In this document: one piece after another, positions 1-64,000 of the stretch
How positions within the stretch are numbered: position 1 is the stretch's first letter
Layout: each line of letters begins with the position of its first letter
DNA from: a virus
Virus record (IMG/VR): IMGVR_UViG_3300047585_000208
Location: 64,001 to 128,000 of that record
Reading direction: 5' to 3' (one strand)
DNA: 64,000 bases
Notes under the pieces: model-generated
The model's input: only the letters and a program-made list of their open reading frames with translations
Told to the model about the DNA's origin: nothing
Database searches by the model: none
Position numbers and translations under genes: made by a program

Positions 1-986
1 TAAATTTCTTCATCGGTCGCCTTTGGGCGGATATTGAAACCACCTACCACGATCTTACCGACAGCCGTTTGTCCGCGAGGTATCGCTCGGCGGCGCTGAG
101 GCAGGCCGACAACATTGTTGTGACTACACGAAAGGCTTGCGCTGCAACTGGCAACACCTCGACGAAACCGCACTTCACTGGCACGGCGATTCTTGACGCC
201 AAGTTTATTACGATTGAAGCTGGCACCGGCCATTTTGATCTTGCCATTCGCATATCTTCGCTTGTCAACGGCGAGCGCATTGTTGTGCTGACCAAAGCGA
301 CTCGTGTCCTCAATAAGTGGCTTGCCGTTCCCGGTGCGAAGCTTATTCAAGGCTGCGGTCTTGCCGACGATCATCTTGTTTTGTGGGCTAGCGTTGGCGA
401 TGAAGCCCCCAAGGAAGAAGGCTATTCGATTGGCATCGATATTGGCGTCAATAAGCTTATTTCCACAAGCGAAGAAGAGCACTTCGGCACCGACTTCAAG
501 GATATTTGCGACAAGCTTCGTCGCAAGAAGCCCGGCAGCGCAGGACACCGTCGAGCTTGTGCCGAGCGCAAGAATTTCATCAACAGAACCGTAAATCAAT
601 TGGCGTGGGGGCGCATTCGCGTTATTGGCGTCGAGCGCCTCCGCAATCTCAAGAAAGGCAAAAAACCAAATAGAGGAAAAACCTTCAGAAAAGCTATCTC
701 GCCTTGGACGTATTGCCAGGTGATAGAACGGGTAAAATGCAAAGCTCAAGAGAACCGTGTTCGTCTTGTTGAAATTGACCCCGCATACACCTCCCAAACA
801 TGCCCCGTCTGCAAGAAGGTGAGTAAAGAAAACCGAGTGGGAGAGCACTTTCAATGCGTGTCTTGCGCTTGGAGCTGTGACGCCGACACCGTCGGAGCGT
901 TAAATGTGCTCGCTCGAACCACGGATACTCTGCGCAGTTTGGAGTCGCGCAGGCTTCTTAAAGCCAATGACAAACCGTTGAAATAA
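1..986 (+). mobile_element. tnpB: TnpB (IS200/605/IS607-family RNA-guided nuclease), 5' end outside window
   Basis: Frame open from nt 3. RuvC motifs GIDIG, GVERL and DADTVGALN; Zn fingers CPVC/CVSC; clearly related to the TnpB at 62982. Confidence 0.9.
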
Positions 987-1014
987 ATGCCTAGTCATTG
1001 ATTAACTCCTTGGC

Positions 1015-1281
1015 GTGATCATTTATTTCAAGGCAGCTAAGCTACTTGGACAATTTACGGATGGATTAGCTGGCGAGGACCCACTTGAAGCGCCGTCTTC
1101 CGGCGCAACAGCCGCCTGTGTAGTATTTATGCCGATTATAGCGATCGTCGATGTAGTCATTATCATTGGCAACATTATTAACCGTGTTTGTGCATTTAAA
1201 TCTAAACCAAAGCTAGCAAGGCAGCACAATCGGGCTTACCGGATTGGTCGCCGAATAAGCTGCTGGACGCGAGGAGACTAA
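1015..1281 (+). CDS. small membrane protein, possibly 5'-truncated by the IS
   Basis: Hydrophobic stretch and RIGRRI tail resembling 1370..1696. Confidence 0.45.
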   Translation: MIIYFKAAKLLGQFTDGLAGEDPLEAPSSGATAACVVFMPIIAIVDVVIIIGNIINRVCAFKSKPKLARQHNRAYRIGRRISCWTRGD

Positions 1282-1369
1282 CATTCCGCTAGGGCTGCTA
1301 GGGCTACATAAAGATGGCTCGCCTTACTGCGACCTTGCTTCATTACAGCGTTGGTATGGAGTTGAGAAT

Positions 1370-1696
1370 TTGCCTTTGATCGTGTTACTGGTACTTTTGA
1401 CTGGTTGGGGTTATCGAGTCGGTGGGCACTTTACACTTGGGTTACTGGACAGACCGGCAAAATGTCACGATTTCGACGAATGGACGAATGATTTAATCTT
1501 ATGCACTTGGCCGATCTGGCTAATAGCTACGGTAGTTCTTATAGCGTGCGCAAGTGTCGTTGTTGTAATAAAAACTACATTTAAAGGTGTAAAAGCTTTA
1601 ACTAAGCTTATTTATGGCAACAAAGACCCTGAAAGATCGGTCGCACGAAGAGTTGGGTACTGGCTTGGTAATCAAGTAGATCAAATGATAGGTTAA
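1370..1696 (+). CDS. membrane protein
   Basis: Two hydrophobic segments; GGAG RBS; resembles 25508..25813. Confidence 0.6.
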   Translation: MPLIVLLVLLTGWGYRVGGHFTLGLLDRPAKCHDFDEWTNDLILCTWPIWLIATVVLIACASVVVVIKTTFKGVKALTKLIYGNKDPERSVARRVGYWLGNQVDQMIG

Positions 1697-1748
1697 AAGT
1701 CTAGTTGAGTAATACGTTACTCAAACTGCCTAGTTTAACATTTTCAGA

Positions 1749-1785
1749 AAAGCCCTCTGGCGTGCCGCCAGAGGGCTTTCTTTGC
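1749..1785 (+). terminator. intrinsic terminator-like hairpin
   Basis: 14-bp stem AAAGCCCTCTGGCG/CGCCAGAGGGCTTT followed by T-rich tract. Confidence 0.75.
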
Positions 1786-2095
1786 TTCATTTGAAGTTTA
1801 GCTCGCTAAAAGGAACAGAATCGATTCTGAGCGATTCTGGAGCGTTTAAAAGGCATTCTGCTACAGATCGCGGAATGTGTTGGTATAACTTTACTCTTTG
1901 TTAAAGCTAAAACATGCCTCCGGCACAGCTCGCGAAGTGTTTCTGTTGTGGTTTGTTTTGATGTAAATCTTTTAATCTCAACGATTTACATTTACAGCTC
2001 GCGATATGTTCTTTTGTTTGTTTTTCATTTTTTCTTTTTATTTTATCTTTTCAGTTTGCCTATGCTCAACCCCTCGGCCGTAGGCCGGAGAGGGG

Positions 2096-3061
2096 TTGAG
2101 CATAGGCGAAACTGTCTTATACTCCTACGTTAGTAGGAGTAGACGATATATACCCCCCTTTGTCCTCTTACCTCTCTACCTGAGGAGTAAGCTCGTGTTT
2201 TCATCTGACATTAACTGGAGATTCAAATCTTTCCAGTCAAGAGAAGCTTTGACTATTCTGCGATCTGCGGTCTTTGCCCCTATTTTAGGAAAAGCAAAGA
2301 GTCTGTCACCAGAACAAGCTATGTGTAGAATTTTGACTCAGTGGCGAGAAACTGCAAAAGCTCTCGCAGTCTCTAATTGGCTTGCCCCCGAGAGTTTACC
2401 TATCTACAGGAACTGCAAGCCGTTTTTGGTAAACGTCCATGGCAAGTCTAAGACCTTGCCTTGTCAGTACTACCAAGTTTGCCCGTGGTGCTTTGCGAGA
2501 TCGTGTGCACGGCCCGCTACCGCTTTCCTTAGAGCCTTCTCTAAAGATGAAGGCCTTTTCTCTGCGCTTGAAGTAGAACGTATACCCGTCGCGAACTACC
2601 CACCTGCTGAGCTTAAGAAGTTCCTAGCTCACAAAAAACAAATCATGGTTGAAAGTCATGCAGCCAATAACCAATGTCGGCGCGGTTCTGTCTACACAAT
2701 CACAGCTGAGCCAGCTCTAAGGGAAGGGGTTTGGCATTGGAAGATAAGGTCTTACTTGCTAATGATAGTTAATCCAGCGATTCGCGATCTGCATACTTGG
2801 AGTAATTGGAGTTGGACTTTAATGCCTTTTCCTAGTCAGGAGGAGCTCTATCACTGTTTGTCGTCTGTGTTTAGATATCCTCGGATGCTACTGCTCAGTG
2901 AAAAGCCTGAGTTAGTAGCAGAAGCGTTAGCTGCGCGCGAGGGTTTACGTTTGCGAGAAGTTACTGGGCGCGTTCGCGCAGTACACGACAAGCTAAAGGT
3001 CAAACATGAACAAAAAGGAGCAACCGGTGTTACAAGAATTGGTACTGAAGCACTACTCTGA
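2096..3061 (+). CDS. hypothetical protein with Cys cluster (CQYYQVCPWC)
   Basis: 321-aa ORF; start uncertain. Confidence 0.65.
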   Translation: MSIGETVLYSYVSRSRRYIPPFVLLPLYLRSKLVFSSDINWRFKSFQSREALTILRSAVFAPILGKAKSLSPEQAMCRILTQWRETAKALAVSNWLAPESLPIYRNCKPFLVNVHGKSKTLPCQYYQVCPWCFARSCARPATAFLRAFSKDEGLFSALEVERIPVANYPPAELKKFLAHKKQIMVESHAANNQCRRGSVYTITAEPALREGVWHWKIRSYLLMIVNPAIRDLHTWSNWSWTLMPFPSQEELYHCLSSVFRYPRMLLLSEKPELVAEALAAREGLRLREVTGRVRAVHDKLKVKHEQKGATGVTRIGTEALL

Positions 3062-3362
3062 TCCTTCTGCGACCAAAGCGTACTGCGAGTGGCCGTTTGT
3101 TTACTTGATTGGTTTGGCGCAGCACCACAACCGCGAGATTGCTGAAAACAACGGCTGGGAGTGGCGTGAACCTGACATGTTTGTTGTTGACATGCCTATG
3201 CCGGCTAAAGCTGGTAACTGGGCAGCTCGATTGTACGGGATGAAGATCTCGATCTTTCTTCGCGAGAATAACGGTCGGATTGAGGGTAGAGCTGCTGCGC
3301 CTTCTGATTCGAATGCCTTTGAGTCTGGGCAGGAGGTTGAGAAATGGAAAGAAGTGAGGTAA
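3006..3362 (+). CDS. hypothetical protein
   Basis: ATG ORF overlapping both neighbours. Confidence 0.6.
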   Translation: MNKKEQPVLQELVLKHYSDPSATKAYCEWPFVYLIGLAQHHNREIAENNGWEWREPDMFVVDMPMPAKAGNWAARLYGMKISIFLRENNGRIEGRAAAPSDSNAFESGQEVEKWKEVR

Positions 3363-3628
3363 TTAACGCTGTCCAACTATTGAGCGGCGAGATTATTGGT
3401 TTTGGTTGTAGCTCTACTGGAACTAATTGTCCATATCGTCTTGTAGGGTTATTGACAGGTATAGGCTGCGCCTCAGGAGGCCCAGATTACGAGGCTGGGC
3501 AGTGGGACGGGACTGGTGAAGGTTCTGGATCTTCTCTTGGGTGTCTGGCTTTTGTTGAGCCCACTGCTGGGTATGGGAGGGGCTGGGGAACGCCCGCTGG
3601 GGATGGACTTTGTACAGGAACTAGTTGA
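3344..3628 (+). CDS. small Gly-rich protein
   Basis: GxG repeats; AGGAGG RBS; stop TGA is the start of a palindrome. Confidence 0.7.
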   Translation: MERSEVINAVQLLSGEIIGFGCSSTGTNCPYRLVGLLTGIGCASGGPDYEAGQWDGTGEGSGSSLGCLAFVEPTAGYGRGWGTPAGDGLCTGTS

Positions 3629-3656
3629 GTAATGCATTACTCAGAAAGGCGTTACT

Positions 3657-3941
3657 GTGACAAAAACAATTTACCGCCAAAACTGTACCTCTTTGGGTGA
3701 CGGAGTTGGCGACTTTGAGGACCATATGTCTGCCAGTACTGACGGATGCGGCGGACCTGACTGTCTTGCCGGGCAGCAGCATGGCGTTGGCTTCGCTAGG
3801 GGTGACGCTTCTGGCTTTGGGGAGACTACCATTAGGGGCAGCGTTTTTGGCCTTGGGCAGTTTAATGGAAAGTCATTTGGCGAAGCCAAAGGTTGGGGCG
3901 TGGGTCGTGGAGCTGTTAACGGCACAGGCCACGACGAGTAA
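3657..3941 (+). CDS. small Gly-rich protein
   Basis: GxG repeats; palindromes on both sides. Confidence 0.7.
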   Translation: MTKTIYRQNCTSLGDGVGDFEDHMSASTDGCGGPDCLAGQQHGVGFARGDASGFGETTIRGSVFGLGQFNGKSFGEAKGWGVGRGAVNGTGHDE

Positions 3942-3965
3942 GCCGTTACTCAAGAAAGGAAATTT

Positions 3966-4214
3966 ATGCTCGCTATCGAGAAGGCAGCTGGAACTGAGCT
4001 TGGAGATGGTGGTGGAATATACGAAAGCAGTATGGCGAGAGTTTTTGGTAATAGCTATGAAGATTGGCCAGCAGGGTTCAAGGATGGTAGCGGTATAGGT
4101 ATTGTGATTGAACCAATCGGTTCTTACGTTGACGAGGCTGTTGGTTATAACCCCGGGGTTGCCACATGCGCTGGAGCACGCGATGGAACCGGAGCTGACT
4201 ATGGAGCTGCCTAA
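3966..4214 (+). CDS. small Gly-rich protein
   Basis: AAGGA RBS after a palindrome; GDGGG motif. Confidence 0.7.
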   Translation: MLAIEKAAGTELGDGGGIYESSMARVFGNSYEDWPAGFKDGSGIGIVIEPIGSYVDEAVGYNPGVATCAGARDGTGADYGAA

Positions 4215-4216
4215 CT

Positions 4217-4450
4217 ATGCAAAGCTATAAAACTCGTGCTGGAACAGGGGGAGGCGACGGCGGCGGGTCATTTGAGAATTCAGTTTCTTTGGGCAATGGC
4301 ACCAGTTTCTACGACTGGGGTTCAGGAGATTTAGGTGGTTGTAGTGCGTTTATTGACGACGTTAATACGGTTTCTTGTAGCGGTAAGGGTTACGGTGTTT
4401 TAAATGGCGTTGGTAATGCTATCGGGGAGGGTTATTGCTATGCTGACTGA
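4217..4450 (+). CDS. small Gly-rich protein
   Basis: GGDGGG and GxGYG motifs; tightly coupled to neighbours. Confidence 0.65.
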   Translation: MQSYKTRAGTGGGDGGGSFENSVSLGNGTSFYDWGSGDLGGCSAFIDDVNTVSCSGKGYGVLNGVGNAIGEGYCYAD

Positions 4451-4697
4451 CTCAGCCGACGGATCTGGTAGGGAATTTGTCGAGCTTTTCGGTTTCTATG
4501 ACGCAGACGGCTGTGTTGGCTTTTTTGACGTTGGCGCTGGTTATCGTAGTAACACTGGAGGAGGCTATAGTAGCGAGGGCGACCAGCTTGGAATCGGCTT
4601 TGGCCAAGGTTGTTCTGCTGGTAGTGGAACCGCTTTAGGGTGTGGTGACTACTCTTTAAGTATAGGAAAAACACATGTACGCAGCAGACTTAATTAA
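4440..4697 (+). CDS. small Gly-rich protein
   Basis: ATG at 4440 after GGAGG; GxG repeats. Confidence 0.65.
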   Translation: MLTDSADGSGREFVELFGFYDADGCVGFFDVGAGYRSNTGGGYSSEGDQLGIGFGQGCSAGSGTALGCGDYSLSIGKTHVRSRLN

Positions 4698-5319
4698 AAC
4701 CTGCGCTAAGGCTAATAATCTCCCCCCGGAGATTCAAATCATTTTGATTACTGAGTTTCTGGTTGACAAATTGCCAGGAGTTCAAGGTGAGGTTGTCTCG
4801 GAAAAACTTCGAGAGATACTTGAAGCAGTTGGGGTAGTCCCAGACGTTGTTATTGATGTTATTGGTGCTCTGCTTGATCGTTATGCCGCAACTAAGGATT
4901 TGCCGAAATATCTCAAGGACTTTTTGGCTGGCTGGGCAACGGCAGTTATTCCAGAGCCAACTAACGCGACTATTATTTGTGAGGTGACTGCTGAAGAAGC
5001 AAAGCGAATTGACAAGGCTTTTAGCGACGTGGCTTGGCCAATTGGTGTTCGAATGCCTGTCGGTAGTGTGCGGGATACCGAGGTACCGGATTGGCTGAGT
5101 TGCGTATTAATCACGTTAATTGGCAATTCTGCAGGTGCACCAGTCATCGATATTAGTTTGTGGATTGATGATAAATGCGTAGCTTCTGGGCCTCCTTGTT
5201 ATTCGCTTGATGAACCAATTCGAGTAACGTATAGGAGTGTTTGCGTTGAAATTAAATTTGTGAGATTGCCAGAGGTTCAGAGTGGCGCGCCCAAAGAAGC
5301 AACCCAAGGGTCAACCTAG
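4675..5319 (+). CDS. hypothetical protein
   Basis: 214-aa ORF. Confidence 0.7.
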   Translation: MYAADLIKTCAKANNLPPEIQIILITEFLVDKLPGVQGEVVSEKLREILEAVGVVPDVVIDVIGALLDRYAATKDLPKYLKDFLAGWATAVIPEPTNATIICEVTAEEAKRIDKAFSDVAWPIGVRMPVGSVRDTEVPDWLSCVLITLIGNSAGAPVIDISLWIDDKCVASGPPCYSLDEPIRVTYRSVCVEIKFVRLPEVQSGAPKEATQGST

Positions 5320-5494
5320 ACCCGGACGAGAAGTCAAGTGTTTAGGCCTTAACTGCGGAAAAATGTTTTGGTCTGAGGACCCTTGTCGAATAAGAATTTG
5401 TCCTGTGTGCCGGAAAAAGCCTGGCCGTAATGATGTGCCGAGGATAAGGCTTTTCAAAACAGACAATCTTGGAGGGTTTCATCCTCCGGAGTGA
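5282..5494 (+). CDS. small Zn-ribbon protein
   Basis: CxxxxC and CPVC motifs; basic. Confidence 0.6.
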   Translation: MARPKKQPKGQPRPGREVKCLGLNCGKMFWSEDPCRIRICPVCRKKPGRNDVPRIRLFKTDNLGGFHPPE

Positions 5495-5529
5495 AAAGTT
5501 AAGTAACGCATTACTCAAAAGGAGGAAGC

Positions 5530-5874
5530 ATGTTCAATCACGCAATTGCTTGCGCTGTTGAATCACTTGTTTCTGCCGGTTTTATTGATAAGCAGAAGTC
5601 TTCAGAAGCCGAAGCGCACATGCGCGAGTTTTGGAAAAATAAGCTTGTCGATATCTGGTCTGTGGAGGATGTTCAATCTGTTAGACCAGATCTTGATGAA
5701 AAGCAAGCGGTCATGGTGCTTGAACACCTAGATCGCAACTTTGATAGCGAGATTGGAATTAACTGGCAGCGAATTGAACAAGCTGCTATTTACGTCTTTG
5801 GCCCTCTTGAGTTGGATTCCTGTCGCCTCACTTCTTTGTTAGCAGAGGAGCTTGTTGATGGCCGTGCCGATTAG
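5530..5874 (+). CDS. phage hypothetical protein
   Basis: Strong RBS right after a palindrome; WSVEDV...GINW motif. Confidence 0.75.
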   Translation: MFNHAIACAVESLVSAGFIDKQKSSEAEAHMREFWKNKLVDIWSVEDVQSVRPDLDEKQAVMVLEHLDRNFDSEIGINWQRIEQAAIYVFGPLELDSCRLTSLLAEELVDGRAD

Positions 5875-6952
5875 CGCTATCACCGCCGACGACCATCTTG
5901 ATACACATACCTGGGCTAAACATCCTGATCTAGCTGGCGACAGCTACTTTGCTTTCAGCCAAAAAATTGATTACTGTCTTGCCCGTGATCTTTCTCTAAT
6001 CCAAGCCGGGGATCTCTTTAATCGCCGATTTCCTGATCCGGCCTCTGTGTACTTCTTTAATCAGCAGATGCACAGAATGAAACGCGGAGACATCGGTGTT
6101 TATGCCATTCAGGGTAACCACGAGGTCTTTCGTACCAGCCCGTGGCTGAGCTCTAACGCGAGCGGTTGCCCAGCACACGTTCACAAGAAGGCTTTTCAGA
6201 TCGGCGATATCTGGTTCTACGGCCTTGACTTTCAGCCAGCTGAACAGTTAAAACTTGAACTAGTCGCCCTTAGGCAACTTGAACCAAAGCCTCATGTCCT
6301 TATCGCTCATCAGGTTTGGGAGGAGCCGATGGGGCTTAAAGCTGGTCCTGAAGCTGCTTATCGAGACGTCCCAGTTGTGCAGATGCTTATTACTGGTGAT
6401 TTCCATCGCCATTGTGTTACTCGCTGTGTAGGCGTAGACGAGCAGCCTTTAACCGTTCTTAGCCCCGGGTCGCAGTGTCTGCAGAGTAAAGCTGAGGACC
6501 CAAATAAGTATTTCTTTATCCTCTATAGCGACTTGACAGTTGAATCGGTATTGCTTAAGTCAAGGCCACTTGAGCGATTTAAGTTTCGTAATCCGCTTTC
6601 TTTCGAGGATGAGCTAGCTCAAGCTGTCGCTAAAGCTGTTCCTGGCAACGAGTTACCAGAGCACATTGCAAAGCCTATTTTTGTTGTTGAGTATTCAGAG
6701 CTAATTTCGAACGTTCACGCGCGCTTAAAGGCAGCCTTGGCCGGCAAGGTTCATTTGTTTGAAACGCCCATCGAGTCGAGGGCTGCGAAAGCTGAAGTTA
6801 AGCCGGCTATTGCAAAGTGCGGGGCTGTTGAGCAGCTGGAGCTTTTTAAAGAGGATTTGCCTGTTTACGAAACTTCAAAGAGGCTTCTAACTGCCAAAGA
6901 CCCTCTTAGCGAGTGGCAGGAAATTATTTCTGACGCCTCGAAAGGTTCTTGA
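5858..6952 (+). CDS. sbcD: SbcD/Mre11-like metallophosphoesterase nuclease
   Basis: Motifs ADDHL, GDLF, GNHE, HQ, GDFH, PGS; SbcC gene nearby. Confidence 0.9.
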   Translation: MAVPISAITADDHLDTHTWAKHPDLAGDSYFAFSQKIDYCLARDLSLIQAGDLFNRRFPDPASVYFFNQQMHRMKRGDIGVYAIQGNHEVFRTSPWLSSNASGCPAHVHKKAFQIGDIWFYGLDFQPAEQLKLELVALRQLEPKPHVLIAHQVWEEPMGLKAGPEAAYRDVPVVQMLITGDFHRHCVTRCVGVDEQPLTVLSPGSQCLQSKAEDPNKYFFILYSDLTVESVLLKSRPLERFKFRNPLSFEDELAQAVAKAVPGNELPEHIAKPIFVVEYSELISNVHARLKAALAGKVHLFETPIESRAAKAEVKPAIAKCGAVEQLELFKEDLPVYETSKRLLTAKDPLSEWQEIISDASKGS

Positions 6953-7109
6953 TATGTCAGAGTCGCCCATTTTTCGCCAAATCTGCGTGGACTTGCATAC
7001 CATTGTTTGCCTGGACGCGCTTATTCTTCTTTTTGTCATCCTCGACTTTGCTCACGGGGTTTGGATAAAAAGATTTCAAAAATAATTCCAAAAAGGGGCT
7101 TGCCGATCT

Positions 7110-7268
7110 ATGCTCGATTCCATAGTATTAGGCGGAATAGTGATTGGTTGTGGTTTAGGCTTGTGTGCCCTTGCTGTTGGTTTCTTTGAGCTGTTGGATT
7201 GGTCGATGGGAGAGGATGATACCGACGATGACGATCACCATCAAGGTGGCCCAGTTCTAGCTGCGTAA
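7110..7268 (+). CDS. single-pass microprotein with acidic tail
   Basis: Translated by eye: MLDSIVLGGIVIGCGLGLCALAVGFFELLDWSMGEDDTDDDDHH...; stop lies in a palindrome. Confidence 0.55.
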   Translation: MLDSIVLGGIVIGCGLGLCALAVGFFELLDWSMGEDDTDDDDHHQGGPVLAA

Positions 7269-7350
7269 TACGTTACTCAGCGCCTAGAGTCGAGGGCTAA
7301 ATCGACTAGACAGCGAGAAGCTGTTTTACGCCCGCCTATGGATTACGGCG

Positions 7351-8502
7351 ATGAGTAGCCTAATAGTCGAAGTCTGCGAAGTAGCTGATGTCGTCGATCA
7401 TCCTAATGCCGATCGAATGGCTGTAGCTAAGATTCGTGGTTGGGACGTTTGTGTAGCTAAGAATTCGGATGGCACGCCTTGGTGTAAGAAGGGGCAGAAG
7501 GTCGTCTTTTTCCCGCCTGACTCCGTTATTCCTCAAGCAGTTAGCGATAAGCACGGTGTTACAAAGTATCTGTCAAAAGGTCGTGTTCGCGTTGCAAATC
7601 TTCGTGGATTCAAGAGTTACGGCTATCTTGCTGATCTAGACGATCCGAGTTGGCCAGTTGGTAAAGACGTCGCTGAGCATTACGGTGTTACTAAGTACGA
7701 TCCGCCGATGCGGACTACCCAAGGAGACGCGGCTAAACCTCATCCGCTTTTCCACACCTATTACGACATGGAGAACATTAGAAACTTCCCAGATGTTTTC
7801 CAAGAAGGTGAAGAAGTTTATGTGACCGAGAAGATCCACGGAGAGAATTGCCGTTTAGGCCTTATTCGCGATACGAACGATAAAGGTGAAGCTGTTTGGA
7901 AGTGGATGGCCGGCACGCACGCGGTCCGGCGTAAACGTTTTTATCAAAAGCGCGATCGAGAGACTTTTGAGTTTGTCGGGCCGGCGCTCACGAGCTCGTG
8001 CTGGCAGTGTTTTAATCCTGAAATAATGCGAATGTTGCTCGATGTTAGCAAGTGCGGTTATACGCTTGAAGAATTTAGTAAGTCGGAGTATGCCGATAGA
8101 CCGCCTGCGCCGTCTGGCAATAGCGTTGTGCTCTTTGGAGAGCGATTTGGGATGCAGGATATAAAATACGGCCTCACGGACGGCAAATTCAGTTTCCGCG
8201 CTTTCGATTTGACGATTAACGGTCGGTACGTAGACTTTGAGGAGAAACTTTCTAAGTTCAAAGCTTTCGGTGTACTGCACGTTCCGTTTCTCTGGCAAGG
8301 ACCTTATAGCTTCGAGAAGATTGTCGAATTGACTGAAGGTCCTTCTTTTCTTCATAACGGACAGCCTTTCAAGGAAGGTGTTGTTGTAACTGCTGCGGTG
8401 GAGCGGTCAGTTGTTACGTCACGGAAGGTCATGAGTCGCGCTCAGCTCAAGTGTATTAGCTTCGCTTACCTGAGTCGGAAAGATGGAACTGAGGGTCACT
8501 AA
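7351..8502 (+). CDS. RNA ligase, DRB0094/Rnl2-like
   Basis: N-terminal HPNADR OB domain; motif I EKIHG; GE, FD, EGVV and K motifs. Confidence 0.9.
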   Translation: MSSLIVEVCEVADVVDHPNADRMAVAKIRGWDVCVAKNSDGTPWCKKGQKVVFFPPDSVIPQAVSDKHGVTKYLSKGRVRVANLRGFKSYGYLADLDDPSWPVGKDVAEHYGVTKYDPPMRTTQGDAAKPHPLFHTYYDMENIRNFPDVFQEGEEVYVTEKIHGENCRLGLIRDTNDKGEAVWKWMAGTHAVRRKRFYQKRDRETFEFVGPALTSSCWQCFNPEIMRMLLDVSKCGYTLEEFSKSEYADRPPAPSGNSVVLFGERFGMQDIKYGLTDGKFSFRAFDLTINGRYVDFEEKLSKFKAFGVLHVPFLWQGPYSFEKIVELTEGPSFLHNGQPFKEGVVVTAAVERSVVTSRKVMSRAQLKCISFAYLSRKDGTEGH

Positions 8503-8511
8503 GGAGGATCA

Positions 8512-8637
8512 ATGCTGGATTACTTATTTGAAACCTTTGTTTGGCTTCTAGTTTGCGGATCAGTTTTTACGATTATCTTTGTTGTCGCAGAAACCTTCTA
8601 TCACGACTACGAAGATGATGATGACTTTTTTGAGTAA
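8512..8637 (+). CDS. single-pass microprotein with acidic tail
   Basis: AAGGAGG RBS; hydrophobic run then EDDDDFFE. Confidence 0.55.
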   Translation: MLDYLFETFVWLLVCGSVFTIIFVVAETFYHDYEDDDDFFE

Positions 8638-8664
8638 TGCGTTACTCAGTTTTAAGGAGGATGG

Positions 8665-8772
8665 ATGGCGCTTTATCAGTTCATTGGGCTTATGTCGCTT
8701 GTTGTGGTTGTCTTTGGAATCGGGATTCTCGGGATCCTGGTTGAGGACGACGCACCTTTTAAGGAGAACTAA
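8665..8772 (+). CDS. single-pass microprotein
   Basis: AAGGAGG RBS; hydrophobic run then EDD. Confidence 0.5.
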   Translation: MALYQFIGLMSLVVVVFGIGILGILVEDDAPFKEN

Positions 8773-8773
8773 C

Positions 8774-8875
8774 GTGGCAGAGATTCTCGTAGGTTTTCTA
8801 TCGCTCGGGTTTTTGCTGCTCGTGTTGGTCGCTGCGGGCTACGGGACGATCATTGAGGCAGATGAGTTGCACTAA
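8774..8875 (+). CDS. single-pass microprotein
   Basis: AAGGAG RBS, GTG start; hydrophobic run then EADE. Confidence 0.5.
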   Translation: MAEILVGFLSLGFLLLVLVAAGYGTIIEADELH

Positions 8876-10998
8876 TGCGTTTATTAAAAGCAAAGTTTGT
8901 CAACTATTGCCGTCACCGGGATTTGGAGATCAACTTCAATCCCGGTTTGACGGCTATTGTCGGACCTAACGGTTCCGGTAAATCGACCATTCTTAATGGT
9001 CTAGTCTGGTGCCTCACTGGCGTAGACCGTAACGTTGGAAAGAAGGATGATAACATCAGTCTTGCTGCACTCGATCGTGAGCCGGCTGGGGTTACGGTTT
9101 GGTTTGAGCACGCTGGTGTTACTGCGGAGATGTACCGTGGACTTTATCCTTCGAAGCAGCATCTGCGCTTTGGCGATACTCTCCTAAATAAAGACAAGGA
9201 GATTCGCGTAAAGCTTCAAGAGATCCTTGGGGCTAGCGAAGACGTTCTACTCAATTACGTCTTTGTTGAGCAGCTCAAGATGTTCGCATTCATCGGTCAA
9301 AGCGATACCCAGGTCGCTCAGGCGATGGGACAGCTCTTTGGCACAGATAAAGCAGAGCGTATCTACGAGATGCTGGGAAAGCAGCAAGTTACTATTCCCC
9401 TGTCTGCCGTTGACGGAGATCAGCTCGCGATCAAGACTCAAGAAGCTGAGCAGCTGCTAGCTGAAGTCGATAGCGACCTTTTGCAGTATCAGGACATCCA
9501 AGACGGCTGGACAGAGACCCGGTCACCGCACTACACTAAGCTTCAAACTTTCAAAGAGCGACAACGCCTTTGGGAGGACTTCAATAAAACGACAGCGCAA
9601 ATAGCGGCCCCAAACGCTAAATTGGCTGAACTTCAGCCGGAGCTTTTACGTAGAAAAGCTGAATTAGAGGAGTTGAGTAATGCATTACTCAGCAGAAAGC
9701 CAGCTGTTGCCAAAGCTAAAGCCGACCAGACTGAGTGGATCCGCTATAATGCCGCGATTGGCTATCAGGCACTCAATAAAAAGAGAGAACTTGAACAGCA
9801 AGCGATCCTTAGCTCGCTGGTTGAGCCGTATAAGCCTCCAGAGTGTACACAGTTTGCTGAGGTTGACCGGACTGTAATGCTTGGTAGACAAGACGAGCTT
9901 AAACGCCGCAGACAGCTTGTTGCTGCCTGGAAAAATGGTGGCTCTGGCAAATGCCACGCCTGCGGAACTTCAGCTACTGTTATCCGAGCTAGGCTCCCAG
10001 AAGAGGAAGAAGAAATAATTGTACTTTCTGCGAGAGTTGCCCTTGACAATCAACTCTGGGATTCATATAAAGGCTATAACCAGCAACTTGAGCTTTACAA
10101 GAGGCAAAAAGACGCAGCTACTCGATCGCTCGCCGATATCCGAAAACAGCTTAATGAGATAGCTCTTCCGCCAAAGCCAGCGCAAGGCGAAGCTGAAATT
10201 AATTCGTTTCTGGAAGAACAGCAGACGTATGAGAGTGGGTTCGTGGCGCTTGAGCAGGTGTATAACCAGCTTTCAAGAACTTGTGCTGAGCTTGAAGGGC
10301 AGATCAATCAGTTGAACGCACTAGAGCAAGCTTTGGCTGACAAGATCTTTGCTATTCCTTTGATTAAGCCAGAAGAAGCGGTTGAAGCAGAGCTAAAGCT
10401 CGAAGAAGGCCGTAAGCGGGTAGAGGTAAAGCGAAACCTCCTCGCAAGGCAGCGCCTCTTGATTGAGCAGCTTAAACACGATAAGATTTCCGCTGAAAAG
10501 TACCAAGAGTACAAAAAGAAAGTTCATCGGCTTGAGGCGTTAGAGCAACACAGGGTGAAAGTCCGGGAGATTTTTCATCGAGACAACTTGCAGAAGAGAG
10601 TAGTTGAGAGTTATTTGGAGCTTCTTAAAGAAGAGATTAATCAGCATCAAGAAAGTTTTGATGCGACTTGTCGAGTCCTTGGATTCGAAGATTGGCGGTT
10701 TATTGTTAAGAAGCTTCCGGGAGGAGAGGTTCATTCAGCGTCGAGACTTTCAAAGGGTGAGCAAGCTTTATTTGCGCTAGCTTATCGAATTGTAATTAAC
10801 TCGACTTTTGCAAAGGATCTTGGCCTCCTCTGTTTAGATGAACCGACAGTGGCTTTGGACGCGGATAATAGAAGGTGTCTGGAGACTGCGCTCATAAAAC
10901 TTAGAGAACTAAGTGAGTCGCGAGGTCTTCAGGTGCTCTTGGTTACGCATGACACTGATATTGGTTCATTTGATACCGTAATCCGGCTGGAGGCCTGA
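8875..10998 (+). CDS. sbcC: SbcC/Rad50-like SMC ATPase
   Basis: Walker A GPNGSGKST; coiled coil with CHAC Zn hook; signature LSKGE; Walker B LDEPT; VTHD. Confidence 0.93.
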   Translation: MRLLKAKFVNYCRHRDLEINFNPGLTAIVGPNGSGKSTILNGLVWCLTGVDRNVGKKDDNISLAALDREPAGVTVWFEHAGVTAEMYRGLYPSKQHLRFGDTLLNKDKEIRVKLQEILGASEDVLLNYVFVEQLKMFAFIGQSDTQVAQAMGQLFGTDKAERIYEMLGKQQVTIPLSAVDGDQLAIKTQEAEQLLAEVDSDLLQYQDIQDGWTETRSPHYTKLQTFKERQRLWEDFNKTTAQIAAPNAKLAELQPELLRRKAELEELSNALLSRKPAVAKAKADQTEWIRYNAAIGYQALNKKRELEQQAILSSLVEPYKPPECTQFAEVDRTVMLGRQDELKRRRQLVAAWKNGGSGKCHACGTSATVIRARLPEEEEEIIVLSARVALDNQLWDSYKGYNQQLELYKRQKDAATRSLADIRKQLNEIALPPKPAQGEAEINSFLEEQQTYESGFVALEQVYNQLSRTCAELEGQINQLNALEQALADKIFAIPLIKPEEAVEAELKLEEGRKRVEVKRNLLARQRLLIEQLKHDKISAEKYQEYKKKVHRLEALEQHRVKVREIFHRDNLQKRVVESYLELLKEEINQHQESFDATCRVLGFEDWRFIVKKLPGGEVHSASRLSKGEQALFALAYRIVINSTFAKDLGLLCLDEPTVALDADNRRCLETALIKLRELSESRGLQVLLVTHDTDIGSFDTVIRLEA

Positions 10999-11936
10999 TG
11001 GAAAAGTTGATTCAGCCTGAGGCTGTAGACGCCGATCGGCTTAAGCTGGTTGTTGATCATCACGGAATAGTGTGGTTTGCCGAAGGAGCCGATTCGCCTC
11101 GAAATTCGGGTTTTAATGTTCAAGATTATATAGCGCAGGCCGATAACCTTCGGGCTGTTTCAGGTATTCGTGTCATAGGCACACACGAGAACTCTGAACT
11201 TCTTCTTCGGCTTTACCGAATGCGGTCTGCCGGGCAATTTCCAATTCTTGAAGTTTGTAGTCCTCTTTGCTGCGAGCCCGCGGCACAGCGGAAAGACCCA
11301 GAAGTGGTGCTTTACAAGATGCGTAACTTCCCAGTTGCCAGGTCTGTGGGTGGCTGGCATGAGTTTGATGCCTCAGATGTTAAGTCTTACTTGCTTGCTT
11401 TGCACTATCAAAAGGGTCTGACAATCACTGAAACCCAGCAAGCGGTTCTCCGTGAGCATCGTATGTGGCTTCCTTTGTCATTCATTCACGATATTGACAT
11501 TGAGGCTTGCTGTACGCTCGTAGGGTTACTCATTGACCCTCGCTGGTACGTCAGCCGAACAGAGCCAGATAGCGAGGGTAAGCTTGAGCAGTTTTTAGGG
11601 CTTAGCACTTCAATTCAATCTGGAGCTGAAAAGGGCCAAGGAAAACTGCACGACCGGTGCCGGCTTGTTCAAAAATGCTGGCGGCGACGTGGAGCTCCTC
11701 GGTGTAATCCAGAAGACCCAAGACAGTTTCTATGGCGTATGTGGAATGAAAAAGGCGGTGGAGCAAGGGCAGACTTGTTTATATCGAAGAAGTTTGTGAG
11801 CTTTTTGAAAGCAGTCTGGACAGACGCTCTTGCTCCAGAGTCTCGGCGTGGCCGGCTAATGGTGTCAAAACATTGGTTTTCTGAACCACGAGATGCTGAA
11901 GCTTTTGATCAATATACTCAGGCTGGTGCCTGTTAA
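10998..11936 (+). CDS. hypothetical protein, possible degenerate IS110-transposase-like fold
   Basis: LSFIHDIDIEACCTLVGLLIDPRWY...LEQFLGLSTSIQSG resembles the IS110 C-terminal domain pattern. Confidence 0.45.
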   Translation: MEKLIQPEAVDADRLKLVVDHHGIVWFAEGADSPRNSGFNVQDYIAQADNLRAVSGIRVIGTHENSELLLRLYRMRSAGQFPILEVCSPLCCEPAAQRKDPEVVLYKMRNFPVARSVGGWHEFDASDVKSYLLALHYQKGLTITETQQAVLREHRMWLPLSFIHDIDIEACCTLVGLLIDPRWYVSRTEPDSEGKLEQFLGLSTSIQSGAEKGQGKLHDRCRLVQKCWRRRGAPRCNPEDPRQFLWRMWNEKGGGARADLFISKKFVSFLKAVWTDALAPESRRGRLMVSKHWFSEPRDAEAFDQYTQAGAC

Positions 11937-11944
11937 GAGGAGTC

Positions 11945-13444
11945 GTGGAAAAACTTACACTTCGTAAATCGGGCGCGGTTCTCGAAATCTCGCTCGACGG
12001 GAAACCTCACGCTTCTTCGGCGCTTCCAGAAGCCGCTAGAAGGATATTAGAGCCTGCCCTTCAATACCAGTACCGCAAATTTTTGTATGGAGCAGATCGC
12101 CGTTGCCCGGTTACTGGCGTTCAGCGCCGGGTTTTAGTAACTGATAAACAACTCTACAGGTACGACGAATACGGCCGCCTTATCACTAACTTTGGATTTG
12201 CCAATCGCGTTCAAAATCTCCTCCGTTCGGTCGGTTACATCCTCGAATGTAAAATTGTACCCAGTGACCGTGAAGCGCACCGGGACTGCGCACGTCCGGA
12301 CGCTTACTCTTTTTGTCCCGAAAACATCTTAGAGCACTTTCAGTTTAGGGAGCGCCAAGACGACGCTATTGCCGCAATTGCAGGGGCTCAAAATGGTCTT
12401 GTCAATGCGGTTACCGGCTTCGGGAAGCTGGTACTTATCGCAATGACATGCCTTGCTTACCCCAAGGCAGTCTTTCATATTGTTACTCGGCGAGCTACGC
12501 TTGTTCATAAGATTCACGACTACTTGACGAAGTACATTCCAGACGTAGGGTTAGTTGGAGCTGGGTCTCGTTATGTCGGTAGACGCGTGACTGTCTCAAC
12601 TGCCGCGAGTATGCACCACTTGTCCCCCTGGGACGCAGATTTTCTTTTGGCCGACGAAGCTCATGAACTTCTTGCTGAAGAGTCAGCTAAATTTTTAGCT
12701 AAGTACGACTGCGCTAGGATGTTTGCCTTTACTGCTTCTCCAACCGGTCGCATGGACGGCACTGACATGCGGATGGAAGCTATTTTTGGAGAGCAGATCT
12801 TTTACCTTCCTTATTGGGAAGCTGTTGAACTTGGATTAGTGGTCCCTATTAGGGTCGAATGGACTGACGTGCTTATGGATCACAACCCAGTCGCTGACAA
12901 AGACGGGGTTCCAAAGAAGCGCTGGGGGCATTGGCGTAATCAGTATCGGAATCAGCTCATTGCTGATAAAGCTAATAGCTTCGATAGCGCCGACCAGGTT
13001 CTTCTTCTGGTTGACACGATTGAGCACGCGTGTTATTTGAAAGCTCATCTTCCTACCTATAAGTTGGTTTACGCACCAGGAGAAGTGGCTAAGACTGATT
13101 TCTATGTGGCTAAAGATCTAGTCAAGGAGGAAGACCTTAAGCTGACACCAAAGCTTGCTGAGCAGTTTCGAAAAGAGTTCGAGGCTGGCGAGCTTAAGAA
13201 GGTCATAGCGACCGGTGTTTGGTCAGTAGGTATTGACCCAGTTCATTTGACAGCGCTTATTCGTGGGTCAGCCGGTAGCTCCGAGATTATGGATATCCAA
13301 GCCCCCGGTCGCGCCTCTAGGCGAGTTCCTGGTAAACACGTTGGGATAGTCTGCGATTTTAAGGATCAATTCGATTCTGCATTTTCAAGTGCCGCTAAAA
13401 AACGAGCTTCACATTACAAAGCTCTTCGTTGGGAGCAAGTATGA
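11945..13444 (+). CDS. superfamily 2 helicase (UvsW-like)
   Basis: TGFGK, DEAH, TAS, GID and QAPGRASR motifs. Confidence 0.9.
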   Translation: MEKLTLRKSGAVLEISLDGKPHASSALPEAARRILEPALQYQYRKFLYGADRRCPVTGVQRRVLVTDKQLYRYDEYGRLITNFGFANRVQNLLRSVGYILECKIVPSDREAHRDCARPDAYSFCPENILEHFQFRERQDDAIAAIAGAQNGLVNAVTGFGKLVLIAMTCLAYPKAVFHIVTRRATLVHKIHDYLTKYIPDVGLVGAGSRYVGRRVTVSTAASMHHLSPWDADFLLADEAHELLAEESAKFLAKYDCARMFAFTASPTGRMDGTDMRMEAIFGEQIFYLPYWEAVELGLVVPIRVEWTDVLMDHNPVADKDGVPKKRWGHWRNQYRNQLIADKANSFDSADQVLLLVDTIEHACYLKAHLPTYKLVYAPGEVAKTDFYVAKDLVKEEDLKLTPKLAEQFRKEFEAGELKKVIATGVWSVGIDPVHLTALIRGSAGSSEIMDIQAPGRASRRVPGKHVGIVCDFKDQFDSAFSSAAKKRASHYKALRWEQV

Positions 13445-14100
13445 CGGATACCGACGATCAAATTGACCGACTTGCTGAGGCTATTAGAGACATGTACTGG
13501 GAAGAAAGAATTCGGTACGAGGGTCAAGCTACCGGCAGGTTTGGAAAAGCCGGAGATCACCACGCGGTTCGTTGGGACGGCGGGGAAGACGTTTATGGTC
13601 GACGTTATGAGCCTATTTGGCCAAAGATTGCAAAGAGGCTCATAAAAGACTTCATCTCTCCGGAGCGGGCTATTAGAGCTGTCTTCATGACGGCGCATGG
13701 AACTTCAGCGCCGCTGCCTAATGTGCTGCTTGGTAAGAACTTAGCGAGAACTGTTGAAGTAACCGCAGAGAATCGGTTTGAGGAGATCAAGCGTCAGGCC
13801 AACGTTGAGGTTGAATATGCCAAGACACATATCATCCTGCTGATGAGCAGCTATACCGAGACCCAATCTCAGCGATTAGCAATAGTTAGTAGTGAGATAC
13901 AGCTTACTCCTTTATTCCGATTTTGCTTGGCCGTTAAATTCGGTCATTTTGATTTAGCAGAGAAGTATAGAGAAAGGGCATTCAATCAATTCATTAATGA
14001 CGCCGAGTGCTACAGGCAAATCTTTCAAGACGGGTTCATACCGGCGGAGTTCGATACTCGACTGGCAGAGCTCAGGACAGCAGTCAGGAGCGCCAAATGA
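13441..14100 (+). CDS. hypothetical protein in replication cluster
   Basis: Coupled by ATGA overlaps on both sides. Confidence 0.7.
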   Translation: MTDTDDQIDRLAEAIRDMYWEERIRYEGQATGRFGKAGDHHAVRWDGGEDVYGRRYEPIWPKIAKRLIKDFISPERAIRAVFMTAHGTSAPLPNVLLGKNLARTVEVTAENRFEEIKRQANVEVEYAKTHIILLMSSYTETQSQRLAIVSSEIQLTPLFRFCLAVKFGHFDLAEKYRERAFNQFINDAECYRQIFQDGFIPAEFDTRLAELRTAVRSAK

Positions 14101-15752
14101 CAAATCAGTTGGACTGCACAGAAACGCGCGCTCGCATGGTGCTGGAAGAACGCTTATTTATGATGGCGTTTATTCTGCGGCTCCCAGAGTTATTTGCTCA
14201 AGCGGCGACGCACTTCAAAGCACAGTTATTTTCGGAATCGGATGAGCCGCATCTCCGACTTCTCTGGCGAGTTATTGCAGGAATTTTAAAGCAGCACGGG
14301 ACAACCCGGTTCTTTGTTAATAAAGACCAGACCTGGAATATGCTTTCTGCTGAGTGCAGCGCTTATATAGCTGCGCATCCGACAGAGTTACCAGAGGTTT
14401 ATCGCGAGCAATTGCTAGGCGATGCCCCACAGGGTTTCTTGGCTTGGACATTTAATCTGCAAGAGAAGGAGTTAGTCAAGCTCTGGGGGCAGGAGCTTAT
14501 TATTCGGTTTCTTGAAGAGCGCTGGGTGCAAGACCCAATGCGCCGAGCTATCGATGGGGCGGGTAATCAAACGCTCGCTAACCTTAATTCGATCTTGCGA
14601 GAAGTCCGTGAGCGTGAAGCGCTTGTTACCTCGTTGACCGGTTCGGAATCTGAAGAAGTAATTCCAGACGGCTGGATACCTCAAGCGATTACGCTTGTGC
14701 CGACTAACGTACCGTTCATCGACAAGATTCTCAATGGCGGAGATGCAGCCAAAGAAACTTACGGCGTTCTTGGTGCGTTTAAAGCCGGTAAGACAACTCT
14801 TGCGATTCAGATAGTGAGTGGGACTGCTAGGTATGAGCTGGGGCAAAGAGGTAGAAATCCGGATCACGAGCTTCGATTTGGTTACATGTTCACTTATGAA
14901 GCTGGGGCAGACGAATCGCGAAGTCGTATTATTTCGCATATGGCCAGGATTTCTCGTGCCACGCTCATGAACTGGGGTAAAGAACCTCTATCAACAGCTG
15001 GTAATTACAAACCATATGAATTGGCTGCGTTTAAGGCTGAGATCGAGGAGTGCCAGAGGGCTGGTGTCCCGTTTGGTGGAGAGAAAGAACGATATGAAGC
15101 GGCTAAGCAGCACATGCAGCAACTTCGTATCTTTGACATGTCTGGTCCAATCGCTAATCCAAAGCAAGGTAGCGGAGGTCTAGATGAGATCGCGATGAAG
15201 CTTGACCAAGAAGCTCAGCATGGGCGTAAGCCTCGTCGTGTAGTGATTGACTATGCCGGGCTATGTGTAAATCGTTTCTGTTCCGAGCATGGGGTTAATA
15301 ATCCTAGCGAGCGCTTTCAGGCACTTAACACCTTCGGCTATGACACTTTGCGGAAGATCGCAGTTCCGTATGACTGCTCTGTTTGGATTATGCATCAGTT
15401 GTCTGGTCAGGCCAATAAGGCAACCTGGGCTAAGAAGCAATCTCATGCAGACGCAGCCGGTGGCGCGTCATTTGCTGAAAATTTAGTGACTTGTTTTCAG
15501 CTCGGTATTCCTCATCCAACCCACAAGGGATCTTATTTCTCGTGTGGCGTTTCTAGGCGAACGGATGTTGGAGAGCCCATTCTTGTTCGCTTGGACGGGC
15601 TTCTTGGCACAATTCGTGACGCGTCGTCCGAACTGCTCGACCGAGATGGCGAATTAGTCTTGAAGTCAGAGTTTGGAAATATCCATCGCAGTGTTCAACC
15701 AAGACTGGCTGAACGCACAGGTGGCGGTTATGTAGCGAGGGCTTTTGAATGA
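14097..15752 (+). CDS. DnaB-like replicative helicase
   Basis: Walker A GAFKAGKT, VVIDY and HQLS motifs; adjacent to primase. Confidence 0.82.
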   Translation: MTNQLDCTETRARMVLEERLFMMAFILRLPELFAQAATHFKAQLFSESDEPHLRLLWRVIAGILKQHGTTRFFVNKDQTWNMLSAECSAYIAAHPTELPEVYREQLLGDAPQGFLAWTFNLQEKELVKLWGQELIIRFLEERWVQDPMRRAIDGAGNQTLANLNSILREVREREALVTSLTGSESEEVIPDGWIPQAITLVPTNVPFIDKILNGGDAAKETYGVLGAFKAGKTTLAIQIVSGTARYELGQRGRNPDHELRFGYMFTYEAGADESRSRIISHMARISRATLMNWGKEPLSTAGNYKPYELAAFKAEIEECQRAGVPFGGEKERYEAAKQHMQQLRIFDMSGPIANPKQGSGGLDEIAMKLDQEAQHGRKPRRVVIDYAGLCVNRFCSEHGVNNPSERFQALNTFGYDTLRKIAVPYDCSVWIMHQLSGQANKATWAKKQSHADAAGGASFAENLVTCFQLGIPHPTHKGSYFSCGVSRRTDVGEPILVRLDGLLGTIRDASSELLDRDGELVLKSEFGNIHRSVQPRLAERTGGGYVARAFE

Positions 15753-16822
15753 GAGCCCTTAGACCAGCTCTGTACGATCGGCTAAAAGCCAGAGCTTCAA
15801 TGCACAAATTTGGGGAGATTGTCATTGCTCACGAGAATGAGTCAATGGTCTCTCACGTAGAGTGGTCTGCGGATGAAGAGCGATTTAAGCTTCGCATTGA
15901 TCAGCCAGGCGAGTACTACAGGGTCAATTGCCCCTTTTGCACAGATACTCGTCGTCGGCTTTGGATCAATCACATGTGGGGCTTTTATAACGAGCGCTGC
16001 CGGAGCCGAAACCTCTGGTTAGCTGCTTGCTATAACGAGAGCTGTCTTCAAAGGCCTGGTTATGCCTACAAACTCTACGAAATGATATTTAGCGATGTAA
16101 CTAATCGAAGGCAGGCTGTAGAAGCGGATGTAGTCGAGGTAGGAGAGAAACCGGCAGGCCTTTGTCAAGAAGCTCGTCCACCGGGTGTAGTTTATCCGCT
16201 GCACGAGCTTCCGTTTGATCATCCAGCTAACCTGTATTTGCGTAAGCGCGGCTATGACACAGATATGCTTGGGCGTACTTTACAGGTTGGCTGGTGTTCG
16301 GAGGCTTCTTGTCGTGAGTTATTTCTGGCTGCGAATCGCGTGATTATCCCGATATGGCTCTACGGGACCTATGTCGGCTGGCAGGCTCGTGAAATAGAAG
16401 AGCGTGAAAGTACTGCTCCAAAATATTTCACGATGCCGGGGATGAAAAAGCGCGGCTGCCTCTATAACTACGACATTGCGAGAAATTTTGACTTTGTCGT
16501 GGTTACTGAGGGTGTTACGAAGGTCTGGAGTGTTGGTCCAGAGAGCGTAGCGATCCTTGGTAAGAAGCTTTCTTCCTGGCAAGCTCAAGCTATTTGTGGA
16601 ACCTGGAAGAAAGCCGTTATTTATTTAGACGGTAGCGCGGCAGAAGAAGCGCTTGAAGCTAAAGACGCTTTGAGAAGTGTTCCGGAGGTGGCGCTGGTTC
16701 AATTGCCATCAGGCAAAGAACCAGGAGATTTTTCAATTGATTACAATCGTCAATTAATTTATTACGAAGCAAAAAGGCAAGGCATAGCGCTTGCTGGGCT
16801 TAAGGAGGAGTCAGATGGGTAG
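15749..16822 (+). CDS. DNA primase (Zn finger + TOPRIM)
   Basis: CPFC/C Zn finger; GWQAR, KYF, LYNYD, TEG and YLD motifs. Confidence 0.87.
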   Translation: MRALRPALYDRLKARASMHKFGEIVIAHENESMVSHVEWSADEERFKLRIDQPGEYYRVNCPFCTDTRRRLWINHMWGFYNERCRSRNLWLAACYNESCLQRPGYAYKLYEMIFSDVTNRRQAVEADVVEVGEKPAGLCQEARPPGVVYPLHELPFDHPANLYLRKRGYDTDMLGRTLQVGWCSEASCRELFLAANRVIIPIWLYGTYVGWQAREIEERESTAPKYFTMPGMKKRGCLYNYDIARNFDFVVVTEGVTKVWSVGPESVAILGKKLSSWQAQAICGTWKKAVIYLDGSAAEEALEAKDALRSVPEVALVQLPSGKEPGDFSIDYNRQLIYYEAKRQGIALAGLKEESDG

Positions 16823-17057
16823 TGTGATTTTTATGTTGACTGCGGTTTTCGGACAGCTGTTGGTATTTGGAGCCGGTTATATGTTGTGTCGGCAATGCTT
16901 GGTACACGAGTATCGGATGCGAGCGTTGAAGTATCCGACTAAGACTTTTGCTGAGCTTACGGCTAGGTTTAATCGATTACCTAGTCGAGCAAAGATGATA
17001 TGGGCGTTGAACAAATTTGATTGGGACGAGTACTTGAATGGGTCGGACGCTAGTTGA
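16815..17057 (+). CDS. small membrane protein
   Basis: AGGAGGAG RBS; hydrophobic N-terminus. Confidence 0.55.
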   Translation: MGSVIFMLTAVFGQLLVFGAGYMLCRQCLVHEYRMRALKYPTKTFAELTARFNRLPSRAKMIWALNKFDWDEYLNGSDAS

Positions 17058-17084
17058 GTAACGTATTACTCAGAAAGGAGAAGG

Positions 17085-17381
17085 TTGTTGTTTCCAGCTT
17101 ATCTAGAAATTGACGGTTCGCAAGGAACAGGGTTTACAGCTTATCTAGAAATTGACGATTCGCAAGGAAGAGGGTGGGGCGATGTCAGGGATCACCTGAT
17201 AACTTATTCAGATGGAACCGGCGAAGGAGACGGCGACGCTGGAAGTAGTCTGGGCAATGGCTCCGGTAACGGCGTAGCTTCTGGTGCTGGAAGGCTTATA
17301 TCTGGTAGCGATGGTTTTGCTAAAGGAGCCGGGGTTGGTCGTGGTAATGCAGACGGTTCTGGTGAAGCTGAGTGGCGTTGA
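17085..17381 (+). CDS. small Gly-rich protein with internal 14-aa duplication
   Basis: GxG repeats; palindromes on both sides. Confidence 0.7.
   Translation: MLFPAYLEIDGSQGTGFTAYLEIDDSQGRGWGDVRDHLITYSDGTGEGDGDAGSSLGNGSGNGVASGAGRLISGSDGFAKGAGVGRGNADGSGEAEWR
17095..17175 (+). repeat. 42-bp tandem duplication
   Basis: CAGCTTATCTAGAAATTGACG(G/A)TTCGCAAGGAA(C/G)AGGGT at 17095 and 17137. Confidence 0.9.
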
Positions 17382-17417
17382 AAAGTTAAGTAACGCATTA
17401 CTCAGAAAGGAGGATAA

Positions 17418-17660
17418 ATGGCAGAAATAATTCACCGACAGGGTTGTGACTCGTCTGGGGTCGGTGGTGACTACGACGATTTCCTGTCTACGACTTTATA
17501 TGGTGCTGGTGGTCCAGATTTAGGTGCTGGAGATGTTACCGGTACTGGAAGCGACGCTGGCACTGGCGCAGGTTGTGGATTTTCTAACTTTTCGTATAGG
17601 GGTTCCGGAGCTGGGTATGGACGTAGCCATGGTAATGCCTATTTCTCTGGTATGGGCTGA
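17418..17660 (+). CDS. small Gly-rich protein
   Basis: AAGGAGG RBS; palindromes on both sides. Confidence 0.72.
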   Translation: MAEIIHRQGCDSSGVGGDYDDFLSTTLYGAGGPDLGAGDVTGTGSDAGTGAGCGFSNFSYRGSGAGYGRSHGNAYFSGMG

Positions 17661-17691
17661 GTAACGCATTACTCAGAAAAGAGAACTAATA

Positions 17692-20600
17692 ATGGAAGAT
17701 TTAGAGTTAGGTACTGACATTGGTTACTTAGTTGAAGCACTAGAGCCAGCTCTTGATTTTTATCCGCTTACTGCCCCAGGCATGCCGATGCCTGGTCCAG
17801 ATTTTCTAGAACAGGCTGCAGTTCTAGACTCAAAGAAACCAACTTATATCGGTACGGGGCCAGATAAGCGACTTTTGGCTTGCAGCCCAGTTCTAACTGA
17901 ACTTTATAAAGATGCACTCTACCAACCTGGTTTTCCTTTGCGAGTACAGGTAAAGGGCCGTACCCCAGAGACTCGTTTCTTGCCTGGTCACCTTTGGACT
18001 GATCGCCCAACTGGCCCAAGGCCCGCTAGGGTAATGGTCATAGGTAAGTGGCCAGGCCTCGACGAGATGAACGACAGTAGCTACATAGCTGGCGATGCAA
18101 TGCGTTTGTTTATGAAGGTCGCGAAGCAGTTTGGTGTTACGACTGCCGAAATGGCTGAATGGTACGTAACAGCGGTAATTAAGCATCCAAACGCGGATGT
18201 TACTTCGAATAAGCCTCCGAAGCGCCATATTACTAATTGCCTCATTCTCCTAGAGCAAGAGCTTCGTCTTGTAAAGCCAGATTATGTGCTGGCACTCGGT
18301 TCTGAGACTTTCACAGCTCTAATGGGGCCTGGGCATGGCGGAGTAACGGAAGCTCAAGGTACAGCCTTTGAGCGCAAGGTCGATTTAAGGCGTTCTGCAG
18401 AAGAACCTGAATCGTGGCATTATTACAAGCTGGTCGCCTGTATCCATCCGGCCGCCGTACTTCACGACAGCGCTGCTTATGAGACCGCCTTTGAAGTGGG
18501 TATTAAGTACTTTGCTGACATGATCAGCGGGCATGTCGCAGCTGAGGTAAAGCCAGAGATAAATTACCAACTGATTTATAACACCCAACACCTTGGCGCA
18601 ATTGTTGATGAAATACTCGCTGAAGATTCAGCTCCTGCTGTCGCGATAGACTGCGAGTGGCAAGGTGAGTATCCAACAGAGCCAGGGGCTTGGCTTAGAA
18701 CGATTCAGTTCAGCCATAAGCCGACGTTTGCTGCGTGTATCGTTTTGAGGCAGGCTGGTGGGAAGGTTGCCTTTAGGGGTGATCACGCTACGCTTGTCCG
18801 GCAGCTTCGAAGGCTTTTACTGGGTGAGGGCCATAGGTTAGTCGGGCATAGTGTTCGATCTGACCTTCCGTGGATTCAGCTTGGGCTTGATGAACAACTT
18901 GGTTTGGATTTGATTGAGTCATCTGGTGTAGCTGCTACTGCGGAGCTTACGAAGACTGAAGGTGGTTTTGACACGATGTACGCCGCCCACGCTGTCAAGG
19001 AGACGCTAAAGAGCTATTCGCTGGATATGCTTGGTATCCAGTTTTGTGGGCTTAAGAACTACGCGCAAGACCTTGAGCGGTGGAAAGCTGCTTATTGTAA
19101 GGAACATAAGCTCGACAGTAAGAGTCTTGGCGGGTATGGGATGTGTCCTGACGAGATTTTACACCCGTACGCCCTCATGGACGTAATAGTCACTCAGGAG
19201 CTTTATAGGAAATTTAATGACGAGCTACTAGACTGCGATGAGTTTGGTAATTCGTCGAGAGTTCCGTTCTGGATGACTATGCGAGCGCACAGAGCATTTC
19301 TTGAAATGGAGATGAACGGGATTCTGATTGACCGGCAAAGGGGTGAGCAACTTACAGCGACGTTTCTTCAAGCTCGTGATGAGCTGGTAGCTAAGCTTAA
19401 GAAGCTGTTTAACTGGCCGACGTTCAACCCAAGGTCGGCGCAGCAGTGTAAGGTAGCGCTGTTTGGGCCTCAGTACTCTGGGAAGTACGTTAACGGTAAG
19501 CCTGTCGACGTAAGACCGGAAGGGGCGCTGACTTTAGGCTTGCGACCTATTAAGTCTTCTGGCAAGCCTTCGATGAACTGGAACAGGGTCGAGCGAATGG
19601 GCTTGGCTAATGTTTACAGTCCTTGTACTGATAAGGAGACGCTTGGTGGGTTGGCTACTTTATTAAAAGGTAGCGAGGTAACAGGAGAAGCGGATCAATT
19701 TGGGTATGAGCATGTGTGCACACTGAGGAATGCTAAGTTCATTGCGCACGCGGTTACATCCGTGTTGCGAAAACCAAAGGTTGACGAACAAGATAATGTT
19801 GTCAAGGATGAAGAAGGTAATACCGAATACGAAGACGGGCTTTTGTCTTTTATTCAGGCTGACGGCAGGATCAGGACACACATTTATTCCACTAAAGAAA
19901 CTGGTCGCGTAAGTAACGCTAGACCTAATACCCAAGCAATTTCGAAAAGACGCGAGTCGTCCTATAAAAGTATTCTTGGTAAGAATTACCGATTCCCTAT
20001 GCGGACTATGCTTAGGGCTACACCGGGATACGTTTTTGTTGAAGCAGACTTCATAGGCGCTGAAATCGCGATGTTGGCGATTCAAGCTGGTGATGAGAAG
20101 TTGATTGATCATGTCCGTCGGGCAAATCTTCCAGATAGCGACCCGCAGAAGTACGATGTCCATGCGAGTATTGCCGTTAAAGCTTTTCGACTTGATTGCG
20201 CTCCTACTAAAGCTGGTTTGAAGAAGGTGAAGCGTGGAGATAAGACTGTCGATTTAAGCTACCTTCGCGACGTGACCAAAACACTTGTTTTTGGTTTGGC
20301 CTACGGTCGTGGTAATGAGGCGATTGTTAGAGCGGTTCAAGAAGAAGGTGTGTTGATTTCGGCATCGGAAGCTGAAGCAATTAGACAAGCAGTTCTTGGC
20401 GAGTATTCTCGACTTGATCCTTTCTTTGACGCTTGCAAAGCCCGGGTAACAAACCCCGGGTGGATCAGGAGTTGTTTCGGTCGTTATCGTAGAGCCGGCC
20501 GTATTCGGACTGACGATAACGGTGGAACAGAACGTGAATTCATGAATTTTCCGATTCAGGGCGGGATTGCTGATGCTACGAATGTGGCGCTGGAGAATTT

Positions 20601-20925
20601 GAGAGACTACCCTGCTCGTCGAGACGAGAATGGAGAGCTCAAGTATAAGTTGAGCCTTCAAGTTCATGACGCGGTTTTGACGGAAGTGATGATTAAGCAC
20701 CTCGGTTGGTTTGTTGGAACGCACGAGCAGCCGGGCGTACTCGGAAAGTGCATGAGTGAACAGGTTCCGATTTATCAGTGCGATTTGAACGGGGTCCGTA
20801 GGCCTGGAACGCCTGTACATTACCTTGGGATTGAGTCGGCCGTGGCCCTGCACTGGGGCGAAAAAATAAAAAAAGAAATTGCGCTTGATTTAAGAATACC
20901 GCTTCAATATATTGCCTCTTCTTAA
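17692..20925 (+). CDS. polA: family A DNA polymerase with N-terminal family-4 UDG-like domain and 3'-5' exonuclease
   Basis: UDG-like VIGKWPG, ELRLVKP...LALG, HPAAVL; exonuclease IDCE, GH, DTM, YALMD; polymerase TGRVS, ADFIGAE, RxxxKxxxFGxxYG, NFPIQG, QVHD. Confidence 0.93.
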   Translation: MEDLELGTDIGYLVEALEPALDFYPLTAPGMPMPGPDFLEQAAVLDSKKPTYIGTGPDKRLLACSPVLTELYKDALYQPGFPLRVQVKGRTPETRFLPGHLWTDRPTGPRPARVMVIGKWPGLDEMNDSSYIAGDAMRLFMKVAKQFGVTTAEMAEWYVTAVIKHPNADVTSNKPPKRHITNCLILLEQELRLVKPDYVLALGSETFTALMGPGHGGVTEAQGTAFERKVDLRRSAEEPESWHYYKLVACIHPAAVLHDSAAYETAFEVGIKYFADMISGHVAAEVKPEINYQLIYNTQHLGAIVDEILAEDSAPAVAIDCEWQGEYPTEPGAWLRTIQFSHKPTFAACIVLRQAGGKVAFRGDHATLVRQLRRLLLGEGHRLVGHSVRSDLPWIQLGLDEQLGLDLIESSGVAATAELTKTEGGFDTMYAAHAVKETLKSYSLDMLGIQFCGLKNYAQDLERWKAAYCKEHKLDSKSLGGYGMCPDEILHPYALMDVIVTQELYRKFNDELLDCDEFGNSSRVPFWMTMRAHRAFLEMEMNGILIDRQRGEQLTATFLQARDELVAKLKKLFNWPTFNPRSAQQCKVALFGPQYSGKYVNGKPVDVRPEGALTLGLRPIKSSGKPSMNWNRVERMGLANVYSPCTDKETLGGLATLLKGSEVTGEADQFGYEHVCTLRNAKFIAHAVTSVLRKPKVDEQDNVVKDEEGNTEYEDGLLSFIQADGRIRTHIYSTKETGRVSNARPNTQAISKRRESSYKSILGKNYRFPMRTMLRATPGYVFVEADFIGAEIAMLAIQAGDEKLIDHVRRANLPDSDPQKYDVHASIAVKAFRLDCAPTKAGLKKVKRGDKTVDLSYLRDVTKTLVFGLAYGRGNEAIVRAVQEEGVLISASEAEAIRQAVLGEYSRLDPFFDACKARVTNPGWIRSCFGRYRRAGRIRTDDNGGTEREFMNFPIQGGIADATNVALENLRDYPARRDENGELKYKLSLQVHDAVLTEVMIKHLGWFVGTHEQPGVLGKCMSEQVPIYQCDLNGVRRPGTPVHYLGIESAVALHWGEKIKKEIALDLRIPLQYIASS

Positions 20926-21044
20926 GTTCCACTGTATTAATTTAAGTTTGTTTTATTTGAGTAATGCGTTACTCAACTTTTGGCGTAGAGGAATTATTCG
21001 CCAGTTAATTGACACTAGTAAACTGATTTCTTAAGGAGATTTTT

Positions 21045-22454
21045 GTGGCGCCACCTTTGACACCTCGGCCTCGCGGTAAGTACGATCAAACGACTCAACT
21101 ACAAGACAGGCAAAGTGGTTTAGAGACATATTTGCTGAATCCTGGGGTCAATGCGGTCTTGCGCAAACCGAGTTGGGGCGGAAGTGAGTCAATTTTTAGG
21201 TTCTGGCCGTCTCTTTCTTATGAGAATCCGGCGCAAGAAATGCAACCGTATCGTTTAGACGCGGCAGGTAAAAATCTGTTTTCCGATTGGATAAGAAAAT
21301 ACGAGGTCATCGAGAGTGTTGGTAATCCGCCCATTACCATGTTTGCTCATACGCCAGATTTCGACTTTGTATATGATCCTTGGACTACTCCGATTGGAAT
21401 GCTCTACAGCGCGGTTAACAAAGCCATTAAAGCACATACAGCCCCAGCTGAATGGTACAGTTTGACGGCACCAGCTGCTGGCAAATCTAAAGCGCTGTCT
21501 TTACCAAAGTCCAAGTTCGTAATGCAAGGTTACGTGGTCAAGCACAACGACAAGCTCACGTTTCGGCAAGGCGAAGCTCCGCTTGGCTGGGCTATTGGCG
21601 AGCCAACTGTAATTGTTATGGTGTCTGAGTCTGCGGGCGCTAAGATGCTCGAAAAGCTTTCTGTTGAAAACGAAAACTATAGAGGTGAACCGTTTGATTT
21701 TAATGCTCGTTACAAAGAGGGTGATCCGGTTTCAATCGACTCAGGCTTGTTCGTTCACTTCTTCGAGGCTGGAAAAGATCCTCGTCAGAAGTACATGGCT
21801 AAGCCAGAGGTGCGGTCAGAAGCGACGGCACAATTTGTCACGACTACCTCTCGTGGTAATAACAGTGGAGCGCCGGAAAGCAAAGAGTTCAAGAGCTACG
21901 ATCTCTTCTTCTCTAAAGACGCCGGGATGGGCTTGCGAGCCAATCTTAAAGGCCCTGGTGAAACGGACATTGTTCGTGATCACTGGCGGTTCTGGGAAGA
22001 TGCACTTCGTTTCTTCAGTTATCAGGAACAAGCGCACCTCTTATATAATCGCTTTCCACCCGCCCTTTGTGCTTATGCTTTTAAGGATTATTGCATCGAT
22101 TGGTTGCCCGAAGATTACAAGGCCCGAGAGGCTAACGCGACCTCAGTGGGCTTCGCCGATGTTGTGCCACAACCACAACCCGGTAATCAATTTACAGGCT
22201 TTCAACAGGCCCCGGCTACTACGTCGGCGCCTACGAGTCCTTGGAACGCACTGCCACAAGCTGTTCAAACTCCTCCTCGCCCCACGTCTCCTCAAGCTAC
22301 ACAAGACAGTGTAGTGCCTGTCGGTCAAGTTCCGACGGGTGGAGTAGAGGCTTTGGTTGGTGGAGAGTTTTCGACAGCACCAGCTACCCCTTCTGTGAGT
22401 GCGGCTGCAATTGCTGCTCTCAAGGCTGCCCGCCAGGTAGCCGGTAAGCGGTAA
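21045..22454 (+). CDS. probable ssDNA-binding/recombination protein
   Basis: IFRFWP motif reminiscent of gp32-like SSBs; low-complexity tail; lies between polA and recA. Confidence 0.45.
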   Translation: MAPPLTPRPRGKYDQTTQLQDRQSGLETYLLNPGVNAVLRKPSWGGSESIFRFWPSLSYENPAQEMQPYRLDAAGKNLFSDWIRKYEVIESVGNPPITMFAHTPDFDFVYDPWTTPIGMLYSAVNKAIKAHTAPAEWYSLTAPAAGKSKALSLPKSKFVMQGYVVKHNDKLTFRQGEAPLGWAIGEPTVIVMVSESAGAKMLEKLSVENENYRGEPFDFNARYKEGDPVSIDSGLFVHFFEAGKDPRQKYMAKPEVRSEATAQFVTTTSRGNNSGAPESKEFKSYDLFFSKDAGMGLRANLKGPGETDIVRDHWRFWEDALRFFSYQEQAHLLYNRFPPALCAYAFKDYCIDWLPEDYKAREANATSVGFADVVPQPQPGNQFTGFQQAPATTSAPTSPWNALPQAVQTPPRPTSPQATQDSVVPVGQVPTGGVEALVGGEFSTAPATPSVSAAAIAALKAARQVAGKR

Positions 22455-22468
22455 GCTGTCTAAGTTTG

Positions 22469-22500
22469 GCCGAGGCTCTTCGGAGCCTCGGCTGCTTTTT
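22469..22500 (+). terminator. intrinsic terminator with cUUCGg loop
   Basis: GCCGAGGCTC-TTCG-GAGCCTCGGC then TGCTTTTT. Confidence 0.75.
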
Positions 22501-22513
22501 CCAAGAGGGTCAG

Positions 22514-23869
22514 ATGGGTAAGAAAGATAAGTGGCTGCTCGATTCAACTGACGGCCAATATGACAAACTCTTTGAGGCTGTCACGCGAGAAGCTAACGAG
22601 AAGTATCCGGGTAAGGTGTTTAGTGGTGGCGCTGAGTGTATGCGAGTCGTTTGCATTCCCGTTCCAGCGTTCTCTGTTCGCTATCTGTTTCAGCAGGACG
22701 GCTTTCCGCTGGGGCGGTTCACGATGCTAGTTGGCGAGCGAGAGAGTTGTAAGTCTGCGCTAGGATATGAGATCATGTCTTGGCACGGGAAAATTCCTGG
22801 TGGCGGTGGGGTTATGGTCCCTACAGAGAATAAAGACGCTCCGGAATTGTTCCGATCAATCGTGGGTTATAACCACCCACGAATGCGTATTCAAGAATCT
22901 TGCAGTACATCTGCCGAGTGGATGGCTGTAACGAACATGTGGATCAAGCAGTTCCAGTCTTATATGGGTGGAACTAAGAAGGATCCAGGTCCCGGTAGGA
23001 AAGCGCCGATTGCTTTCCTTGTCGATTCACTTACTGCGAATTTGACCGCTGGGCAATACGAAGATCTGCATAAAGCCGGTACTCCGGCAAAGCACTTTGC
23101 TGAACTTGCGTTTGAGCTGACGGACTATATCAAGTATGTAACTCAGTCAATTAAGGGTTATCCGTTTAGTCTCATCGGCATTAACCACCTTAAGGTCTCG
23201 CAAGAGAAGGTTGGTATGTTCATGAAGAACATCCGAAAGGTTGGTGGCGGTGAGACTCTCAAGTTCTTTGAAACGACTGAAATTGAAATGCGCCGAATGG
23301 GCGGGACTGCTCCAGAGAAGCAGATTGACCGCATTAAGGATAATGAGCAAGGCATCCCTCTTGACATTATCATTCATAAGAACTCTTTAGCGCCGCACGA
23401 ACGTATCTCAGTTGAGATGCTCTGGTGGACTGATTATGCGGATCGCGATCCAGCTGGGCACTTTAGACAAAAGACTATCTTCGATTGGCACAGCGCGTCA
23501 ATTGAGATTCTGGCGGAGCTTCTCAAGGGAGAAGGCGTAAAAGCTAAGCGGCTTAGAGAGGTCATTGACCTAACTGTCTCTACTGATTCGCGAACTGCGT
23601 CTTCAGTACTTTTGGGTATTGGGCCTAAGTCAAAAGTCAAGTACAGAGAAGCTGGGCAGATCCTTGAGGAGAAGCTTCAGAGTGACGAAGAGTTCCGCAA
23701 TGCGCTTTATGCTGAGACCGGTATTCGGCGACGTTACTTATTTCAGCCAGATGTTGATTATCCGGAGCAGATCGCGCGAGCTGTGCGATTGGCCGCTGGA
23801 GAGCCTGTTGAGGCTAATGAAAATAAACTAGTGGAGGAGGTGCTAGGTGAGGTTGCGCAAGTTGAGTAA
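22514..23869 (+). CDS. recA: RecA/UvsX-like recombinase
   Basis: Walker A-like GERESCKS, VDSL, INH and GGGETLKFF motifs. Confidence 0.85.
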   Translation: MGKKDKWLLDSTDGQYDKLFEAVTREANEKYPGKVFSGGAECMRVVCIPVPAFSVRYLFQQDGFPLGRFTMLVGERESCKSALGYEIMSWHGKIPGGGGVMVPTENKDAPELFRSIVGYNHPRMRIQESCSTSAEWMAVTNMWIKQFQSYMGGTKKDPGPGRKAPIAFLVDSLTANLTAGQYEDLHKAGTPAKHFAELAFELTDYIKYVTQSIKGYPFSLIGINHLKVSQEKVGMFMKNIRKVGGGETLKFFETTEIEMRRMGGTAPEKQIDRIKDNEQGIPLDIIIHKNSLAPHERISVEMLWWTDYADRDPAGHFRQKTIFDWHSASIEILAELLKGEGVKAKRLREVIDLTVSTDSRTASSVLLGIGPKSKVKYREAGQILEEKLQSDEEFRNALYAETGIRRRYLFQPDVDYPEQIARAVRLAAGEPVEANENKLVEEVLGEVAQVE

Positions 23870-24050
23870 GCCACGTGAGCCTAAACACACGGTTCAACGG
23901 CATTGGACGTTCTTTTGGGATACCGAGTTATCCGAGAAGCGGATGATTGAGATATCCGAGTGGATCGGGTCCTTATCTTTGGAAGACAGAGGTAAGCTCA
24001 CAGACCTAATGAAAGATCATACGGAAGATATTAACTTCCAGGAATTTTGA
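23847..24050 (+). CDS. hypothetical protein
   Basis: GGAGGAGG RBS; stop in a degenerate palindrome. Confidence 0.5.
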   Translation: MRLRKLSKPREPKHTVQRHWTFFWDTELSEKRMIEISEWIGSLSLEDRGKLTDLMKDHTEDINFQEF

Positions 24051-24083
24051 GTAACGCATCAATCAATCTTAAAGGAGCGGTTA

Positions 24084-24353
24084 ATGGTAGTGGACGAGGG
24101 TGGAGGTTGGTGTAATGGCAGCGGTTCAGAGGACTGCACTGGTCCCTTTAGTCATAACGATTTAATGTTATTTAATGGGCACTGGGTGGGTTGTGGCAAT
24201 GCTTTTGGGGCTGGTAATGGCGCTGGAAGCAGTAAAGCCTCTGAATTTTCTTTTCCTTATGGTGGTGGTTTTACAAATGGCTATGGCGACGGGGTTGGTT
24301 GTGGTGGCGGCAGCGCTAATGCAACTGGATTAGGTGGACCAAGGAGGGTTTAA
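24084..24353 (+). CDS. small Gly-rich protein
   Basis: GxG repeats; RBS; palindromes on both sides. Confidence 0.72.
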   Translation: MVVDEGGGWCNGSGSEDCTGPFSHNDLMLFNGHWVGCGNAFGAGNGAGSSKASEFSFPYGGGFTNGYGDGVGCGGGSANATGLGGPRRV

Positions 24354-24406
24354 CTGAGCCCGTTTGAGGACATTTGAGTAGCACATTACTCAGAAAGGGG
24401 TAGTCG

Positions 24407-24667
24407 ATGATCTGTGAGGAAACTCAGGGCTGTAGCAGTGGTTTAGTAGACGGCGCGGGGCCAGTTAGTTTATTTCAGTTGCAAGCAGGCTCCTGCTGGT
24501 ATGGGCCTGGCGCTGCTTTAGGAAGTGGTACTAGCGATGGGAGGGGTATAACAAATACTGTTGTTTATCCCTATAACGACAACACCTGTGGCTACGGGAC
24601 AGGCACGGGGTGGGGCTCTGGAGACTATTGCGGGTTTGGTTTAGGTGCACCAAGGAGGCCAAGTTGA
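24407..24667 (+). CDS. small Gly-rich protein
   Basis: GxG repeats; C-terminus GAPRR resembles the GGPRR of the preceding gene. Confidence 0.72.
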   Translation: MICEETQGCSSGLVDGAGPVSLFQLQAGSCWYGPGAALGSGTSDGRGITNTVVYPYNDNTCGYGTGTGWGSGDYCGFGLGAPRRPS

Positions 24668-25188
24668 ATCCATTTGAAGACGCTGGTGTTGACGCTGAAG
24701 CTATGCGTCAGCTTTCAATCATGAACTGGGAACAGACGATTGTCAAGCGAATGCTCAAGTTTTACAAGATCGAGCATGAGGTGAAAGAGCTCAAACAGAA
24801 ATGCTTTGACGCGACCGGTAAGTCTCGTCTTTTGTTCACTTGGTTCATGGAGCTTCATCCGGACTTTCCGGTTTGGTTTGGATTTGATAAAGTTAGATAT
24901 CTGCACCAGTGGGATATGGAAAGCTTTCTTGGAAAGTTTTCTAAGTCTCCAGCGTTTAAAGCTTATGCAGATATTGAAGAGAAGATTCCGGATCGGTGGC
25001 TTGAATCGGGCAAGCCAACTGGTTTAGTATTCGAATACATCCACGGTATGGGCGCTGCAGTGATGTCTGACTGCGATCGTCCTCTTGGAGACGATGACAC
25101 TCGGATTGTGAAGTCATTTCGCAATCGAAGATTTTATTTCCAAGATCTTGGGTCGTTTTTGGCCGCACTGGGGTGGTCGCCATGTTAG
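24664..25188 (+). CDS. hypothetical protein
   Basis: AAGGAGG RBS before TTG. Confidence 0.7.
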   Translation: MNPFEDAGVDAEAMRQLSIMNWEQTIVKRMLKFYKIEHEVKELKQKCFDATGKSRLLFTWFMELHPDFPVWFGFDKVRYLHQWDMESFLGKFSKSPAFKAYADIEEKIPDRWLESGKPTGLVFEYIHGMGAAVMSDCDRPLGDDDTRIVKSFRNRRFYFQDLGSFLAALGWSPC

Positions 25189-25433
25189 ATGTTCTTTCAG
25201 CCGGTCGTGGAGATGGTACTGGCCCGGCGGATAGAGAGGTTTACGCTATTTGCGCTTATGGAAGCCCATCGGAAAGCTCTGGCTACGGGTGTGGGCAAAT
25301 CAATGCCGGCGGCTCGAAAGATGCAACAGGAGAAGCTACTGGTAAGATTTGTTCTGGAATAGGTTCAATAACTGGTTATGCGTACGGCGTAGGCGTAGGT
25401 TCTGGTTGTGTGAATATGACCGGTTTAGGCTGA
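25182..25433 (+). CDS. small Gly-rich protein
   Basis: GxG repeats; stop in a palindrome. Confidence 0.7.
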   Translation: MLDVLSAGRGDGTGPADREVYAICAYGSPSESSGYGCGQINAGGSKDATGEATGKICSGIGSITGYAYGVGVGSGCVNMTGLG

Positions 25434-25507
25434 GTAATGCATTACTCAATTTCTCGTCAGAGAATCATCTGACGCTTATCTAAATTTCATCCAGTAAGGA
25501 GTCTGCT

Positions 25508-25813
25508 GTGGAGTACATTCCGTTTTGTCTACTTGGTACGGTGCTTTGGGTTTACGGCGCTAAGTTTATGGCGTCTATTATTCACGGGCACGATAATTAT
25601 AGGTTTGAAGATCTCCACGAGATGCCAACTGACGCAGAGATCATTATTTTGTCTATGGCTTTTTGGCCGTTCTTCTTATTGATTATTACCGGTGCCACTA
25701 TTTGCGTTTCTTCGTATCGGGTATGCAAACGTTTTTTGTTTATAAGTAAACCTTTTGCGAGTAATAAAATAGGTATCTGGCTCGGCAAGCAATTGCGAGG
25801 ATACGACCTTTAG
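25508..25813 (+). CDS. membrane protein
   Basis: Two hydrophobic segments; WP and GIWLG motifs shared with 1370..1696. Confidence 0.65.
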   Translation: MEYIPFCLLGTVLWVYGAKFMASIIHGHDNYRFEDLHEMPTDAEIIILSMAFWPFFLLIITGATICVSSYRVCKRFLFISKPFASNKIGIWLGKQLRGYDL

Positions 25814-25852
25814 CGCTAATTGAGTAACGCATTATTCAAAAGGAGCGGCGCA

Positions 25853-26182
25853 ATGCAAATTCAAGGTGTAACCCCTAAGATATGGATGGATGCTGGTTCT
25901 GGATTTGAAAATGGAACGTTTGGTAGCTGGGAGTTTAGTCCGGGCTGCTTTAACAAAGGTTCAGAGGCTGGTCTGGGCACTGGTAGAGGCTACGAAGACG
26001 GTAGGGGCGAAGCTTTATATTATTATCCAGCTGCCGGCGCTGGCGGTGATCAAAGTGGTTGTGGGAATGGCGATGGCTCAGGAAGTTTAGGTGGGTTTGT
26101 GGACGGAATTAGCGAAAGTCCCAACGAATATGGCCGCGTGATTGGCAACATAAGAGCGCTTTATCGCATTCAATTTTCATAG
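25853..26182 (+). CDS. small Gly-rich protein
   Basis: AAGGAG RBS after a palindrome. Confidence 0.7.
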   Translation: MQIQGVTPKIWMDAGSGFENGTFGSWEFSPGCFNKGSEAGLGTGRGYEDGRGEALYYYPAAGAGGDQSGCGNGDGSGSLGGFVDGISESPNEYGRVIGNIRALYRIQFS

Positions 26183-26191
26183 GAGGTTTAA

Positions 26192-26488
26192 ATGGATACT
26201 TGGGTTAAAGACGATGAGGCCGGATGTGCTGACGGAAGTGGGGGATTTAAGGTAAGCATGTTTGGGCAGTTCGGGCACGGCTTTGGGTGTGGGGCTGCAA
26301 CTGGTAGCTGCAGCAGAAACGGAATTAATTGTGACGCAACGTTTTGTTCACCCGGCGATGAAGATGGAGATTCCGGCACTACTGGGGCGACATACGGCAG
26401 TGGCGACCTAGGTGGACACGTAAGAGGTTGGGGTTACGGAACCGAATTTGATCTTTATAAATATTGTGCTACTGCAGTTATCGGGTGA
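26192..26488 (+). CDS. small Gly/Cys-rich protein
   Basis: AGGAGG RBS; GxG repeats. Confidence 0.7.
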   Translation: MDTWVKDDEAGCADGSGGFKVSMFGQFGHGFGCGAATGSCSRNGINCDATFCSPGDEDGDSGTTGATYGSGDLGGHVRGWGYGTEFDLYKYCATAVIG

Positions 26489-26492
26489 AAGC

Positions 26493-27635
26493 ATGCTTGC
26501 GGCAGACCCAGTCTCAAAACACTTTAACCGGCACCAAGAAGCCGAGCTTCGAGAAGAGCTCGAAGCTATGGCCAAAGGGCTTATCGTTTACGAGATTCAC
26601 GATCCAGAAGAGCTAATGCTCGATAAGGAATGCCGAACTAGAATTGGCGGCTATCGCTTAAGCCAAATAGCTTTTCAAAGAATTTGTCATTTGACTTGTA
26701 CCCGCATCTTTGACATGCTTAACGATCTATCCGGCGTAGATAGAAGCGAGCGTAATGTTCGATCTGACTACTCAGTTGAAGAGGCTGTCTGGGTTTATAA
26801 CCAGGTGGTCCGACGAAGGTTCGAGTCAAGGCTTGAGAAGCACTTTATTTCTCGCGATAGCCGAACTGGCACAATCGTTGGCATTATCGGTCCGAAGCAC
26901 AGCGGTCTTCGTCTTTTGGATGTTTACCAACAAGTAATAGCGCAGATTATGGTCGACGGGTCAAAGACAGTTAAGTTTCTTGAAGCTGACCTCAATGATC
27001 GCTGGCTTCTTCTGCGCTATTACTCGCCAAAGACAGTCGCGCTAACAACTGCTGACAAAGGGGAGAGAGACCGTTTTGTCGAGGGTTATCATTTTTCATA
27101 CCGTGAGGTAAATGGCAGCTCCGTTCGATCGGCTAAGATTTTGGTCAGAGAGCGAGGAATGACTTGCTCAATGTGGCCAATCTATGACATTCGTCAAGGT
27201 AAACCAAACGGTAAGAGCTACAAGAAAGAGCTCCAAAGTAACATCGAGCGAGTAATTAGTTTTCCTTTCGAAGAAGAGCTTGACTTTAATGCTCGAATTT
27301 CATATATGAAAGAGCAGCTACTTGGCGTTGGTAAAACAGACCCAGTAGCAGAGGATGACCGACGAACGGCGCTTGCAGGACAAATGTCAGGTTGCCTAAA
27401 GGGAACCTATAGGCACGTGTTTATTAGGGCGGTTAGGTCAATGCTAGCGAGGGGTAGTTATGACGCTGAGCCGCTTACATCTTTGACTTTATTCAGAGAG
27501 GCAGTTTCGAAGAGGACGCTTTATGATCTTTTTAATGCGGTTACAAGGGAAGCAAAAAAGCTGCCAATAGACATGCGTGAAATGGTTGAGCATGTTGCTT
27601 GGAAGCTATTGTGTGGAAGAATCGTTATCAGGTAG
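26493..27635 (+). CDS. hypothetical protein (weak DUF932-like)
   Basis: RDSRTGTIVGIIGPKH segment; long ORF. Confidence 0.6.
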   Translation: MLAADPVSKHFNRHQEAELREELEAMAKGLIVYEIHDPEELMLDKECRTRIGGYRLSQIAFQRICHLTCTRIFDMLNDLSGVDRSERNVRSDYSVEEAVWVYNQVVRRRFESRLEKHFISRDSRTGTIVGIIGPKHSGLRLLDVYQQVIAQIMVDGSKTVKFLEADLNDRWLLLRYYSPKTVALTTADKGERDRFVEGYHFSYREVNGSSVRSAKILVRERGMTCSMWPIYDIRQGKPNGKSYKKELQSNIERVISFPFEEELDFNARISYMKEQLLGVGKTDPVAEDDRRTALAGQMSGCLKGTYRHVFIRAVRSMLARGSYDAEPLTSLTLFREAVSKRTLYDLFNAVTREAKKLPIDMREMVEHVAWKLLCGRIVIR

Positions 27636-27644
27636 GAGACTTTT

Positions 27645-28481
27645 ATGGTTGGGGCTACGATGGTTAGGGAAAGAACACGCAAGGAAGAATTTGAAGACAT
27701 GGAGCTCGCTCGGGACGACATGAACGACGCGCTCCGTGAGCAGTACGACGGGATTTTTAGTCTGGTGTGCGATGACGCGAACACCCAGATTCAGCATTAT
27801 TGGCAGATTGGTAAAGTTGTTGACGACATTCTTGACAACGAGACAAAGTACGGGTCGGATGCGCTTAAGCGACTTGTGGCAGCTATGGGTAAGCAAACTC
27901 TTTCTTACTTTCATCGTGCCAGGAATCTTTATCAGCTGATTGACGAGATTGAGCTTAGGAAGATCCTTTCGTATAGGAGGAAGTATTCAAAACTGCCGGT
28001 TACGCTGTCGCACCTGTCAAGAATTACTGGTGTGACAGATCAAAGGAAACGACTAAAGCTGCTCACAGATCTTTGCGAGCAAGAACAGTCTTTTGATGAG
28101 TTTGTCGCGTCTGTCGATAAGACGCTTAATCGAACTATCGCCGAGCGTAACGCCGGTGGTCGGAAACACAAAGTGCCGGTTACTGCGATTGGCAAGGTCA
28201 GTAATTTCTGCGAGTCAGCTAGGTTCGTGTGTGCGAGGGCTGACCAGGTTTGGCTTAACGAGGATTACCTCTTCTCTAAAGCCATCTCTGAGACTGCCCC
28301 AGACAAGGTTACGCCAGAGCTAATCGAAACTATCGATCAAGCTATTGGCTGTGCTGTTGATCTGGAGTCTGCTGCCAAGAAGATTCGAAATGAAGCTGGT
28401 AAGGCTAGAGAATTAGCAGCTAAGATTGCTGCAACTCACGCCGAGCAGCTTGGTTATGCCGATGTGGAGGGAATTGAATGA
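27645..28481 (+). CDS. DUF1016 (YhcG) N-terminal-like DNA-binding protein
   Basis: YWQIGKVV...YGSDALKRL...LSH pattern. Confidence 0.55.
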   Translation: MVGATMVRERTRKEEFEDMELARDDMNDALREQYDGIFSLVCDDANTQIQHYWQIGKVVDDILDNETKYGSDALKRLVAAMGKQTLSYFHRARNLYQLIDEIELRKILSYRRKYSKLPVTLSHLSRITGVTDQRKRLKLLTDLCEQEQSFDEFVASVDKTLNRTIAERNAGGRKHKVPVTAIGKVSNFCESARFVCARADQVWLNEDYLFSKAISETAPDKVTPELIETIDQAIGCAVDLESAAKKIRNEAGKARELAAKIAATHAEQLGYADVEGIE

Positions 28482-29299
28482 GTCTCCCATCCGACTATAA
28501 CCGAAACCGATCTTGGATTCAGACCTTCACAGGTAAGCAGTTCTGGCCGCTTGAGCCAGACGCTGAGAGTGTCGACATTCGCGATATAGCGCATTCACTT
28601 GCTCTGAAGTGTCGCTTCTCTGGTCATACGACTTGCTTTGCTTCTGTTGCGCAGCATAGCGTAATGGCAAGTCTTAACATCGTGCCAGAGTTTGCTTTGT
28701 GGGCGCTCCTTCACGACGCCTCAGAAGCCTATGTGCCAGATATCGCGAGTCCAATAAAGCCGTGGATTAGCGGCTTCAAAGAAATTGAAGATAACATTCT
28801 CAAAGCTGTTGCAGCCAAATTCGGGCTCGTTTGGCCAATGCCGGACGCTGTCCACGAAATTGATTCTATTCTTCTGCTTACAGAGCGCCGAGATGTTATG
28901 CTGCCTACGAAACTACCGTGGGCGCAAATCTCGTTTAAAGCTAAAGGACTAAAGCCTCTTGAGGCTAAAATCAAACCCTGGAGCTGGCGCCGAGCGGAGA
29001 AAAAGTTTCTGAGCAGGTTTGAAGAGTTAGCAGGCGAGGCCAAACAAGAGGCCCCTGTTGACTACGCGAAGGTAAAAGCCCTTCGTGGTGGTGTAAAGCC
29101 AGTGGAAGAAGCCGATGACGACGATACATTCGTTTGTTTATCTCCAACAAAGGCTTCTCAAGTTTCATTGCACGATCCTGCCGAGTGTTTACCTAGGGCT
29201 GGCTCTTGCAAGACGTATGAACCTAACAGGCTTAGATTGTATGGTGATAAAGCTGGGCGTTGGGATAACGTAGTTAGAGCTCTTGAGGAGGATCGCTAA
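28478..29299 (+). CDS. HD-domain 5'-deoxynucleotidase (YfdR-like)
   Basis: WIQTFTG, DIAHSLA, RFSGH, SVAQHS and LLHDASEAY motifs. Confidence 0.9.
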   Translation: MSLPSDYNRNRSWIQTFTGKQFWPLEPDAESVDIRDIAHSLALKCRFSGHTTCFASVAQHSVMASLNIVPEFALWALLHDASEAYVPDIASPIKPWISGFKEIEDNILKAVAAKFGLVWPMPDAVHEIDSILLLTERRDVMLPTKLPWAQISFKAKGLKPLEAKIKPWSWRRAEKKFLSRFEELAGEAKQEAPVDYAKVKALRGGVKPVEEADDDDTFVCLSPTKASQVSLHDPAECLPRAGSCKTYEPNRLRLYGDKAGRWDNVVRALEEDR

Positions 29300-29505
29300 T
29301 GGGTGCCTGGGGCGAGTTCATTTCTTGTGAGTTAGTATTTGCGCTTATTTTTGGGCTTGTTGGCTATGGACTTGGTGAAAGCGCCAGAGCCGTTTCTTTT
29401 GGGGTGGCTTTTGGCCTGACTTTCGGTTTGCTTGTTCTTGGTGGTGGTACGCCGGCTGTTGAAGAAGTAGAAGACGAGCCAGTTGAAACTCCTAAACCTG
29501 AGTAA
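29299..29505 (+). CDS. small membrane protein with acidic tail
   Basis: Two hydrophobic segments; GAGGAGG RBS. Confidence 0.6.
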   Translation: MGAWGEFISCELVFALIFGLVGYGLGESARAVSFGVAFGLTFGLLVLGGGTPAVEEVEDEPVETPKPE

Positions 29506-29557
29506 TGCATTACTCAAACCCTTGGTAGAGGGTTTTTATCTACCAGAAGGGGCGGCT

Positions 29558-29758
29558 ATGAAAGTTGTTTGTGCTTGGTGTAGGGTTCACATGTCTGGGC
29601 CAAGCGAAGATTTGGTTATTAAGCCGGGTTTGTGTAGTGATTGTTACACAAGGCTTGAAAAGGAAATTGAAGAAACTAAGGCCAGCGCTATAGAAGAAGT
29701 AAAGAGCCGCATCATGGAGGTTGACTCTGGTAAAGAAGATGTGGAGTATTGTGAGTAA
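29558..29758 (+). CDS. small Zn-finger protein
   Basis: CAWC...CSDC motifs. Confidence 0.6.
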   Translation: MKVVCAWCRVHMSGPSEDLVIKPGLCSDCYTRLEKEIEETKASAIEEVKSRIMEVDSGKEDVEYCE

Positions 29759-29862
29759 TGACACACGATGGCTTCACAACTGGACAAGCGTCAAAGTATA
29801 TCAAAAGGCACCCTAAGACCTTGCAGACGCTTGATCGTGCCGGCAGATTGCCGGCCAAGTGA
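29758..29862 (+). pseudogene. truncated IS607-type TnpA (MerR-like HTH only)
   Basis: MTHDGFTTGQASKYIKRHPKTLQTLDRAGRLPAK*, directly upstream of tnpB. Confidence 0.6.
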
Positions 29863-29981
29863 GCTTCGACTTGCTTGATCTTGAACAGCAACGAAAATGT
29901 TTTCATTACACGAAGCTTCAACCGTTATGGGCGGCTGATAATCATCGCAAGGGAAAACGCGCTCAAAGAAGTATTAAAGAC

Positions 29982-31142
29982 GTGAACCTGACACACAAGA
30001 TATCCCTGGACGCCACGTTCAAGCAACGGCATTATTTTGCCCGCGCTGCTGGTACGTCCAGGTTTGTTTACAACCACGCTTTAGCCGAATGGAATCGTCA
30101 ATACTCGGCCGGAGGCAGGCCAACTGCTAACGCCTTGAAGCTGCAATTCAATGCGACGTACAAGGAACTATGGCCCTGGATTGAGGATGTTCACCGCGAT
30201 TGCCATTCCCAACCTTTTGCAGATCTTGGCAAAGCGTTCGGCAATTTTTTCAAGGGCCTGGCCAAACGGCCAGTGTTCAAGAAACGCGGTAAAAGCAGGG
30301 CGTCATTTTACGTCGCCAATGACAAGTTTAGCGTGCGTGGCAACACGGTGAGGTTGCCAGTGATCGGCAAAGTGAAGATGCGAGAAGCGTTGCGGTTCAC
30401 CGGCAAGATCAATTCGGCCCGCGTGGTTGAAGAGTGCGGCCAGTGGTTCATTTGTATTTCTGTGGACGTTGGTGAGTTCAGTAAGCCACGCACTGGAGAC
30501 AGCGTTGTGGGCGTGGACGTTGGCGTTAAAGTGTTGGCCACGCTCGACACGGGCGAACAGATTGAGAATCCCCGTCCGCTCAAGAAGGCTCAGAAAAGAT
30601 TACGCCGAGCAAACCGAAAGCTTGCCCGTCGCGTGAAGGGGTCGGCCAACAGGAATAAACAGCGGCAGGTTGTGGCCCGCATCCACCGCCGCATTCGTAA
30701 TATCCGTCACGATGTTCTGCACAAATTCACGTCGCGGCTGGCCAAAAACCACGGCACAGTCGTGATCGAAGACCTCAACGTCAAAGGAATGGTGAAAAAC
30801 CATTGTTTGGCGCAAGCGATCAGCGATGCTGGGTTTGGCATGTTCCGTCAATTTCTCGGCTACAAGGTCGTGATACACGGAACGCGGATTGTCGTGGCGG
30901 ATAGGTTTTATCCCAGTTCGAAGATGTGTTCGCGCTGCGGAAGAGTCAAGTCTGAGCTTTCACTCAGCGAGCGAGTGTTCATTTGCGAATGCGGTAACGT
31001 TATTGACCGCGACTGGAACGCCGCTTTGAACCTGAAACAACTAGGGGCGGCTAGCCCCGAAGTAACGCCTGTGGAGTCGTCATGGGGCGACAGTGAAGCA
31101 GGAACTACACCGCGAGCAGACTCACGTTTGCTCACAAGGTAG
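29982..31142 (+). mobile_element. tnpB: TnpB of IS200/605/IS607-family element
   Basis: AGTSRFVYN HTH; RuvC GVDVG, IEDL and DRDWNAA; Zn finger; PEVTPVE tail. Probable GTG start at 29982. Confidence 0.93.
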
Positions 31143-31156
31143 AAAGCAGTTGAAAA

Positions 31157-31567
31157 ATGTTGGTAGTCACTGCAAGTCATCTTGATATCGAGAGTTACAG
31201 GTTTGCTAAACACAAGCCTGCTGGAATCATTAACCGGAACACCAAAGAGAATTGGTGTGTCCGTCAGACCGATACAGATTCCGCCCTTTCACCAAGGCAC
31301 CTTTGGACGACAGTCGAAGACCATGTTCATATCCCGGTGCATCAGTACACAGCTCCAGCTGGAACAGACGTACAGCCTATTGGGCTAGGGATCAGTATTG
31401 GCTGTACCGCTGTGAACGACTTCTACGCAGACTATAAAAGACAGTTTCCGGATGCAAGGATTATCCGACTTCACCTAGTTCTTGGGCACGAGCCTAAGCT
31501 CCGTGGAGGAGTATTAGCGTTTTGGGTAGGATTTGCCTTCCTTGTGGAGGGCGTCCGATTTGATTAA
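31157..31567 (+). CDS. hypothetical protein
   Basis: 136-aa ORF. Confidence 0.6.
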   Translation: MLVVTASHLDIESYRFAKHKPAGIINRNTKENWCVRQTDTDSALSPRHLWTTVEDHVHIPVHQYTAPAGTDVQPIGLGISIGCTAVNDFYADYKRQFPDARIIRLHLVLGHEPKLRGGVLAFWVGFAFLVEGVRFD

Positions 31568-31659
31568 AAGGAGGAATTACGAGCGTACCAATAGTCTCTG
31601 GTCGTTACTGGTGCACTTATCGCAGTAGTTGAGTAACGCATTACTCAAAAGGAGAAAGT

Positions 31660-32058
31660 ATGGAAGCTGCAGAAGAAACTTTGAAGGAATTAAATGAAAT
31701 GCTTGCTGAAGATGATTTGACTGCACATGACCCGACGGCTGCCGCTTTTAGCGACTTGCGCGAAACGTCGGCACAGCTAAGGATCGCTATTGGACAGTTT
31801 AGTAACGTCTCTGTAGCTTATTACAAGCTTCATGACGAAGCCGCTAATGAAGGCGAAGTACCGGATTCGAATGTTATCCTTGAAGTCGATAATGAGCGGT
31901 TTCGAGTAGACAGCCTCTCGGCAAGGGAGGCCGCACTGTTTCTTACTGAGCGAGCTTTAGTAGAGGCTTTCCGACGAGTGGAGGAACTTAGCACTCGTGG
32001 TATGGAACTTTGTACTTTTCTAATCTCTGCGAGAGCGCCAGATGCCGAAGTTGCCTAG
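31660..32058 (+). CDS. acidic hypothetical protein
   Basis: RBS after a palindrome. Confidence 0.7.
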   Translation: MEAAEETLKELNEMLAEDDLTAHDPTAAAFSDLRETSAQLRIAIGQFSNVSVAYYKLHDEAANEGEVPDSNVILEVDNERFRVDSLSAREAALFLTERALVEAFRRVEELSTRGMELCTFLISARAPDAEVA

Positions 32059-32932
32059 TTATAACTTGCCAAGAGTGTTTAGGCATCGGCTTGCGCTTAT
32101 GGAGCTCCTGAGTGTTAACTACTCAGGATGCTCCTTGACTGGTAAGGATTTTGAAGATTTTGTTGAAGACGTCAGAAGCACTATTTCTGACAAGATCGTT
32201 TATTCGGCGCTATACGCCTCGCTCAGGGGGCTCGCTGGTGTTGAGCTTGATAAGCCCAGAATCAGCGAGCTCTCTTGGCGCATTGCTGGGAATCTTCCAG
32301 CTATACTTGCTGGAAAACCTGTAATAGTCTGGAACAACCAGCTTCAGGCAGAGTGGTGCCCTGTTCAGGTTACGGACGCTGTTCCGGGCATAGTTCAAGT
32401 AGACCAAGTAAGTTACGCGGCTGTAAGACTAGTTTGCTTTGTTATGGCCGGCTCACCGGCGGGGCATCTTTTTGAAAAGGTCTGGCCGGTTAGGCACATA
32501 AAAGCGCTACGTAAGGTGTTTGGGTTTGCTAAGTATGACAAGCAGAAGTACACAGGTGAGGTTCCAAAGCGTCCAGAGTTTCCTTTTCGGGATATTAGAC
32601 AACTCGTGAATTTGCGGTTCTTTGGCCAGTTTGAGCCAAGTGAACAAGCTATGTTGCTGCTTGCGGGTGTAGACACGTGCAGCAGTATGAAGGCCTGGAA
32701 TAAAAGCACAATGCTTTTAAGAGCCCGCAAAGGCTTTGAGTGTCCGCTTGGTTACTCAGTTAAAGAAGTCCCGTGCTATAGGTGCGAGCTTGGGTATGAC
32801 AAATGTCAAGCTGCTTGTCGCCCAACTACCCTTGAAAAAGGAAATTGCGAGAAATGTGGCTTGACGAATGTGTGGATAGATGCTAGAGTAACTACCACGT
32901 GTGTGGATTGTTCTAGTCATCAGTTGTTATAA
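32042..32932 (+). CDS. hypothetical protein with C-terminal Cys-rich Zn-binding region
   Basis: Several CxxC motifs. Confidence 0.7.
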   Translation: MPKLPSYNLPRVFRHRLALMELLSVNYSGCSLTGKDFEDFVEDVRSTISDKIVYSALYASLRGLAGVELDKPRISELSWRIAGNLPAILAGKPVIVWNNQLQAEWCPVQVTDAVPGIVQVDQVSYAAVRLVCFVMAGSPAGHLFEKVWPVRHIKALRKVFGFAKYDKQKYTGEVPKRPEFPFRDIRQLVNLRFFGQFEPSEQAMLLLAGVDTCSSMKAWNKSTMLLRARKGFECPLGYSVKEVPCYRCELGYDKCQAACRPTTLEKGNCEKCGLTNVWIDARVTTTCVDCSSHQLL

Positions 32933-32942
32933 GGAGCATAGT

Positions 32943-33428
32943 TTGCCAAAGAATCCTTATCGAGAGAAGTCGAACCACCAGCAGGCTGTGGAGCTTTTTC
33001 TTAAGGGCGCTGGGCACGATATCCCAGACAGGCCAATGCTAGCGCCCCAGAAAAAGTTGATCGCTCAGGTGAAGATTTTGTTTGAAGAGGCGCTTGAGCT
33101 GGCTGACGCTGTTGGGATCGACGTCCTGGTTGACGAGATTCCGATTACGAAGAACTCGCTTGAGTTCGACGCAGATATTAATGAGTCGGATTTTGTGGAT
33201 GTTGTTGACGGGGCTTGCGATGTGATGGTCGTCGCTACCGGGTTTCTTTCGCTGTGTGGGGTTTCGGATGTTGGTGTTCAGGCAGAGGTGGATACCAATA
33301 ATTTGCTGAAGCTCGATGGCGGAAAAATGAACGGGGCTGGGAAGTTTAAGAAGCCAAAGGGGCATCCGAGGCCGGAGCTGAAGGCTAGGCTGCTTGAGCA
33401 GGGCTGGCAGAAACCAATCGGCGAGTAA
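32943..33428 (+). CDS. MazG/PRA-PH-like NTP pyrophosphohydrolase
   Basis: EEALEL, DGACD and NNLLK...GKFKKP motifs. Confidence 0.8.
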   Translation: MPKNPYREKSNHQQAVELFLKGAGHDIPDRPMLAPQKKLIAQVKILFEEALELADAVGIDVLVDEIPITKNSLEFDADINESDFVDVVDGACDVMVVATGFLSLCGVSDVGVQAEVDTNNLLKLDGGKMNGAGKFKKPKGHPRPELKARLLEQGWQKPIGE

Positions 33429-33449
33429 CGCATTACTCAAGGAGCGGTC

Positions 33450-33659
33450 ATGGACGAACGGGGATTAAATAGCGCTGGCGAGCGGGTTCATACAGACGAC
33501 TTTGGTAATGAGTACGTTTTGGATGAACTTGGTAATCGTCGCCCGCCTATGTACACGAGTAAATGTAGCAAGACGGACGGTTTTACAACATACGACACTG
33601 ATCAAGGGCACTGCTGTCTTTGTGGCAACTTGCTGTGTCGAGGTAGTTGCTTTAAGTAA
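33450..33659 (+). CDS. small Cys-rich protein
   Basis: RBS after a palindrome; HCCLCGxxxC motif. Confidence 0.6.
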   Translation: MDERGLNSAGERVHTDDFGNEYVLDELGNRRPPMYTSKCSKTDGFTTYDTDQGHCCLCGNLLCRGSCFK

Positions 33660-33670
33660 GGAATTTAGTT

Positions 33671-34183
33671 ATGTCATTAGAAGTTCTTATACCCGGTGTT
33701 AATGGTGGAGCCGGCATTAGGACCAATCCGAGTAGGGATTGTGCTTATTTATGGCCACAACTCGCTTACATGATTAAAGACGGGTTGGTGGAGTCCGCTT
33801 GGGAGCCATGGTATGAGCATTATTGTAAATCTCAAGGCATTACCGAGTGTGATCTTATGCACGCTCTAGAGTGCTTCTACAGGTTTATGGTTTTTAGCCA
33901 TACTCCAGAGATTGGCTGGACAATGGCTGATGCGCTTCGAGAGTCTGGTTTCCTTAGTTGCCCACAGGCCGCGCAACTTGTTGTTGTAGCGAAAGCTGGC
34001 CAATTAACTTGCGGAGCGTGGTGGTATGGCGCTCGCGAGCTTGTTCGGGATAATGAAGCCCCGTCTACTATTCGCAAGATGGGTGAGTGGGCCGAGCAAA
34101 CGCGACAGCTGTTATCTAGTTTGTGGAATGTTCAAATTAAGCAGCATGAAGCTGTAGCTGACAAGGCCCAGATGGTCGGTTAA
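33671..34183 (+). CDS. hypothetical protein
   Basis: 170-aa ORF with RBS. Confidence 0.7.
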   Translation: MSLEVLIPGVNGGAGIRTNPSRDCAYLWPQLAYMIKDGLVESAWEPWYEHYCKSQGITECDLMHALECFYRFMVFSHTPEIGWTMADALRESGFLSCPQAAQLVVVAKAGQLTCGAWWYGARELVRDNEAPSTIRKMGEWAEQTRQLLSSLWNVQIKQHEAVADKAQMVG

Positions 34184-34195
34184 GCAAGGAGCGCG

Positions 34196-34975
34196 ATGTT
34201 AACCGTAAATTCAGCATCAATAGAAGCAAACACGATAAAGTCGTTGTTTGCAATCATGAAGGATAAGTTTAGGAACTTTCCTAAGAACTACTTGGTTTTC
34301 GATGTCGAGACGACTGGCACGGTCTGTGGTAAAGATCTAATCACAGATATTGGGCATACGCTTGTTACTGACGGCGAGGTCACAGATAAGAATAGCGTCC
34401 TGTTGGACTGGACAAGACATGAGCGCGTGGACCAGTCGTGGCTGCAAGAGCGGATGCTACAAACAAAACGTTTTGTGGAGATCACAAAGGACGGGAGAAA
34501 AAGTGGTAAGACTTACCACGGTAGTTACGAGTTGTTGCGAAATGAGGGCGTTCCACCAGAAGACGCCTTGAAAGCTTATCGCGACATGTTTGAATCGACC
34601 CGTCGTGATGGGCTATTTTTTGTAGCGCATAACGGGATAAGTTTTGATTGTCCTTTGTTAGAAAATCATTTTGTGCAATATCTCGATCAGCCATGGGAGT
34701 TTGCTGATGGTGAGGTATTTGATTCCGGAATGGTGTGTAAAGCCACGCAGATTGCTATGACTGTCTGGCACGGTGAGTCGGTTAGAGAGTTTTCAAGAAG
34801 GGTAGCAGCTCACCGTATGAAAGGCGTGTTTTGGAATCTTGAAAATTTTGCAGTGCAAAAGTATAAATTGCAAGAGAAATACAATTTAGACGCAAGTCAG
34901 GCACATACAGCGCTTCATGACAGCTATGTGACTCATTTGCTTTTTAAAGAGTTGACAGCACAAGTCGCCGCTTAA
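34196..34975 (+). CDS. DEDDh 3'-5' exonuclease (DnaQ-like)
   Basis: DVETTG, AHNGxxFD and HTALHD motifs. Confidence 0.9.
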   Translation: MLTVNSASIEANTIKSLFAIMKDKFRNFPKNYLVFDVETTGTVCGKDLITDIGHTLVTDGEVTDKNSVLLDWTRHERVDQSWLQERMLQTKRFVEITKDGRKSGKTYHGSYELLRNEGVPPEDALKAYRDMFESTRRDGLFFVAHNGISFDCPLLENHFVQYLDQPWEFADGEVFDSGMVCKATQIAMTVWHGESVREFSRRVAAHRMKGVFWNLENFAVQKYKLQEKYNLDASQAHTALHDSYVTHLLFKELTAQVAA

Positions 34976-34997
34976 TTTTCACTAAAGGAGTATTTAA

Positions 34998-35669
34998 ATG
35001 AGGGTAGGAGCAGCAGAAGTAATTATTCTTGGTGGCAATGAAATGGCCGATGGCTATGTCCACCTAGAACACGAGACGCAATATACTTTGCGAATCTTGA
35101 ATCACTTTAACCGGCGCGTAGACGCTGAAGTCCGGATTGACAATAAGGATCAGGGCGCTTACCGCGTTGAAGCATTCCGCGCGATTCAGCTGGAGCGCCC
35201 GAGTCACGAAAACGGAAGGTTTACATTTTTCAGAGTTGGTACAGCCGAAGCCGCTCAAGCTGGCGCTGAAAAGATCGATAACCAAGACCGCGGCCTCGTT
35301 CAGGTCACATTCAAAGTTGAGAAGGCCCCCGTTGTCGTGCCAATAAGCAGACGTGGAGCTGGTGGCTCATGCGCCGGTGGTAGACCAGACAGCTGGGCCT
35401 ATACTGGTGGTGTGCGCGGTCAATCCATGAATTGCGCTTCATCGCTAACTTCTGGCGGTGTGCTCGGAGTTGCGGGGGCTCCAGCAGCCTCGGCCGGTAT
35501 AACTGGTCTCACAGGCCATAGCAAGCAATCCTTTGTCGAAGTCAAGGAGCTCGACTATGACGAGGCAGCTACTGTAGTAGTTACGCTCCGTCTCGTCGAG
35601 ACTACGAACACTGTTCGCGAGCTTGGTGAGGCTCACAAAGGTAATCCAGTGCCCCAGCCAGTTGGTTGA
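34998..35669 (+). CDS. hypothetical protein
   Basis: Strong RBS; stop in a palindrome. Confidence 0.75.
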   Translation: MRVGAAEVIILGGNEMADGYVHLEHETQYTLRILNHFNRRVDAEVRIDNKDQGAYRVEAFRAIQLERPSHENGRFTFFRVGTAEAAQAGAEKIDNQDRGLVQVTFKVEKAPVVVPISRRGAGGSCAGGRPDSWAYTGGVRGQSMNCASSLTSGGVLGVAGAPAASAGITGLTGHSKQSFVEVKELDYDEAATVVVTLRLVETTNTVRELGEAHKGNPVPQPVG

Positions 35670-35747
35670 GTAACGCATTACTCAAATTTCGGCGTAGATT
35701 ATAAATCCGCCGCATACGAATCATCGATTTTCAGTTGTGATTATTAA

Positions 35748-36371
35748 ATGAGCAAATCGCTGTTAGAGGTCGATCCAGCTGTTGTAGCTGAGAAACGTCC
35801 AGTTACAACTAAGAAGCTCATTCTTGGGTTAGATCTTGGAACGACTTGTGGATACTCGTACGGTTTTTATGTACCTGGACAACCTGCCAGCCCAACCTGC
35901 ATTGATAAGAATTTCGTAGGTAATTGGGATTTGTCAGCTGGGCCGTACGATTCAGGGGCGATTCGGTTCTTGCGATTGCGTTATTTTTTGTCTGCTGTCA
36001 GACCAAATGCGGTTTTTTATGAGGACGTCAAATTTACTCCTCCAGGCATTAATAAATTTAATGCCCACGCAATCCTTGCCCGTACAGCCACTTCTAGCGA
36101 GTTCATCGGCGCTCTTCGTGCTACGGTTTGTACTTGGGCTCATGAGAACGATGTCCCTTGTACAGGCTTTGGCATTGGGACAATAAAGCGCAGAGCTACT
36201 GCTAGAGGCCGAGCAGATAAAGAAGATATCATCAGAGCTTGCAATGAGATGTTTGGTACGACGCTAGATCCAGACGGGTATCAAACTACTGGTGTTGACA
36301 ATATAGCCGACTCAGCATTCGTTTGTCTTTTAGGATTAGAACAATATGCAGCAGGATTTTCCACAACCTGA
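35748..36371 (+). CDS. RuvC-like Holliday junction resolvase
   Basis: LGLDLGT, YEDV, IKRRATARGRADK and DNIADS motifs. Confidence 0.85.
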   Translation: MSKSLLEVDPAVVAEKRPVTTKKLILGLDLGTTCGYSYGFYVPGQPASPTCIDKNFVGNWDLSAGPYDSGAIRFLRLRYFLSAVRPNAVFYEDVKFTPPGINKFNAHAILARTATSSEFIGALRATVCTWAHENDVPCTGFGIGTIKRRATARGRADKEDIIRACNEMFGTTLDPDGYQTTGVDNIADSAFVCLLGLEQYAAGFSTT

Positions 36372-37026
36372 ACAAGTAACTAGGCAAGAACTCCAGCCTA
36401 GCGACGGTCAACCTTATCATGTAATGCGTCTCTCAAAAGCAACCGGTCTAACAGACCTAGCGGAGGAGTACGCCTTCTTCACTACCGGTATACTGCACGT
36501 GCATGGCCGACTTGACTATGATCCAGTCGCGACTTACGTGCAAGAGTATCCAAATTGTTGCCCAATGCGAATTAATCTCCCGACTCCAGCCTTCAAAGGT
36601 CTTAACGTCGGCGATAACGACGTCTGGAATTACGTTATATTTGCCGTGCGTAAAGAAGAGTGGGGTGAGACCAACAAAAAGCTAATGCAGTACCTGTCTT
36701 ACCTTGGCATAGTTGACCGAAAGCGCAACCGCTATTCAAGGATGCTCGTACAAGAGCTCCCAATGCTCGATAGGCTCGCACTAGCGAGGAAGTCTGTTCT
36801 TCCATCTCCTTTGCCGTCCGTGAACATCTTTACCTTCGGCCTAGACGGTAATAAAGAGCGCGTCTTCTTTGAACCAGCTTTCGATATGCACCCAAAGAAA
36901 AAGATCCGAGTCGTAAAACTCGGACCAGACGAAGCTGGAAGACAATTCGCTGAACACATGCGGCAAAGGGCGTTCACTGAAGATAAACTCTACCCAGAGA
37001 AGCAGGAAATCGCCCTGGCTGCCTAA
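36346..37026 (+). CDS. hypothetical protein
   Basis: 226-aa ORF. Confidence 0.7.
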   Translation: MQQDFPQPEQVTRQELQPSDGQPYHVMRLSKATGLTDLAEEYAFFTTGILHVHGRLDYDPVATYVQEYPNCCPMRINLPTPAFKGLNVGDNDVWNYVIFAVRKEEWGETNKKLMQYLSYLGIVDRKRNRYSRMLVQELPMLDRLALARKSVLPSPLPSVNIFTFGLDGNKERVFFEPAFDMHPKKKIRVVKLGPDEAGRQFAEHMRQRAFTEDKLYPEKQEIALAA

Positions 37027-37037
37027 AGGAGAAATTC

Positions 37038-37928
37038 GTGTCGGATAAAACAGCTCTTGGCGATCGAATGAAATGGTATGAGGGTCGCTACACTGAGCAG
37101 ACCTTCATGCCGTTTTGCCCAGTTATTGCGAGACTTGACGGTCGGGCTTTTCACACCTTTACGCACGATCTTGAGCGGCCATTCGATAAGCGGTTTTCTG
37201 ACTTGATGATTGAGACAACGAAGTTCCTTGTCAAAGAGGCTGTTGCGGCTTGTGGTTATACGCAGTCAGACGAGATTAGTCTCACTTGGCTTACTGAGGA
37301 CTGGACCAGTGAGATTTTCTTTGGCGGTAAGTTGCAGAAGATGAACTCAGTCTTAGCATCACTCGCTACAGCCTTTTTTAATACGAAGCTTAAGGCTTAT
37401 CTGCCCAACAAGGCAGAGGCTATAGCAGAAGATGCAACCAAGTGCCCTGTATTTGATTGCCGGGCCTTCCAAGTTCCAACAGTCTCAGAAGCCGTTAACT
37501 GTTTCATTTGGCGAGAGATGGACGCGACTCGCAACTCGGTTCAAATGGCGGTTAGGTCTTTGTATAGCCACAAAGACTGCGATATGAAGAAGACCCACGA
37601 CCTTATGGACATGCTTTTCCATAAAGGTGTTAACTGGGATGATTATCCGGCTTTCTTTAAGCGCGGAACTTATGTTCGTCATCGAGTTGTTGATCGAGCC
37701 TTCGCCAAGGAAGAGCTCGAAGCCTTACCACCTAAGCACGCTGTTCGGCAAAACCCTGATTTGCGGATTCGCCGAACGGTTGTGATGCAGGAGAACTTTC
37801 CGCCGCTTGCACGAATTTCAAATCGAATTAATGTTATTCTGCATGGCGCTGATCCTATTACGATTGCAGAGAAGATTTTTAAGGACGTGGACGATGAAGA
37901 TCAAGTTACATCTGCCTCGGCAGTTTGA
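37038..37928 (+). CDS. tRNA(His) guanylyltransferase Thg1-like protein
   Basis: GDRMK, RLDGRAFH, YTQSDEIS, FDCR and WRExDA motifs. Confidence 0.93.
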   Translation: MSDKTALGDRMKWYEGRYTEQTFMPFCPVIARLDGRAFHTFTHDLERPFDKRFSDLMIETTKFLVKEAVAACGYTQSDEISLTWLTEDWTSEIFFGGKLQKMNSVLASLATAFFNTKLKAYLPNKAEAIAEDATKCPVFDCRAFQVPTVSEAVNCFIWREMDATRNSVQMAVRSLYSHKDCDMKKTHDLMDMLFHKGVNWDDYPAFFKRGTYVRHRVVDRAFAKEELEALPPKHAVRQNPDLRIRRTVVMQENFPPLARISNRINVILHGADPITIAEKIFKDVDDEDQVTSASAV

Positions 37929-38169
37929 AGGTAAAGTCGAAGCCAAGGATAACACTTTGGTAATCGAGCCACACTTTGCTTTCGCGACCCAAGCTAAGAC
38001 AATCGCGTTTGTTGAGGTTGTGGATGATAGTGGCCAAAAGATCGTTCATTCTCAGCTTGTAGTCAGCGGGCGGGACGGGAAGCTCGTTGTTAAACCAGAT
38101 AAAAAAGTTTCGTCTGCGTTTGACGGTGGGCTACCGGAAGTGAAAATGGAGGCGCCTAATGCTGTTTGA
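37894..38169 (+). CDS. hypothetical protein
   Basis: ORF overlapping the Thg1 end. Confidence 0.55.
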   Translation: MKIKLHLPRQFEGKVEAKDNTLVIEPHFAFATQAKTIAFVEVVDDSGQKIVHSQLVVSGRDGKLVVKPDKKVSSAFDGGLPEVKMEAPNAV

Positions 38170-38291
38170 GATATTTTCACCACAGCCTTTCCCTGCAGAC
38201 TATTTAACCATTGCCGATTATCTTGGTATTTTAGGTTTGCTGGGTATGTGGTTTGGCCTAATATTGTTCGTAACGAAGTGGTTAAGCAAAG

Positions 38292-38702
38292 ATGAGTGAA
38301 GAAGCTGTAAAGCTACCGTATTACTTGATCACAGCCTCAGAAGGCCAAGAGTCAACCTGCATATCCTTTAACGATCGCTGCGAGCTTGTCGCAGCGATTA
38401 AGGTGCTTAGGCAAAAGGTTAAGTCTGGTAGGCAGACGCGAATCTTTGTTATTCGTGGCGAGCGGCTTCAGACGACTGTTCCGCCTTACCCTTATTTGAT
38501 TGAGGTTGGTCAACAGCCAGTCGCGCTGTTTGACCATCCACAGATGGGGGTTGTTAGTGATAGCGGGGATCTTCTTGGCGATGTTCAAGTTAAGCAACCG
38601 CTTAGCGAGTATGTACTCGCGACTCAGGCCGCGATTGCCGAGCATAAGACGTTGATTGCTCAGGAGGAAGAAGAGGAAGAATTACTAGAGGATGAGAGCT
38701 GA
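38292..38702 (+). CDS. hypothetical protein with acidic tail
   Basis: 136-aa ORF. Confidence 0.65.
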   Translation: MSEEAVKLPYYLITASEGQESTCISFNDRCELVAAIKVLRQKVKSGRQTRIFVIRGERLQTTVPPYPYLIEVGQQPVALFDHPQMGVVSDSGDLLGDVQVKQPLSEYVLATQAAIAEHKTLIAQEEEEEELLEDES

Positions 38703-38747
38703 AATTAAGCTGTATTCGTTTCGTTATTAAGTAAGGCATTACTCATT

Positions 38748-38779
38748 AGCCAAAGGTCAACAAACCTTTGGCTTTTTTT
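38748..38779 (+). terminator. intrinsic terminator
   Basis: AGCCAAAGGT/ACCTTTGGCT stem plus T-run. Confidence 0.75.
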
Positions 38780-38935
38780 AAAGGAGGGTCGTAATGGAAA
38801 AGGCTTATTGTGCTAATCAGTTCAAGCTCTAAAATTTAGCCGTATTTGCGGCACTATTGTATGTAGAGCTCTATATGCTCTTTTAGCCAGACGATCCGGT
38901 AATCGTTTGGCTTTCTCTTTTAAGGGAGGACTCTC

Positions 38936-39481
38936 ATGTTTACGGCAATCAAGTCGTTCTTTACTCGTACGGCTGCGGCCTGTATTACGAGTGTCAAAGA
39001 CTCAATGCAGAGAATCGACAGCCGGTGGAAGCCGGTTCAAGCTGCTTTGGCCGCAGCAGCGGAAGCAACGGTTGGGGATACGGCAAAGGCCATTCCGACC
39101 AACATGCAGAACACGCGAGACGCGGCGAGATCTTACACAACCTCAGTTGTGCAGTTCGGCCTCACAGCCGGAGCAGCCGCCGTATTACTGCCGGCTGGGC
39201 TTGTGGCAACGTGCTTCTCCGCGACTGTGTTCGGTGTGGTCGAGACAGTCGCTATGGTGTATGCCATTCTCGAAGCCCTCTACCACGCGGTTGTCAATGG
39301 GCTTCGCGGCCGGACCTTGATCGAAGGACTGGTAGCACTAGCCGTAGCGGGCATCGCGGCTTATCTAGTTATGCAGTACAAGGTGGTTCAGCTGCCAATG
39401 CGCCTTGGCTGGTTTGTCTGGCGGAAGGCGTCTAGCTTTGGACTGCCCTGGTCACGGCGTACGGCTATCGTGGTCGCGTAA
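38936..39481 (+). CDS. membrane protein
   Basis: GGAGG RBS; hydrophobic segments. Confidence 0.7.
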   Translation: MFTAIKSFFTRTAAACITSVKDSMQRIDSRWKPVQAALAAAAEATVGDTAKAIPTNMQNTRDAARSYTTSVVQFGLTAGAAAVLLPAGLVATCFSATVFGVVETVAMVYAILEALYHAVVNGLRGRTLIEGLVALAVAGIAAYLVMQYKVVQLPMRLGWFVWRKASSFGLPWSRRTAIVVA

Positions 39482-39527
39482 CAAAACAACTCAAAGGTAC
39501 AATTTTATCGTCCCAAGGAGAATACGC

Positions 39528-40253
39528 ATGTTTAAGTCAATGCTTAGTCATGTTCGGCAGGCCTTTGTTGAGGCCAAAGCTGCAATCCTCGCAACAGTGC
39601 GGGAATTCGACGCAAGGCTTGCTCCAGAAGCCGCGGTGGGGGACCCGATTCTTGGACTCATCGCGACTGGTCAAAGCGGCTTGGCCGATTTCGGTAGCCC
39701 GCTGGGGGTTGATCAGCGGGCAGCTACTGAGCTTCGTCGAGTTTCTCATGCAGTCGGGATCTTGGCGCCTAACGCCCGGGTCAAACTCGAAGTGGCTGTC
39801 ATGCCCGTGATGAAGCTGGCTGTGAAAAGCAGCTGGTTCTTGCCCAGATGGCTCAGTGCTACGATTGTTAAGGTGACCGGTGGCATTCTTGGTACGGGGT
39901 TTGTTTTGGCCGACGGTGTTTTGCTTGCGCGTGCCTCGGTGAGCGCCGGCGCTGCAGCGTTTCTCAAGTGGTTTTACACAACAAAACCTTTTACGGTCAG
40001 TCACTACTTCGGATTAGTCGTTTCTCTTGGCGTCTATTACACGCTATTTAATTGCGTCTGTGGAATTGTGGGGTTTGTGTTGGGCGCTGGGTTTGAGCTG
40101 TTTTTACCTTTCGCCGTTACAGTGGCGATGGCAATTGGCACAGCCAGTCTGTTGTATTTGATAATGTTGGTAACACACTGGATAGTGATTGCTTCGAAAA
40201 GTTCAGTCAGGGCACGAGGCCCGGCTGAGGTTGTCGAGCCTTGGCCCGCATGA
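39528..40253 (+). CDS. multi-pass membrane protein
   Basis: AAGGAG RBS; several hydrophobic segments. Confidence 0.7.
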   Translation: MFKSMLSHVRQAFVEAKAAILATVREFDARLAPEAAVGDPILGLIATGQSGLADFGSPLGVDQRAATELRRVSHAVGILAPNARVKLEVAVMPVMKLAVKSSWFLPRWLSATIVKVTGGILGTGFVLADGVLLARASVSAGAAAFLKWFYTTKPFTVSHYFGLVVSLGVYYTLFNCVCGIVGFVLGAGFELFLPFAVTVAMAIGTASLLYLIMLVTHWIVIASKSSVRARGPAEVVEPWPA

Positions 40254-40616
40254 AATCAACTTATAGCCGGTAGCCCCAGCTACCGGTCTTTTCTTTTGGA
40301 GCTAACATGAACGACTTCTTTTCCGAGCTGCGGAAACTCGGGCATCGCGCTATGCTTTTGTGGTCGTTTATTAGGAGGTGGCGATGGCATCGTCGGCGCT
40401 TTAGTGTTTAACAGAGGAGGCAATGTGAAATATGTAACAACTATGATTGACATGTGGGTTATTACTTTTGTCGTTGGGGCGGCATCTGGCCTTTGGTGGC
40501 CTTGGATTTTGTGTAACGTCTATCTGGTTGGGATGCCAGCTTCGAAGCTTTACAACATGTCATCTGAATAAGCCCAGTAATCGCTAGACTGTATCGTTGT
40601 TGCCTAAGTTTCTCAT

Positions 40617-40648
40617 GAGCAGCCCTACCTAGGGCTGCTCTCTTTTTC
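40617..40648 (+). terminator. intrinsic terminator
   Basis: GAGCAGCCCT/AGGGCTGCTC stem plus T-run. Confidence 0.7.
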
Positions 40649-40715
40649 ATCGTCAGTCTGAATTTCTCTTAGTTCTGAGTAACGCATTACTCGGTTTTAA
40701 AAGGAGTACTGTTTT

Positions 40716-41177
40716 ATGCTGAAAACCAAAGAGAGCCCATTTTGGCTTCAGTTCAGTTGTACTTGGCGACGACTGATTTTCCGGAGTGTGTTGCTGATTT
40801 TTAACGTCGTCAACTATCTCGCGAACTTGCTTATCCAGTTAGAGCCAGTTTACATACCGCTGTGCACGGTATTTGGTTTGTTATTTGGGTGGTCAACTAC
40901 CGAAACGTTTCTTGGAACTGTTATTGGTGGCGTGTCTGGGCTGGCGTTGGCTATCTTGGCTTATCAACCCGTAAGGATTTTGTCGTGTGTCGCTTGTTGG
41001 CTTAGTGAAAGAGCTTTTGCTAGCTACATGGTCGCGGCGGGTAAGTGGATTGCCTATACAAAGGAACAAGCATTGATAGCTTGTGAACGGTCACGTGCTT
41101 TACAGGAAAAGAAGTACCAGTTTGCAGTGTTTGGAGATGCAGACCCAACCAGTCCAAATTACGACCAGAGCGCATAA
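40716..41177 (+). CDS. membrane protein
   Basis: RBS after a palindrome; hydrophobic. Confidence 0.7.
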   Translation: MLKTKESPFWLQFSCTWRRLIFRSVLLIFNVVNYLANLLIQLEPVYIPLCTVFGLLFGWSTTETFLGTVIGGVSGLALAILAYQPVRILSCVACWLSERAFASYMVAAGKWIAYTKEQALIACERSRALQEKKYQFAVFGDADPTSPNYDQSA

Positions 41178-41181
41178 CTTG

Positions 41182-41304
41182 ACAGCCCTTAATTAGGCAG
41201 CACCACGCTAGTTTCGACCTCTTGGCAGCGGTCGAAATGGCTAGGTAGTGGTATGTCTAGCCACCTTTGGCGAGCTGGAGTGGTGCTGCCTAATTAAGGG
41301 CTGT
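41182..41304. ncRNA. candidate structured RNA / branched hairpin
   Basis: Perfect 25-bp outer inverted repeat enclosing two inner hairpins. Confidence 0.45.
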
Positions 41305-41340
41305 TTGAGTAATGCATTACTCAATTTTGAAAGGAGACCT

Positions 41341-41622
41341 GTGTTAGTTGCGAGCATGTTAGAAAACGGAGACGGCCTTTCTAACGGAAGTGGGCCGTAT
41401 AAAGAACACTGGCGTTCGCGGCTCAGTTATGCCGATTATGGCCGGCCTAACGGTACTGGCTATGGCGACGGAATGATTGGAGGTTACGGTGATCGTGCCA
41501 TGACGGGGTATGGTGCTGGAAACTCGGCGGAGTGTTTTGGAAATGGAATAGGACAAGGTCAGAGTGGCGGTCAAGTTATTTTTACTTCCGATCTCGGAGT
41601 TCACTGTATAAGTTTTACCTAA
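41341..41622 (+). CDS. small Gly-rich protein
   Basis: AAGGAG RBS, GTG start; palindromes on both sides. Confidence 0.7.
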   Translation: MLVASMLENGDGLSNGSGPYKEHWRSRLSYADYGRPNGTGYGDGMIGGYGDRAMTGYGAGNSAECFGNGIGQGQSGGQVIFTSDLGVHCISFT

Positions 41623-41656
41623 GTAACGCATTACTCAACTTCAAAGGAGCAGCATT

Positions 41657-41887
41657 ATGACCCAGTGGGAGTACGACACCCATCAAGCGATTGAAGCAAC
41701 GGAAAACGCATTTTATTTGATTGCGTTTGGAATGACCATCCTCGGGGTGGTAGTTGGAGTTCTTTTGGACGAATCAGTTGCGGCAGCGTTTGTGTTTGCT
41801 TGTTTGGGGTTTTGTTTGTCGTTTGTAGTGTACACAGTGTGTGTGGCTATTTGGGTAGAGCGTCGCGATCAGAAGAGGCCTAAATGA
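41657..41887 (+). CDS. small two-TM membrane protein
   Basis: RBS after a palindrome. Confidence 0.65.
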   Translation: MTQWEYDTHQAIEATENAFYLIAFGMTILGVVVGVLLDESVAAAFVFACLGFCLSFVVYTVCVAIWVERRDQKRPK

Positions 41888-42004
41888 TTAGCGCTTCGAG
41901 GCGTTAGTTGTTTTCTTTTGTTTCTGTTTTGCTTTTTAGCTTTCGTCTGTCTACTACTGGTTGTGGTAGGCAGTTTGTGTCAGTTTCTCTAACAAGGAGT
42001 TCCC

Positions 42005-42697
42005 GTGAAGAAGTTCATTGCGATTTTGTGTTTCTTTTGTTTGGCCAACCCTGGGTTTACTCAGGTGACCACAACCGGGGTTGGGACTGTGTACGCCAAG
42101 CCTGATTGCGCACAACTCGTTTTCACTGTCACAACAGAGAACGTTGAGGCCAGTAAAGCCCTTAAGCTCAACAATCAGTACTCTGACTCGCTTTTTCAAA
42201 TAATGAAAGTGCGAGCTGTCGACGAGAAAGACATTGCTACGGTCAATTTTCAGATTTATCCATTTTCTATTAAAAAGCCTTTTAGCTACGAGGTAACGCA
42301 CACGGTCGGCGTTAAGGTTCGTGACCTGAAAAATATCGGCGCTTTAATCGATAAAACGGTAACGATCATTGCTCTTGTTGATCAAAAGGAAGCTCGGATC
42401 ACGGTTAGTTCGCTAGATTTCGAGATTAGTGACTCGTCGAAACTACAAGAAAAAGCGCGGGCAATCGCGGTGGCTGACGCCAAGTATAAAGCTCAAGAAT
42501 TGACGAACAACGCTGAAGTCAAACTTGGGCAGCTTATGCTGATTACGGAAAGCCATCACGAATCTAATTTTGTGAGTCGTTCGATGCTAGCTAATGTATC
42601 TGGAGGTAATGATACATCCGTTATGGCCGGTACACGGGCGATTCAGGTTCATGTGAATATGACTTGGGCCATTCAACCAACTAACACCAAAAAATAA
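42005..42697 (+). CDS. SIMPL (DUF541) domain protein with signal peptide
   Basis: VTTTGVGTVYAKPD and ARAIAVADAKYKAQEL...LGQL motifs. Confidence 0.85.
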   Translation: MKKFIAILCFFCLANPGFTQVTTTGVGTVYAKPDCAQLVFTVTTENVEASKALKLNNQYSDSLFQIMKVRAVDEKDIATVNFQIYPFSIKKPFSYEVTHTVGVKVRDLKNIGALIDKTVTIIALVDQKEARITVSSLDFEISDSSKLQEKARAIAVADAKYKAQELTNNAEVKLGQLMLITESHHESNFVSRSMLANVSGGNDTSVMAGTRAIQVHVNMTWAIQPTNTKK

Positions 42698-42854
42698 AAG
42701 GAGGAGCTTCTTCAACTCTAAGTTTTTTCTGAAGCATGTCTAGCTGCTAGTTGTCATGCCAGCAATTAGCAGCTTTGTTCGTTAGACGCAACTTGCGTAA
42801 GTTGCCGATCCAGTAACGGATGCCACGATGCATCCTTGGCAGGAGGTTACCTCG

Positions 42855-44540
42855 ATGTCAGGACTAGTCTCGGTCGAAAGCCACCGGCAGCATGAATTCC
42901 ACGTCGCTATGCAGACTCAAGATGGTCTCTTAGGCGGGTCAGCTATGGCCGCGGACGTGGCATTTGGCAGCTCTATAGTAGAGCCTTTGTCGGAGTCCAT
43001 CGAAGAGGCATTGACGGAGTCCCTTGATGCGCAGCCATCACCGGCTCCATTTAAGTCTTTGATTGATGAGAAGCTGTTGATTGAGTGTCTTGAAGCTGGG
43101 TGTCCGTGGCCAGCGGAGCTCGACGAGGTTTGGAATAAGGCGGAGCCTTATCAGGTTAGCCAGACTTTGCGCCATTTGCGAGTTCGTGAGCGGCTTTATT
43201 CTGGCATTCCCGACGAGTGGCGCAACGTGAACGGTGAAGTTCCGCTTTTGTCAGATGTTGTTTATCGGCGAAACTTGATCTCTATTCCGAAAGCCGCGGA
43301 GCTTGTTGAGGCACTGCAAAAGCAATTCGCGATTGCCATTTCTGCTTTCCAGCCGCGTACGCAGCGGCTTCTTTTGCATGCTTATGAAGTTGTTATCCAG
43401 CCGTTCTCGATCGGAGAGAACACGATGAGCCTTTGGGGATTGACCTTTATTCACCGGACCGAACCTCACTTTTCCTCAAAGTTCGTTCCGATGAAAGACG
43501 TTCTCGCGGTATCTCTGACCTATCGGGTTACTCGTGAGTACACCAACAAAACTTCCCCAGCTTGGGACATTAAACTGCACGAGTTTACTGTCGATCCTGC
43601 AACTGGCTGTGTGTATTGTGGGGGGTTCTACGGAAAACGGACAAATCAGCCGCCAAAAGGACCGGTGGCGCAGTTTTCGAGGTGTGCTTTGGGTAAGTAT
43701 TGGATGCTTACTCCAAAACCGGGTAATACGCGCCGGCACTTGGACGAGTCGTACACTAACGTGTTCGATGCCGGCCTCTCGCTATCTAGGATGATCGAGC
43801 GAGCGGCCTGTCATAAAGCGCGTGTAAAGGCTGCGCCAGATTTTCCAGCGGTTTACATAGCGTTCGCTTCGGCCGAGGATGCTATTCCGGAAATGAACGA
43901 GGATAGATCGACTGGCTGGGAATGGTCGGAAGAGCTCAAGGAGGCAACTCTTCAGCGGGTGCGCGCATGGTGCTATGCCGGCAAGGAAAAGCCGATTATC
44001 GCTGGTAAGGAAAAGTCCGAGAAGCTTGAAGCAGTTTGTGCACAGATCAAGGCTGATCTGATGGAAGTTCCTCGGTCTTGGGATGATCTCGAACGGCAGC
44101 TTCTTCGAAGGTCGGATACTGGAGAAGTGAATGTCAAGTTCCTGTTGGGGGAGGCCTGGATAGCTGCTGAAGAGCAGGTAGACGGGCTTGTCTTGGTTCC
44201 GTGGGCATTTATCTGTCCCGAAGCTTTGCCAAGTGTTTTCAGCAAATCCAAGGGGGTTTATCTGCGGATGGACGACAGTCTCATGGGTAGGGAAACTTGG
44301 CATACCAACGCTATGTACGTAGATGGTCGCATTACTGACGACTTGGGCAACACGATTGACAAGTCGTATTACGACTATAGCGCTGAGCTTAGGGTTGACC
44401 ATCAGCACGCGGCACCGCAGCCGCATCGGCAGTTTCGTGCGAATGAGTGGAATGTGGAGAACGAAAGTCAGGGGATTATCTACAACTTCGATGATGCCCC
44501 TGCGGGCCAGGAGAAGCATTTTCAGCGTCCCGGGTATTAA
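42855..44540 (+). CDS. large hypothetical protein
   Basis: AGGAGG RBS; about 560 aa. Confidence 0.75.
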   Translation: MSGLVSVESHRQHEFHVAMQTQDGLLGGSAMAADVAFGSSIVEPLSESIEEALTESLDAQPSPAPFKSLIDEKLLIECLEAGCPWPAELDEVWNKAEPYQVSQTLRHLRVRERLYSGIPDEWRNVNGEVPLLSDVVYRRNLISIPKAAELVEALQKQFAIAISAFQPRTQRLLLHAYEVVIQPFSIGENTMSLWGLTFIHRTEPHFSSKFVPMKDVLAVSLTYRVTREYTNKTSPAWDIKLHEFTVDPATGCVYCGGFYGKRTNQPPKGPVAQFSRCALGKYWMLTPKPGNTRRHLDESYTNVFDAGLSLSRMIERAACHKARVKAAPDFPAVYIAFASAEDAIPEMNEDRSTGWEWSEELKEATLQRVRAWCYAGKEKPIIAGKEKSEKLEAVCAQIKADLMEVPRSWDDLERQLLRRSDTGEVNVKFLLGEAWIAAEEQVDGLVLVPWAFICPEALPSVFSKSKGVYLRMDDSLMGRETWHTNAMYVDGRITDDLGNTIDKSYYDYSAELRVDHQHAAPQPHRQFRANEWNVENESQGIIYNFDDAPAGQEKHFQRPGY

Positions 44541-44552
44541 TTGAAGGTTTAT

Positions 44553-44582
44553 GCCGCCTGCCCAGGGCGGCTTTTCTTGTTT
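44553..44582 (+). terminator. intrinsic terminator
   Basis: GCCGCC...GGCGGC stem plus TTTTCTTGTTT. Confidence 0.7.
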
Positions 44583-44644
44583 TGAGTAATGCATTACTCA
44601 AAAGATTGATTTTCTGAAGCAGCTCTCTAAAAGGAGTTTGAATC

Positions 44645-45355
44645 ATGCTGACAGCCGGATTTGGGCCATCGATTGGCATTTGGGTTTTGATCGGTTTGGC
44701 GCTGTGGTTTTTGGGGGATTTGATAAAGCTGCTTGTTCGAGTAAAAAACGATGTAGCTGCCCCAGTTGATGATGACTTCCTGAATAACCGAACGATCGAT
44801 ATTGAAGTGAACTTCTGCTATCAGTACACGATTACACAGGCGTTTCCACTTCATACGACAGTTAGAACGGCGCTAAAGAAAACAATTAACGAAGAGGATG
44901 TTAGCCCGTTAGATTGCCCGGATTTATTTCGGATATCGGTGCGCTCTCATTCTGGTGGGTTGATTTTGCCGTGGAAGAGCCCACGTGAGGCGATACTTGA
45001 TTTAAAACTGAAGAACAAAGACTATATTAAAGTCGAGAATGTTAAGCCAGCACCGAGTAGTAAACATCCAGAAGAAATTAAAGTCTGGTTGATCAGCGCC
45101 CAAGCCGGTAGCAAAACTCATTCAGTCAATATGCCGGCTAGATCTACTGTTTATGATTTGATTATTCGGCAGGTCTACCTAGATCCTGTGCTTACGCAGT
45201 GCAATCCTATTAATGAGCCGGAGGAGTTTAGAATTCAGTTGTACAGGGTCGACTCAATGGGGATTCGCATGGGGCCTTCCGATATTTGTCTCGCTACTAT
45301 TCTTCAAGCCGACGACCAGGTCTATCTTCTCTCGTCAAAGCTTCTAGGCGGCTAG
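44645..45355 (+). CDS. membrane-anchored protein with two putative ubiquitin-like (beta-grasp) domains and C-terminal GG
   Basis: N-terminal TM; two repeats with a Ub-like pattern; ends ...LQADDQVYLLSSKLLGG. Confidence 0.5.
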   Translation: MLTAGFGPSIGIWVLIGLALWFLGDLIKLLVRVKNDVAAPVDDDFLNNRTIDIEVNFCYQYTITQAFPLHTTVRTALKKTINEEDVSPLDCPDLFRISVRSHSGGLILPWKSPREAILDLKLKNKDYIKVENVKPAPSSKHPEEIKVWLISAQAGSKTHSVNMPARSTVYDLIIRQVYLDPVLTQCNPINEPEEFRIQLYRVDSMGIRMGPSDICLATILQADDQVYLLSSKLLGG

Positions 45356-45357
45356 GC

Positions 45358-45409
45358 TTGCCTAGCCGATTAGTTTCTGCTATACTGCCTTAGCAGAAAC
45401 TAATCGGCT
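45358..45409 (+). promoter_or_regulatory. sigma70-like promoter overlapped by a 19-bp inverted repeat
   Basis: TTGCCT-N17-TATACT; IR AGCCGATTAGTTTCTGCTA/TAGCAGAAACTAATCGGCT. Confidence 0.5.
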
Positions 45410-45424
45410 TTCTAGGAGCTCTAA

Positions 45425-46498
45425 ATGCAAACAAGTCTGTCGTCTATTCTTGGGACGTATAAGCAAGGCATTCCTCAAGGTAAAGAGGAATTTGACCTTC
45501 GTACTCCGAATCCGTCGAAATACCACGATCCTCGTTCAATGCGACTTGGTACAACTGGTGACGCCATTGTAGAATCCCTTTTCAATAGAACCTCGGCAAA
45601 AGGAAGCCACGCTGGATGCGTTATGATTCCGCATTCGACCCAAGGTGGAGCCCCAATGGGCTTCTCTCCAGAAACTGCAGTTCAGCAGGTCTTTATTGAC
45701 CCAGAGCTGAACAACAAATCAATCCAAGTTTCCATAAAGGATATGCGCGAGCAGCCAGAGTTTCTAGCTCGTACAGTTAAAGAAGCTCGCAGTACTATTG
45801 CGAATCCAGCAGATGCCGCGATTATGGCTTATGGGCAGTTTTCTAAGATCACGACTCCGGGATATGATCCTGTTGAGATAACGATCCAAAGGGGTAATCA
45901 AGAAATGGCGGGGTTAGGCTCTGATTTACCGCCTTTGCCAGATAACGTTTACGTGGTCTCAAATAAGTCTGTTCAAGTAGCTCCTCAAACAAGCGGGTTT
46001 TCCAAGCAAGCTTTGTCGGTTCCGGAACCTTCAAGGCAGTCGGCACAGCCGGCGGCGGTGGTTCCCTCGTTGGGTCCTCCTTTTCCACCGCCGCCGGTTA
46101 TTCAAATTCCAGAGCCAGTTTCAACGCAACTGAGGTCGGTGAAAGAGATGTTTGAAGAAGAGAGGCCTAACCCTATTCAACTGCAGCCATTGGTCAACTT
46201 GACTTCGATTGTGTTTGATCTTGGAGAACTAGGGGATTTCACCTGTTCGTATCACTCGATACTTAAGACGGCTGTAGAAGGATCGCCAGCAACGCTTGTT
46301 CTGGTTTATGACCATAATAAACCTATGCAAATGCGGTGGTTTCCTCCTTGCCGCGAGGTAAATGGTGAGCCACAGCAGATTTTGGCGCTCTACGAGCGTG
46401 TAGCTTACAAGCTGTTCGCGACTGGAATTCGGTTCAAGGATGGCTCGAAAGAGTACTGTGTTTTGACGATTGATCAGGAAAGGTCGGTATCGAAATGA
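45425..46498 (+). CDS. hypothetical protein with Pro-rich linker
   Basis: 357-aa ORF with AGGAG RBS. Confidence 0.75.
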   Translation: MQTSLSSILGTYKQGIPQGKEEFDLRTPNPSKYHDPRSMRLGTTGDAIVESLFNRTSAKGSHAGCVMIPHSTQGGAPMGFSPETAVQQVFIDPELNNKSIQVSIKDMREQPEFLARTVKEARSTIANPADAAIMAYGQFSKITTPGYDPVEITIQRGNQEMAGLGSDLPPLPDNVYVVSNKSVQVAPQTSGFSKQALSVPEPSRQSAQPAAVVPSLGPPFPPPPVIQIPEPVSTQLRSVKEMFEEERPNPIQLQPLVNLTSIVFDLGELGDFTCSYHSILKTAVEGSPATLVLVYDHNKPMQMRWFPPCREVNGEPQQILALYERVAYKLFATGIRFKDGSKEYCVLTIDQERSVSK

Positions 46499-46705
46499 AT
46501 AAGGTTGGAAAGATCGAAGTTGGCGTGACTCCTGTCGAAGAGCACGATGGTGAGAAGGTTGCTGGAGAGCAGTTGGAAGATCATCTCATGACTAGGTTGG
46601 CTGAAAAGGTGGAGAAGAAAAGCGCTGAAGTTGGGCAGCGGAGCATTAAAGACAAGTAGAATGAGTTGAGTAACGCATTACTCAACTTTCTATTTGGAGC
46701 TAGTT

Positions 46706-47632
46706 ATGGCGCTTAAAGAAATTCACATTCCGCACCTTGGACACACTGTGAAGATGGGGCGTAAGCGCCCTGTCGCTAAGGGGCTTCGGCTTAAGTTTAG
46801 CCGCTATCTGAAGAATAGTTTGCCTACTCCACCGGCTTCGGTTGATTATTCTGCTAATGCATCTTCTGCGATTAGTCAGATGTATCTCAACGACCAGCTG
46901 GGTGACTGCGTTATTGCATGTATGGGGCACACTATTGGCGTTTTGACCGGTAATGCGACCGGTTCGGCGCAAACTCTTACTCAAGCGCAAGTTCTAGCTC
47001 TTTATGAAGCTATTGGTGGTTACGTTCCTGGCGAGCCCTCTACAGACCAAGGCTGCGATGAACAGACAGCTTTGAATTATTGGATGCAAAATGGAGCGCC
47101 AAACGGTGGAACTAAGATTCTTGGGTATTTGTCTGTTGATATTCAAAACCCGACCGAGTATCGAACCGCCCTATGGCTTTTTGAGAATTTGATTTTTGGC
47201 CTTGAATTGCCCGATGCTTGGGTTCAGAACCCAACGCCCGGGTTTGTTTGGGGGCCTGGAACGCCTGATGAAGCAAATGGACACTGTATCGGAGGAGTTG
47301 GTTATTCGTCTGCCGGTATTAAAGTCATGACGTGGGGCATGACTGGAACTATTACTGATGCAGCTATTGCTGAAGTAATGGCTCCGCAATATGGTGGGGA
47401 AATGTGGGTTGTGCTAGATCCTGACCAAATTGCAAAAGGTCAAGCGATTGCCCCCAACGGCATTAATTGGGATTTGTTGATTTCTGATTTCGACGCCATG
47501 GGTGGAAACGTTCCAGTTCCTGTAACGCCCCCGCCACCACCCCCGCCGCCCGTAAATCCCCCGGCACCTTCTGCGACAACCATCACATTGTCCGCCGATA
47601 TGCCGGCCGGAACTTACACTGTTTCGCAATAA
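46706..47632 (+). CDS. papain-like (C1-type) cysteine peptidase
   Basis: NDQLGDC, GHC and TWG motifs; poly-Pro tail. Confidence 0.75.
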   Translation: MALKEIHIPHLGHTVKMGRKRPVAKGLRLKFSRYLKNSLPTPPASVDYSANASSAISQMYLNDQLGDCVIACMGHTIGVLTGNATGSAQTLTQAQVLALYEAIGGYVPGEPSTDQGCDEQTALNYWMQNGAPNGGTKILGYLSVDIQNPTEYRTALWLFENLIFGLELPDAWVQNPTPGFVWGPGTPDEANGHCIGGVGYSSAGIKVMTWGMTGTITDAAIAEVMAPQYGGEMWVVLDPDQIAKGQAIAPNGINWDLLISDFDAMGGNVPVPVTPPPPPPPPVNPPAPSATTITLSADMPAGTYTVSQ

Positions 47633-47681
47633 TGGTCTCGCCAGCTAAAGCTGGGAGCTAACATCTGCCAAAGGTGCCGCA

Positions 47682-48590
47682 ATGTTATTGGAGCCAATTC
47701 ACGCTGTAACAACCAGTGACGGATACAGCGATTTCCTCAAGATAGCATTGCGGCACAACAGGCATCTAGTAGACAGCCTTGTCGTTGTAACTTCCCCCGA
47801 AGATACAGAATCCCAACTCGTAGCAGGTCAGTTTGACTGCCGCCTAGTCATTACGCGAGAAGCTCGTGAAAATGGCCGGCTTCAAAAAGGTCGCATGGTT
47901 GAGCGCGGACTTCAGCAGCTCCCAGGCGACGGCTGGCGACTTCACTTCGACGCTGATGTAATAATGCCAGCAAGCCTCCGAACATCACTTCAGCGCGGCC
48001 TATACGACAAAGAAGCTATCTACGGCTGCGATCGCTTCAATATCGAGGGCTGGGAAGCTTATCAGAAGTTACTCACTACCGATTGGCCTTACACAGGTTG
48101 GAGGTATCATCACTTCCTTGCTATGACGCCCACTGGTGCGCCTATTGGCTCTCGTTTGGTTCATAGTGACCAAGGTTTCTGCCCAATTGGCTTTTGGCAG
48201 TGTTGGCACTCTTCAGTTGAGATGAGTGGTATTTATCGTACTCGCCCATACCCCGTTGGCTCACGAACCGCTGCTCATGATGATGTTCAATTTTCTCTTT
48301 TGTGGGATCGGTGTAAGAGGATTTTGATTCCAGAGTTGATTGTGGGTCATCTTATTTCGCCCGGTGCTCAATACGGAGAGAACTGGAATGGACGAGTTAC
48401 AGCTCCTTTCGGACCAGATTCAAAGGTTAGACCAGCTTCGCGACGAGGATCAGGCGGCATGTTTGGCGCTAAAGCTGCCGAACCTGCCCAAGGAAATACT
48501 CAAGCCTCTTCTGCGTTATCGAAAAAGCCTGCAAAAGGAGTGCCAACAGCTCCAGGCTCGTCTTCCGGAATGGTATCGCCGCCTTGTTAG
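47682..48590 (+). CDS. glycosyltransferase (GT-A/GT2-like)
   Basis: YSDFL, DAD, IGFWQ and DD motifs. Confidence 0.7.
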   Translation: MLLEPIHAVTTSDGYSDFLKIALRHNRHLVDSLVVVTSPEDTESQLVAGQFDCRLVITREARENGRLQKGRMVERGLQQLPGDGWRLHFDADVIMPASLRTSLQRGLYDKEAIYGCDRFNIEGWEAYQKLLTTDWPYTGWRYHHFLAMTPTGAPIGSRLVHSDQGFCPIGFWQCWHSSVEMSGIYRTRPYPVGSRTAAHDDVQFSLLWDRCKRILIPELIVGHLISPGAQYGENWNGRVTAPFGPDSKVRPASRRGSGGMFGAKAAEPAQGNTQASSALSKKPAKGVPTAPGSSSGMVSPPC

Positions 48591-48616
48591 CGGTTGATTT
48601 AAGTTTCGTTTTTCTT

Positions 48617-48645
48617 AAGCCACCCAACTGTTGGGTGGTTTTTTG
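48617..48645 (+). terminator. intrinsic terminator
   Basis: GCCACCCAA/TTGGGTGGT stem plus T-run. Confidence 0.7.
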
Positions 48646-48678
48646 TTGAGTAACGCATTACTCAGGAGGGGAATTTTA

Positions 48679-49386
48679 ATGTTGATGCAAGAGCTGCTCG
48701 ACATTGCGAAAGAAGAATCTCCGGAGCTTAGTGAGAAATCAGTTCGTCATACGTTGGTTACGCGGTTTGGTGGCGTGGTAAAAGCAGGCTGCCATAGCGT
48801 TAAGGAAAAATGCGGCTGTATACGCGAGCTTCGTTCAGCAGAAATTCCAGCTTCTCGTTGGACTGACTGTCCAGATCATCAATCTGACACTCGCGGAGGT
48901 AGTCCTACTGATCGCGTGTGTCAGTTGCTCAACGATCTTAATTGGACGAGTGATGAGCTTCGGACAGAAAGATGCTTTCCACTTGTGTTTCTGACTGAAA
49001 AACGTGCGGTCGTCGGTTGGCGTAAGAAGTTGCGTAAGGTGCTGTATGCGGAGTTTGGTGACGTCTTAGTTCACGAGTTTGGGCTCTTGGTTCCAACAAT
49101 CAAGGTCGAGACGCTTGTGGAGTTGACCAAGGAGTGTTTGAGATCTCCTGACTGGGCTTTAACGACTATCCAGTCTGCAATTCATGCTACGTATCCTGGT
49201 ATACGCCCTCCTTTGGCTTTATTGACGTTTGTCAAGTCCGCTGAGAAGAACGATGTTTACAAGGCAGTCAAAGCTTTCACATCCGACGCTTCCGGTCAAA
49301 TCTTAATTGGTTCAACCGAAAACGATATCCGCTTTACGAGGATTTTGGAATTATTCATCAAGTGTCATGCAGGGAAAATCGCCTAA
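48679..49386 (+). CDS. hypothetical protein
   Basis: AGGAGG RBS after a palindrome; Cys/His cluster. Confidence 0.7.
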   Translation: MLMQELLDIAKEESPELSEKSVRHTLVTRFGGVVKAGCHSVKEKCGCIRELRSAEIPASRWTDCPDHQSDTRGGSPTDRVCQLLNDLNWTSDELRTERCFPLVFLTEKRAVVGWRKKLRKVLYAEFGDVLVHEFGLLVPTIKVETLVELTKECLRSPDWALTTIQSAIHATYPGIRPPLALLTFVKSAEKNDVYKAVKAFTSDASGQILIGSTENDIRFTRILELFIKCHAGKIA

Positions 49387-49431
49387 CTGTTCTTGCCTCG
49401 GCAGAGGCCTTCCGCCGTAAAAGGAGTCATC

Positions 49432-51153
49432 GTGACTACAGCGTGTATCGCGCCGTCTACTGCAGCTTTCAAAAAGCCTCGCAGTAATCGCCAGTCGAAC
49501 TCATCAGTCATCTGGTCATATTCTGCGAGTAAGCCTCTTACGAATTTGGACGTTATCGAGGATCAGTTCCATCGTGGGTATCAGCTTCGGCGTAATCTTG
49601 TCAGGCTTGAAAATGACCGCAGGAAAAAGCAGCAAGAACTCAGGCAGAAGACTTATCCAAGGCTCATTGAGCTTGAAGAAGCTTTGATCCCGATTGAGAA
49701 AGAAATTCTCGCGATTGAAGGCGGCATTAAGGTTGCACAGAACTCTGAAACGCTTATTAAGTTGAAGGCCGCGCGAAAGCCGTTTCTGGATGAGAAGAGT
49801 AAGCTTGAGGTTGACCTTAGCCTTAATCTGGTATTTCAAGGGGCAGCCGGGATTATCGACAATGCATCAGACGTTTTGAAGAATAACGCTTGTTCTGAAA
49901 GCGGGCTCTACCCAGCAAACATTCAGCAAGTTATCCAGACGGTTAAAAGGACAGGGCTAGCTCCGATCATTGAGCCCGAGTACACCGGTGAAGGAAAAAT
50001 TGCAGTTTATCTACCAGAGGGGCTGTCTCCGGCAGCTTTGTTTGCCGGGCAAAATCGGCTTATCCGGGTAGACCCTGTACCAGCTACCGCCTATGGGCCA
50101 AGACAACCCCACGAGATTGTTGGGCCGACTATTCCGAATCCACGCCGAACGAAAGCTTTCCTGCGAGTCGGGAGAACTGACGCGGAGGCTGTTTGGGCTG
50201 AAATTCCAGTTTTGCTGCATAGACCGTTCCCAGAGGATTGTGCTATTCGGCAGGTTTGGCTGAGTCGGAAAAAGAGCGGGTATAAGTCTGAGTGGAAATT
50301 GCAGTTCACTTGTTGGCACAATCTTACCCGGAAGCGGGCAGATAAAGGTGTTGTTGGGATTGATTTAGGGTGGCGTAAACTCCCGACTGGGCTTCGAGTT
50401 GCTTATTGGGCTGGAGACGACGGTCAGGCTGGCGAGATTGTTATTCCGAATGCACGAATTCATCAGCTTGATCTTGCAGACAACATCGATAGCGAGCGGA
50501 TTGAGATTTGCGCTGAAGAGACTTTGAATCTCAAAAACTGGATTAGCAACCATGCCGTTCCTAATTGGTTGACTGTAGATAGTGTTCCTGAGACGCTCAA
50601 AGGGCTTTTTGATATGGTGTCTGCTTGGATGAGTAATCGATTTGCAGGTGACGAAGCAATTTTCGATCAGCTTATGGCTTGGCGTAAGGAAGAGATGAAA
50701 CTCGCTAATTGGGCAGCTAATCAAAGGAAGAACTTCCAAAATTGGCGCAAGCAGTTTTTCCTGGATCACGTTAGCGATTCAAGAGCGGTTGGTGCCTTTG
50801 CAAAGCTTGCGCAGCGATACCGAACTGCGGTTGTTGAAGATAATCGGCATACACCCCCAAGGCTGAAGGTTCAAGATCGGGGCTTCTCAGAGAAAGAGCG
50901 TGTACAATATCGAAATATTGCTGGTGTGGGGTTGTTTAGCGATATTCTTCGGGACCGCTTGATTGTTAAAGCTGTCCAGGTTCAAAATGCTGCGGTTATG
51001 TGCCATGAGTGCCACCGCATCTGCAAGTGGGAGCAGGTTGAGCTGAAGCATAAGTGTGAGCATCCGGGCTGTCGGGCTGAGTGGGATCAAGATTACAACA
51101 CGAGTAGGAATTTGCTTGCAATCGGTCTTGAAGAGGAAGATAGGGCTGAGTAA
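49432..51153 (+). CDS. Cas12m (type V-U1/C2c4)-like TnpB-superfamily protein
   Basis: Collinear motifs EDQF...LRRNLV, GLYPAN, YTGEGKIAV, LRVG...WAEIPVLLHRPFP, RuvC-I GIDLGWR, RuvC-II VVED, Zn finger, RuvC-III DQDYN. GTG start after AAGGAG. Confidence 0.75.
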   Translation: MTTACIAPSTAAFKKPRSNRQSNSSVIWSYSASKPLTNLDVIEDQFHRGYQLRRNLVRLENDRRKKQQELRQKTYPRLIELEEALIPIEKEILAIEGGIKVAQNSETLIKLKAARKPFLDEKSKLEVDLSLNLVFQGAAGIIDNASDVLKNNACSESGLYPANIQQVIQTVKRTGLAPIIEPEYTGEGKIAVYLPEGLSPAALFAGQNRLIRVDPVPATAYGPRQPHEIVGPTIPNPRRTKAFLRVGRTDAEAVWAEIPVLLHRPFPEDCAIRQVWLSRKKSGYKSEWKLQFTCWHNLTRKRADKGVVGIDLGWRKLPTGLRVAYWAGDDGQAGEIVIPNARIHQLDLADNIDSERIEICAEETLNLKNWISNHAVPNWLTVDSVPETLKGLFDMVSAWMSNRFAGDEAIFDQLMAWRKEEMKLANWAANQRKNFQNWRKQFFLDHVSDSRAVGAFAKLAQRYRTAVVEDNRHTPPRLKVQDRGFSEKERVQYRNIAGVGLFSDILRDRLIVKAVQVQNAAVMCHECHRICKWEQVELKHKCEHPGCRAEWDQDYNTSRNLLAIGLEEEDRAE

Positions 51154-51229
51154 TGCATTACTCAAATGCCACAGCAGAGGCTAAAGTATCTGCTGGACTT
51201 TCAACTCCTTCTAATTGCATGAGCTGATT

Positions 51230-53170
51230 ATGAGCCAGGGTTCTTTCGGTGGAATTTCGTCGTACTCCGGTCTTAACTCTGGGCAATTTCCATCTCCGTG
51301 GTGGGACTATGCTTCGACTGAATTCCCCGAAACGATGCAGTTGGCTCTAAGGTATTGTGAATACATTTTTATAAAGAACGGGATTTACCGGTCAGCCGTT
51401 GATAGACTTCTCTCTTATTTCATTACAGACCTCGACATTTCCGGACCAAAGCTTGGGGAAGACGAGGAAGAGCAGTGGAAGGCCTTTTTCTATAACGATC
51501 TTAGTTACCAGAGCGTTTTACACACAGCTGGCCTAGACGGAGAATGCTACGGCAATTACTTCTGCTCAGTCCTTCCGACTTTTAAGCGTTTCCTTTCTTG
51601 TCCGAAGTGTTTTTACGAAGCGCCACTTCGACGAATCTACAACGACCCGACATTCGCTTTTAAGTGGTCTGACTTTACCCCAAATGCTTTTTGCCCTCGA
51701 TGCAAGACGACGGGCAAATGGAGTATGATTGATCGCCGTACTAGCGAGAATGGCGGGTTTTACATTAAGCGATGGAATCCGCATGAGATGGAGCTTCTTT
51801 GGGACCCGCTCACGGATCAGTGTTCGTACATCTGGAAAGTTCCAGAAGATTACCGCAGAATGATCCGTGAAGGCCACCTCTACCACCTTGAGCGGGCAAC
51901 CAAAGAAGTTATTCAAGCAGTAAAGCACAACAACTATATCCTTTTCGATAAAGATATGGTTTATCACATGCGGGTAGACGCTCTGGCTGGAGTTCGAAAC
52001 AGAGGTTGGGGAATTTCAAAGGTATTGTCGAACTTCAGTCAGGCGTTTTATGTTCAGGTACTCCACCGCTACAATGAGGCTATTGCGCTTGACTATGTGA
52101 TCCCGTTTAGGGTCATTACGCCGGCTCCAGGTGACAAAGGAAGCGGCATTGACCCAATTCTTAGCCAAAACCTTGGCAGTATGGGTGCACAAGTTAACGC
52201 AATGCTTCGTCGTAGACGGCGCGACCCTGCGAGCTGGCATTTCCTTCCTTTTCCGGTTAATTACACAGCGCTTGGCGGCGACGCTAATAAGCTTGCGCCG
52301 TCAGATCTCCTTAAGCTCGGTCGTGAGGATCTTCTCGACAACATCGGTGTTCCGGTTGAACTCTTTAAGGGAACAATGCAGCTACAAGCTGCTCCAGTTG
52401 CTTTGCGGCTTATGGAAGCTGTTCATGCTTCTATTCCGAGGAACCTTAACGGGCTACTTAAGTTCATTACCAAGAAGGTCAGCGCTATCAAGGGCTGGGT
52501 TAAAGCAGACGTTAGGCTAGCTCGTGTTACTCACGCAGACGATCTTAATAGGCAGCAAGCTAAGCTGCAGCTAATGATGGGTGGCCAGATTAGTGCCACT
52601 ACCGGTCTCAAGAGTATTGGCCTAGAGTACCGTGATGAAGTTAAGCGCCAGATGGACGATCAGCACTTTCAAGCTGAAGAGCAAAGCAAGCTTAAAGAAG
52701 AGATGGGGCAAGCTGCAACAATGGAGCAGCTTATCCAATCTCCTCCAGGTGGTGGTGCTCCTGGACAACCTGGTCAGCCTGGACAACAGCAAGGAGGTGC
52801 TCCACAGCAAGGTGGGCAAGGTCAGCCGCAAGGTCAAGGTGGCCCAGCTGCTGGGGCTTATCAATCTGTAACAGCTAATCTTCCGACTGGTCCTAATGAA
52901 AAGGTTAGTCCGGAAGAAATGCAAGAAAAGGCGCAGTATATTTCACAGCAGCTTATGGGCATGGACGCTGGCCAGCGCCAAAGTGAGCTCAGGAAGCTCA
53001 AGCAGGTTGACCCGACTATGCATTCGATTGTTACAGCGTTTATGCGAGATTTGCGGCAGCAAGCTCAGCGGCAAGGCGGAGCTCAGGTATTGGCGCAGCA
53101 ATTTGGAAAATCTGGTGTATGGAAAAATGGATTACTTGGGGTGCCTCACCCAGTTAAGCCTGAAGTTTGA
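51230..53170 (+). CDS. probable portal protein with Zn-ribbon insertion
   Basis: Size and N-terminal YCEY...YRSAVDR pattern; CPKC/CPRC insertion; Q/G-rich tail. Confidence 0.5.
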   Translation: MSQGSFGGISSYSGLNSGQFPSPWWDYASTEFPETMQLALRYCEYIFIKNGIYRSAVDRLLSYFITDLDISGPKLGEDEEEQWKAFFYNDLSYQSVLHTAGLDGECYGNYFCSVLPTFKRFLSCPKCFYEAPLRRIYNDPTFAFKWSDFTPNAFCPRCKTTGKWSMIDRRTSENGGFYIKRWNPHEMELLWDPLTDQCSYIWKVPEDYRRMIREGHLYHLERATKEVIQAVKHNNYILFDKDMVYHMRVDALAGVRNRGWGISKVLSNFSQAFYVQVLHRYNEAIALDYVIPFRVITPAPGDKGSGIDPILSQNLGSMGAQVNAMLRRRRRDPASWHFLPFPVNYTALGGDANKLAPSDLLKLGREDLLDNIGVPVELFKGTMQLQAAPVALRLMEAVHASIPRNLNGLLKFITKKVSAIKGWVKADVRLARVTHADDLNRQQAKLQLMMGGQISATTGLKSIGLEYRDEVKRQMDDQHFQAEEQSKLKEEMGQAATMEQLIQSPPGGGAPGQPGQPGQQQGGAPQQGGQGQPQGQGGPAAGAYQSVTANLPTGPNEKVSPEEMQEKAQYISQQLMGMDAGQRQSELRKLKQVDPTMHSIVTAFMRDLRQQAQRQGGAQVLAQQFGKSGVWKNGLLGVPHPVKPEV

Positions 53171-53215
53171 TACAGTAAGTCGAGGTTGTTTTACTTTCTT
53201 TAAACGGAGTTAAGG

Positions 53216-54199
53216 ATGAAGCGTGTTCTGGTTTGCATCGGCCTTGTTTTGTTTTGTGTCGCCTCTACTGGTTTGGCCGCTCAGCAGCCGACCACGAAAG
53301 TCCCGGATTTGGCTTTTGATAAACTTGTCCAAAGCCTGATTGGGGTGTCTGTTACTGTCGTTACTCCTCGTGGTGAGGGTAGCGGCGTTGTTAAGACTCG
53401 TAAGGTTGACGGAGTTTCGACGAATTTCATTTGGACCGCCGCTCACGTTGTGGCGGGGCTCAGGCACGAACGTTCTATTGTTGACGGCAAGAGCGGTTCG
53501 TCTAAGACGGTCGTAGAGTTCGACGACGCCAAGATCGTCAAAGAGCTCGTTAAAGCCGGTCGAATTACCGGCGAGTCAGCGATGTTTGCTGAAGTTATCC
53601 GCTATAGCGCAGACGAAGATCTCGCGCTTTTGCGTTTGCGTGAAGATGACTTCTTCAAAACTGACGCTGAATTTTATTTGGAAGAGAAAAATGGTAAGCC
53701 TGTTCTGCCATCGATCGGAACTAGGCTTATCCACATCGGGTCGCTGCTCGGGCAATTTGGCTCAAATAGCTACACCTCCGGCGATCTGTCGTACCAAGGC
53801 CGGCTGTTGAATAAGGTCGTGTTTGATCAAACGACTGTTCCAGCTTATCCAGGTAGTTCTGGTGGTGGCGTATATACAGCTTCGGATGGTCGCTGTATTG
53901 GCTTGATCTTGCGAGGTGCTGGTGAAACCTTCAACCTGATTGCGCCGACTCGCAGGATTCACGACTGGGCTAAGAAAGCTGGTGTTGAGTGGGCTATGAC
54001 CGCTAAAGCAGCTATGCCGACAGCGGCTGATCTTGCTCGTATGCCCATTGAGGACAACGGAATTAGCTTTGTCTATTCCGTTCAGCCCGGTAAGGCTGAT
54101 AAAGAAAGCTTCATCGGCGAAGGTCAGCAGTACTATCTCGGTAATCGCGCGGCTGAATTGGCTCTGCCTACTTACTTTAATCTGTCACCCAAGAACTAA
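53216..54199 (+). CDS. trypsin-like serine protease with signal peptide
   Basis: GSG, TAAHVV, DLALL and GSSGGG motifs. Confidence 0.9.
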   Translation: MKRVLVCIGLVLFCVASTGLAAQQPTTKVPDLAFDKLVQSLIGVSVTVVTPRGEGSGVVKTRKVDGVSTNFIWTAAHVVAGLRHERSIVDGKSGSSKTVVEFDDAKIVKELVKAGRITGESAMFAEVIRYSADEDLALLRLREDDFFKTDAEFYLEEKNGKPVLPSIGTRLIHIGSLLGQFGSNSYTSGDLSYQGRLLNKVVFDQTTVPAYPGSSGGGVYTASDGRCIGLILRGAGETFNLIAPTRRIHDWAKKAGVEWAMTAKAAMPTAADLARMPIEDNGISFVYSVQPGKADKESFIGEGQQYYLGNRAAELALPTYFNLSPKN

Positions 54200-55267
54200 A
54201 TGCGGGTTGGCTTTTATTCTTACTGGGGTCTAGGGGATTCATCCGATTTGGCGATCCGCCTTGCAGAGCGTCTCTTAGACCTCGGGATTGATATATCGAT
54301 TTTTCCAACGAATCGACGCCCTAAGCCGCTTCATTTTGCTCTGGACAAGTTTGTAGTTAGAAACAGCGAATCGTTCTCTAGTTGGGCCAGGACTGGGCAG
54401 TTTAGCCATCTTATCTTTGGCGATATGCCCAGTCCTGAGATTTTAAAGTCAATTTCTCAGCCGCAAGACAAGTTCTCTTCAGCGCCCGCCGAAACATACC
54501 TGCTCTGCAATTGGTCTGATTTAAACGAAACAGACGTTCGGCATCTCCATAAGTTGACCGGGGTTATAGCCCCAGCTAAAGCTGTGGCAGCGCTCTTGTC
54601 TAAAAGGGTTAAGCTTCAAAACATCCGGTTACTCCCTTGGGACGCTGGAGTTCCTGTTGCGAGTCGCTCTGACTCTATAAGTCCTTCTGTCATTCGGCTG
54701 TTTTGGCCAGTTACGGTTAATCAGAAGCTTTCTGCGGATAAAGATTTCACAGCGCTACTTGGGCGAGTTTTGAAGGCTCATCCAGTTGTAAAGTTGACGG
54801 TTAGCTGCTCTGGGCATGCCCCTAGTAAGCTTGCTGAAGGTTTTCAGCACTTGCATGTGGTAGCTGGCGATCGGGTTAAGCTACTTAAAGATCTGACTTC
54901 GGAGAAAGAAGCGGTGGTTTGTGGGCAGAGCGATCTAACGCTTTGGCCGAGCCTCATTGAGAATACGGGACTTGTAGGACTGACATCATTGGCGATGGAT
55001 ACCCCGGTTTTGGCGTTTGCTCATCCGGTTATTGAAGAAGTGGTTAGAGATGGGCTTAATGGAAGTTTGATTCCTTGTGTACTGAATTACAACTGGCTTG
55101 GTGTTCCTAGGGTTGAGCCAGATTGGACGGCTTTCGAGTCATGGCTTACTAGGTTAATTGCTAGGCCAGAGCTTTTAACAGCGCTTAGGCTGACTGCCCA
55201 TTTAAGGATGGTTGAGCGACGGATGAAGTGGTTGGCCGGGGTGGATGAGTTATTTCTAACTGAATAA
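54200..55267 (+). CDS. glycosyltransferase (GT-B/GT4-like)
   Basis: PSLIENTGLVGLTSLAMDTPVL...EVVRDGLNG pattern. Confidence 0.75.
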   Translation: MRVGFYSYWGLGDSSDLAIRLAERLLDLGIDISIFPTNRRPKPLHFALDKFVVRNSESFSSWARTGQFSHLIFGDMPSPEILKSISQPQDKFSSAPAETYLLCNWSDLNETDVRHLHKLTGVIAPAKAVAALLSKRVKLQNIRLLPWDAGVPVASRSDSISPSVIRLFWPVTVNQKLSADKDFTALLGRVLKAHPVVKLTVSCSGHAPSKLAEGFQHLHVVAGDRVKLLKDLTSEKEAVVCGQSDLTLWPSLIENTGLVGLTSLAMDTPVLAFAHPVIEEVVRDGLNGSLIPCVLNYNWLGVPRVEPDWTAFESWLTRLIARPELLTALRLTAHLRMVERRMKWLAGVDELFLTE

Positions 55268-55279
55268 GGAGGGCAATTT

Positions 55280-55519
55280 ATGCCGTTTGATTACGGTGTA
55301 GAGCCTATCAAGAAGCTAGGGGATATGTCTGGTTGTGGGAGCGGAGCTGGTAATGGTATAGAGGAGCATGTTTTTGGTTCTGCTTTTACACATGGCTATC
55401 TTGGATTTTTTAGCCAGCGGTTTTATGGCTACTATCCAACTGGTTACGGGTTTACGTATGGGCCAGATTTGCGGGTTGATGAATTCGGGACAGGCACAGA
55501 CTGTGGATTCGTTAAGTAA
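55280..55519 (+). CDS. small Gly-rich protein
   Basis: AAGGAGG RBS; GxG repeats. Confidence 0.65.
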   Translation: MPFDYGVEPIKKLGDMSGCGSGAGNGIEEHVFGSAFTHGYLGFFSQRFYGYYPTGYGFTYGPDLRVDEFGTGTDCGFVK

Positions 55520-55526
55520 ATTGCTA

Positions 55527-55555
55527 TTGACAGCCGGCTGGAATTATGGTAGGCT
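55527..55555 (+). promoter_or_regulatory. sigma70-like promoter
   Basis: TTGACA-N17-TAGGCT with TG before the -10; palindrome 11 nt downstream. Confidence 0.6.
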
Positions 55556-55599
55556 TCTTCCTGAGTTGAGTAATGCATTACTCAGAAGGAGCACTGGCA

Positions 55600-56229
55600 A
55601 TGCAGCTTACATGCGACGAGATTGAATTTTCTCAGCTTCACGATGTCTTAAACTGGGAAGAAGCTCAAAGCTTAGCCCGGTCTGCCCACGCTACCCAAAC
55701 ACATCTAGACGGAGAAAGCAAGCTTACTCATGTTTATGCAGTTAGCGAGCTCGCAAAGGGCTATGCTTTGTACGTCTACGGCTTAAGAGCCGGATTTGAG
55801 AAAAAGTATTTAGTAGAAGTTTGCCGAATCGGTGGGCTTCTCCACGAGGTTGTAGCAAGCGGAATTGACTTTGAAAGGCTGACTCAGGCCGCGGATAAAG
55901 CTGTAACTGAGCTGGTTGTAGCGATTACGCCAGACATTCGCCTTCCAAGGCCAAAGCGCTTTTACATGTACAACAACCAGGTAGGTCTGGCTGATGACAC
56001 AGCGCAAATAGTGGCTTTGGCAGATTTGCGGCACACAGTTACTAGTGTGGCTAAGATAGCTAAGTTGAAATCGTTCTCGTGGCAGACACTTAATGAGTAC
56101 ACTAGGGAAATGCGGGAGATGCTCAGCGTCTTCTACAGGATAGAAAAAGAGCCCAAGATCGCAGCTATCCTTCGGGAGATTAAGGCGTCGATTAAAGCGA
56201 TTGAAGTAGTTGGCCAAACCAAACGGTGA
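55600..56229 (+). CDS. HD-domain protein (Mesh1/SpoT-hydrolase-like, divergent)
   Basis: AHATQ, THVYAV, LLHEVV (HE instead of HD) and ALADLRH motifs. Confidence 0.55.
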   Translation: MQLTCDEIEFSQLHDVLNWEEAQSLARSAHATQTHLDGESKLTHVYAVSELAKGYALYVYGLRAGFEKKYLVEVCRIGGLLHEVVASGIDFERLTQAADKAVTELVVAITPDIRLPRPKRFYMYNNQVGLADDTAQIVALADLRHTVTSVAKIAKLKSFSWQTLNEYTREMREMLSVFYRIEKEPKIAAILREIKASIKAIEVVGQTKR

Positions 56230-56558
56230 TTATGTATCAGAATCTTTTTGACTTTCTTTTTGAGCTTTATCAAAAGAAGCAGTTTTTTATGGACAGCGCG
56301 ACCAAAGCTAGTTATTTAGCAGTTGCGCGAGGGTTTGTTGGCTTTTGTAAGCAGCAGCTTCAAGAAAATCCTCCAGTCAATACGACTGTAGCAGAGTCCG
56401 GTTTTGCGTTTAGGCTACAAGACGGGCAGGTGCTGCAGCTAAATTCTGCTACACCGAACGAGAATAAGTTTTACGAGGCAAGTATCAGCACAACCAAAAG
56501 TAGCCAAATGCCTCACGAGATGCCCGATAGCAGAGTCGTCAATATTACAGGGATGTAA
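56226..56558 (+). CDS. hypothetical protein
   Basis: Coupled ORF. Confidence 0.6.
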   Translation: MIMYQNLFDFLFELYQKKQFFMDSATKASYLAVARGFVGFCKQQLQENPPVNTTVAESGFAFRLQDGQVLQLNSATPNENKFYEASISTTKSSQMPHEMPDSRVVNITGM

Positions 56559-56560
56559 AC

Positions 56561-57328
56561 ATGAACATTCGAGTTTACGTGGACAAGGTTGCAGCGCTTA
56601 AGGCCGGGACTGATCAGCATGGATATATGATCATTCCCATCCCAGCGCAGCTTATTTCGGTAGACCGCCGGAATATTCTTGCGAGATTTCCTTGCGCGAC
56701 CAATGAGAACGTGGTTACAGCGGATTTCTATTTGGATGACGAATCTCATCTTGCCAAGCATCATGATCTTGGTGGACTACTCGAATTTGACCATTCGCCT
56801 AGTTGTAACGATGTCTTTGACGCCCTGGATCAAGTCGGAGCTCGCCTTGCAGATATTGAGCGAGGTAGAGGTAAAATGCGCACTTGGGCTGAAGAGAATG
56901 GCTCAGACGCGCTTAAATCTTTGATAGCAAACAATCTTGAGTGGGAAGAGCTTGCAGCAGAAGAACTGGTGCAAGCTAACATTGAGGCATTAGAGCTTGG
57001 GCTCCAGCCAGCTGGCTGTAGTGAAGAGCGTGGGCACTGCCTTATGTATACGGATAAAGAGCGGCTGTCTCCGGAAGAGACTCAGTTTTTGCAAACTGTG
57101 ATTGACAGAGTGCAAGAAGTTTCAGAGATTTCTCCTGGTAGTCTCCCGGTTAAAGTTGAACCGGTTGAGGCGCTTTATGTGCAGCCGCATGATTGTCAGC
57201 CTGATGGGTGTTGTCCAGTTTGTATGAATGCAGACTCAATTGAAGAGAATTGGCGATCTGAGATTCGGATGACTTTTAGGTTGCCAGACCGCAGTTTGTT
57301 TGATGAGTTCTTTATTTTGGAAGCCTAA
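56561..57328 (+). CDS. hypothetical protein
   Basis: 255-aa acidic ORF. Confidence 0.7.
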   Translation: MNIRVYVDKVAALKAGTDQHGYMIIPIPAQLISVDRRNILARFPCATNENVVTADFYLDDESHLAKHHDLGGLLEFDHSPSCNDVFDALDQVGARLADIERGRGKMRTWAEENGSDALKSLIANNLEWEELAAEELVQANIEALELGLQPAGCSEERGHCLMYTDKERLSPEETQFLQTVIDRVQEVSEISPGSLPVKVEPVEALYVQPHDCQPDGCCPVCMNADSIEENWRSEIRMTFRLPDRSLFDEFFILEA

Positions 57329-57447
57329 CTGCCCAATTAGTGTTTAGCATCAAGTCCGGGGTCAGCGCCCCGGGCTTTTTGTTTTGGCGTGGTTCGCTCG
57401 TGTAGTCGCTGGTGCTTATTGGCACTGGCCAACAGAGGAGCAGTATT

Positions 57448-57774
57448 ATGTTAGCGCAGCAGAGCCGTAGTGGTGGCCTGGTTACCACTGAGCGTAAGGT
57501 GAAGTTATGGGGACCTGAAGAAAGATTCCCAGTAGGACCACGAGGTGAAATCGAAGACTTCGTGTCGGCAAAGAGTTTGCCAGAATGGGTACAGGATAAG
57601 TTGTTTGAGGAGAATTTCCCAAAGAAGGTCGTTGGTGGCAATTTGGTTTACTACCAGGTCTCGCTAGTGCAGAAATGGTACGACATCGAGTTCGTTAAAT
57701 TGCCAGACCCAGAAGAACTTCGAAAATCGTATCAACGGTTGCTGGAAATTCTCTATCGCTCTCGTTCGGATTAG
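57448..57774 (+). CDS. hypothetical protein
   Basis: GAGGAG RBS. Confidence 0.6.
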   Translation: MLAQQSRSGGLVTTERKVKLWGPEERFPVGPRGEIEDFVSAKSLPEWVQDKLFEENFPKKVVGGNLVYYQVSLVQKWYDIEFVKLPDPEELRKSYQRLLEILYRSRSD

Positions 57775-57868
57775 TTGGACGTCAGTCTGTAGGCTAAGGA
57801 CGGCTAACCTGCGCGGGGCGGTGAACTTGTGGTTCACCGCCCCATTTTTATTTTCATGGAGATTTCGA

Positions 57869-58324
57869 ATGCTTTTACCAGCCAAAAAGCCAAGTAAGTT
57901 GGCTAGGTTTTTCGCGACGATAGCTGGAGCAGTAGCTATCTGTCATCTAGAGATCAAAAATGCGATTACGAAGTACTTCGGGCTTAACGCGCTTTGCAAA
58001 TGCCAGCTTGCTGCGCAAAACCAGATTTTACTTCTTCAATCGCGAGTTAGCGAGTTAGAAGCCACAGCGGCAGTCCAGCAAAACAAACTCGATGAGCTTG
58101 AGCGCCGCTTTGAAAATGCTTTTGACGCCTGGATGCTGGACGAACAAATCAAAGACGAACTCGAAGTTGGAAGAAGTGATACTCTGGACGGCCTACTGGA
58201 CACGCTGGAGATTGGTGAAATTAAAATCGGCTCAGACGAGCCGACTAGGGCTCCGTCTCCAGTTGAGCTAGCTTCAAGACAAGAAGACCTCATTGTTGCG
58301 AGCTTGGATGGTGCAGTATCTTAA
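57869..58324 (+). CDS. coiled-coil hypothetical protein
   Basis: GGAG RBS after a terminator-like hairpin. Confidence 0.65.
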   Translation: MLLPAKKPSKLARFFATIAGAVAICHLEIKNAITKYFGLNALCKCQLAAQNQILLLQSRVSELEATAAVQQNKLDELERRFENAFDAWMLDEQIKDELEVGRSDTLDGLLDTLEIGEIKIGSDEPTRAPSPVELASRQEDLIVASLDGAVS

Positions 58325-58418
58325 TCTGAATTTGCAGAGTTGAGTAATGCATTACTCAACTCTGCTACCTTACAATAATGAATAGGGGTCGATTTGTTAT
58401 TTGTAGCCGGTGAGAACT

Positions 58419-60155
58419 ATGCCTTTTAAGAGCAAAGCCCAGCAAAGGTGGATGTTTGCCGCAGAATCTCGCGGTGAAGTGGCTAAGGGTACGGCCAAAG
58501 AGTGGGCTCACGCTACGAAGAGCATAAAAGCACTACCTGACCACGCAAAGAAAAAAAAGCATAAGAAGAAAGCTTCTGAGATAAAGCTCTTTCAGCAAGC
58601 AGGTTTAGTAAAGCTATCTTGGCCTGCTCCGCAACAAAGTCAGCCTCAGGCTCTTGGAGCACCTTTGCTACAAGCTCAGCCTAACCCAGCTCAGCAAACT
58701 CAAGCAGCCCCAACTCCTCAGCCCATTGGGGCTTCGCAGCAAAGTCCGCCTGGGCAGCCTAAGCCGTCTGTAATTGGTGCTACTCCACCAACGCAGGCTA
58801 GCCCGCATTTGCAGCGTCATCAAGCAATCAACGGAATGTTGGGCGTTCCGACCGCCAAAATGGCTGCGGTAAGAAATGAAATCTACAATAAAGTCAACAC
58901 GGGGCGTATTCCAGTTGCTGAAGCTCTTGCAAAGGTAGCTTCGCAGGTTAAGCAGTCTGATTGGCCTTATCAAGGCGGCGTGTACGGAACATTTCCTGGA
59001 AGCGGTGGTATGCCTGGGGGCATGGGAATGCTTCCGCCAGGGATGATGGGTGGATACCCTGGATTTCCTCAAGACCCCTATACAACTGCATTAGGCCAAC
59101 TCGATCAGCGAAGAAGGGTTTTGTCTGAGCGTTTTTATAACGGTCCCATGACACCAGAGCAATATCAAACCTCTATCCGCGACCTTGAGACTCGCCAGAA
59201 TGTGTTGCGGCAAGAGACTTACGGTAATCAGGGTAACGCGGGACGTGGTCAGCCTGGCTATGCGCAACAAGGCGCTAGACAGCTGCCAGCAGAGTATCAG
59301 CAGCAATTTCAAAGAAATCAAGCAGCGCACGATAGGGCCGTTGAGTTAGCTCGTCGGCAAATTACGACCCCTGGTCGTTTGTCGCAGCTTGAGCAGTTTA
59401 ATCCGCAGCTTTTTGAACAACTTCGACAAGAGTTTACTCCACCCGGGGTTGACCCAATGTCCGTTGATCAGCAGTTTAACGACTACATTTCTGGCCGAGG
59501 ACAGCTGCCAGCTAATAACCGTATTTCGAACGAAGTTCGGCAACAGTTGCGGCAGTTCACGGCTACGAGTCCTTATGTAGCTCAAATGCGACAACAGCCG
59601 TGGTACAACCAGATACCGCAAGCAGAGAGAGCCGAGGCTGAACAAAACTGGATTAATAACCAAGTTCAAAATCCTTCTCTGCAGCAAGTTCAAGGTGATC
59701 CTGAGCACCAAAGGCACTTAAACGCCGGATCGCAGCAGCAGCAACAGCTCGCTAGAGATGTTGAAGCCCATCTGCGCGACCCTGCTTCTCAGAACTGGTC
59801 TCAGACTGCACAGAGTTGGCAGCAGTATTGGCAGCCGACAGGAACTGGGGCCTACAGTGCACCTAGTCAGCCAGCTGGTGGGTCTTCTTTTGCGATAGCC
59901 AGGTCAGCTCCAGCAACTAACGCAACTTCTAATAATGGCTGGAGTGCGGGTGGTGGAAGTTGGAATGGTGCGGCTTCTGCACCAGTTGCAGCGCAACCAC
60001 AATCGCCACCTGCAGCACAAATTCAACCACAGCAAGCTGCACAGGCTCCGTCGCAACAACCGGCACAACCTGTACAGCAAGCTCCTGCTTCTGTAATGCC
60101 TACTGCGCCGAGTGCTCCTACTGCAGCTAGACCTGTACCTCACTGGACAAGTTGA
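58419..60155 (+). CDS. Q/P/G-rich low-complexity protein, probable virion component
   Basis: MPFKSKAQQRWMFA N-terminus; KxA motifs. Confidence 0.65.
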   Translation: MPFKSKAQQRWMFAAESRGEVAKGTAKEWAHATKSIKALPDHAKKKKHKKKASEIKLFQQAGLVKLSWPAPQQSQPQALGAPLLQAQPNPAQQTQAAPTPQPIGASQQSPPGQPKPSVIGATPPTQASPHLQRHQAINGMLGVPTAKMAAVRNEIYNKVNTGRIPVAEALAKVASQVKQSDWPYQGGVYGTFPGSGGMPGGMGMLPPGMMGGYPGFPQDPYTTALGQLDQRRRVLSERFYNGPMTPEQYQTSIRDLETRQNVLRQETYGNQGNAGRGQPGYAQQGARQLPAEYQQQFQRNQAAHDRAVELARRQITTPGRLSQLEQFNPQLFEQLRQEFTPPGVDPMSVDQQFNDYISGRGQLPANNRISNEVRQQLRQFTATSPYVAQMRQQPWYNQIPQAERAEAEQNWINNQVQNPSLQQVQGDPEHQRHLNAGSQQQQQLARDVEAHLRDPASQNWSQTAQSWQQYWQPTGTGAYSAPSQPAGGSSFAIARSAPATNATSNNGWSAGGGSWNGAASAPVAAQPQSPPAAQIQPQQAAQAPSQQPAQPVQQAPASVMPTAPSAPTAARPVPHWTS

Positions 60156-60191
60156 GTAATGCGTTACTCAACTTTACGACTGGACTTTGAT

Positions 60192-61808
60192 ATGCTTCAG
60201 CAAGATAAATTGCCTGAGACCTTGGCCAAAGCCGCTTCTCACTTGAAGAAGGCGGATCCTCCGTATAGCCCTTATGGCTATCCCCCCATGGGCTATCAGC
60301 CAATGGGCTACGGAATGCCTCAGCAATCCTTTACGCCGTATAACCCTTATGGCGGCTGGACTACTCCCGGTGGTTACGGTGGTCCAACTACAAGCGGCCA
60401 GGGCCAAAATCCCGCTTCAACGGGTGGTGGTGTTGTTCAGCAGCTTGCTAATACTGCCGCATCCAACGCGTATCGTCCGTCCTACGACGCGCAGCGCGAG
60501 CTCAACGATTTGAACGAGGCTCGAACAAACTACACTATTCGCCCCGATCAACATCCAACATCTACTGTTGGTAGAACTGACATCGATAAAGCTCTACAGC
60601 AACTTCGCGATATGGCACAGAATGTAAGTTTGTCCAGTAATGCGGAGGCTAGCTCGGTAACTGATCCGGTCACGGGAAAACCAGTTAGTTTGATGCATTC
60701 GCAATCTTCTATTCCGTGGCTCAATATCAGTAGTGAGTGGTGGAAAGGTGATAACTGGAGAGCATATCAAAAAGCCAAATCAGAGTATCAGACTCTCGCT
60801 GACCGGTACAAGGAGCAGCGAACCAAGGCTTTGCCGCAGATTCAGTCGAATCTCGATCAGCGCCGGCGAATGGTGCAGAATCAAATGCAACAAGGGCGGC
60901 AGCTTGAAAATCGTTCGCTTGATACTGCAATGGGTCGTGAACAAAACATGTACGATCAAGCCCAAGGCTGGAATACCGCCCACATGCAGCGATTTATGAA
61001 TCCGCCAGGGATGCCACCGATGGGCGGGATAGGTGGTGGAGTTGGGGGTGGGATGGGTGCAACTGGCGGTATGCCTCATTTGCCGCACCTGGGTGGCGGT
61101 GGGATGACAAGAAGCGCTAGCTTTACTGAGAGTCTGGCGAAGTGCGCAGCTGAAGTTCAAGATACTGACAGCGCTTCTCCAATTGTTGCCGGTGCTTTAG
61201 CAGGAGCTCCTGCTCTCGCTGGCGCTGCCCATCAAATGAATTGGTCCGTTCCGCAGGCGCTTAAAGGTATGTCTGCTGCAGGTGGGCTCATGGGAACGGC
61301 TTCCGGAGCCATGGGTAACAGAGTTGGAGCAGACATCGGGTCTGCTATGGCTGTTCCAAAGCTCGTACAAGAAGCTCTAGCTCTTTCTAAGGCTCAACCT
61401 GTTGTTAAACCAGGAATGACCTTCTCTCACGATCTTGGCACAGCCGCCCGTAATGCCTCAATGATGACTGGCCGAGCTGGAGCTGTTGGCCAGGAGCTTG
61501 GTAAGTATAAAGGCCTTGGAGCGGCTCTAGCTGGAGTACTAGCTCCTCAAGGCGCTTATGCTGCTCGAAAGGGTATTGATAAGCTCCGCGGTAAAGACGA
61601 GAAGAAAGCTTCAATTGGCGAGTGCGAAACTCCTCCTTGCCATAAGAACATCCCAATGGCTGGGCGAATGGCAACGAAACAGCCAATGGCTAAGAAAAAG
61701 CCCAGTGATCCGTTTACCTCAGTAATGCGAGACATGAAAGAGAACAAGATGGCAGCTCTTGACCGTATTACAGAAGAGGCAATTCGAGTAATGCATTACT
61801 CAAAATAA
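60192..61808 (+). CDS. G/M/P-rich protein, probable virion component
   Basis: Shares LAKxA motifs with the preceding gene. Confidence 0.65.
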   Translation: MLQQDKLPETLAKAASHLKKADPPYSPYGYPPMGYQPMGYGMPQQSFTPYNPYGGWTTPGGYGGPTTSGQGQNPASTGGGVVQQLANTAASNAYRPSYDAQRELNDLNEARTNYTIRPDQHPTSTVGRTDIDKALQQLRDMAQNVSLSSNAEASSVTDPVTGKPVSLMHSQSSIPWLNISSEWWKGDNWRAYQKAKSEYQTLADRYKEQRTKALPQIQSNLDQRRRMVQNQMQQGRQLENRSLDTAMGREQNMYDQAQGWNTAHMQRFMNPPGMPPMGGIGGGVGGGMGATGGMPHLPHLGGGGMTRSASFTESLAKCAAEVQDTDSASPIVAGALAGAPALAGAAHQMNWSVPQALKGMSAAGGLMGTASGAMGNRVGADIGSAMAVPKLVQEALALSKAQPVVKPGMTFSHDLGTAARNASMMTGRAGAVGQELGKYKGLGAALAGVLAPQGAYAARKGIDKLRGKDEKKASIGECETPPCHKNIPMAGRMATKQPMAKKKPSDPFTSVMRDMKENKMAALDRITEEAIRVMHYSK

Positions 61809-61898
61809 ATTTGACGTTTGAATTTCGTTTTAATAAGTTAAGAGCTGAGTAATGCATTACTCAGCTCTTTTCGTTTTCGTTCAGAGGAATTACTCTTT

Positions 61899-62204
61899 AT
61901 GACCGATTTGGAAATTGAGCAGGCTGTTGGAACAGCGCTTCGCGATTTAGCTGGAATTCCGCATCCGTGTTCTTTAGAGGACACTGACTGGTTTGTAAGA
62001 CGCTGCATTGAAGCTGCCAAAATTCTGTCTTTTCCAGTTACTCATACCATGATTCGCGATTGGGCAGCTGGATTTCTGTCTGAGCCAACGTCAAGGCCGT
62101 ATCAGGTTGCAAAACCTGAAGTTGGCCTTATAGTTACTCAAGTTCCTGATTTGCCAGAAGAACCGCACGCAACGGCTTCTCCGGCTGAGGAATTTGATTT
62201 CTAA
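61899..62204 (+). CDS. hypothetical protein
   Basis: GAGGA RBS. Confidence 0.6.
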   Translation: MTDLEIEQAVGTALRDLAGIPHPCSLEDTDWFVRRCIEAAKILSFPVTHTMIRDWAAGFLSEPTSRPYQVAKPEVGLIVTQVPDLPEEPHATASPAEEFDF

Positions 62205-62424
62205 GGTTTCTGGGAAGGAGCAACTAGTGTTAGATGCTACGCACGGTCCTTACGGTAAACTGGTTTGGCGCTTTGATATAACCAGGAGATATAGTAGCGA
62301 TATTCAGTTGAATGAGGCTCTTAGAGAAAGCGGTGGATGGGTTCACGTTATTAATAGCCGAGTTGGTTACTGGTCTGAAGTAACTTCACCTGACACACAG
62401 TCTCCTATAGTCTACAATGCTTTT

Positions 62425-63003
62425 ATGAAACTGGCAACATGGGCTAAAGAGCATGGTATCGCTTACATCACGGCCTGGCGATGGTTCAAATACGGTAAGC
62501 TCCCGGTGCCGGCCATCAAGACGGCAACGGGAATGATCTTGGTAATGCCGTCCGCAGTGCCAACAACGTTGCCAACATTTGTTTATGCTCGCGTGTCATC
62601 ACCGAACAAGAAAGGCGACCTTGACAGGCAGGCGCAACGCGCTGTTGACTTCTGCTCTGCAAAGGGATGGACGGTTGAAGTTGTGGTCAAAGAAATAGCC
62701 TCTGGCATGAATGACAAACGTCGCCGTCTTGATAAGTTGTTGGACCGGGGGCCAGCCCGGTTGGTTATTGAGCACAAAGATCGATTAACTCGTTTCGGTT
62801 TCGGATATTTTGACAAACTGCTTCCAAAGCTTGGATGGGAGCTTGTCGTCATGAATCGAGATAGCGAAGCCAAGGACGACATGATGAAGGATCTTATAGC
62901 CGTCATTACCAGTTTTTGTTGTCGGTTATATGGATTGCGGCGAGGGCAGAAAAAAGCCAAGGAACTTAAGGACGCATTGCCATGCGAAGAGCCTGTAAAA
63001 TAA
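62425..63003 (+). CDS. tnpA: IS607-family serine recombinase TnpA
   Basis: MKLATWAK...TAWRW HTH; YARVSS, EIASGMN, DRLTRFG and RLYGLR motifs. Confidence 0.93.
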   Translation: MKLATWAKEHGIAYITAWRWFKYGKLPVPAIKTATGMILVMPSAVPTTLPTFVYARVSSPNKKGDLDRQAQRAVDFCSAKGWTVEVVVKEIASGMNDKRRRLDKLLDRGPARLVIEHKDRLTRFGFGYFDKLLPKLGWELVVMNRDSEAKDDMMKDLIAVITSFCCRLYGLRRGQKKAKELKDALPCEEPVK

Positions 63004-64000
63004 GCCTGGAGTTCGTGACTGCCAGCAAGCGTCGGCGCATCGACGCTTTGCTTCGTCGTTATCGGTCGGCGGTCAATTTCTACGTCAATGAATGCTGGTT
63101 TCGCGACGGCAGCTTGAACGCCGTTACTTTGACAACTCTCCATGATAGTCTCCTTTCGCAGCGGTACAAATCTCAGGCGCTCAAGCAAGCTACCGAGATG
63201 GTGGCCGCGACTCGAAAATCAGCGAAGGCCCTCGGCAAGACAGCTTCGTGCCCACATTTCACGGGTGCCGCAATCCTTGACGCCAAGTTTGTTGACGTGG
63301 TTATTGAGGATCGTGGGCCTTTGTTTGACGTGTTCGTGAAGCTGTCTGGGCTTGTCAAGGGTAAGCGTATAACTCTTCCCCTTAAAGCCACAGCGGTATT
63401 GCGAAAGTGGCTCAATGTTAATGACGCGCGCCTCATTCAAGGATGCGCATTGTCCGAGACAGGAATAGTTCTTTGGGTTGAGGCAAGCGCTCCGGCGCAT
63501 CGCAAGGAAGGTGATGTTATTGCTGTCGATCTTGGCCTGTGCAAGCTTGTGGCCACATCCGAAGGCAAGTTTCTTGGCACTGAGTTCCGTGCGATCCGCG
63601 ACAAAATCAATCGTAGAAAGATGGGCAGCAAGGGGCGTAGCCAAGCGCATCGCGAGCGTGACAACCTTATCGGGTATGTACTGAATCGCCTTCCTTGGCA
63701 TCGCCTGAAAGCAATAGGCCGCGAGGATCTTCGCGGCATCAAGCATGGAAAGAAGCCCGGTCGCGGGAAATCTTTCCGTAGAGCCATCGCACCTTGGGTA
63801 CATCGCCAGGTTGCCGAACGTCTCGATAACAAGGCCCTGGAGAACGGTGTTCTTCCAGTCGTCTACGAGGCCAGAGGCACTTCCCGATCGTGCCCCGAGT
63901 GTGGCAGTTGCGACAGTGGTAATCGTAAGGGAGAATCCTTTCTGTGCTTGTCCTGCGGCCACGCAGAGGACGCCGATATTGTCGGAGCGCGGAATGGGCT
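62982..64000 (+). CDS. tnpB: IS607-associated TnpB, 3' end outside window
   Basis: ATG at 62982 overlapping tnpA; open to the window end; AVDLG, REDL, CPEC/CLSC and DADIVGARN motifs. Confidence 0.9.
   Translation, partial: MRRACKISLEFVTASKRRRIDALLRRYRSAVNFYVNECWFRDGSLNAVTLTTLHDSLLSQRYKSQALKQATEMVAATRKSAKALGKTASCPHFTGAAILDAKFVDVVIEDRGPLFDVFVKLSGLVKGKRITLPLKATAVLRKWLNVNDARLIQGCALSETGIVLWVEASAPAHRKEGDVIAVDLGLCKLVATSEGKFLGTEFRAIRDKINRRKMGSKGRSQAHRERDNLIGYVLNRLPWHRLKAIGREDLRGIKHGKKPGRGKSFRRAIAPWVHRQVAERLDNKALENGVLPVVYEARGTSRSCPECGSCDSGNRKGESFLCLSCGHAEDADIVGARNG

Follow-up and report, generated by a model that had tools for sequence, protein, structure and literature searches.

Results

The DNA described here comes from a large uncultured peat phage. 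Our window, a stretch of 64,000 nucleotides, covers bases 64001-128000 of a 137,890-bp viral record (the contig) whose completeness CheckV puts at 67%. The + strand carries 151 of the 158 gene calls, and non-coding DNA makes up 12% of the contig by these calls; they come from a crude in-house script, and counts at gene junctions are therefore approximate. Two RNA ligases, a Thg1-like enzyme and a Ro60/TROVE protein represent RNA handling, and the phage also encodes three TnpB-type proteins and one serine recombinase. A tandem array comprises five paralogous genes of ~95 aa in units of 316-322 bp, the two most similar of which share 72% identity. Among the 149 called proteins with 60 aa or more, the only DNA-binding-type matches in Pfam, PHROGs and NCBIfam are a divergent sigma-70-family factor and the HTH of a TnpB, and a more permissive Pfam search of 89 small proteins gave no further candidate binder; because the phage is so divergent, this is weak evidence. 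Neither a repressor nor an integrase was found in the phage.

An 18-bp palindrome, TGAGTAA-N4-TTACTCA, punctuates this genome. The window holds 20 exact copies, against 0.00 in 100 shuffles, and 32 copies with at most two mismatches (20, 11 and 1 with zero, one and two), against a shuffle mean of 0.16 and a maximum of 2. The whole contig holds 62 (41, 18 and 3), a density of one per 2.2 kb. These counts bear out the initial annotation, which had described about 32 copies with nearly invariant arms between positions 1706 and 61863; the first copy lies at 1706-1723 and the last at 61846-61863 (Table 1). The six centres that it listed (TGCA, CGCA, TGCG, TACG, CGTA and GCCG) each occur in the window, together with CACA and GGCA. 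Allowing three mismatches in the contig returns a class of 16 matches, 14 of them in coding sequence, that looks like chance. Isolated half-sites in the contig amount to no left halves and one right half, and the spacer between exact arms is 4 bp in 41 copies and 0-3 or 5-10 bp in none.

Table 1. Copies of the palindrome in the window (motif positions numbered 1-18; distances in nt from the motif).
Position	Strand	Match to motif	Upstream or surrounding sequence	Downstream sequence
1706..1723	.	exact, centre TACG	145-codon frame ends 11 nt away	strong terminator hairpin starts at 28 nt
3626..3643	.	exact	TGA closes 95-codon frame	SD + GTG at 13 nt
3935..3952	.	1 mismatch (C at 1), centre GCCG	TAA closes 102-codon frame	SD + ATG at 13 nt
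5500..5517	.	1 mismatch (A at 2)	stop 7 nt away	SD + ATG at 12 nt
7262..7279	.	1 mismatch (C at 3)	TAA closes 60-codon frame	no start within 30 nt
8631..8648	.	exact	TAA closes 44-codon frame	SD + ATG at 16 nt
9674..9691	.	exact	in SbcC-like gene; in-frame LSNALLS at residue 267/707; family match covers entire protein	
17055..17072	.	exact, centre CGTA	TGA closes 89-codon frame	SD + TTG at 12 nt
17387..17404	.	1 mismatch (A at 2)	stop 7 nt away	SD + ATG at 13 nt
17658..17675	.	exact	TGA closes 80-codon frame	DNA polymerase gene ATG at 16 nt
20958..20975	.	exact	DNA polymerase stop 34 nt away	second-family hairpin starts at 5 nt
24048..24065	.	2 mismatches, right arm	TGA closes 67-codon frame	SD + ATG at 18 nt
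24375..24392	.	1 mismatch (G at 7), centre CACA		SD + ATG at 14 nt
25431..25448	.	exact	TGA closes 111-codon frame	hairpin at 6 nt
25821..25838	.	1 mismatch (T at 15)	stop 9 nt away	SD + ATG at 14 nt
29499..29516	.	exact	TAA closes 72-codon frame	hairpin at 2 nt
31630..31647	.	exact		SD + ATG at 12 nt
33422..33439	.	1 mismatch (C at 1)	TAA closes 178-codon frame	SD + ATG at 10 nt
35667..35684	.	exact	TGA closes 223-codon frame	second-family hairpin at 5 nt
38728..38745	.	1 mismatch (A at 2), centre GGCA		strong T-run terminator hairpin starts at 2-3 nt
40676..40693	.	1 mismatch (G at 18)	terminator-like hairpin ends 35 nt away	SD + ATG at 22 nt
41306..41323	.	exact		SD + GTG at 17 nt
41620..41637	.	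1 mismatch (A at 2)	TAA at positions 1-3 closes 125-codon frame	SD + ATG at 19 nt
44583..44600	.	exact	terminator tail ends 3 nt away	next called start at 44 nt
46667..46684	.	exact; extended stem		T-rich run, terminator-like; SD + ATG at 21 nt
48647..48664	.	exact	terminator T-run tail 0 nt away	SD + ATG at 14 nt
51147..51164	.	exact	TAA closes 588-codon frame	second-family hairpin at 7 nt
55567..55584	.	exact		SD + ATG at 15 nt
58341..58358	.	exact; symmetry extended by 7 further pairs		no start within 30 nt
60153..60170	.	exact	TGA closes 582-codon frame	next ORF listed from ATG within motif
61785..61802	.	1 mismatch (C at 1)	last codons of 549-aa ORF, in-frame RVMHYSK-stop; C abolishes in-frame TGA	
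61846..61863	.	exact; stem + 4 G+C-rich pairs (extension 6 in all)		T run; scored terminator, -15.5 kcal/mol

Within the loop, G9 is kept in 57 of the 62 sites and C10 in 61. The flanks are mirror images in composition, position 0 being T in 40 sites and C in 18, and position 19 being A in 43 and G in 18 (a purine in 61 of 62); conservation stops at positions 0 and 21. Summed column values give ~33 bits over ~20 bp, a figure inflated by the site-selection procedure. There is no sign of selection for base pairing. Flanking bases do not covary within sites (33 Watson-Crick pairs observed, 33.0 expected; Fisher p = 1) and none of the 21 variant sites carries a compensatory arm change, the variable positions being the two outer ones of the left arm and G2 to A the change seen most often (8 sites). 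The predicted hairpin reaches -5.0 kcal/mol as RNA and -3.7 to -4.3 as DNA, or -1.2 and -2.0, respectively, in the G2-to-A variant, and native flanks do not favor the stem, whose probability is 0.672 between them and 0.673 once they are shuffled (n = 59, p = 0.30). The genome also has a second family of intergenic hairpins, with at least six different perfect 7-bp stems that vary by compensatory changes.

The center of the site is asymmetric relative to the coding strand. CGCA occurs 26 times and its reverse complement TGCG 8 times, and an ATG across positions 7-9 is found on the + strand in 27 of the 62 sites and on the - strand in 50 (discordant sites 8 versus 31, p = 0.0003). Arm mismatches are likewise uneven, with 19 on the left and 5 on the right (p = 0.007). 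The asymmetry is only partly explained. Avoidance of an upstream ATG in mRNA may contribute, but ATG-bearing centers are not clearly rarer near starts (11/29 versus 16/33). The left arm may also be shaped by coding sequence that it overlaps; dropping the 10 sites at which it falls within an ORF or forms its stop leaves 9 mismatches on the left and 5 on the right by hand count.

About 57 of the 62 copies lie in non-coding DNA. The initial annotation had remarked that the TGA or TAA of the motif is often the upstream stop and that AAAGGAG and a start often follow, and both statements hold. In the window, 15 of the 32 sites supply the stop of an open frame of at least 40 codons, as do 29 of the 62 contig sites (12 by a TGA at position 1, 17 by a TAA at position 5). 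At 3-30 nt downstream, 17 of the 32 and 33 of the 62 have an SD-like word together with a start codon that opens an ORF of 30 codons or more. The SD begins 1-6 nt past the motif and the start lies at exactly 12-14 nt in 20 of these 33 contig cases; 29 copies have no adjoining start. The use of the motif's stop codons as gene ends is best read as a by-product of a compact genome and of a motif with stops in two of the three frames of either strand. Four near-perfect copies sit within ORFs (about 4-5 of 62 inside genes), in frames that the motif leaves open and with no start behind them; in two of the four, TGA has become CGA and the frame stays open.

Another, terminator-type hairpin begins within 7 nt downstream of 11 of the 62 copies, and the copies at contig positions 15583, 108583 and 112647 and window position 40676 lie just downstream of terminators. 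The palindromes are therefore neither terminators themselves nor tied to one side of them. Two copies, at contig positions 110667 and 125846, have grown into hairpins with a T run and are the only 2 of 62 to carry one. All copies are single rather than inverted pairs. Ten palindrome-to-palindrome spacings measure 257-407 bp, many small ORFs stand singly between two copies, and each unit of the five-gene array has a copy, intact or decayed, ahead of it. The palindrome is enriched in no other viral contig and in no bacterial genome: the exact form has no copy in other IMG/VR contigs, palindromes in three distant relatives are not above control, and 12 single matches in 12 of 185,579 species genomes compare with ~35 expected by chance, by our own arithmetic.

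Discussion

We favor a model, to which we give a probability of about 0.45, in which a homodimeric, sequence-specific protein would bind the repeat as double-stranded DNA and regulate transcription across gene junctions. An operator for a dimeric regulator was among the proposals of the initial annotation, and the fixed 4-bp spacer, the lack of compensatory changes and the retention of copies within ORFs all point to it, but no binder was found among the proteins scanned. Mirror-image flanks that do not covary predict two independently read half-sites, rather than a paired stem. The recognition site would thus span ~20 bp, Y-TGAGTAA-YGCR-TTACTCA-R, the putative half-sites being the two 7-bp arms, with centers 11 bp apart, or about one helical turn. 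The homodimer is probably phage-encoded, and its gene may sit in the unsequenced third of the genome. Since the sites lie in short non-coding gaps between co-directional genes, past a stop and ahead of the next ribosome-binding site, RNA polymerase would meet a bound dimer in its path at ~40% of junctions. By analogy with stoperators, the dimer could serve as a roadblock or insulator that switches read-through transcription genome-wide. We infer protein binding, the dimeric state and the effect of binding from these features of the sites. Two observations count against a DNA site, namely the strand asymmetry and the sharp spacing of starts, which would also suit a role at the RNA level.

Such a role, in which a sequence-specific protein would recognize an mRNA hairpin with a 7-bp stem and 4-nt loop, appears doubtful to us. 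The protein could repress or activate translation from the adjoining ribosome-binding site, counter termination at the next hairpin, or act as a site-specific endoribonuclease that cuts the transcript into units. The nearly uniform coding strand, the strand-specific asymmetry, the closely placed SD and start, the second hairpins, the two copies turned terminators, the conserved G9 and C10 and the RNA-handling genes are consistent with it. However, the stem is weak, above all in the eight A2 sites, and pairing left no trace in either the arms or the stem base. In addition, the mirror-image flanks are unaccounted for and neither the four in-ORF copies nor nearly half of all sites stand before a start. 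The RNA processing or translation hairpin of the initial annotation thus survives as an option, but with a feeble stem to which the flanks are neutral. A structural hairpin without a protein partner, which would either shield intercistronic RNA from 3' exonucleases or cause weak termination or pausing, is barely credible. Its location directly past stop codons, like that of bacterial REP elements, and the two copies extended to terminator-like hairpins would fit, but -5 kcal/mol is a poor barrier, T runs are rare, and information of this order, even if inflated, would be unexpected without compensatory change, as the second hairpin family shows by contrast.

The repeats could instead serve recombination or mobility, as short homologies for the gain, loss and duplication of cassettes, a role proposed for T4-type PeSL, or as a miniature selfish palindrome spread by a REP/RAYT- or IS200/IS605-type transposase. 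The bracketed small ORFs, the paralogue array, the TnpB and serine recombinase genes and the resemblance of the four in-frame ORF copies to 18-nt insertions speak for this idea, and the available part of a report on Cluster O mycobacteriophages explains indels that coincide with their repeats by recombination between them (PMC4351075). Recombination sites that bound gene cassettes were also among the options of the initial annotation; for these the paralogue array, each gene with its own copy, gives the sole and indirect support, and no relatives suited to a comparison of synteny breaks were found. We nevertheless find a role in recombination or mobility quite unlikely. Placement is too regular, with a stop inside the motif and an SD at a set distance, the sharply bounded element has neither terminal features nor target duplications nor paired inverted copies, and a six-frame search found no Y1 (HUH) transposase. 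Homology of 18-20 bp is short for general recombination, cassette ORFs outside the five-gene array are not paralogues, and in contigs from the source sample all nine joints between copies have sides of just 20-28 nt and represent other copies rather than deletion variants. Very unlikely, in our judgment, is a promoter for a phage-specific RNA polymerase, either a single-subunit-type duplex or an N4-virion-like hairpin extruded on the template strand, from which transcription would start at the conserved purine right after the right arm. That purine, the density of sites and their (inflated) information content argue for it; sigma-70-type matches are not enriched in one 20-kb section (15, against 18.4 in shuffles), and several copies lie between a strong terminator and an SD where another promoter would not fit. 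Moreover, the N4 enzyme melts the two foot pairs of a 7-bp stem, as the accessible part of the account states (PMC4496689), and the two outermost left-arm positions are the variable ones here. Yet no polymerase was found: six-frame searches with PF00940 and PF00623 were blank (a weak negative for PF00940, whose control was also blank), the large proteins have no PHROG matches and a motif scan of large ORFs was negative. The clusters nearest to a 1539-aa protein are tail-sheath ones, a lead only. Three copies would fire into terminators 3, 28 and 77 nt away, the leader before the SD would be just a few nucleotides, and a single motif would serve genes of every class, whether structural, for replication or small and unknown, without any division into temporal classes.

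Regulation of junctions through a dispersed DNA site has a precedent in the stoperators of Cluster A mycobacteriophages, which occur genome-wide as dozens of copies of one short site in short intergenic gaps, where bound protein blocks transcription elongation. Stoperators are asymmetric, function in one orientation and bind a monomeric repressor of temperate phages, whereas our site has dyad symmetry and its phage yielded neither repressor nor integrase. REP elements are short palindromes just past stop codons in intergenic DNA, but they are imperfect, number hundreds in host chromosomes and are mobile as inverted pairs with a Y1 transposase (RAYT), and neither pairs nor transposase were seen in the phage. 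T4-type PeSL are stem-loops bracketing small ORFs that shuffle between phages and carry an early sigma-70 promoter, which was not seen with the motif. The initial annotation had cited stoperators and PeSL as precedents; they are not the closest, the 17-bp repeats of Cluster O and the 18-bp repeats of Microbacterium Cluster EG being much closer. Our phage is unrelated to the phages that bear these repeats. Cluster O phages are actinobacteriophages with a genome of about 70 kb, whereas ours is a large phage with nearly all genes on one strand.

N4 virion RNA polymerase promoters are likewise short inverted repeats (5-7 bp stem) of conserved hairpin sequence just upstream of the transcribed region, in which the two foot pairs of the 7-bp stem are dispensable as pairs; by the part of the account available, N4 has a giant virion polymerase gene and three such promoters, whose loop is 3 nt and whose core heptamer is G+C-rich (PMC4496689). 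Our repeat has 62 copies, its loop is 4 nt and its stem A+T-rich, and the phage yielded no polymerase gene. The Cluster EG repeat is conserved though the surrounding DNA diverges, and its function is unknown; in the excerpted description, it has 8-10 copies at one genome end, a 2-bp spacer and an unrelated sequence, against 62 copies and 4 bp here (PMC7302621). The repeat of Corndog and its Cluster O relatives, a dispersed inverted repeat also of unknown function, shares with ours two invariant 7-bp inverted arms around a spacer that is short and variable, upward of 30 copies in each genome, many of them in short intergenic gaps, and absence from the host and other phages, as far as the available sections of the report go (PMC4351075). 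Its sequence is unrelated and its spacer 3 bp instead of 4, roughly one Corndog site in three is well inside a gene, against 4-5 of 62 in our phage, embedded stop codons are lacking, unlike in our motif, and in those same sections the authors saw no meaningful orientation bias (PMC4351075). From what these partial sources describe, the palindrome joins a kind of repeat seen in a few other phages, whose role stays unsolved (PMC4351075, PMC7302621), and for which the authors of the Cluster O study, in the part available, likewise inferred a dimeric DNA-binding protein from the symmetry of the site (PMC4351075).

Copy number and consensus of the palindrome

The palindrome TGAGTAA-N4-TTACTCA is a real and striking feature of this genome. 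The window holds 20 exact matches, against none in 100 dinucleotide-preserving shuffles, and 32 matches when up to two mismatches are allowed (shuffle mean 0.16). This count agrees with the approximately 32 copies of the initial annotation, whose coordinates for the first and last sites (1706 and 61863) were likewise matched. Across the whole 137,890-bp record we find 62 sites, made up of 41 exact copies, 18 with one mismatch and 3 with two. Sequences with three mismatches number 16, and since 14 of these lie within coding sequence they look like chance matches, which gives the family a sharp edge.

Conservation is strongest in the arms (positions 1–7 and 12–18), where the 62 copies together hold 24 mismatches in 868 positions. 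The spacer is 4 bp in the 41 exact copies, and no exact copy occurs at any other spacer length from 0 to 10 bp. In a profile of the 62 sites the conserved unit is about 20 bp long: at position 0 there is T in 40 sites and C in 18, at position 19 there is A in 43 and G in 18, and beyond these flanks there is no conservation other than a downstream A-rich Shine–Dalgarno context. The commonest centres are CGCA (26 sites), TGCA (19), TGCG (8) and GGCA (3); six others occur, and CGCG is found in none of the 62. Copies are single and never form inverted pairs, the nearest two being 61 bp apart. An apparent excess of intergenic right-half sites proved to be an artefact of cutting sites at gene ends, and only one true half-site was found.

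Placement among genes

With a crude gene caller of our own we called 158 genes, 151 of them on the plus strand, leaving 88% of the DNA genic. The sites avoid these genes: 57 of the 62 lie outside called ORFs, and their density is approximately 3.6 per kb in the 15,986 non-coding bases versus 0.04 per kb in coding sequence, in keeping with the gene-junction placement originally proposed. At 39 of the 62 sites an open frame of at least 40 codons closes within −15 to +7 nt, and in 29 of those 39 the motif itself supplies the stop (TGA in 12, TAA in 17). At 33 sites a Shine–Dalgarno-like word (SD) and, 3–30 nt downstream, the first codon of an ORF of 30 codons or more follow the motif, with a mode at 12–14 nt (20/33), and 24 of the 62 combine a stop upstream with a start downstream. 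The initial annotation had noted that the TGA or TAA is often the upstream stop codon and that an SD and start often follow; these descriptions hold for 15 and 17, respectively, of the 32 copies in the window, and for 29 and 33 of the 62 in the record. The motif ends 1–6 nt ahead of the SD, and 29 of the 62 copies have no nearby start. The 12–14-nt distance could reflect compact-genome packing of stop, site, SD and start, or could be functional.

Two of the five in-gene copies translate as SNALL, in their sole stop-free frame (the SbcC-like gene, window 9674, and a 568-aa ORF), and two translate as RVMHYS, where CGA takes the place of TGA (in an 889-aa ORF and at window 61785). The fifth, with two mismatches in a minus-strand ORF, may be a chance occurrence. 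Every gene module contains copies. Downstream of 11 of the 62 copies a hairpin of −7 kcal/mol or better begins within 7 nt, strong terminators lie 3, 28 and 77 nt downstream of three copies, and other copies sit 0–35 nt behind a terminator.

Duplex site or folded strand

The constant 4-bp spacer places the half-site centres 11 bp apart. The flanks at positions 0 and 19 are mirror images in composition but do not covary, with 33 Watson–Crick combinations versus 33.0 expected (Fisher p = 1), and the 21 variant sites are free of compensatory changes. The stem is weak, at −5.0 kcal/mol as RNA and −3.7 to −4.3 kcal/mol as DNA, with five of its seven pairs A–T, and the commonest variant, A at position 2 (8 sites), weakens this to −1.2 (RNA) or −2.0 (DNA) kcal/mol. 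Nor does native context favour the stem: mean pair probability is 0.672 in place and 0.673 with shuffled flanks (n = 59). The fixed spacer, the mirrored flanks that do not covary, the lack of compensatory changes, the weak stem and the neutral context argue for recognition of the duplex by a symmetric dimer. We also considered whether left-arm variants preserve a template-strand G–T wobble; DNA folding gives −2.0 kcal/mol for both strands, and the idea was dropped.

What selection for pairing looks like in this genome is seen in a second family of intergenic hairpins. These have 7-bp G+C-rich stems, which exist in at least six perfect versions through compensatory changes, and similar loops of 6–10 nt with no T run. 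They often begin 2–7 nt downstream of a palindrome copy, some 60 nt ahead of the next start, and may represent terminators that lack a U tract or hairpins of 5′ leaders.

Strand asymmetry

The palindrome is not used symmetrically with respect to strand. The centre CGCA occurs 26 times versus 8 for its reverse complement TGCG, and ATG over positions 7–9 is read on the plus strand at 27 sites versus 50 on the minus strand (discordant sites 8 versus 31, p = 0.0003). Mismatches fall 19 times in the left arm versus 5 in the right (p = 0.007). These biases may reflect two causes, avoidance of upstream ATGs in mRNA and a left arm that overlaps coding sequence. Comparing sites with a near start, of which 11 of 29 have ATG-bearing centres, with sites without one (16 of 33) does not confirm the first of these. 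Setting aside the 10 sites whose left arm lies in an ORF or forms its stop leaves 9 left and 5 right mismatches by hand count, so that coding overlap explains about half of the arm bias.

Gene content and candidate factors

The record is classed as linear, with a CheckV completeness of 67%, and few of its proteins match known families. The window carries a replication module (an RNA ligase, SbcC- and SbcD-like proteins, helicases, a primase, a family-A DNA polymerase with a UDG-like domain and a UvsX-like recombinase) as well as a Thg1-like enzyme, a nucleotide phosphatase, glycosyltransferases and TnpB-type genes. The rest of the record encodes tail and baseplate genes, a minus-strand terminase, a second RNA ligase, a Ro60/TROVE protein and a divergent sigma-70-family factor. 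Apart from the single tRNA, neither a Y RNA nor any other Rfam family was found. The DUF1559 protein and the weak cytochrome match hint at a host in the Planctomycetota. A contig from the source sample joins window position 29866 to 31024, omitting most of the IS605-type TnpB gene, with a side of only 28 nt. Repeats of 9 bp in tandem at the left contig end (L005, a stretch of this record, 100–260) probably belong to a repetitive coding sequence that the end of the contig truncates. The coordinates of other features are collected in the table.

Features of the viral record. Window positions count from the start of the window and genome positions from the start of the whole record; L005 to L009 are stretches of the same record, with local positions.
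Feature	Position	Remarks
RNA-repair-like set: Ro60/TROVE with vWA domain, Rnl2-like and T4 Rnl1-like RNA ligases, Thg1-like 3′–5′ polymerase	L009:6646-8352 (genome 133645-135354); window 7351-8499; L007:13445-14569; window 37038-37925	
Sigma-70-family factor, divergent, 245 aa	L006:15037-15771 (genome 32036-32773)	In structural gene block, directly behind a palindrome copy
tRNA-Gly (UCC), sole tRNA	L006:19672-19742 (genome 36671-36741)	Ends 6 nt ahead of a palindrome copy
DUF1559 protein with prepilin-type N-terminal methylation motif; weak Planctomycete cytochrome c match	L007:10849-11739 (genome 46848-47741); L007:2766-3452	
Five paralogous ~95-aa genes in tandem	L007:17240-18900 (genome 53239-54900)	Palindrome copy and SD ahead of each; one copy decayed, left arm only
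TnpB-type, partial	window 3-986	
TnpB-type, IS605-type (OrfB_IS605 and Cas12f1-like TNB)	window 29871-31139	
TnpB-type behind serine-recombinase gene (IS607-like pair)	window 62227-63000 plus 62982-63998	
Second hairpin family	window 20981-21003, 25455-25474, 29523-29545, 35690-35712, 51172-51195	
Second hairpin family	genome 4096, 49385, 51803, 52613, 61405, 131374, 137203 (L005, L007, L008, L009)	

Searches for a binding factor or a polymerase were carried out on this incomplete and very divergent set of proteins. Among 149 proteins from the 67%-complete record none matched a repressor-like or integrase family, and an Atlas look-up of the 101-aa ORF behind a double site gave no usable match. 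The five tandem paralogues yielded a low-confidence AlphaFold model, with a mean pLDDT of 58. A six-frame search of the record, 67% complete, for the RNA polymerase family PF00940 returned nothing, and its control also matched nowhere; motif scans of the large ORFs for RNA polymerase were negative, the same ORFs had no PHROG matches, and PDB sequence searches with the 1333-aa and 1539-aa proteins returned nothing useful. The Y1 (HUH) transposase family PF01797 was likewise not found in six frames of this incomplete record, with a control that matched in 10 of 14 genomes.

Specificity and search for relatives

No other IMG/VR contig carries exact copies of the motif. Scanning one genome from each of 185,579 species gave 12 hits, all of them single and no genome enriched, where by our arithmetic chance alone would give about 35 in 596 Gb. 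The hits in these genomes are thus at chance level. The initial annotation proposed a scan of related phages, and in those retrieved the motif did not exceed control: DNA polymerase searches retrieved three distant loci (at most 33% identity), and their near-matches were no more frequent than those of a reversed control pattern. The IMG/VR, relative and species-genome scans together indicate that the motif is proper to this phage and that no represented species carries it as a host repeat. A de novo search of the three distant loci for other dispersed palindromes found none, and neither the terminase nor one structural protein recovered relatives. The sole repeat in one of these loci (L011, on the distant viral contig G002 of 115.6 kb) is a CRISPR array rather than a dispersed palindrome; it has at least 21 repeats of about 36 nt (L011:14400–15900).

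A metagenome scan returned 59 loci with the 18-mer, and none shares flanking DNA with the phage. About two-thirds belong to a longer MITE-like repeat, and because this is a different repeat, on A+T-rich contigs with few ORFs, we set the loci aside as unrelated. The MITE-like repeat (loci L017–L075, chiefly contigs JAAUXW01... and JAAUYA01...) has the 18-mer as a core, in tandem pairs at a distance of 29 or 38 bp within longer inverted repeats, on contigs of 33–42% G+C with few ORFs; one metagenome locus, L041, is an array of seven 18-mer copies with the centre CGCG. A 9.2-kb stretch of the phage matched a single DNA sequencing run, which may be the source sample, and no RNA run. The contigs of that run have a uniform depth of about 12.5 and show nine joints, which we attribute to other motif copies since their sides are only 20–28 nt long; no deletion variants ending at copies were found in them. 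A literature text search for the motif string gave no match.

Discussion

We tentatively favor (probability about 0.45) a model in which a predicted phage-specific homodimeric DNA-binding protein occupies the sites and controls transcription through the gene junctions. A bound dimer could serve as a roadblock or insulator, with a logic like that of stoperators, and a single factor could in this way switch a long co-directional gene array. That copies occur on either side of terminators and also within ORFs is easier to reconcile with a DNA site than with a signal for translation or processing, and it seems unlikely that the motif works as a protein-bound RNA hairpin acting on the adjacent SD or on the following hairpin. 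The stem is weak and without covariation, and a hairpin acting through its structure alone is hardly credible. It is possible, though doubtful, that the palindrome is a strand-specific, multifunctional junction module that a putative phage factor reads as a nucleic-acid structure, rather than a passive operator; the plus-strand asymmetry, the position-19 purine and the 12–14-nt start distance make this reading compatible with our data. In one form, the module would be an RNA hairpin bound by a sequence-specific protein; at about 40% of junctions it would link translation termination in two frames with processing or antitermination of the transcript and with loading of the ribosome-binding site that follows. 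In another, it would serve as a hairpin promoter on the template strand, used by a polymerase whose type is not yet recognizable from sequence.

A role in recombination or mobility draws on the five-gene tandem array, in which each unit of 316–322 bp begins with a copy, indicating that copies have at least been duplicated along with their genes; we consider this role improbable. A promoter for an unseen polymerase is favored by position 19, a purine in 61 of the 62 sites, and by the lack of enrichment of sigma-70-like promoter matches (15 versus 18.4 in shuffles, in one 20-kb section of about seven). However, such a polymerase was not found in the searches, three copies would fire into terminators, and a single motif would serve every gene class, making it distinctly improbable.

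Among the cases compared, this palindrome is the densest and cleanest, with 62 copies in 138 kb, nearly all of them intergenic, in a genome whose genes lie almost entirely on one strand. Genome-wide repeats of short palindromes have previously been noted in a few actinobacteriophage clusters and their function was never established. The phage is unrelated to those clusters, which suggests that the arrangement arose repeatedly as a general means of controlling or punctuating long co-directional arrays in large phages. A binding factor, if found, would provide a compact and highly specific protein–DNA (or protein–RNA) pair and a handle on expression timing without recognizable promoters. The motif is also a sharp marker for retrieving the rest of the phage and its relatives from metagenomes.

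Several known systems resemble the palindrome in part. REP and REPIN elements form inverted pairs, number hundreds per host chromosome and are accompanied by a Y1 (HUH) transposase gene in the same genome, whereas the copies here are single, no genome is enriched and no such transposase was found in the incomplete record. Start-associated sequences of Clusters K and EF are conserved asymmetric motifs that contain the ribosome-binding site; the palindrome, by contrast, ends before the SD and often has no start nearby. The stoperators of Cluster A mycobacteriophages, temperate phages with an integrase and a cognate repressor gene, are asymmetric sites in one orientation bound by a monomeric repressor, unlike a motif that is dyad-symmetric including its flanks and strand-biased only in its centre. 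T4-type PeSL elements join an early sigma-70 promoter to a stem-loop; on the upstream side of the palindrome the profile of the 62 sites has no conserved positions. The conserved inverted repeats of phiC31 are a more distant comparison. An intrinsic terminator would be expected to have a G+C-rich stem followed by a T run, and only 2 of the 62 copies, at genome 110667 and 125846, combine a lengthened stem with a T run. The hairpin promoters of the N4 virion polymerase are described as having a 5–7-bp stem, a 3-nt loop and a G+C-rich core, and as few early promoters (PMC4496689). The palindrome differs in its 4-nt loop, its predominantly A–T stem and its 62 copies, and promoters of the N4 type need a virion polymerase.

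The closest parallels are dispersed phage inverted repeats. The account of Cluster O mycobacteriophages describes a 17-bp repeat with invariant 7-bp arms and a 3-bp spacer, of which Corndog has 34 copies; a dimeric regulator is its authors' proposal, and indels coincide with the repeats (PMC4351075). For Microbacterium Cluster EG, 8–10 copies of an 18-bp inverted repeat are described 14–22 bp upstream of starts (PMC7302621). The palindrome shares with these repeats 7-bp inverted arms and a fixed 4-bp spacer (7–8 bp and 2–4 bp in the class), many near-invariant copies (62, against 8 to more than 30), and a mostly intergenic position, often ahead of a start. It is also absent from other viral contigs and no more than chance-level in the species genomes scanned. 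Related phages of a cluster share the repeats of this class in both sequence and position; for the present phage the nearest comparison is a DNA polymerase match of 33% identity, whose locus lacks the motif. We place the palindrome in this class of dispersed phage inverted repeats, a descriptive class of a kind already described, and stands apart from its other members in its higher copy number, its almost exclusively intergenic placement, its built-in stop codons and its strand-biased centre.

Follow-up and report, generated by a model that had tools for sequence, protein, structure and literature searches.

The window, a stretch of 64,000 nt corresponding to positions 64,001 to 128,000 of the virus record IMGVR_UViG_3300047585_000208, contains a Cas12m-family gene that is closely flanked by two other genes, and no insertion sequence (IS) end was evident around it (Table 1). 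In the ORF listing, the frame appeared as a plus-strand ORF of 586 aa from a TTG (49393 to 51153). From the GTG at 49432, which lies 5 nt 3' of AAAGGAG, the frame was open for 573 aa, and its stop codon ended at 51153. A preceding reading made from the sequence alone (hereafter, the sequence-only reading) had described a protein of about 573 aa behind a phage-type ribosome binding site (RBS), in agreement with this frame. The feature had, however, been drawn from 49432 to 51200; the start stands, whereas the end does not, since 51200 lies 47 nt inside the leader of the next gene.

Table 1 Positions of the Cas12m-family gene, its flanking elements, and selected dispersed handles in the window.
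Feature	Position	Strand	Context	Basis
Dispersed handle	25446..25478	+	directly 3' of palindrome; 30 nt to next start	R3 26.9 bits (training row)
Dispersed handle	29514..29549	+	directly 3' of palindrome; 9 nt to ATG	R3 30.9 bits (training row)
Dispersed handle	35681..35716	+	directly 3' of palindrome	R3 21.1 bits, E 0.009; outside training rows
Weakest listed handle-like copy, doubtful	45382..45414	+	11 nt to start at 45425	R3 13.7 bits, E 0.9
Palindrome TGAGTAA-N4-TTACTCA, 18 bp	48647..48664	.	3' of terminator-like hairpin, 5' of upstream ORF's RBS
Upstream ORF, 235 aa	48679..49386	+	ends 45 nt 5' of Cas12m start codon
Handle, weak: GCC / CGGCAGA / GGC / ... / CGCCG	49390..49421	+	ends 11 nt 5' of Cas12m GTG and abuts its RBS	R3 15.4 bits, E 0.3 (genome)
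Cas12m-family gene, intact, 573 aa	49432..51153	+		ORF, homology, alignment A1
Palindrome, 18 bp	51147..51164	.	its TAA is the Cas12m stop codon	sequence
Handle, best single one by the Cas12m gene	51163..51199	+	begins 9 nt after Cas12m stop codon, in leader of portal-like gene	R2 11.9 bits; R3 29.8 bits (training row)
Leader, 31 nt	51199..51229	+	between handle and portal-like ATG	would be guide if the handle yields a crRNA
Portal-like gene	51230..53170	+	directly downstream, 77 nt after Cas12m stop	ESM Atlas, lead only

The upstream ORF had no match in Pfam or PHROGs and its Atlas scores were below 0.85; no homologue of it or of five other neighbours was found in the loci of 61 relatives. 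The palindrome in front of this ORF likely marks the start of a unit of two genes, the second being the Cas12m gene. The downstream gene had feature scores of 0.92-0.93 to portal clusters and TM values of 0.54-0.59 to Portal_Mu-bearing clusters in the ESM Atlas, and no match was obtained in Pfam or PHROGs. The sequence-only reading had put the Cas12m gene just before a portal-like gene; the position was right, whereas the portal identity comes from the ESM Atlas only. Read data were available for all runs as assembled contigs, from which ends and levels are not readable; RNA-library contigs of run X2 covered parts of the portal-like gene (51317-51528 and 51794-52063), and none lay on the Cas12m gene. 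Apparent joints from 48664/5 to 51140/6 were rejected as deletions because both sides (20 nt) are the shared palindrome.

A phmmer search of PDB chains with the Cas12m ORF gave a full-length match to 23vw_A ("CRISPR-associated DNA-binding protein Cas12m"; E 6.2e-38, residues 41-578), followed by weaker, partial matches to UnCas12m4a and Cas12m2 (23vu_A, 1.3e-5; 8hio_A, 1.5e-4). Every motif listed in the sequence-only reading was present, and SGLY, GEGKIAV, W..IPVLLHRPFP, GIDLGWR, VVEDN, and WDQDYN were all located in conserved columns of a 26-row alignment (A1). Among the key residues (H263/R264, D311, E469, D552/D554, and the zinc-finger cysteines C524, C527, C542, and C547), D311, D552, D554, C527, C542, and C547 were invariant in all 26 rows, as were R264 and P267 of the LLHRPFP motif. 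In Cas12m2, the His-Arg pair H269/R270 reads the last base of the repeat and is implicated in pre-crRNA processing; we infer from the phmmer alignment that H263/R264 are its equivalent. The ORF had no match to PF01385 (OrfB_IS605) or PF12323 (HTH) in Pfam, reached only 14.2 bits with the Pfam TNB domain, which is under the cut-off, and scored 11.7 bits with the NCBIfam TnpB model NF038281 (cut-off, 425); in contrast, a true TnpB of the same window scored 113 bits to PF01385. Three TnpB-type genes, as counted in the sequence-only reading, were confirmed in the window, one of them with Pfam. Identity of the ORF to any relative found was only 24-33%; for 31 metagenome relatives, all of which had the same conserved columns, it was 23-29%. 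The profile comparison, which the sequence-only reading had proposed as a check, grouped the protein with Cas12m as that reading had anticipated. By sequence, these results identify the ORF as an intact member of the Cas12m (type V-M) family and not as an ordinary TnpB.

The RuvC triad of Cas12m proteins occurs as D-E-D, H-D-D, N-D-D, and other variants. D311, E469, and D554 aligned to D, E, and D of 23vw, so that the three residues noted as retained in the sequence-only reading are indeed kept. That reading had also taken the RuvC of characterised Cas12m proteins to be altered, and this was not borne out: Omura 2023 describes D-E-D clades among Cas12m, which are two of the four clades named there (PMC10442227), and Bigelyte 2024 reports four D-E-D Cas12m variants that were assayed and had no dsDNA nuclease activity (PMC11013384). 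Since D-E-D Cas12m proteins are known and have been assayed without dsDNA cutting, the intact-looking triad is neither new nor unusual nor a sign of cleavage, and as a correction it is to be taken as not special among Cas12m.

One scan of IMG/VR recovered 60 viral loci encoding Cas12m relatives, indicating that viral metagenomes commonly contain phage-borne Cas12m. By our own reading, the gene had an array or repeats no more than 6 kb away in 42 of the 45 relatives in the tree, and in most relatives the array started 100-250 nt 3' of the gene. The window protein fell in a clade of nine with an SH-aLRT support of 100 (together with L002, L003, L005, L007, L008, L016, L024, and L029). The two pseudoknot helices of the relatives' repeats were backed by 31 repeats (83.5% of cells paired versus 63.3% when shuffled; 0 of 500 shuffles as high), and this layout is that described for the Cas12m2 crRNA in PMC10442227. 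These results show that the gene nests in a phage-carried clade whose usual companion is an array of 36-nt repeats consisting of a pseudoknot and a hairpin.

No CRISPR array was detected in the 137,890-bp contig, a linear record that is about 67% complete according to CheckV, by TRF, by a seed-and-extend scan, or by the repeat models R1 and R2 described below, which gave no clustered matches; tnpA or Y1 transposase (PF01797) and cas1 (PF01867) were not found in it either. The absence of an array, tnpA, and an evident IS end, which the sequence-only reading had noted together with a proposal to search the rest of the genome, was thus borne out across the contig. Given the completeness of about 67% and the distance of about 27 kb between the gene and the only repeats of the close relative L007 (record G001), an ordinary array may sit in the missing part. 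The locus would then be an ordinary phage type V-M system with its array in the unsequenced third and guides against competitors or host defences, and the hairpins considered below would be the phage's own regulatory or terminator-like elements unrelated to Cas12m. We regard this as somewhat unlikely. Second arrays kilobases away from the gene in L001 and L023 agree with it, whereas the usual array start in relatives, 100-250 nt 3' of the gene, does not, as the portal-like gene here begins at 77 nt. As precedents for single handles in relatives, records G005 and G004 carried arrays together with distant single repeats, and the locus of L005/L006 had no array and a single repeat 33 nt 5' of the Cas12m start codon (R2 27.7 bits, E 3e-4). 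The end branch of the window protein was long (1.96 versus a median of 0.97), which fits a changed role. The long branch and the missing array could also be those of a decaying remnant without function, but with the 573-codon frame open, the RBS present, and the invariant columns of the family kept (16/16 in A1), this explanation is the most improbable of those considered.

We then examined hairpins of the repeat type, here called handles, with three models: R1, a family-wide repeat model; R2, built from six clade repeats only; and R3, built from 11 hairpins of this phage, one of which is the Cas12m-adjacent copy. The R3 rows were chosen by a pairing descriptor, so that covariation counts are circular; the general pseudoknot descriptor was loose (42 matches on the plus strand, 34 on the minus strand, and 10-27 in ten shuffles) and was used only for choosing rows. 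The E-values of the covariance models are rough, as the tool itself states. R1 gave nothing convincing over the window and the contig, with only 3.0 bits for the copy beside the Cas12m gene, and its blindness to the phage hairpins is in favour of the ordinary system with a missing array. R2 scored the copy 3' of the Cas12m stop codon at 11.9 bits (second in the window and fourth in the contig, E about 0.9-1.9), a match that is notable only for its location. The copy at 29514..29549 is colinear with the relatives' 36-nt repeat without gaps, and R2 aligned gap-free at 29511-29546 with 8.8 bits, seventh in the window; apart from two copies, the other phage hairpins reached at most 3.3 bits on the right strand. 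The handle at 51163..51199 combines a pseudoknot of 3 bp (GCC/GGC) with a stem of 7 bp (CAGCAGA/TCTGCTG) and a GAC end like that of the relatives' repeats; this end, the best-conserved part of real repeats, was present only in this copy.

In the opposite direction, R3 was run over eight clade loci (96 kb, filters off) and gave 53 matches at E<=5, of which, by our own count, 43 were array repeats and one was a lone repeat. The best 31 were all full-length array repeats on the plus strand (top, 27 bits, E 1.6e-4). A model built from the phage hairpins thus finds the relatives' CRISPR repeats almost exclusively (44/53), which argues against hairpins unrelated to Cas12m. The two-helix pseudoknot layout and the AGAGGC...TCTG core that the hairpins have in common with the clade repeats argue in the same direction, as does the absence of a U-tract from most of them; several, on the other hand, lie 3' of palindromes, a position that terminators would take as well. 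When 16 copies, leaving out the two adjacent to the Cas12m gene, were turned into a profile from sequence only, no match was individually significant (best E, 1.1); even so, array repeats made up 27 of the 39 matches. In Smith-Waterman comparisons of the contig with the repeats of 31 relatives, the site 3' of the gene was placed 14th-27th among about 11,000 windows with the repeats of L003, L016, and L029, and never first. Two further candidates were set aside: a repeat-like match at 50797-50831 inside the Cas12m gene (9.8-11.9 bits, the level of other chance matches) and a 13-nt identity between 29535-29574 and 50006-50045, which is expected among all pairs in 64 kb.

In its own contig, R3 found 19 copies at E<=1, all on the plus strand; nine came from the 11 training rows and ten were new. 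The handles lay on the coding strand and, with few exceptions, in intergenic regions or gene leaders: only 2 of the 19 had midpoints inside plus-strand ORFs of at least 100 aa, which cover 85% of the contig. No copy was within 100 nt of another. The distance from the handle end to the next start codon was 27-38 nt in nine copies and 9-12 nt in four. The Cas12m gene had been called an orphan in the sequence-only reading; this does not hold, as handles of its own clade's repeat type occur at dispersed sites in the contig and also on either side of the gene.

Seven of the 19 handles began directly 3' of an 18-bp palindrome, a type of element present at 61 gene junctions. The palindrome was absent from other viral contigs and present in 59 metagenome stretches; comparison of these with the contig by blastn (E 1e-10) and by tblastn of 185 ORFs (E 1e-6) gave no shared DNA or protein. 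It was rejected as the repeat itself, its stem of 8-9 bp and loop of 2-4 nt being unlike the handle of the family. A palindrome lies 1 nt 3' of the handle at 11930-11964 of the contig, outside the window, and this copy might yield a crRNA with a palindrome guide, by which Cas12m would act as a roadblock at all 61 palindromes. The length of the palindrome equals that of the 17-18-nt guide or heteroduplex reported for Cas12m2 and PmCas12m (PMC10442227; preprint 10.64898/2026.03.26.714355), and the A-rich RBS 3' of many palindromes makes a T-rich 5' flank on the opposite strand. This is nevertheless very unlikely, as the handle is a single weak copy (17.2 bits, E 0.1) in the only such arrangement among the 61 palindromes, a palindromic guide would fold on itself, and the RBSs account for the flanks.

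The 16-17-nt stretches 3' of the 19 handles matched the rest of the contig no better than shuffled ones, with the exception of the copy before the palindrome. For the would-be guide at 51199..51229, no second site was found in the contig at <=3 mismatches in 16-18 nt, apart from weak partial ones, and viral_contigs contained none of its exact 20-mers. The one match in genome_contigs lies in a Desulfuromonas MAG, over 21 nt and antisense to the 5' portion of an acetolactate-synthase-like gene; it was treated as chance, since about one such match is expected by our own arithmetic. These searches bear on a view that builds on the domestication suggested in the sequence-only reading: a TldR-like effector, without guide or with a single one, which would repress one fixed target and might still cut through its intact D-E-D triad. 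The contig without an array, the intact triad residues, the well-formed handle with its GAC end directly 3' of the gene, and the single handle 5' of the gene in L005 are in line with it. We consider it unlikely: no target of the would-be guide was found in the contig, viral_contigs, or genome_contigs, the D-E-D proteins of PMC11013384 left dsDNA uncut, TldRs are defined by lost RuvC residues, and 18 more handle-like copies are left unexplained. Domestication of the gene is plausible, but the arguments given for it in the sequence-only reading do not show it.

Taken together, an intact cas12m gene, no array in 138 kb, and about 19 diverged handles in leaders suggest that Cas12m works on the phage's own transcripts. 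We lean towards a reading, drawn from sequence comparison, in which Cas12m binds the scattered handles in phage transcripts and thereby processes or controls mRNAs or produces fixed guides. The protein presumably still binds the repeat-type handle, because it retains the His-Arg pair by which Cas12m2 reads the last base of the handle, and it would meet the handles in the phage's own polycistronic transcripts, where it would trim or occupy the leaders that bear them. Cas12m enzymes that have been characterised cleave pre-crRNA close to where the repeat begins, and PmCas12m makes a further cut 17-18 nt inside the guide. A cut of the latter kind would fall just 5' of the RBS in nine leaders, and such cuts or occupancy could set mRNA ends, stability, or translation, including those of Cas12m itself. 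Alternatively, each handle with the next 17-20 nt would be a fixed guide, and DNA would be bound without cutting. More specifically, and only tentatively, we propose that Cas12m was captured as a regulator of phage mRNA, the array being gone and about 19 diverged handles remaining in leaders, with the cas12m leader and that of the portal-like gene among them; crRNA binding and pre-crRNA trimming would now define the 5' ends, stability, or translation of mRNAs.

Cas12m has been studied as a compact natural programmable DNA binder, and its known biology is the array-guided silencing of plasmids and phages. Effectors of this family have a bilobed Cas12 fold with a coiled-coil REC2, and they bind dsDNA under crRNA guidance in a PAM-dependent manner, leaving it uncut. 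If the transcript-directed reading is true, a CRISPR effector has been turned to gene control in a virus, with the handle written into the phage's own leaders, and is in effect a sequence-specific RNA-processing factor of the virus; the roughly 19 handle variants would be a natural set defining what Cas12m tolerates. We found no published description of phage leaders carrying scattered Cas12m handles in the literature, although supplements might list such repeats.

Compared with the type V-M effectors (MmCas12m2, GoCas12m, MsCas12m, PmCas12m, and PDB 23vw), the protein has full-length homology, a similar size (about 570-600 aa), the common RuvC motifs, the TNB zinc finger, and the His-Arg pair in the WED-equivalent motif, and its D-E-D triad is that of two of the four clades named in PMC10442227. 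The handle consists of a pseudoknot and a stem in both; here, however, no array adjoins the gene in the contig (about 67% complete), and the handles are single, diverged, and located in about 19 gene leaders. Like MvCas12m of myxophage MV-1 (preprint 10.64898/2026.09.14.751636), the Cas12m of Virus Rctr197k (KX853510), and those of the 60 IMG/VR loci, it is phage-borne and adaptation genes are absent; D-E-D is also reported for MvCas12m in that preprint. In those phages arrays adjoin the gene, whereas none was found beside it in this phage. According to the preprint, the Cas12m of MV-1 is the first from a phage, but the Rctr197k record and IMG/VR contain many.

TnpB and TldR have the ancestry of the RuvC/TNB core in common with the protein, and three true TnpB genes are present in the same window, but the Cas12m ORF lacks an OrfB_IS605 or HTH match, the contig has no tnpA, and the triad lost in TldR is kept here. 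Shmakov 2023 (10.1101/2023.03.03.530964) described standalone repeat-like regulators in CRISPR-cas loci, such as repeats by cas12a, autorepression of the CreR type, and the Cas9 long tracrRNA. The lone repeat that directly precedes the effector gene here, as in L005, resembles these elements, and an autoregulatory role of the handle beside cas12m is possible by analogy. No partial promoter match of the adjacent sequence was found in the contig, and, unlike those elements, the handles here are spread genome-wide and not confined to a cas locus.

The viral solitary repeat units (SRUs) and Racrs of Camara-Wilpert 2023 (PMC10651486) are likewise single repeat-like intergenic units in a virus. By this likeness the handles might be RNA anti-CRISPR decoys that titrate a Cas12m of the host, the presence of cas12m in the phage being incidental. 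That paper describes many viral SRUs as Racrs that are intergenic and mimic repeats; it also describes them as occurring without cas genes and often just 3' of a promoter, and the decoy reading is quite unlikely here. The 19 R3 copies are single, as solitary units are, but the cognate effector gene lies in the same contig, and the copies are many, mutually diverged, co-oriented with the genes, and placed in their leaders.

The product of the gene (573 aa) had been described as Cas12m-like rather than as an ordinary TnpB, and the searches bore this out. In a PDB-chain search, residues 41-578 aligned with 23vw_A ("CRISPR-associated DNA-binding protein Cas12m") at an E value of 6e-38, and UnCas12m4a and Cas12m2 aligned more weakly than this chain. 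Pfam gave only a sub-threshold TNB domain. The NCBIfam TnpB model scored 11.7 bits, below its cut-off of 425, whereas strong matches to TnpB models were obtained for the window's three genuine TnpB genes. Thirty-one relatives (23-29% identity, nearly all 550-640 aa) were found among 5.8 billion proteins. The invariant columns of a 26-row protein alignment, which include R264, P267, D311, G313, W314, R315, C527, C542, C547, D552, and D554, were all kept by the window protein (16/16). The full-length match to 23vw_A, these columns, and the weak TnpB score therefore identify the protein, on its sequence, as a member of the Cas12m family, an array being the only family feature that was not found.

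The sequence-only reading had also pointed to an intact RuvC triad as a surprise. The triad is indeed retained (D311, E469, and D554), E469 of the VVEDN motif sharing its alignment column with a Glu in 23vw and in most relatives; the surprise did not survive, as the corresponding residues of 23vw, the nearest solved chain, are likewise D, E, and D. In the available text of Omura et al. (PMC10442227), two of four Cas12m clades include D-E-D, and conversion of HDD to DED in Cas12m2 did not bring back cutting. The accessible part of Bigelyte et al. (PMC11013384) describes eight tested variants, four with D-E-D; D-E-D, H-D-D, and N-D-D orthologues bound dsDNA without cleaving, and the RuvC Asp was not needed for pre-crRNA processing. 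Within the family, a D-E-D triad is nothing unusual and is no predictor of cutting.

The virus contig (137,890 bp; linear in IMG/VR; approximately 67% complete by CheckV), of which the window is the second half (G000:C1:64001-128000), was searched for arrays and accompanying genes. No CRISPR array was found in this approximately 67% complete contig, and no Y1 transposase (tnpA) or Cas1 was found in it, in agreement with the earlier claim of neither array nor tnpA. The window has a GC content of 48% with nearly all genes on the + strand, and searches of it for tRNAs and Rfam families found none. Translation from GTG at 49432, 5 nt 3' of AAAGGAG, gives the 573-aa Cas12m product. The preceding 235-aa ORF starts after a terminator-like hairpin and one copy of an 18-bp palindrome; another copy contains the TAA that serves as the stop codon of Cas12m. 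At 77 nt 3' of this stop is the ATG of a gene that is portal-like according to ESM Atlas only. Contigs of run X2 (a peat metatranscriptome library) matched the portal-like gene at 51317-51528 and 51794-52063 without differences, and short identical pieces of the window were present in two further metagenomes, X3 (freshwater) and X4 (peat).

Features around the Cas12m gene, scattered handles, and lone repeats of a relative (window coordinates unless a record is named)
Feature	Coordinates	Strand	Remarks
Cas12m ORF	49393..51153	+	open for 586 codons
Upstream ORF, 235 aa, no family assigned			ends 45 nt 5' of Cas12m start
Handle AATGCCA-CAGCAGA-GGCTAAAGTA-TCTGCTG-GAC	51165-51198	+	directly 3' of stop-codon palindrome
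Handle copy by phage-hairpin model	51163-51199	+	ends 31 nt 5' of portal-like ATG
Weak handle copy	49390-49421	+	ends 11 nt 5' of Cas12m GTG, against RBS
Palindrome examples	1706-1723, 48647-48664, 51147-51164		gene junctions
TnpB-type genes (n = 3)	3-986, 29859-31142, 62982-63998	+	PF07282 at 54-75 bits; middle gene additionally matches OrfB_IS605 and HTH domain
42-nt unit, two tandem copies (93% alike)	17090-17175		intergenic gap 3' of a palindrome
Lone repeats L099, L100	G004:39194-39229, G004:38613-38647	minus	common 40-nt upstream sequence

One scan with the protein alignment found relatives encoded at 60 IMG/VR loci (21-33% identity), and in Virus Rctr197k (GenBank) a relative is followed directly 3' by an annotated 1.5-kb CRISPR region. 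Thus, the statement in the available text of a preprint (10.64898/2026.09.14.751636) that MvCas12m is the first phage Cas12m has been overtaken by public data. With an array finder and a family-wide repeat model (R1), an array or repeats were detected in the fetched locus of 42 of the 45 tree relatives, and the arrays typically begin 100-250 nt 3' of the gene on the same strand. Thirty-one repeats aligned nearly gap-free, with two helices forming a pseudoknot; 83.5% of cells were paired versus 63.3% in shuffles, far above slid controls. This pseudoknot agrees with the Cas12m2 crRNA scaffold as given in the available text of PMC10442227. In a tree of 46 proteins (IQ-TREE "quick"), the window protein fell in a clade of nine (SH-aLRT 100) with L002, L003, L005, L007, L008, L016, L024, and L029; its end branch was 1.96 against a median of 0.97, and such long rows are placed less certainly.

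A repeat-like pseudoknot hairpin (handle) lies directly downstream of the Cas12m gene. A GCC/GGC pairing of 3 bp is formed around its 7-bp stem, and its last three bases are GAC, as in real repeats. R1 scored it at 3.0 bits only, and R2, a model built on six repeats of the clade that includes the protein, at 11.9 bits (rank 2 in the window and 4 in the contig; E approximately 0.9-1.9, the E-values of all repeat models being rough), which is not significant alone. The position of this match makes it notable: it has the correct orientation and falls within the 76-nt gap, the place at which relatives carry their arrays. Within the Cas12m coding region, a repeat-like stretch at 50797-50831, in the codons just 5' of the RuvC Glu, scored 11.9 (R1) and 9.8 bits (R2) and is probably due to chance.

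The palindrome, TGAGTAA-YGCR-TTACTCA, occurs in the contig in 38 exact copies, or 61 with up to three mismatches; no exact match was found in other viral contigs. It is located at gene junctions and often provides the stop codon, with an RBS often next. When the sequences 3' of all 61 palindromes were examined, several hairpins shared one plan, in which the loop's first three bases are paired with the three that immediately precede the stem; these pairs vary between copies (GCC/GGC, CCT/AGG, TTC/GAA, CCC/GGG, GCT/AGC, and so on). Eleven aligned copies were used to build a third model, R3; their 93.6% pairing is circular because most rows were chosen with a pairing descriptor, itself loose. Run without filters on both strands of the eight clade loci, 96 kb in total, R3 gave 53 matches at E ≤ 5, by our count 43 array repeats (L008, L024, L003, L016, L029, and L002), one lone L008 repeat, and nine elsewhere. 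The top 31 were all array repeats, matched at full length on the gene's strand (maximum 27 bits, E 1.6e-4), and arrays make up approximately 1.5% of this search space.

On the phage contig (E ≤ 1), R3 gave 19 matches, all on the + strand; nine came from the training rows and ten were new, including the near-consensus GCTT-CGGCAGA-GGC-GTA-TCTGCCG. Only two of the 19 midpoints fell inside + strand ORFs of at least 100 aa, versus 85% coverage of the contig by such ORFs. Seven copies start at a palindrome end, and the distance from the match end to the next start codon, read by hand, was 27-38 nt in nine, 9-12 nt in four, and 65-173 nt in six. A profile of primary sequence only, made from 16 copies with the two Cas12m-adjacent ones omitted, gave no individually significant match (best E 1.1 across 61 loci); 27 of its 39 matches (E ≤ 10) were array repeats, so the repeat likeness is independent of the Cas12m-adjacent copy. 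The copy at 29511-29546 aligned gap-free by R2 to the 36-nt repeat (8.8 bits), the others, apart from the one 3' of Cas12m, scored at most 3.3 bits on the right strand, and the GAC end is found in that Cas12m-adjacent copy alone. At one of the 61 palindromes the order is reversed: at contig 11930-11979, 52 kb before the window start, the palindrome comes 1 nt after a handle-like copy (17.2 bits by R3) and is therefore exactly at the guide position. Taken together, these findings show the hairpins to be a coding-strand, leader-located pseudoknot family resembling the clade repeats; two of the hairpins flank the Cas12m gene.

The relatives of the phage show the same habit of repeats outside arrays. 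L005 and L006, clade members from two samples, have a lone repeat 33 nt 5' of the Cas12m start (R2 27.7 bits, E 3e-4) and no array within 13.6 kb. G005, the record of L008, has two arrays and high-scoring single repeats tens of kb off on the other strand; G004, that of L024, has one array and four single repeats, two of which are preceded by a common 40-nt sequence that may be a promoter. In G001 (L007; 192 kb, 87% complete), the only repeats are approximately 27 kb from the gene, a precedent for the main rival explanation, in which an ordinary array lies in the missing third of the phage genome; such an array alone would not explain the scattered copies. Eight repeats, 37-55 nt start to start, precede the L008 Cas12m gene (5578-5953; G005 84720-85095) with spacers of approximately 1-19 nt, unlike the normal downstream array of L008. 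A lone near-perfect repeat of G005 (L095, 66325-66360) is followed by 30 nt resembling a tRNA T-arm (GGGGTTCGACTCCCC), which could represent a guide or the remnant of an attachment site.

According to the accessible parts of published work, Cas12m proteins bind one crRNA through a pseudoknot scaffold, trim their own pre-crRNA near the repeat start, and bind PAM-flanked DNA without cutting; PmCas12m additionally cuts the guide at nt 17-18 (preprint 10.64898/2026.03.26.714355). The phage Cas12m may bind the scattered handles during transcription within polycistronic mRNAs. At the RNA level, it would trim at the handle, in seven cases just 3' of the palindrome hairpin ending the upstream cistron, and again approximately 17-18 nt past it, just 5' of the RBS in nine leaders, or would merely occupy the leader. 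Either action would determine where mRNAs end, how stable they are, or how they are translated, and the copy at the gene's own RBS would allow autoregulation. At the DNA level, the handle and the next 17-20 nt would act as a fixed guide, with the own copy protected because a handle rather than a PAM flanks it. We favor the RNA-level option on three grounds: the stretches that would serve as guides are functional leader, no second site for them turned up in the contig, and the GAC end is missing from most of the copies. The leader 3' of the Cas12m-adjacent handle has a 21-nt exact match in a Desulfuromonas MAG contig (L070 716-735), where it runs antisense to the opening codons of an acetolactate-synthase-like gene; it was put down to chance, since approximately one such 20-mer match is expected.

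Cas12m, its D-E-D variants, and phage-borne V-M systems are already known, as are viral solitary repeats (available text of PMC10651486) and standalone repeats beside cas12a (bioRxiv 10.1101/2023.03.03.530964). We found no published description of an array-less Cas12m with its handle across many of the phage's own gene leaders, and supplementary lists of viral solitary repeats may hold such loci. An array-less Cas12m with scattered handles is of real interest, but the computational evidence for it is moderate.
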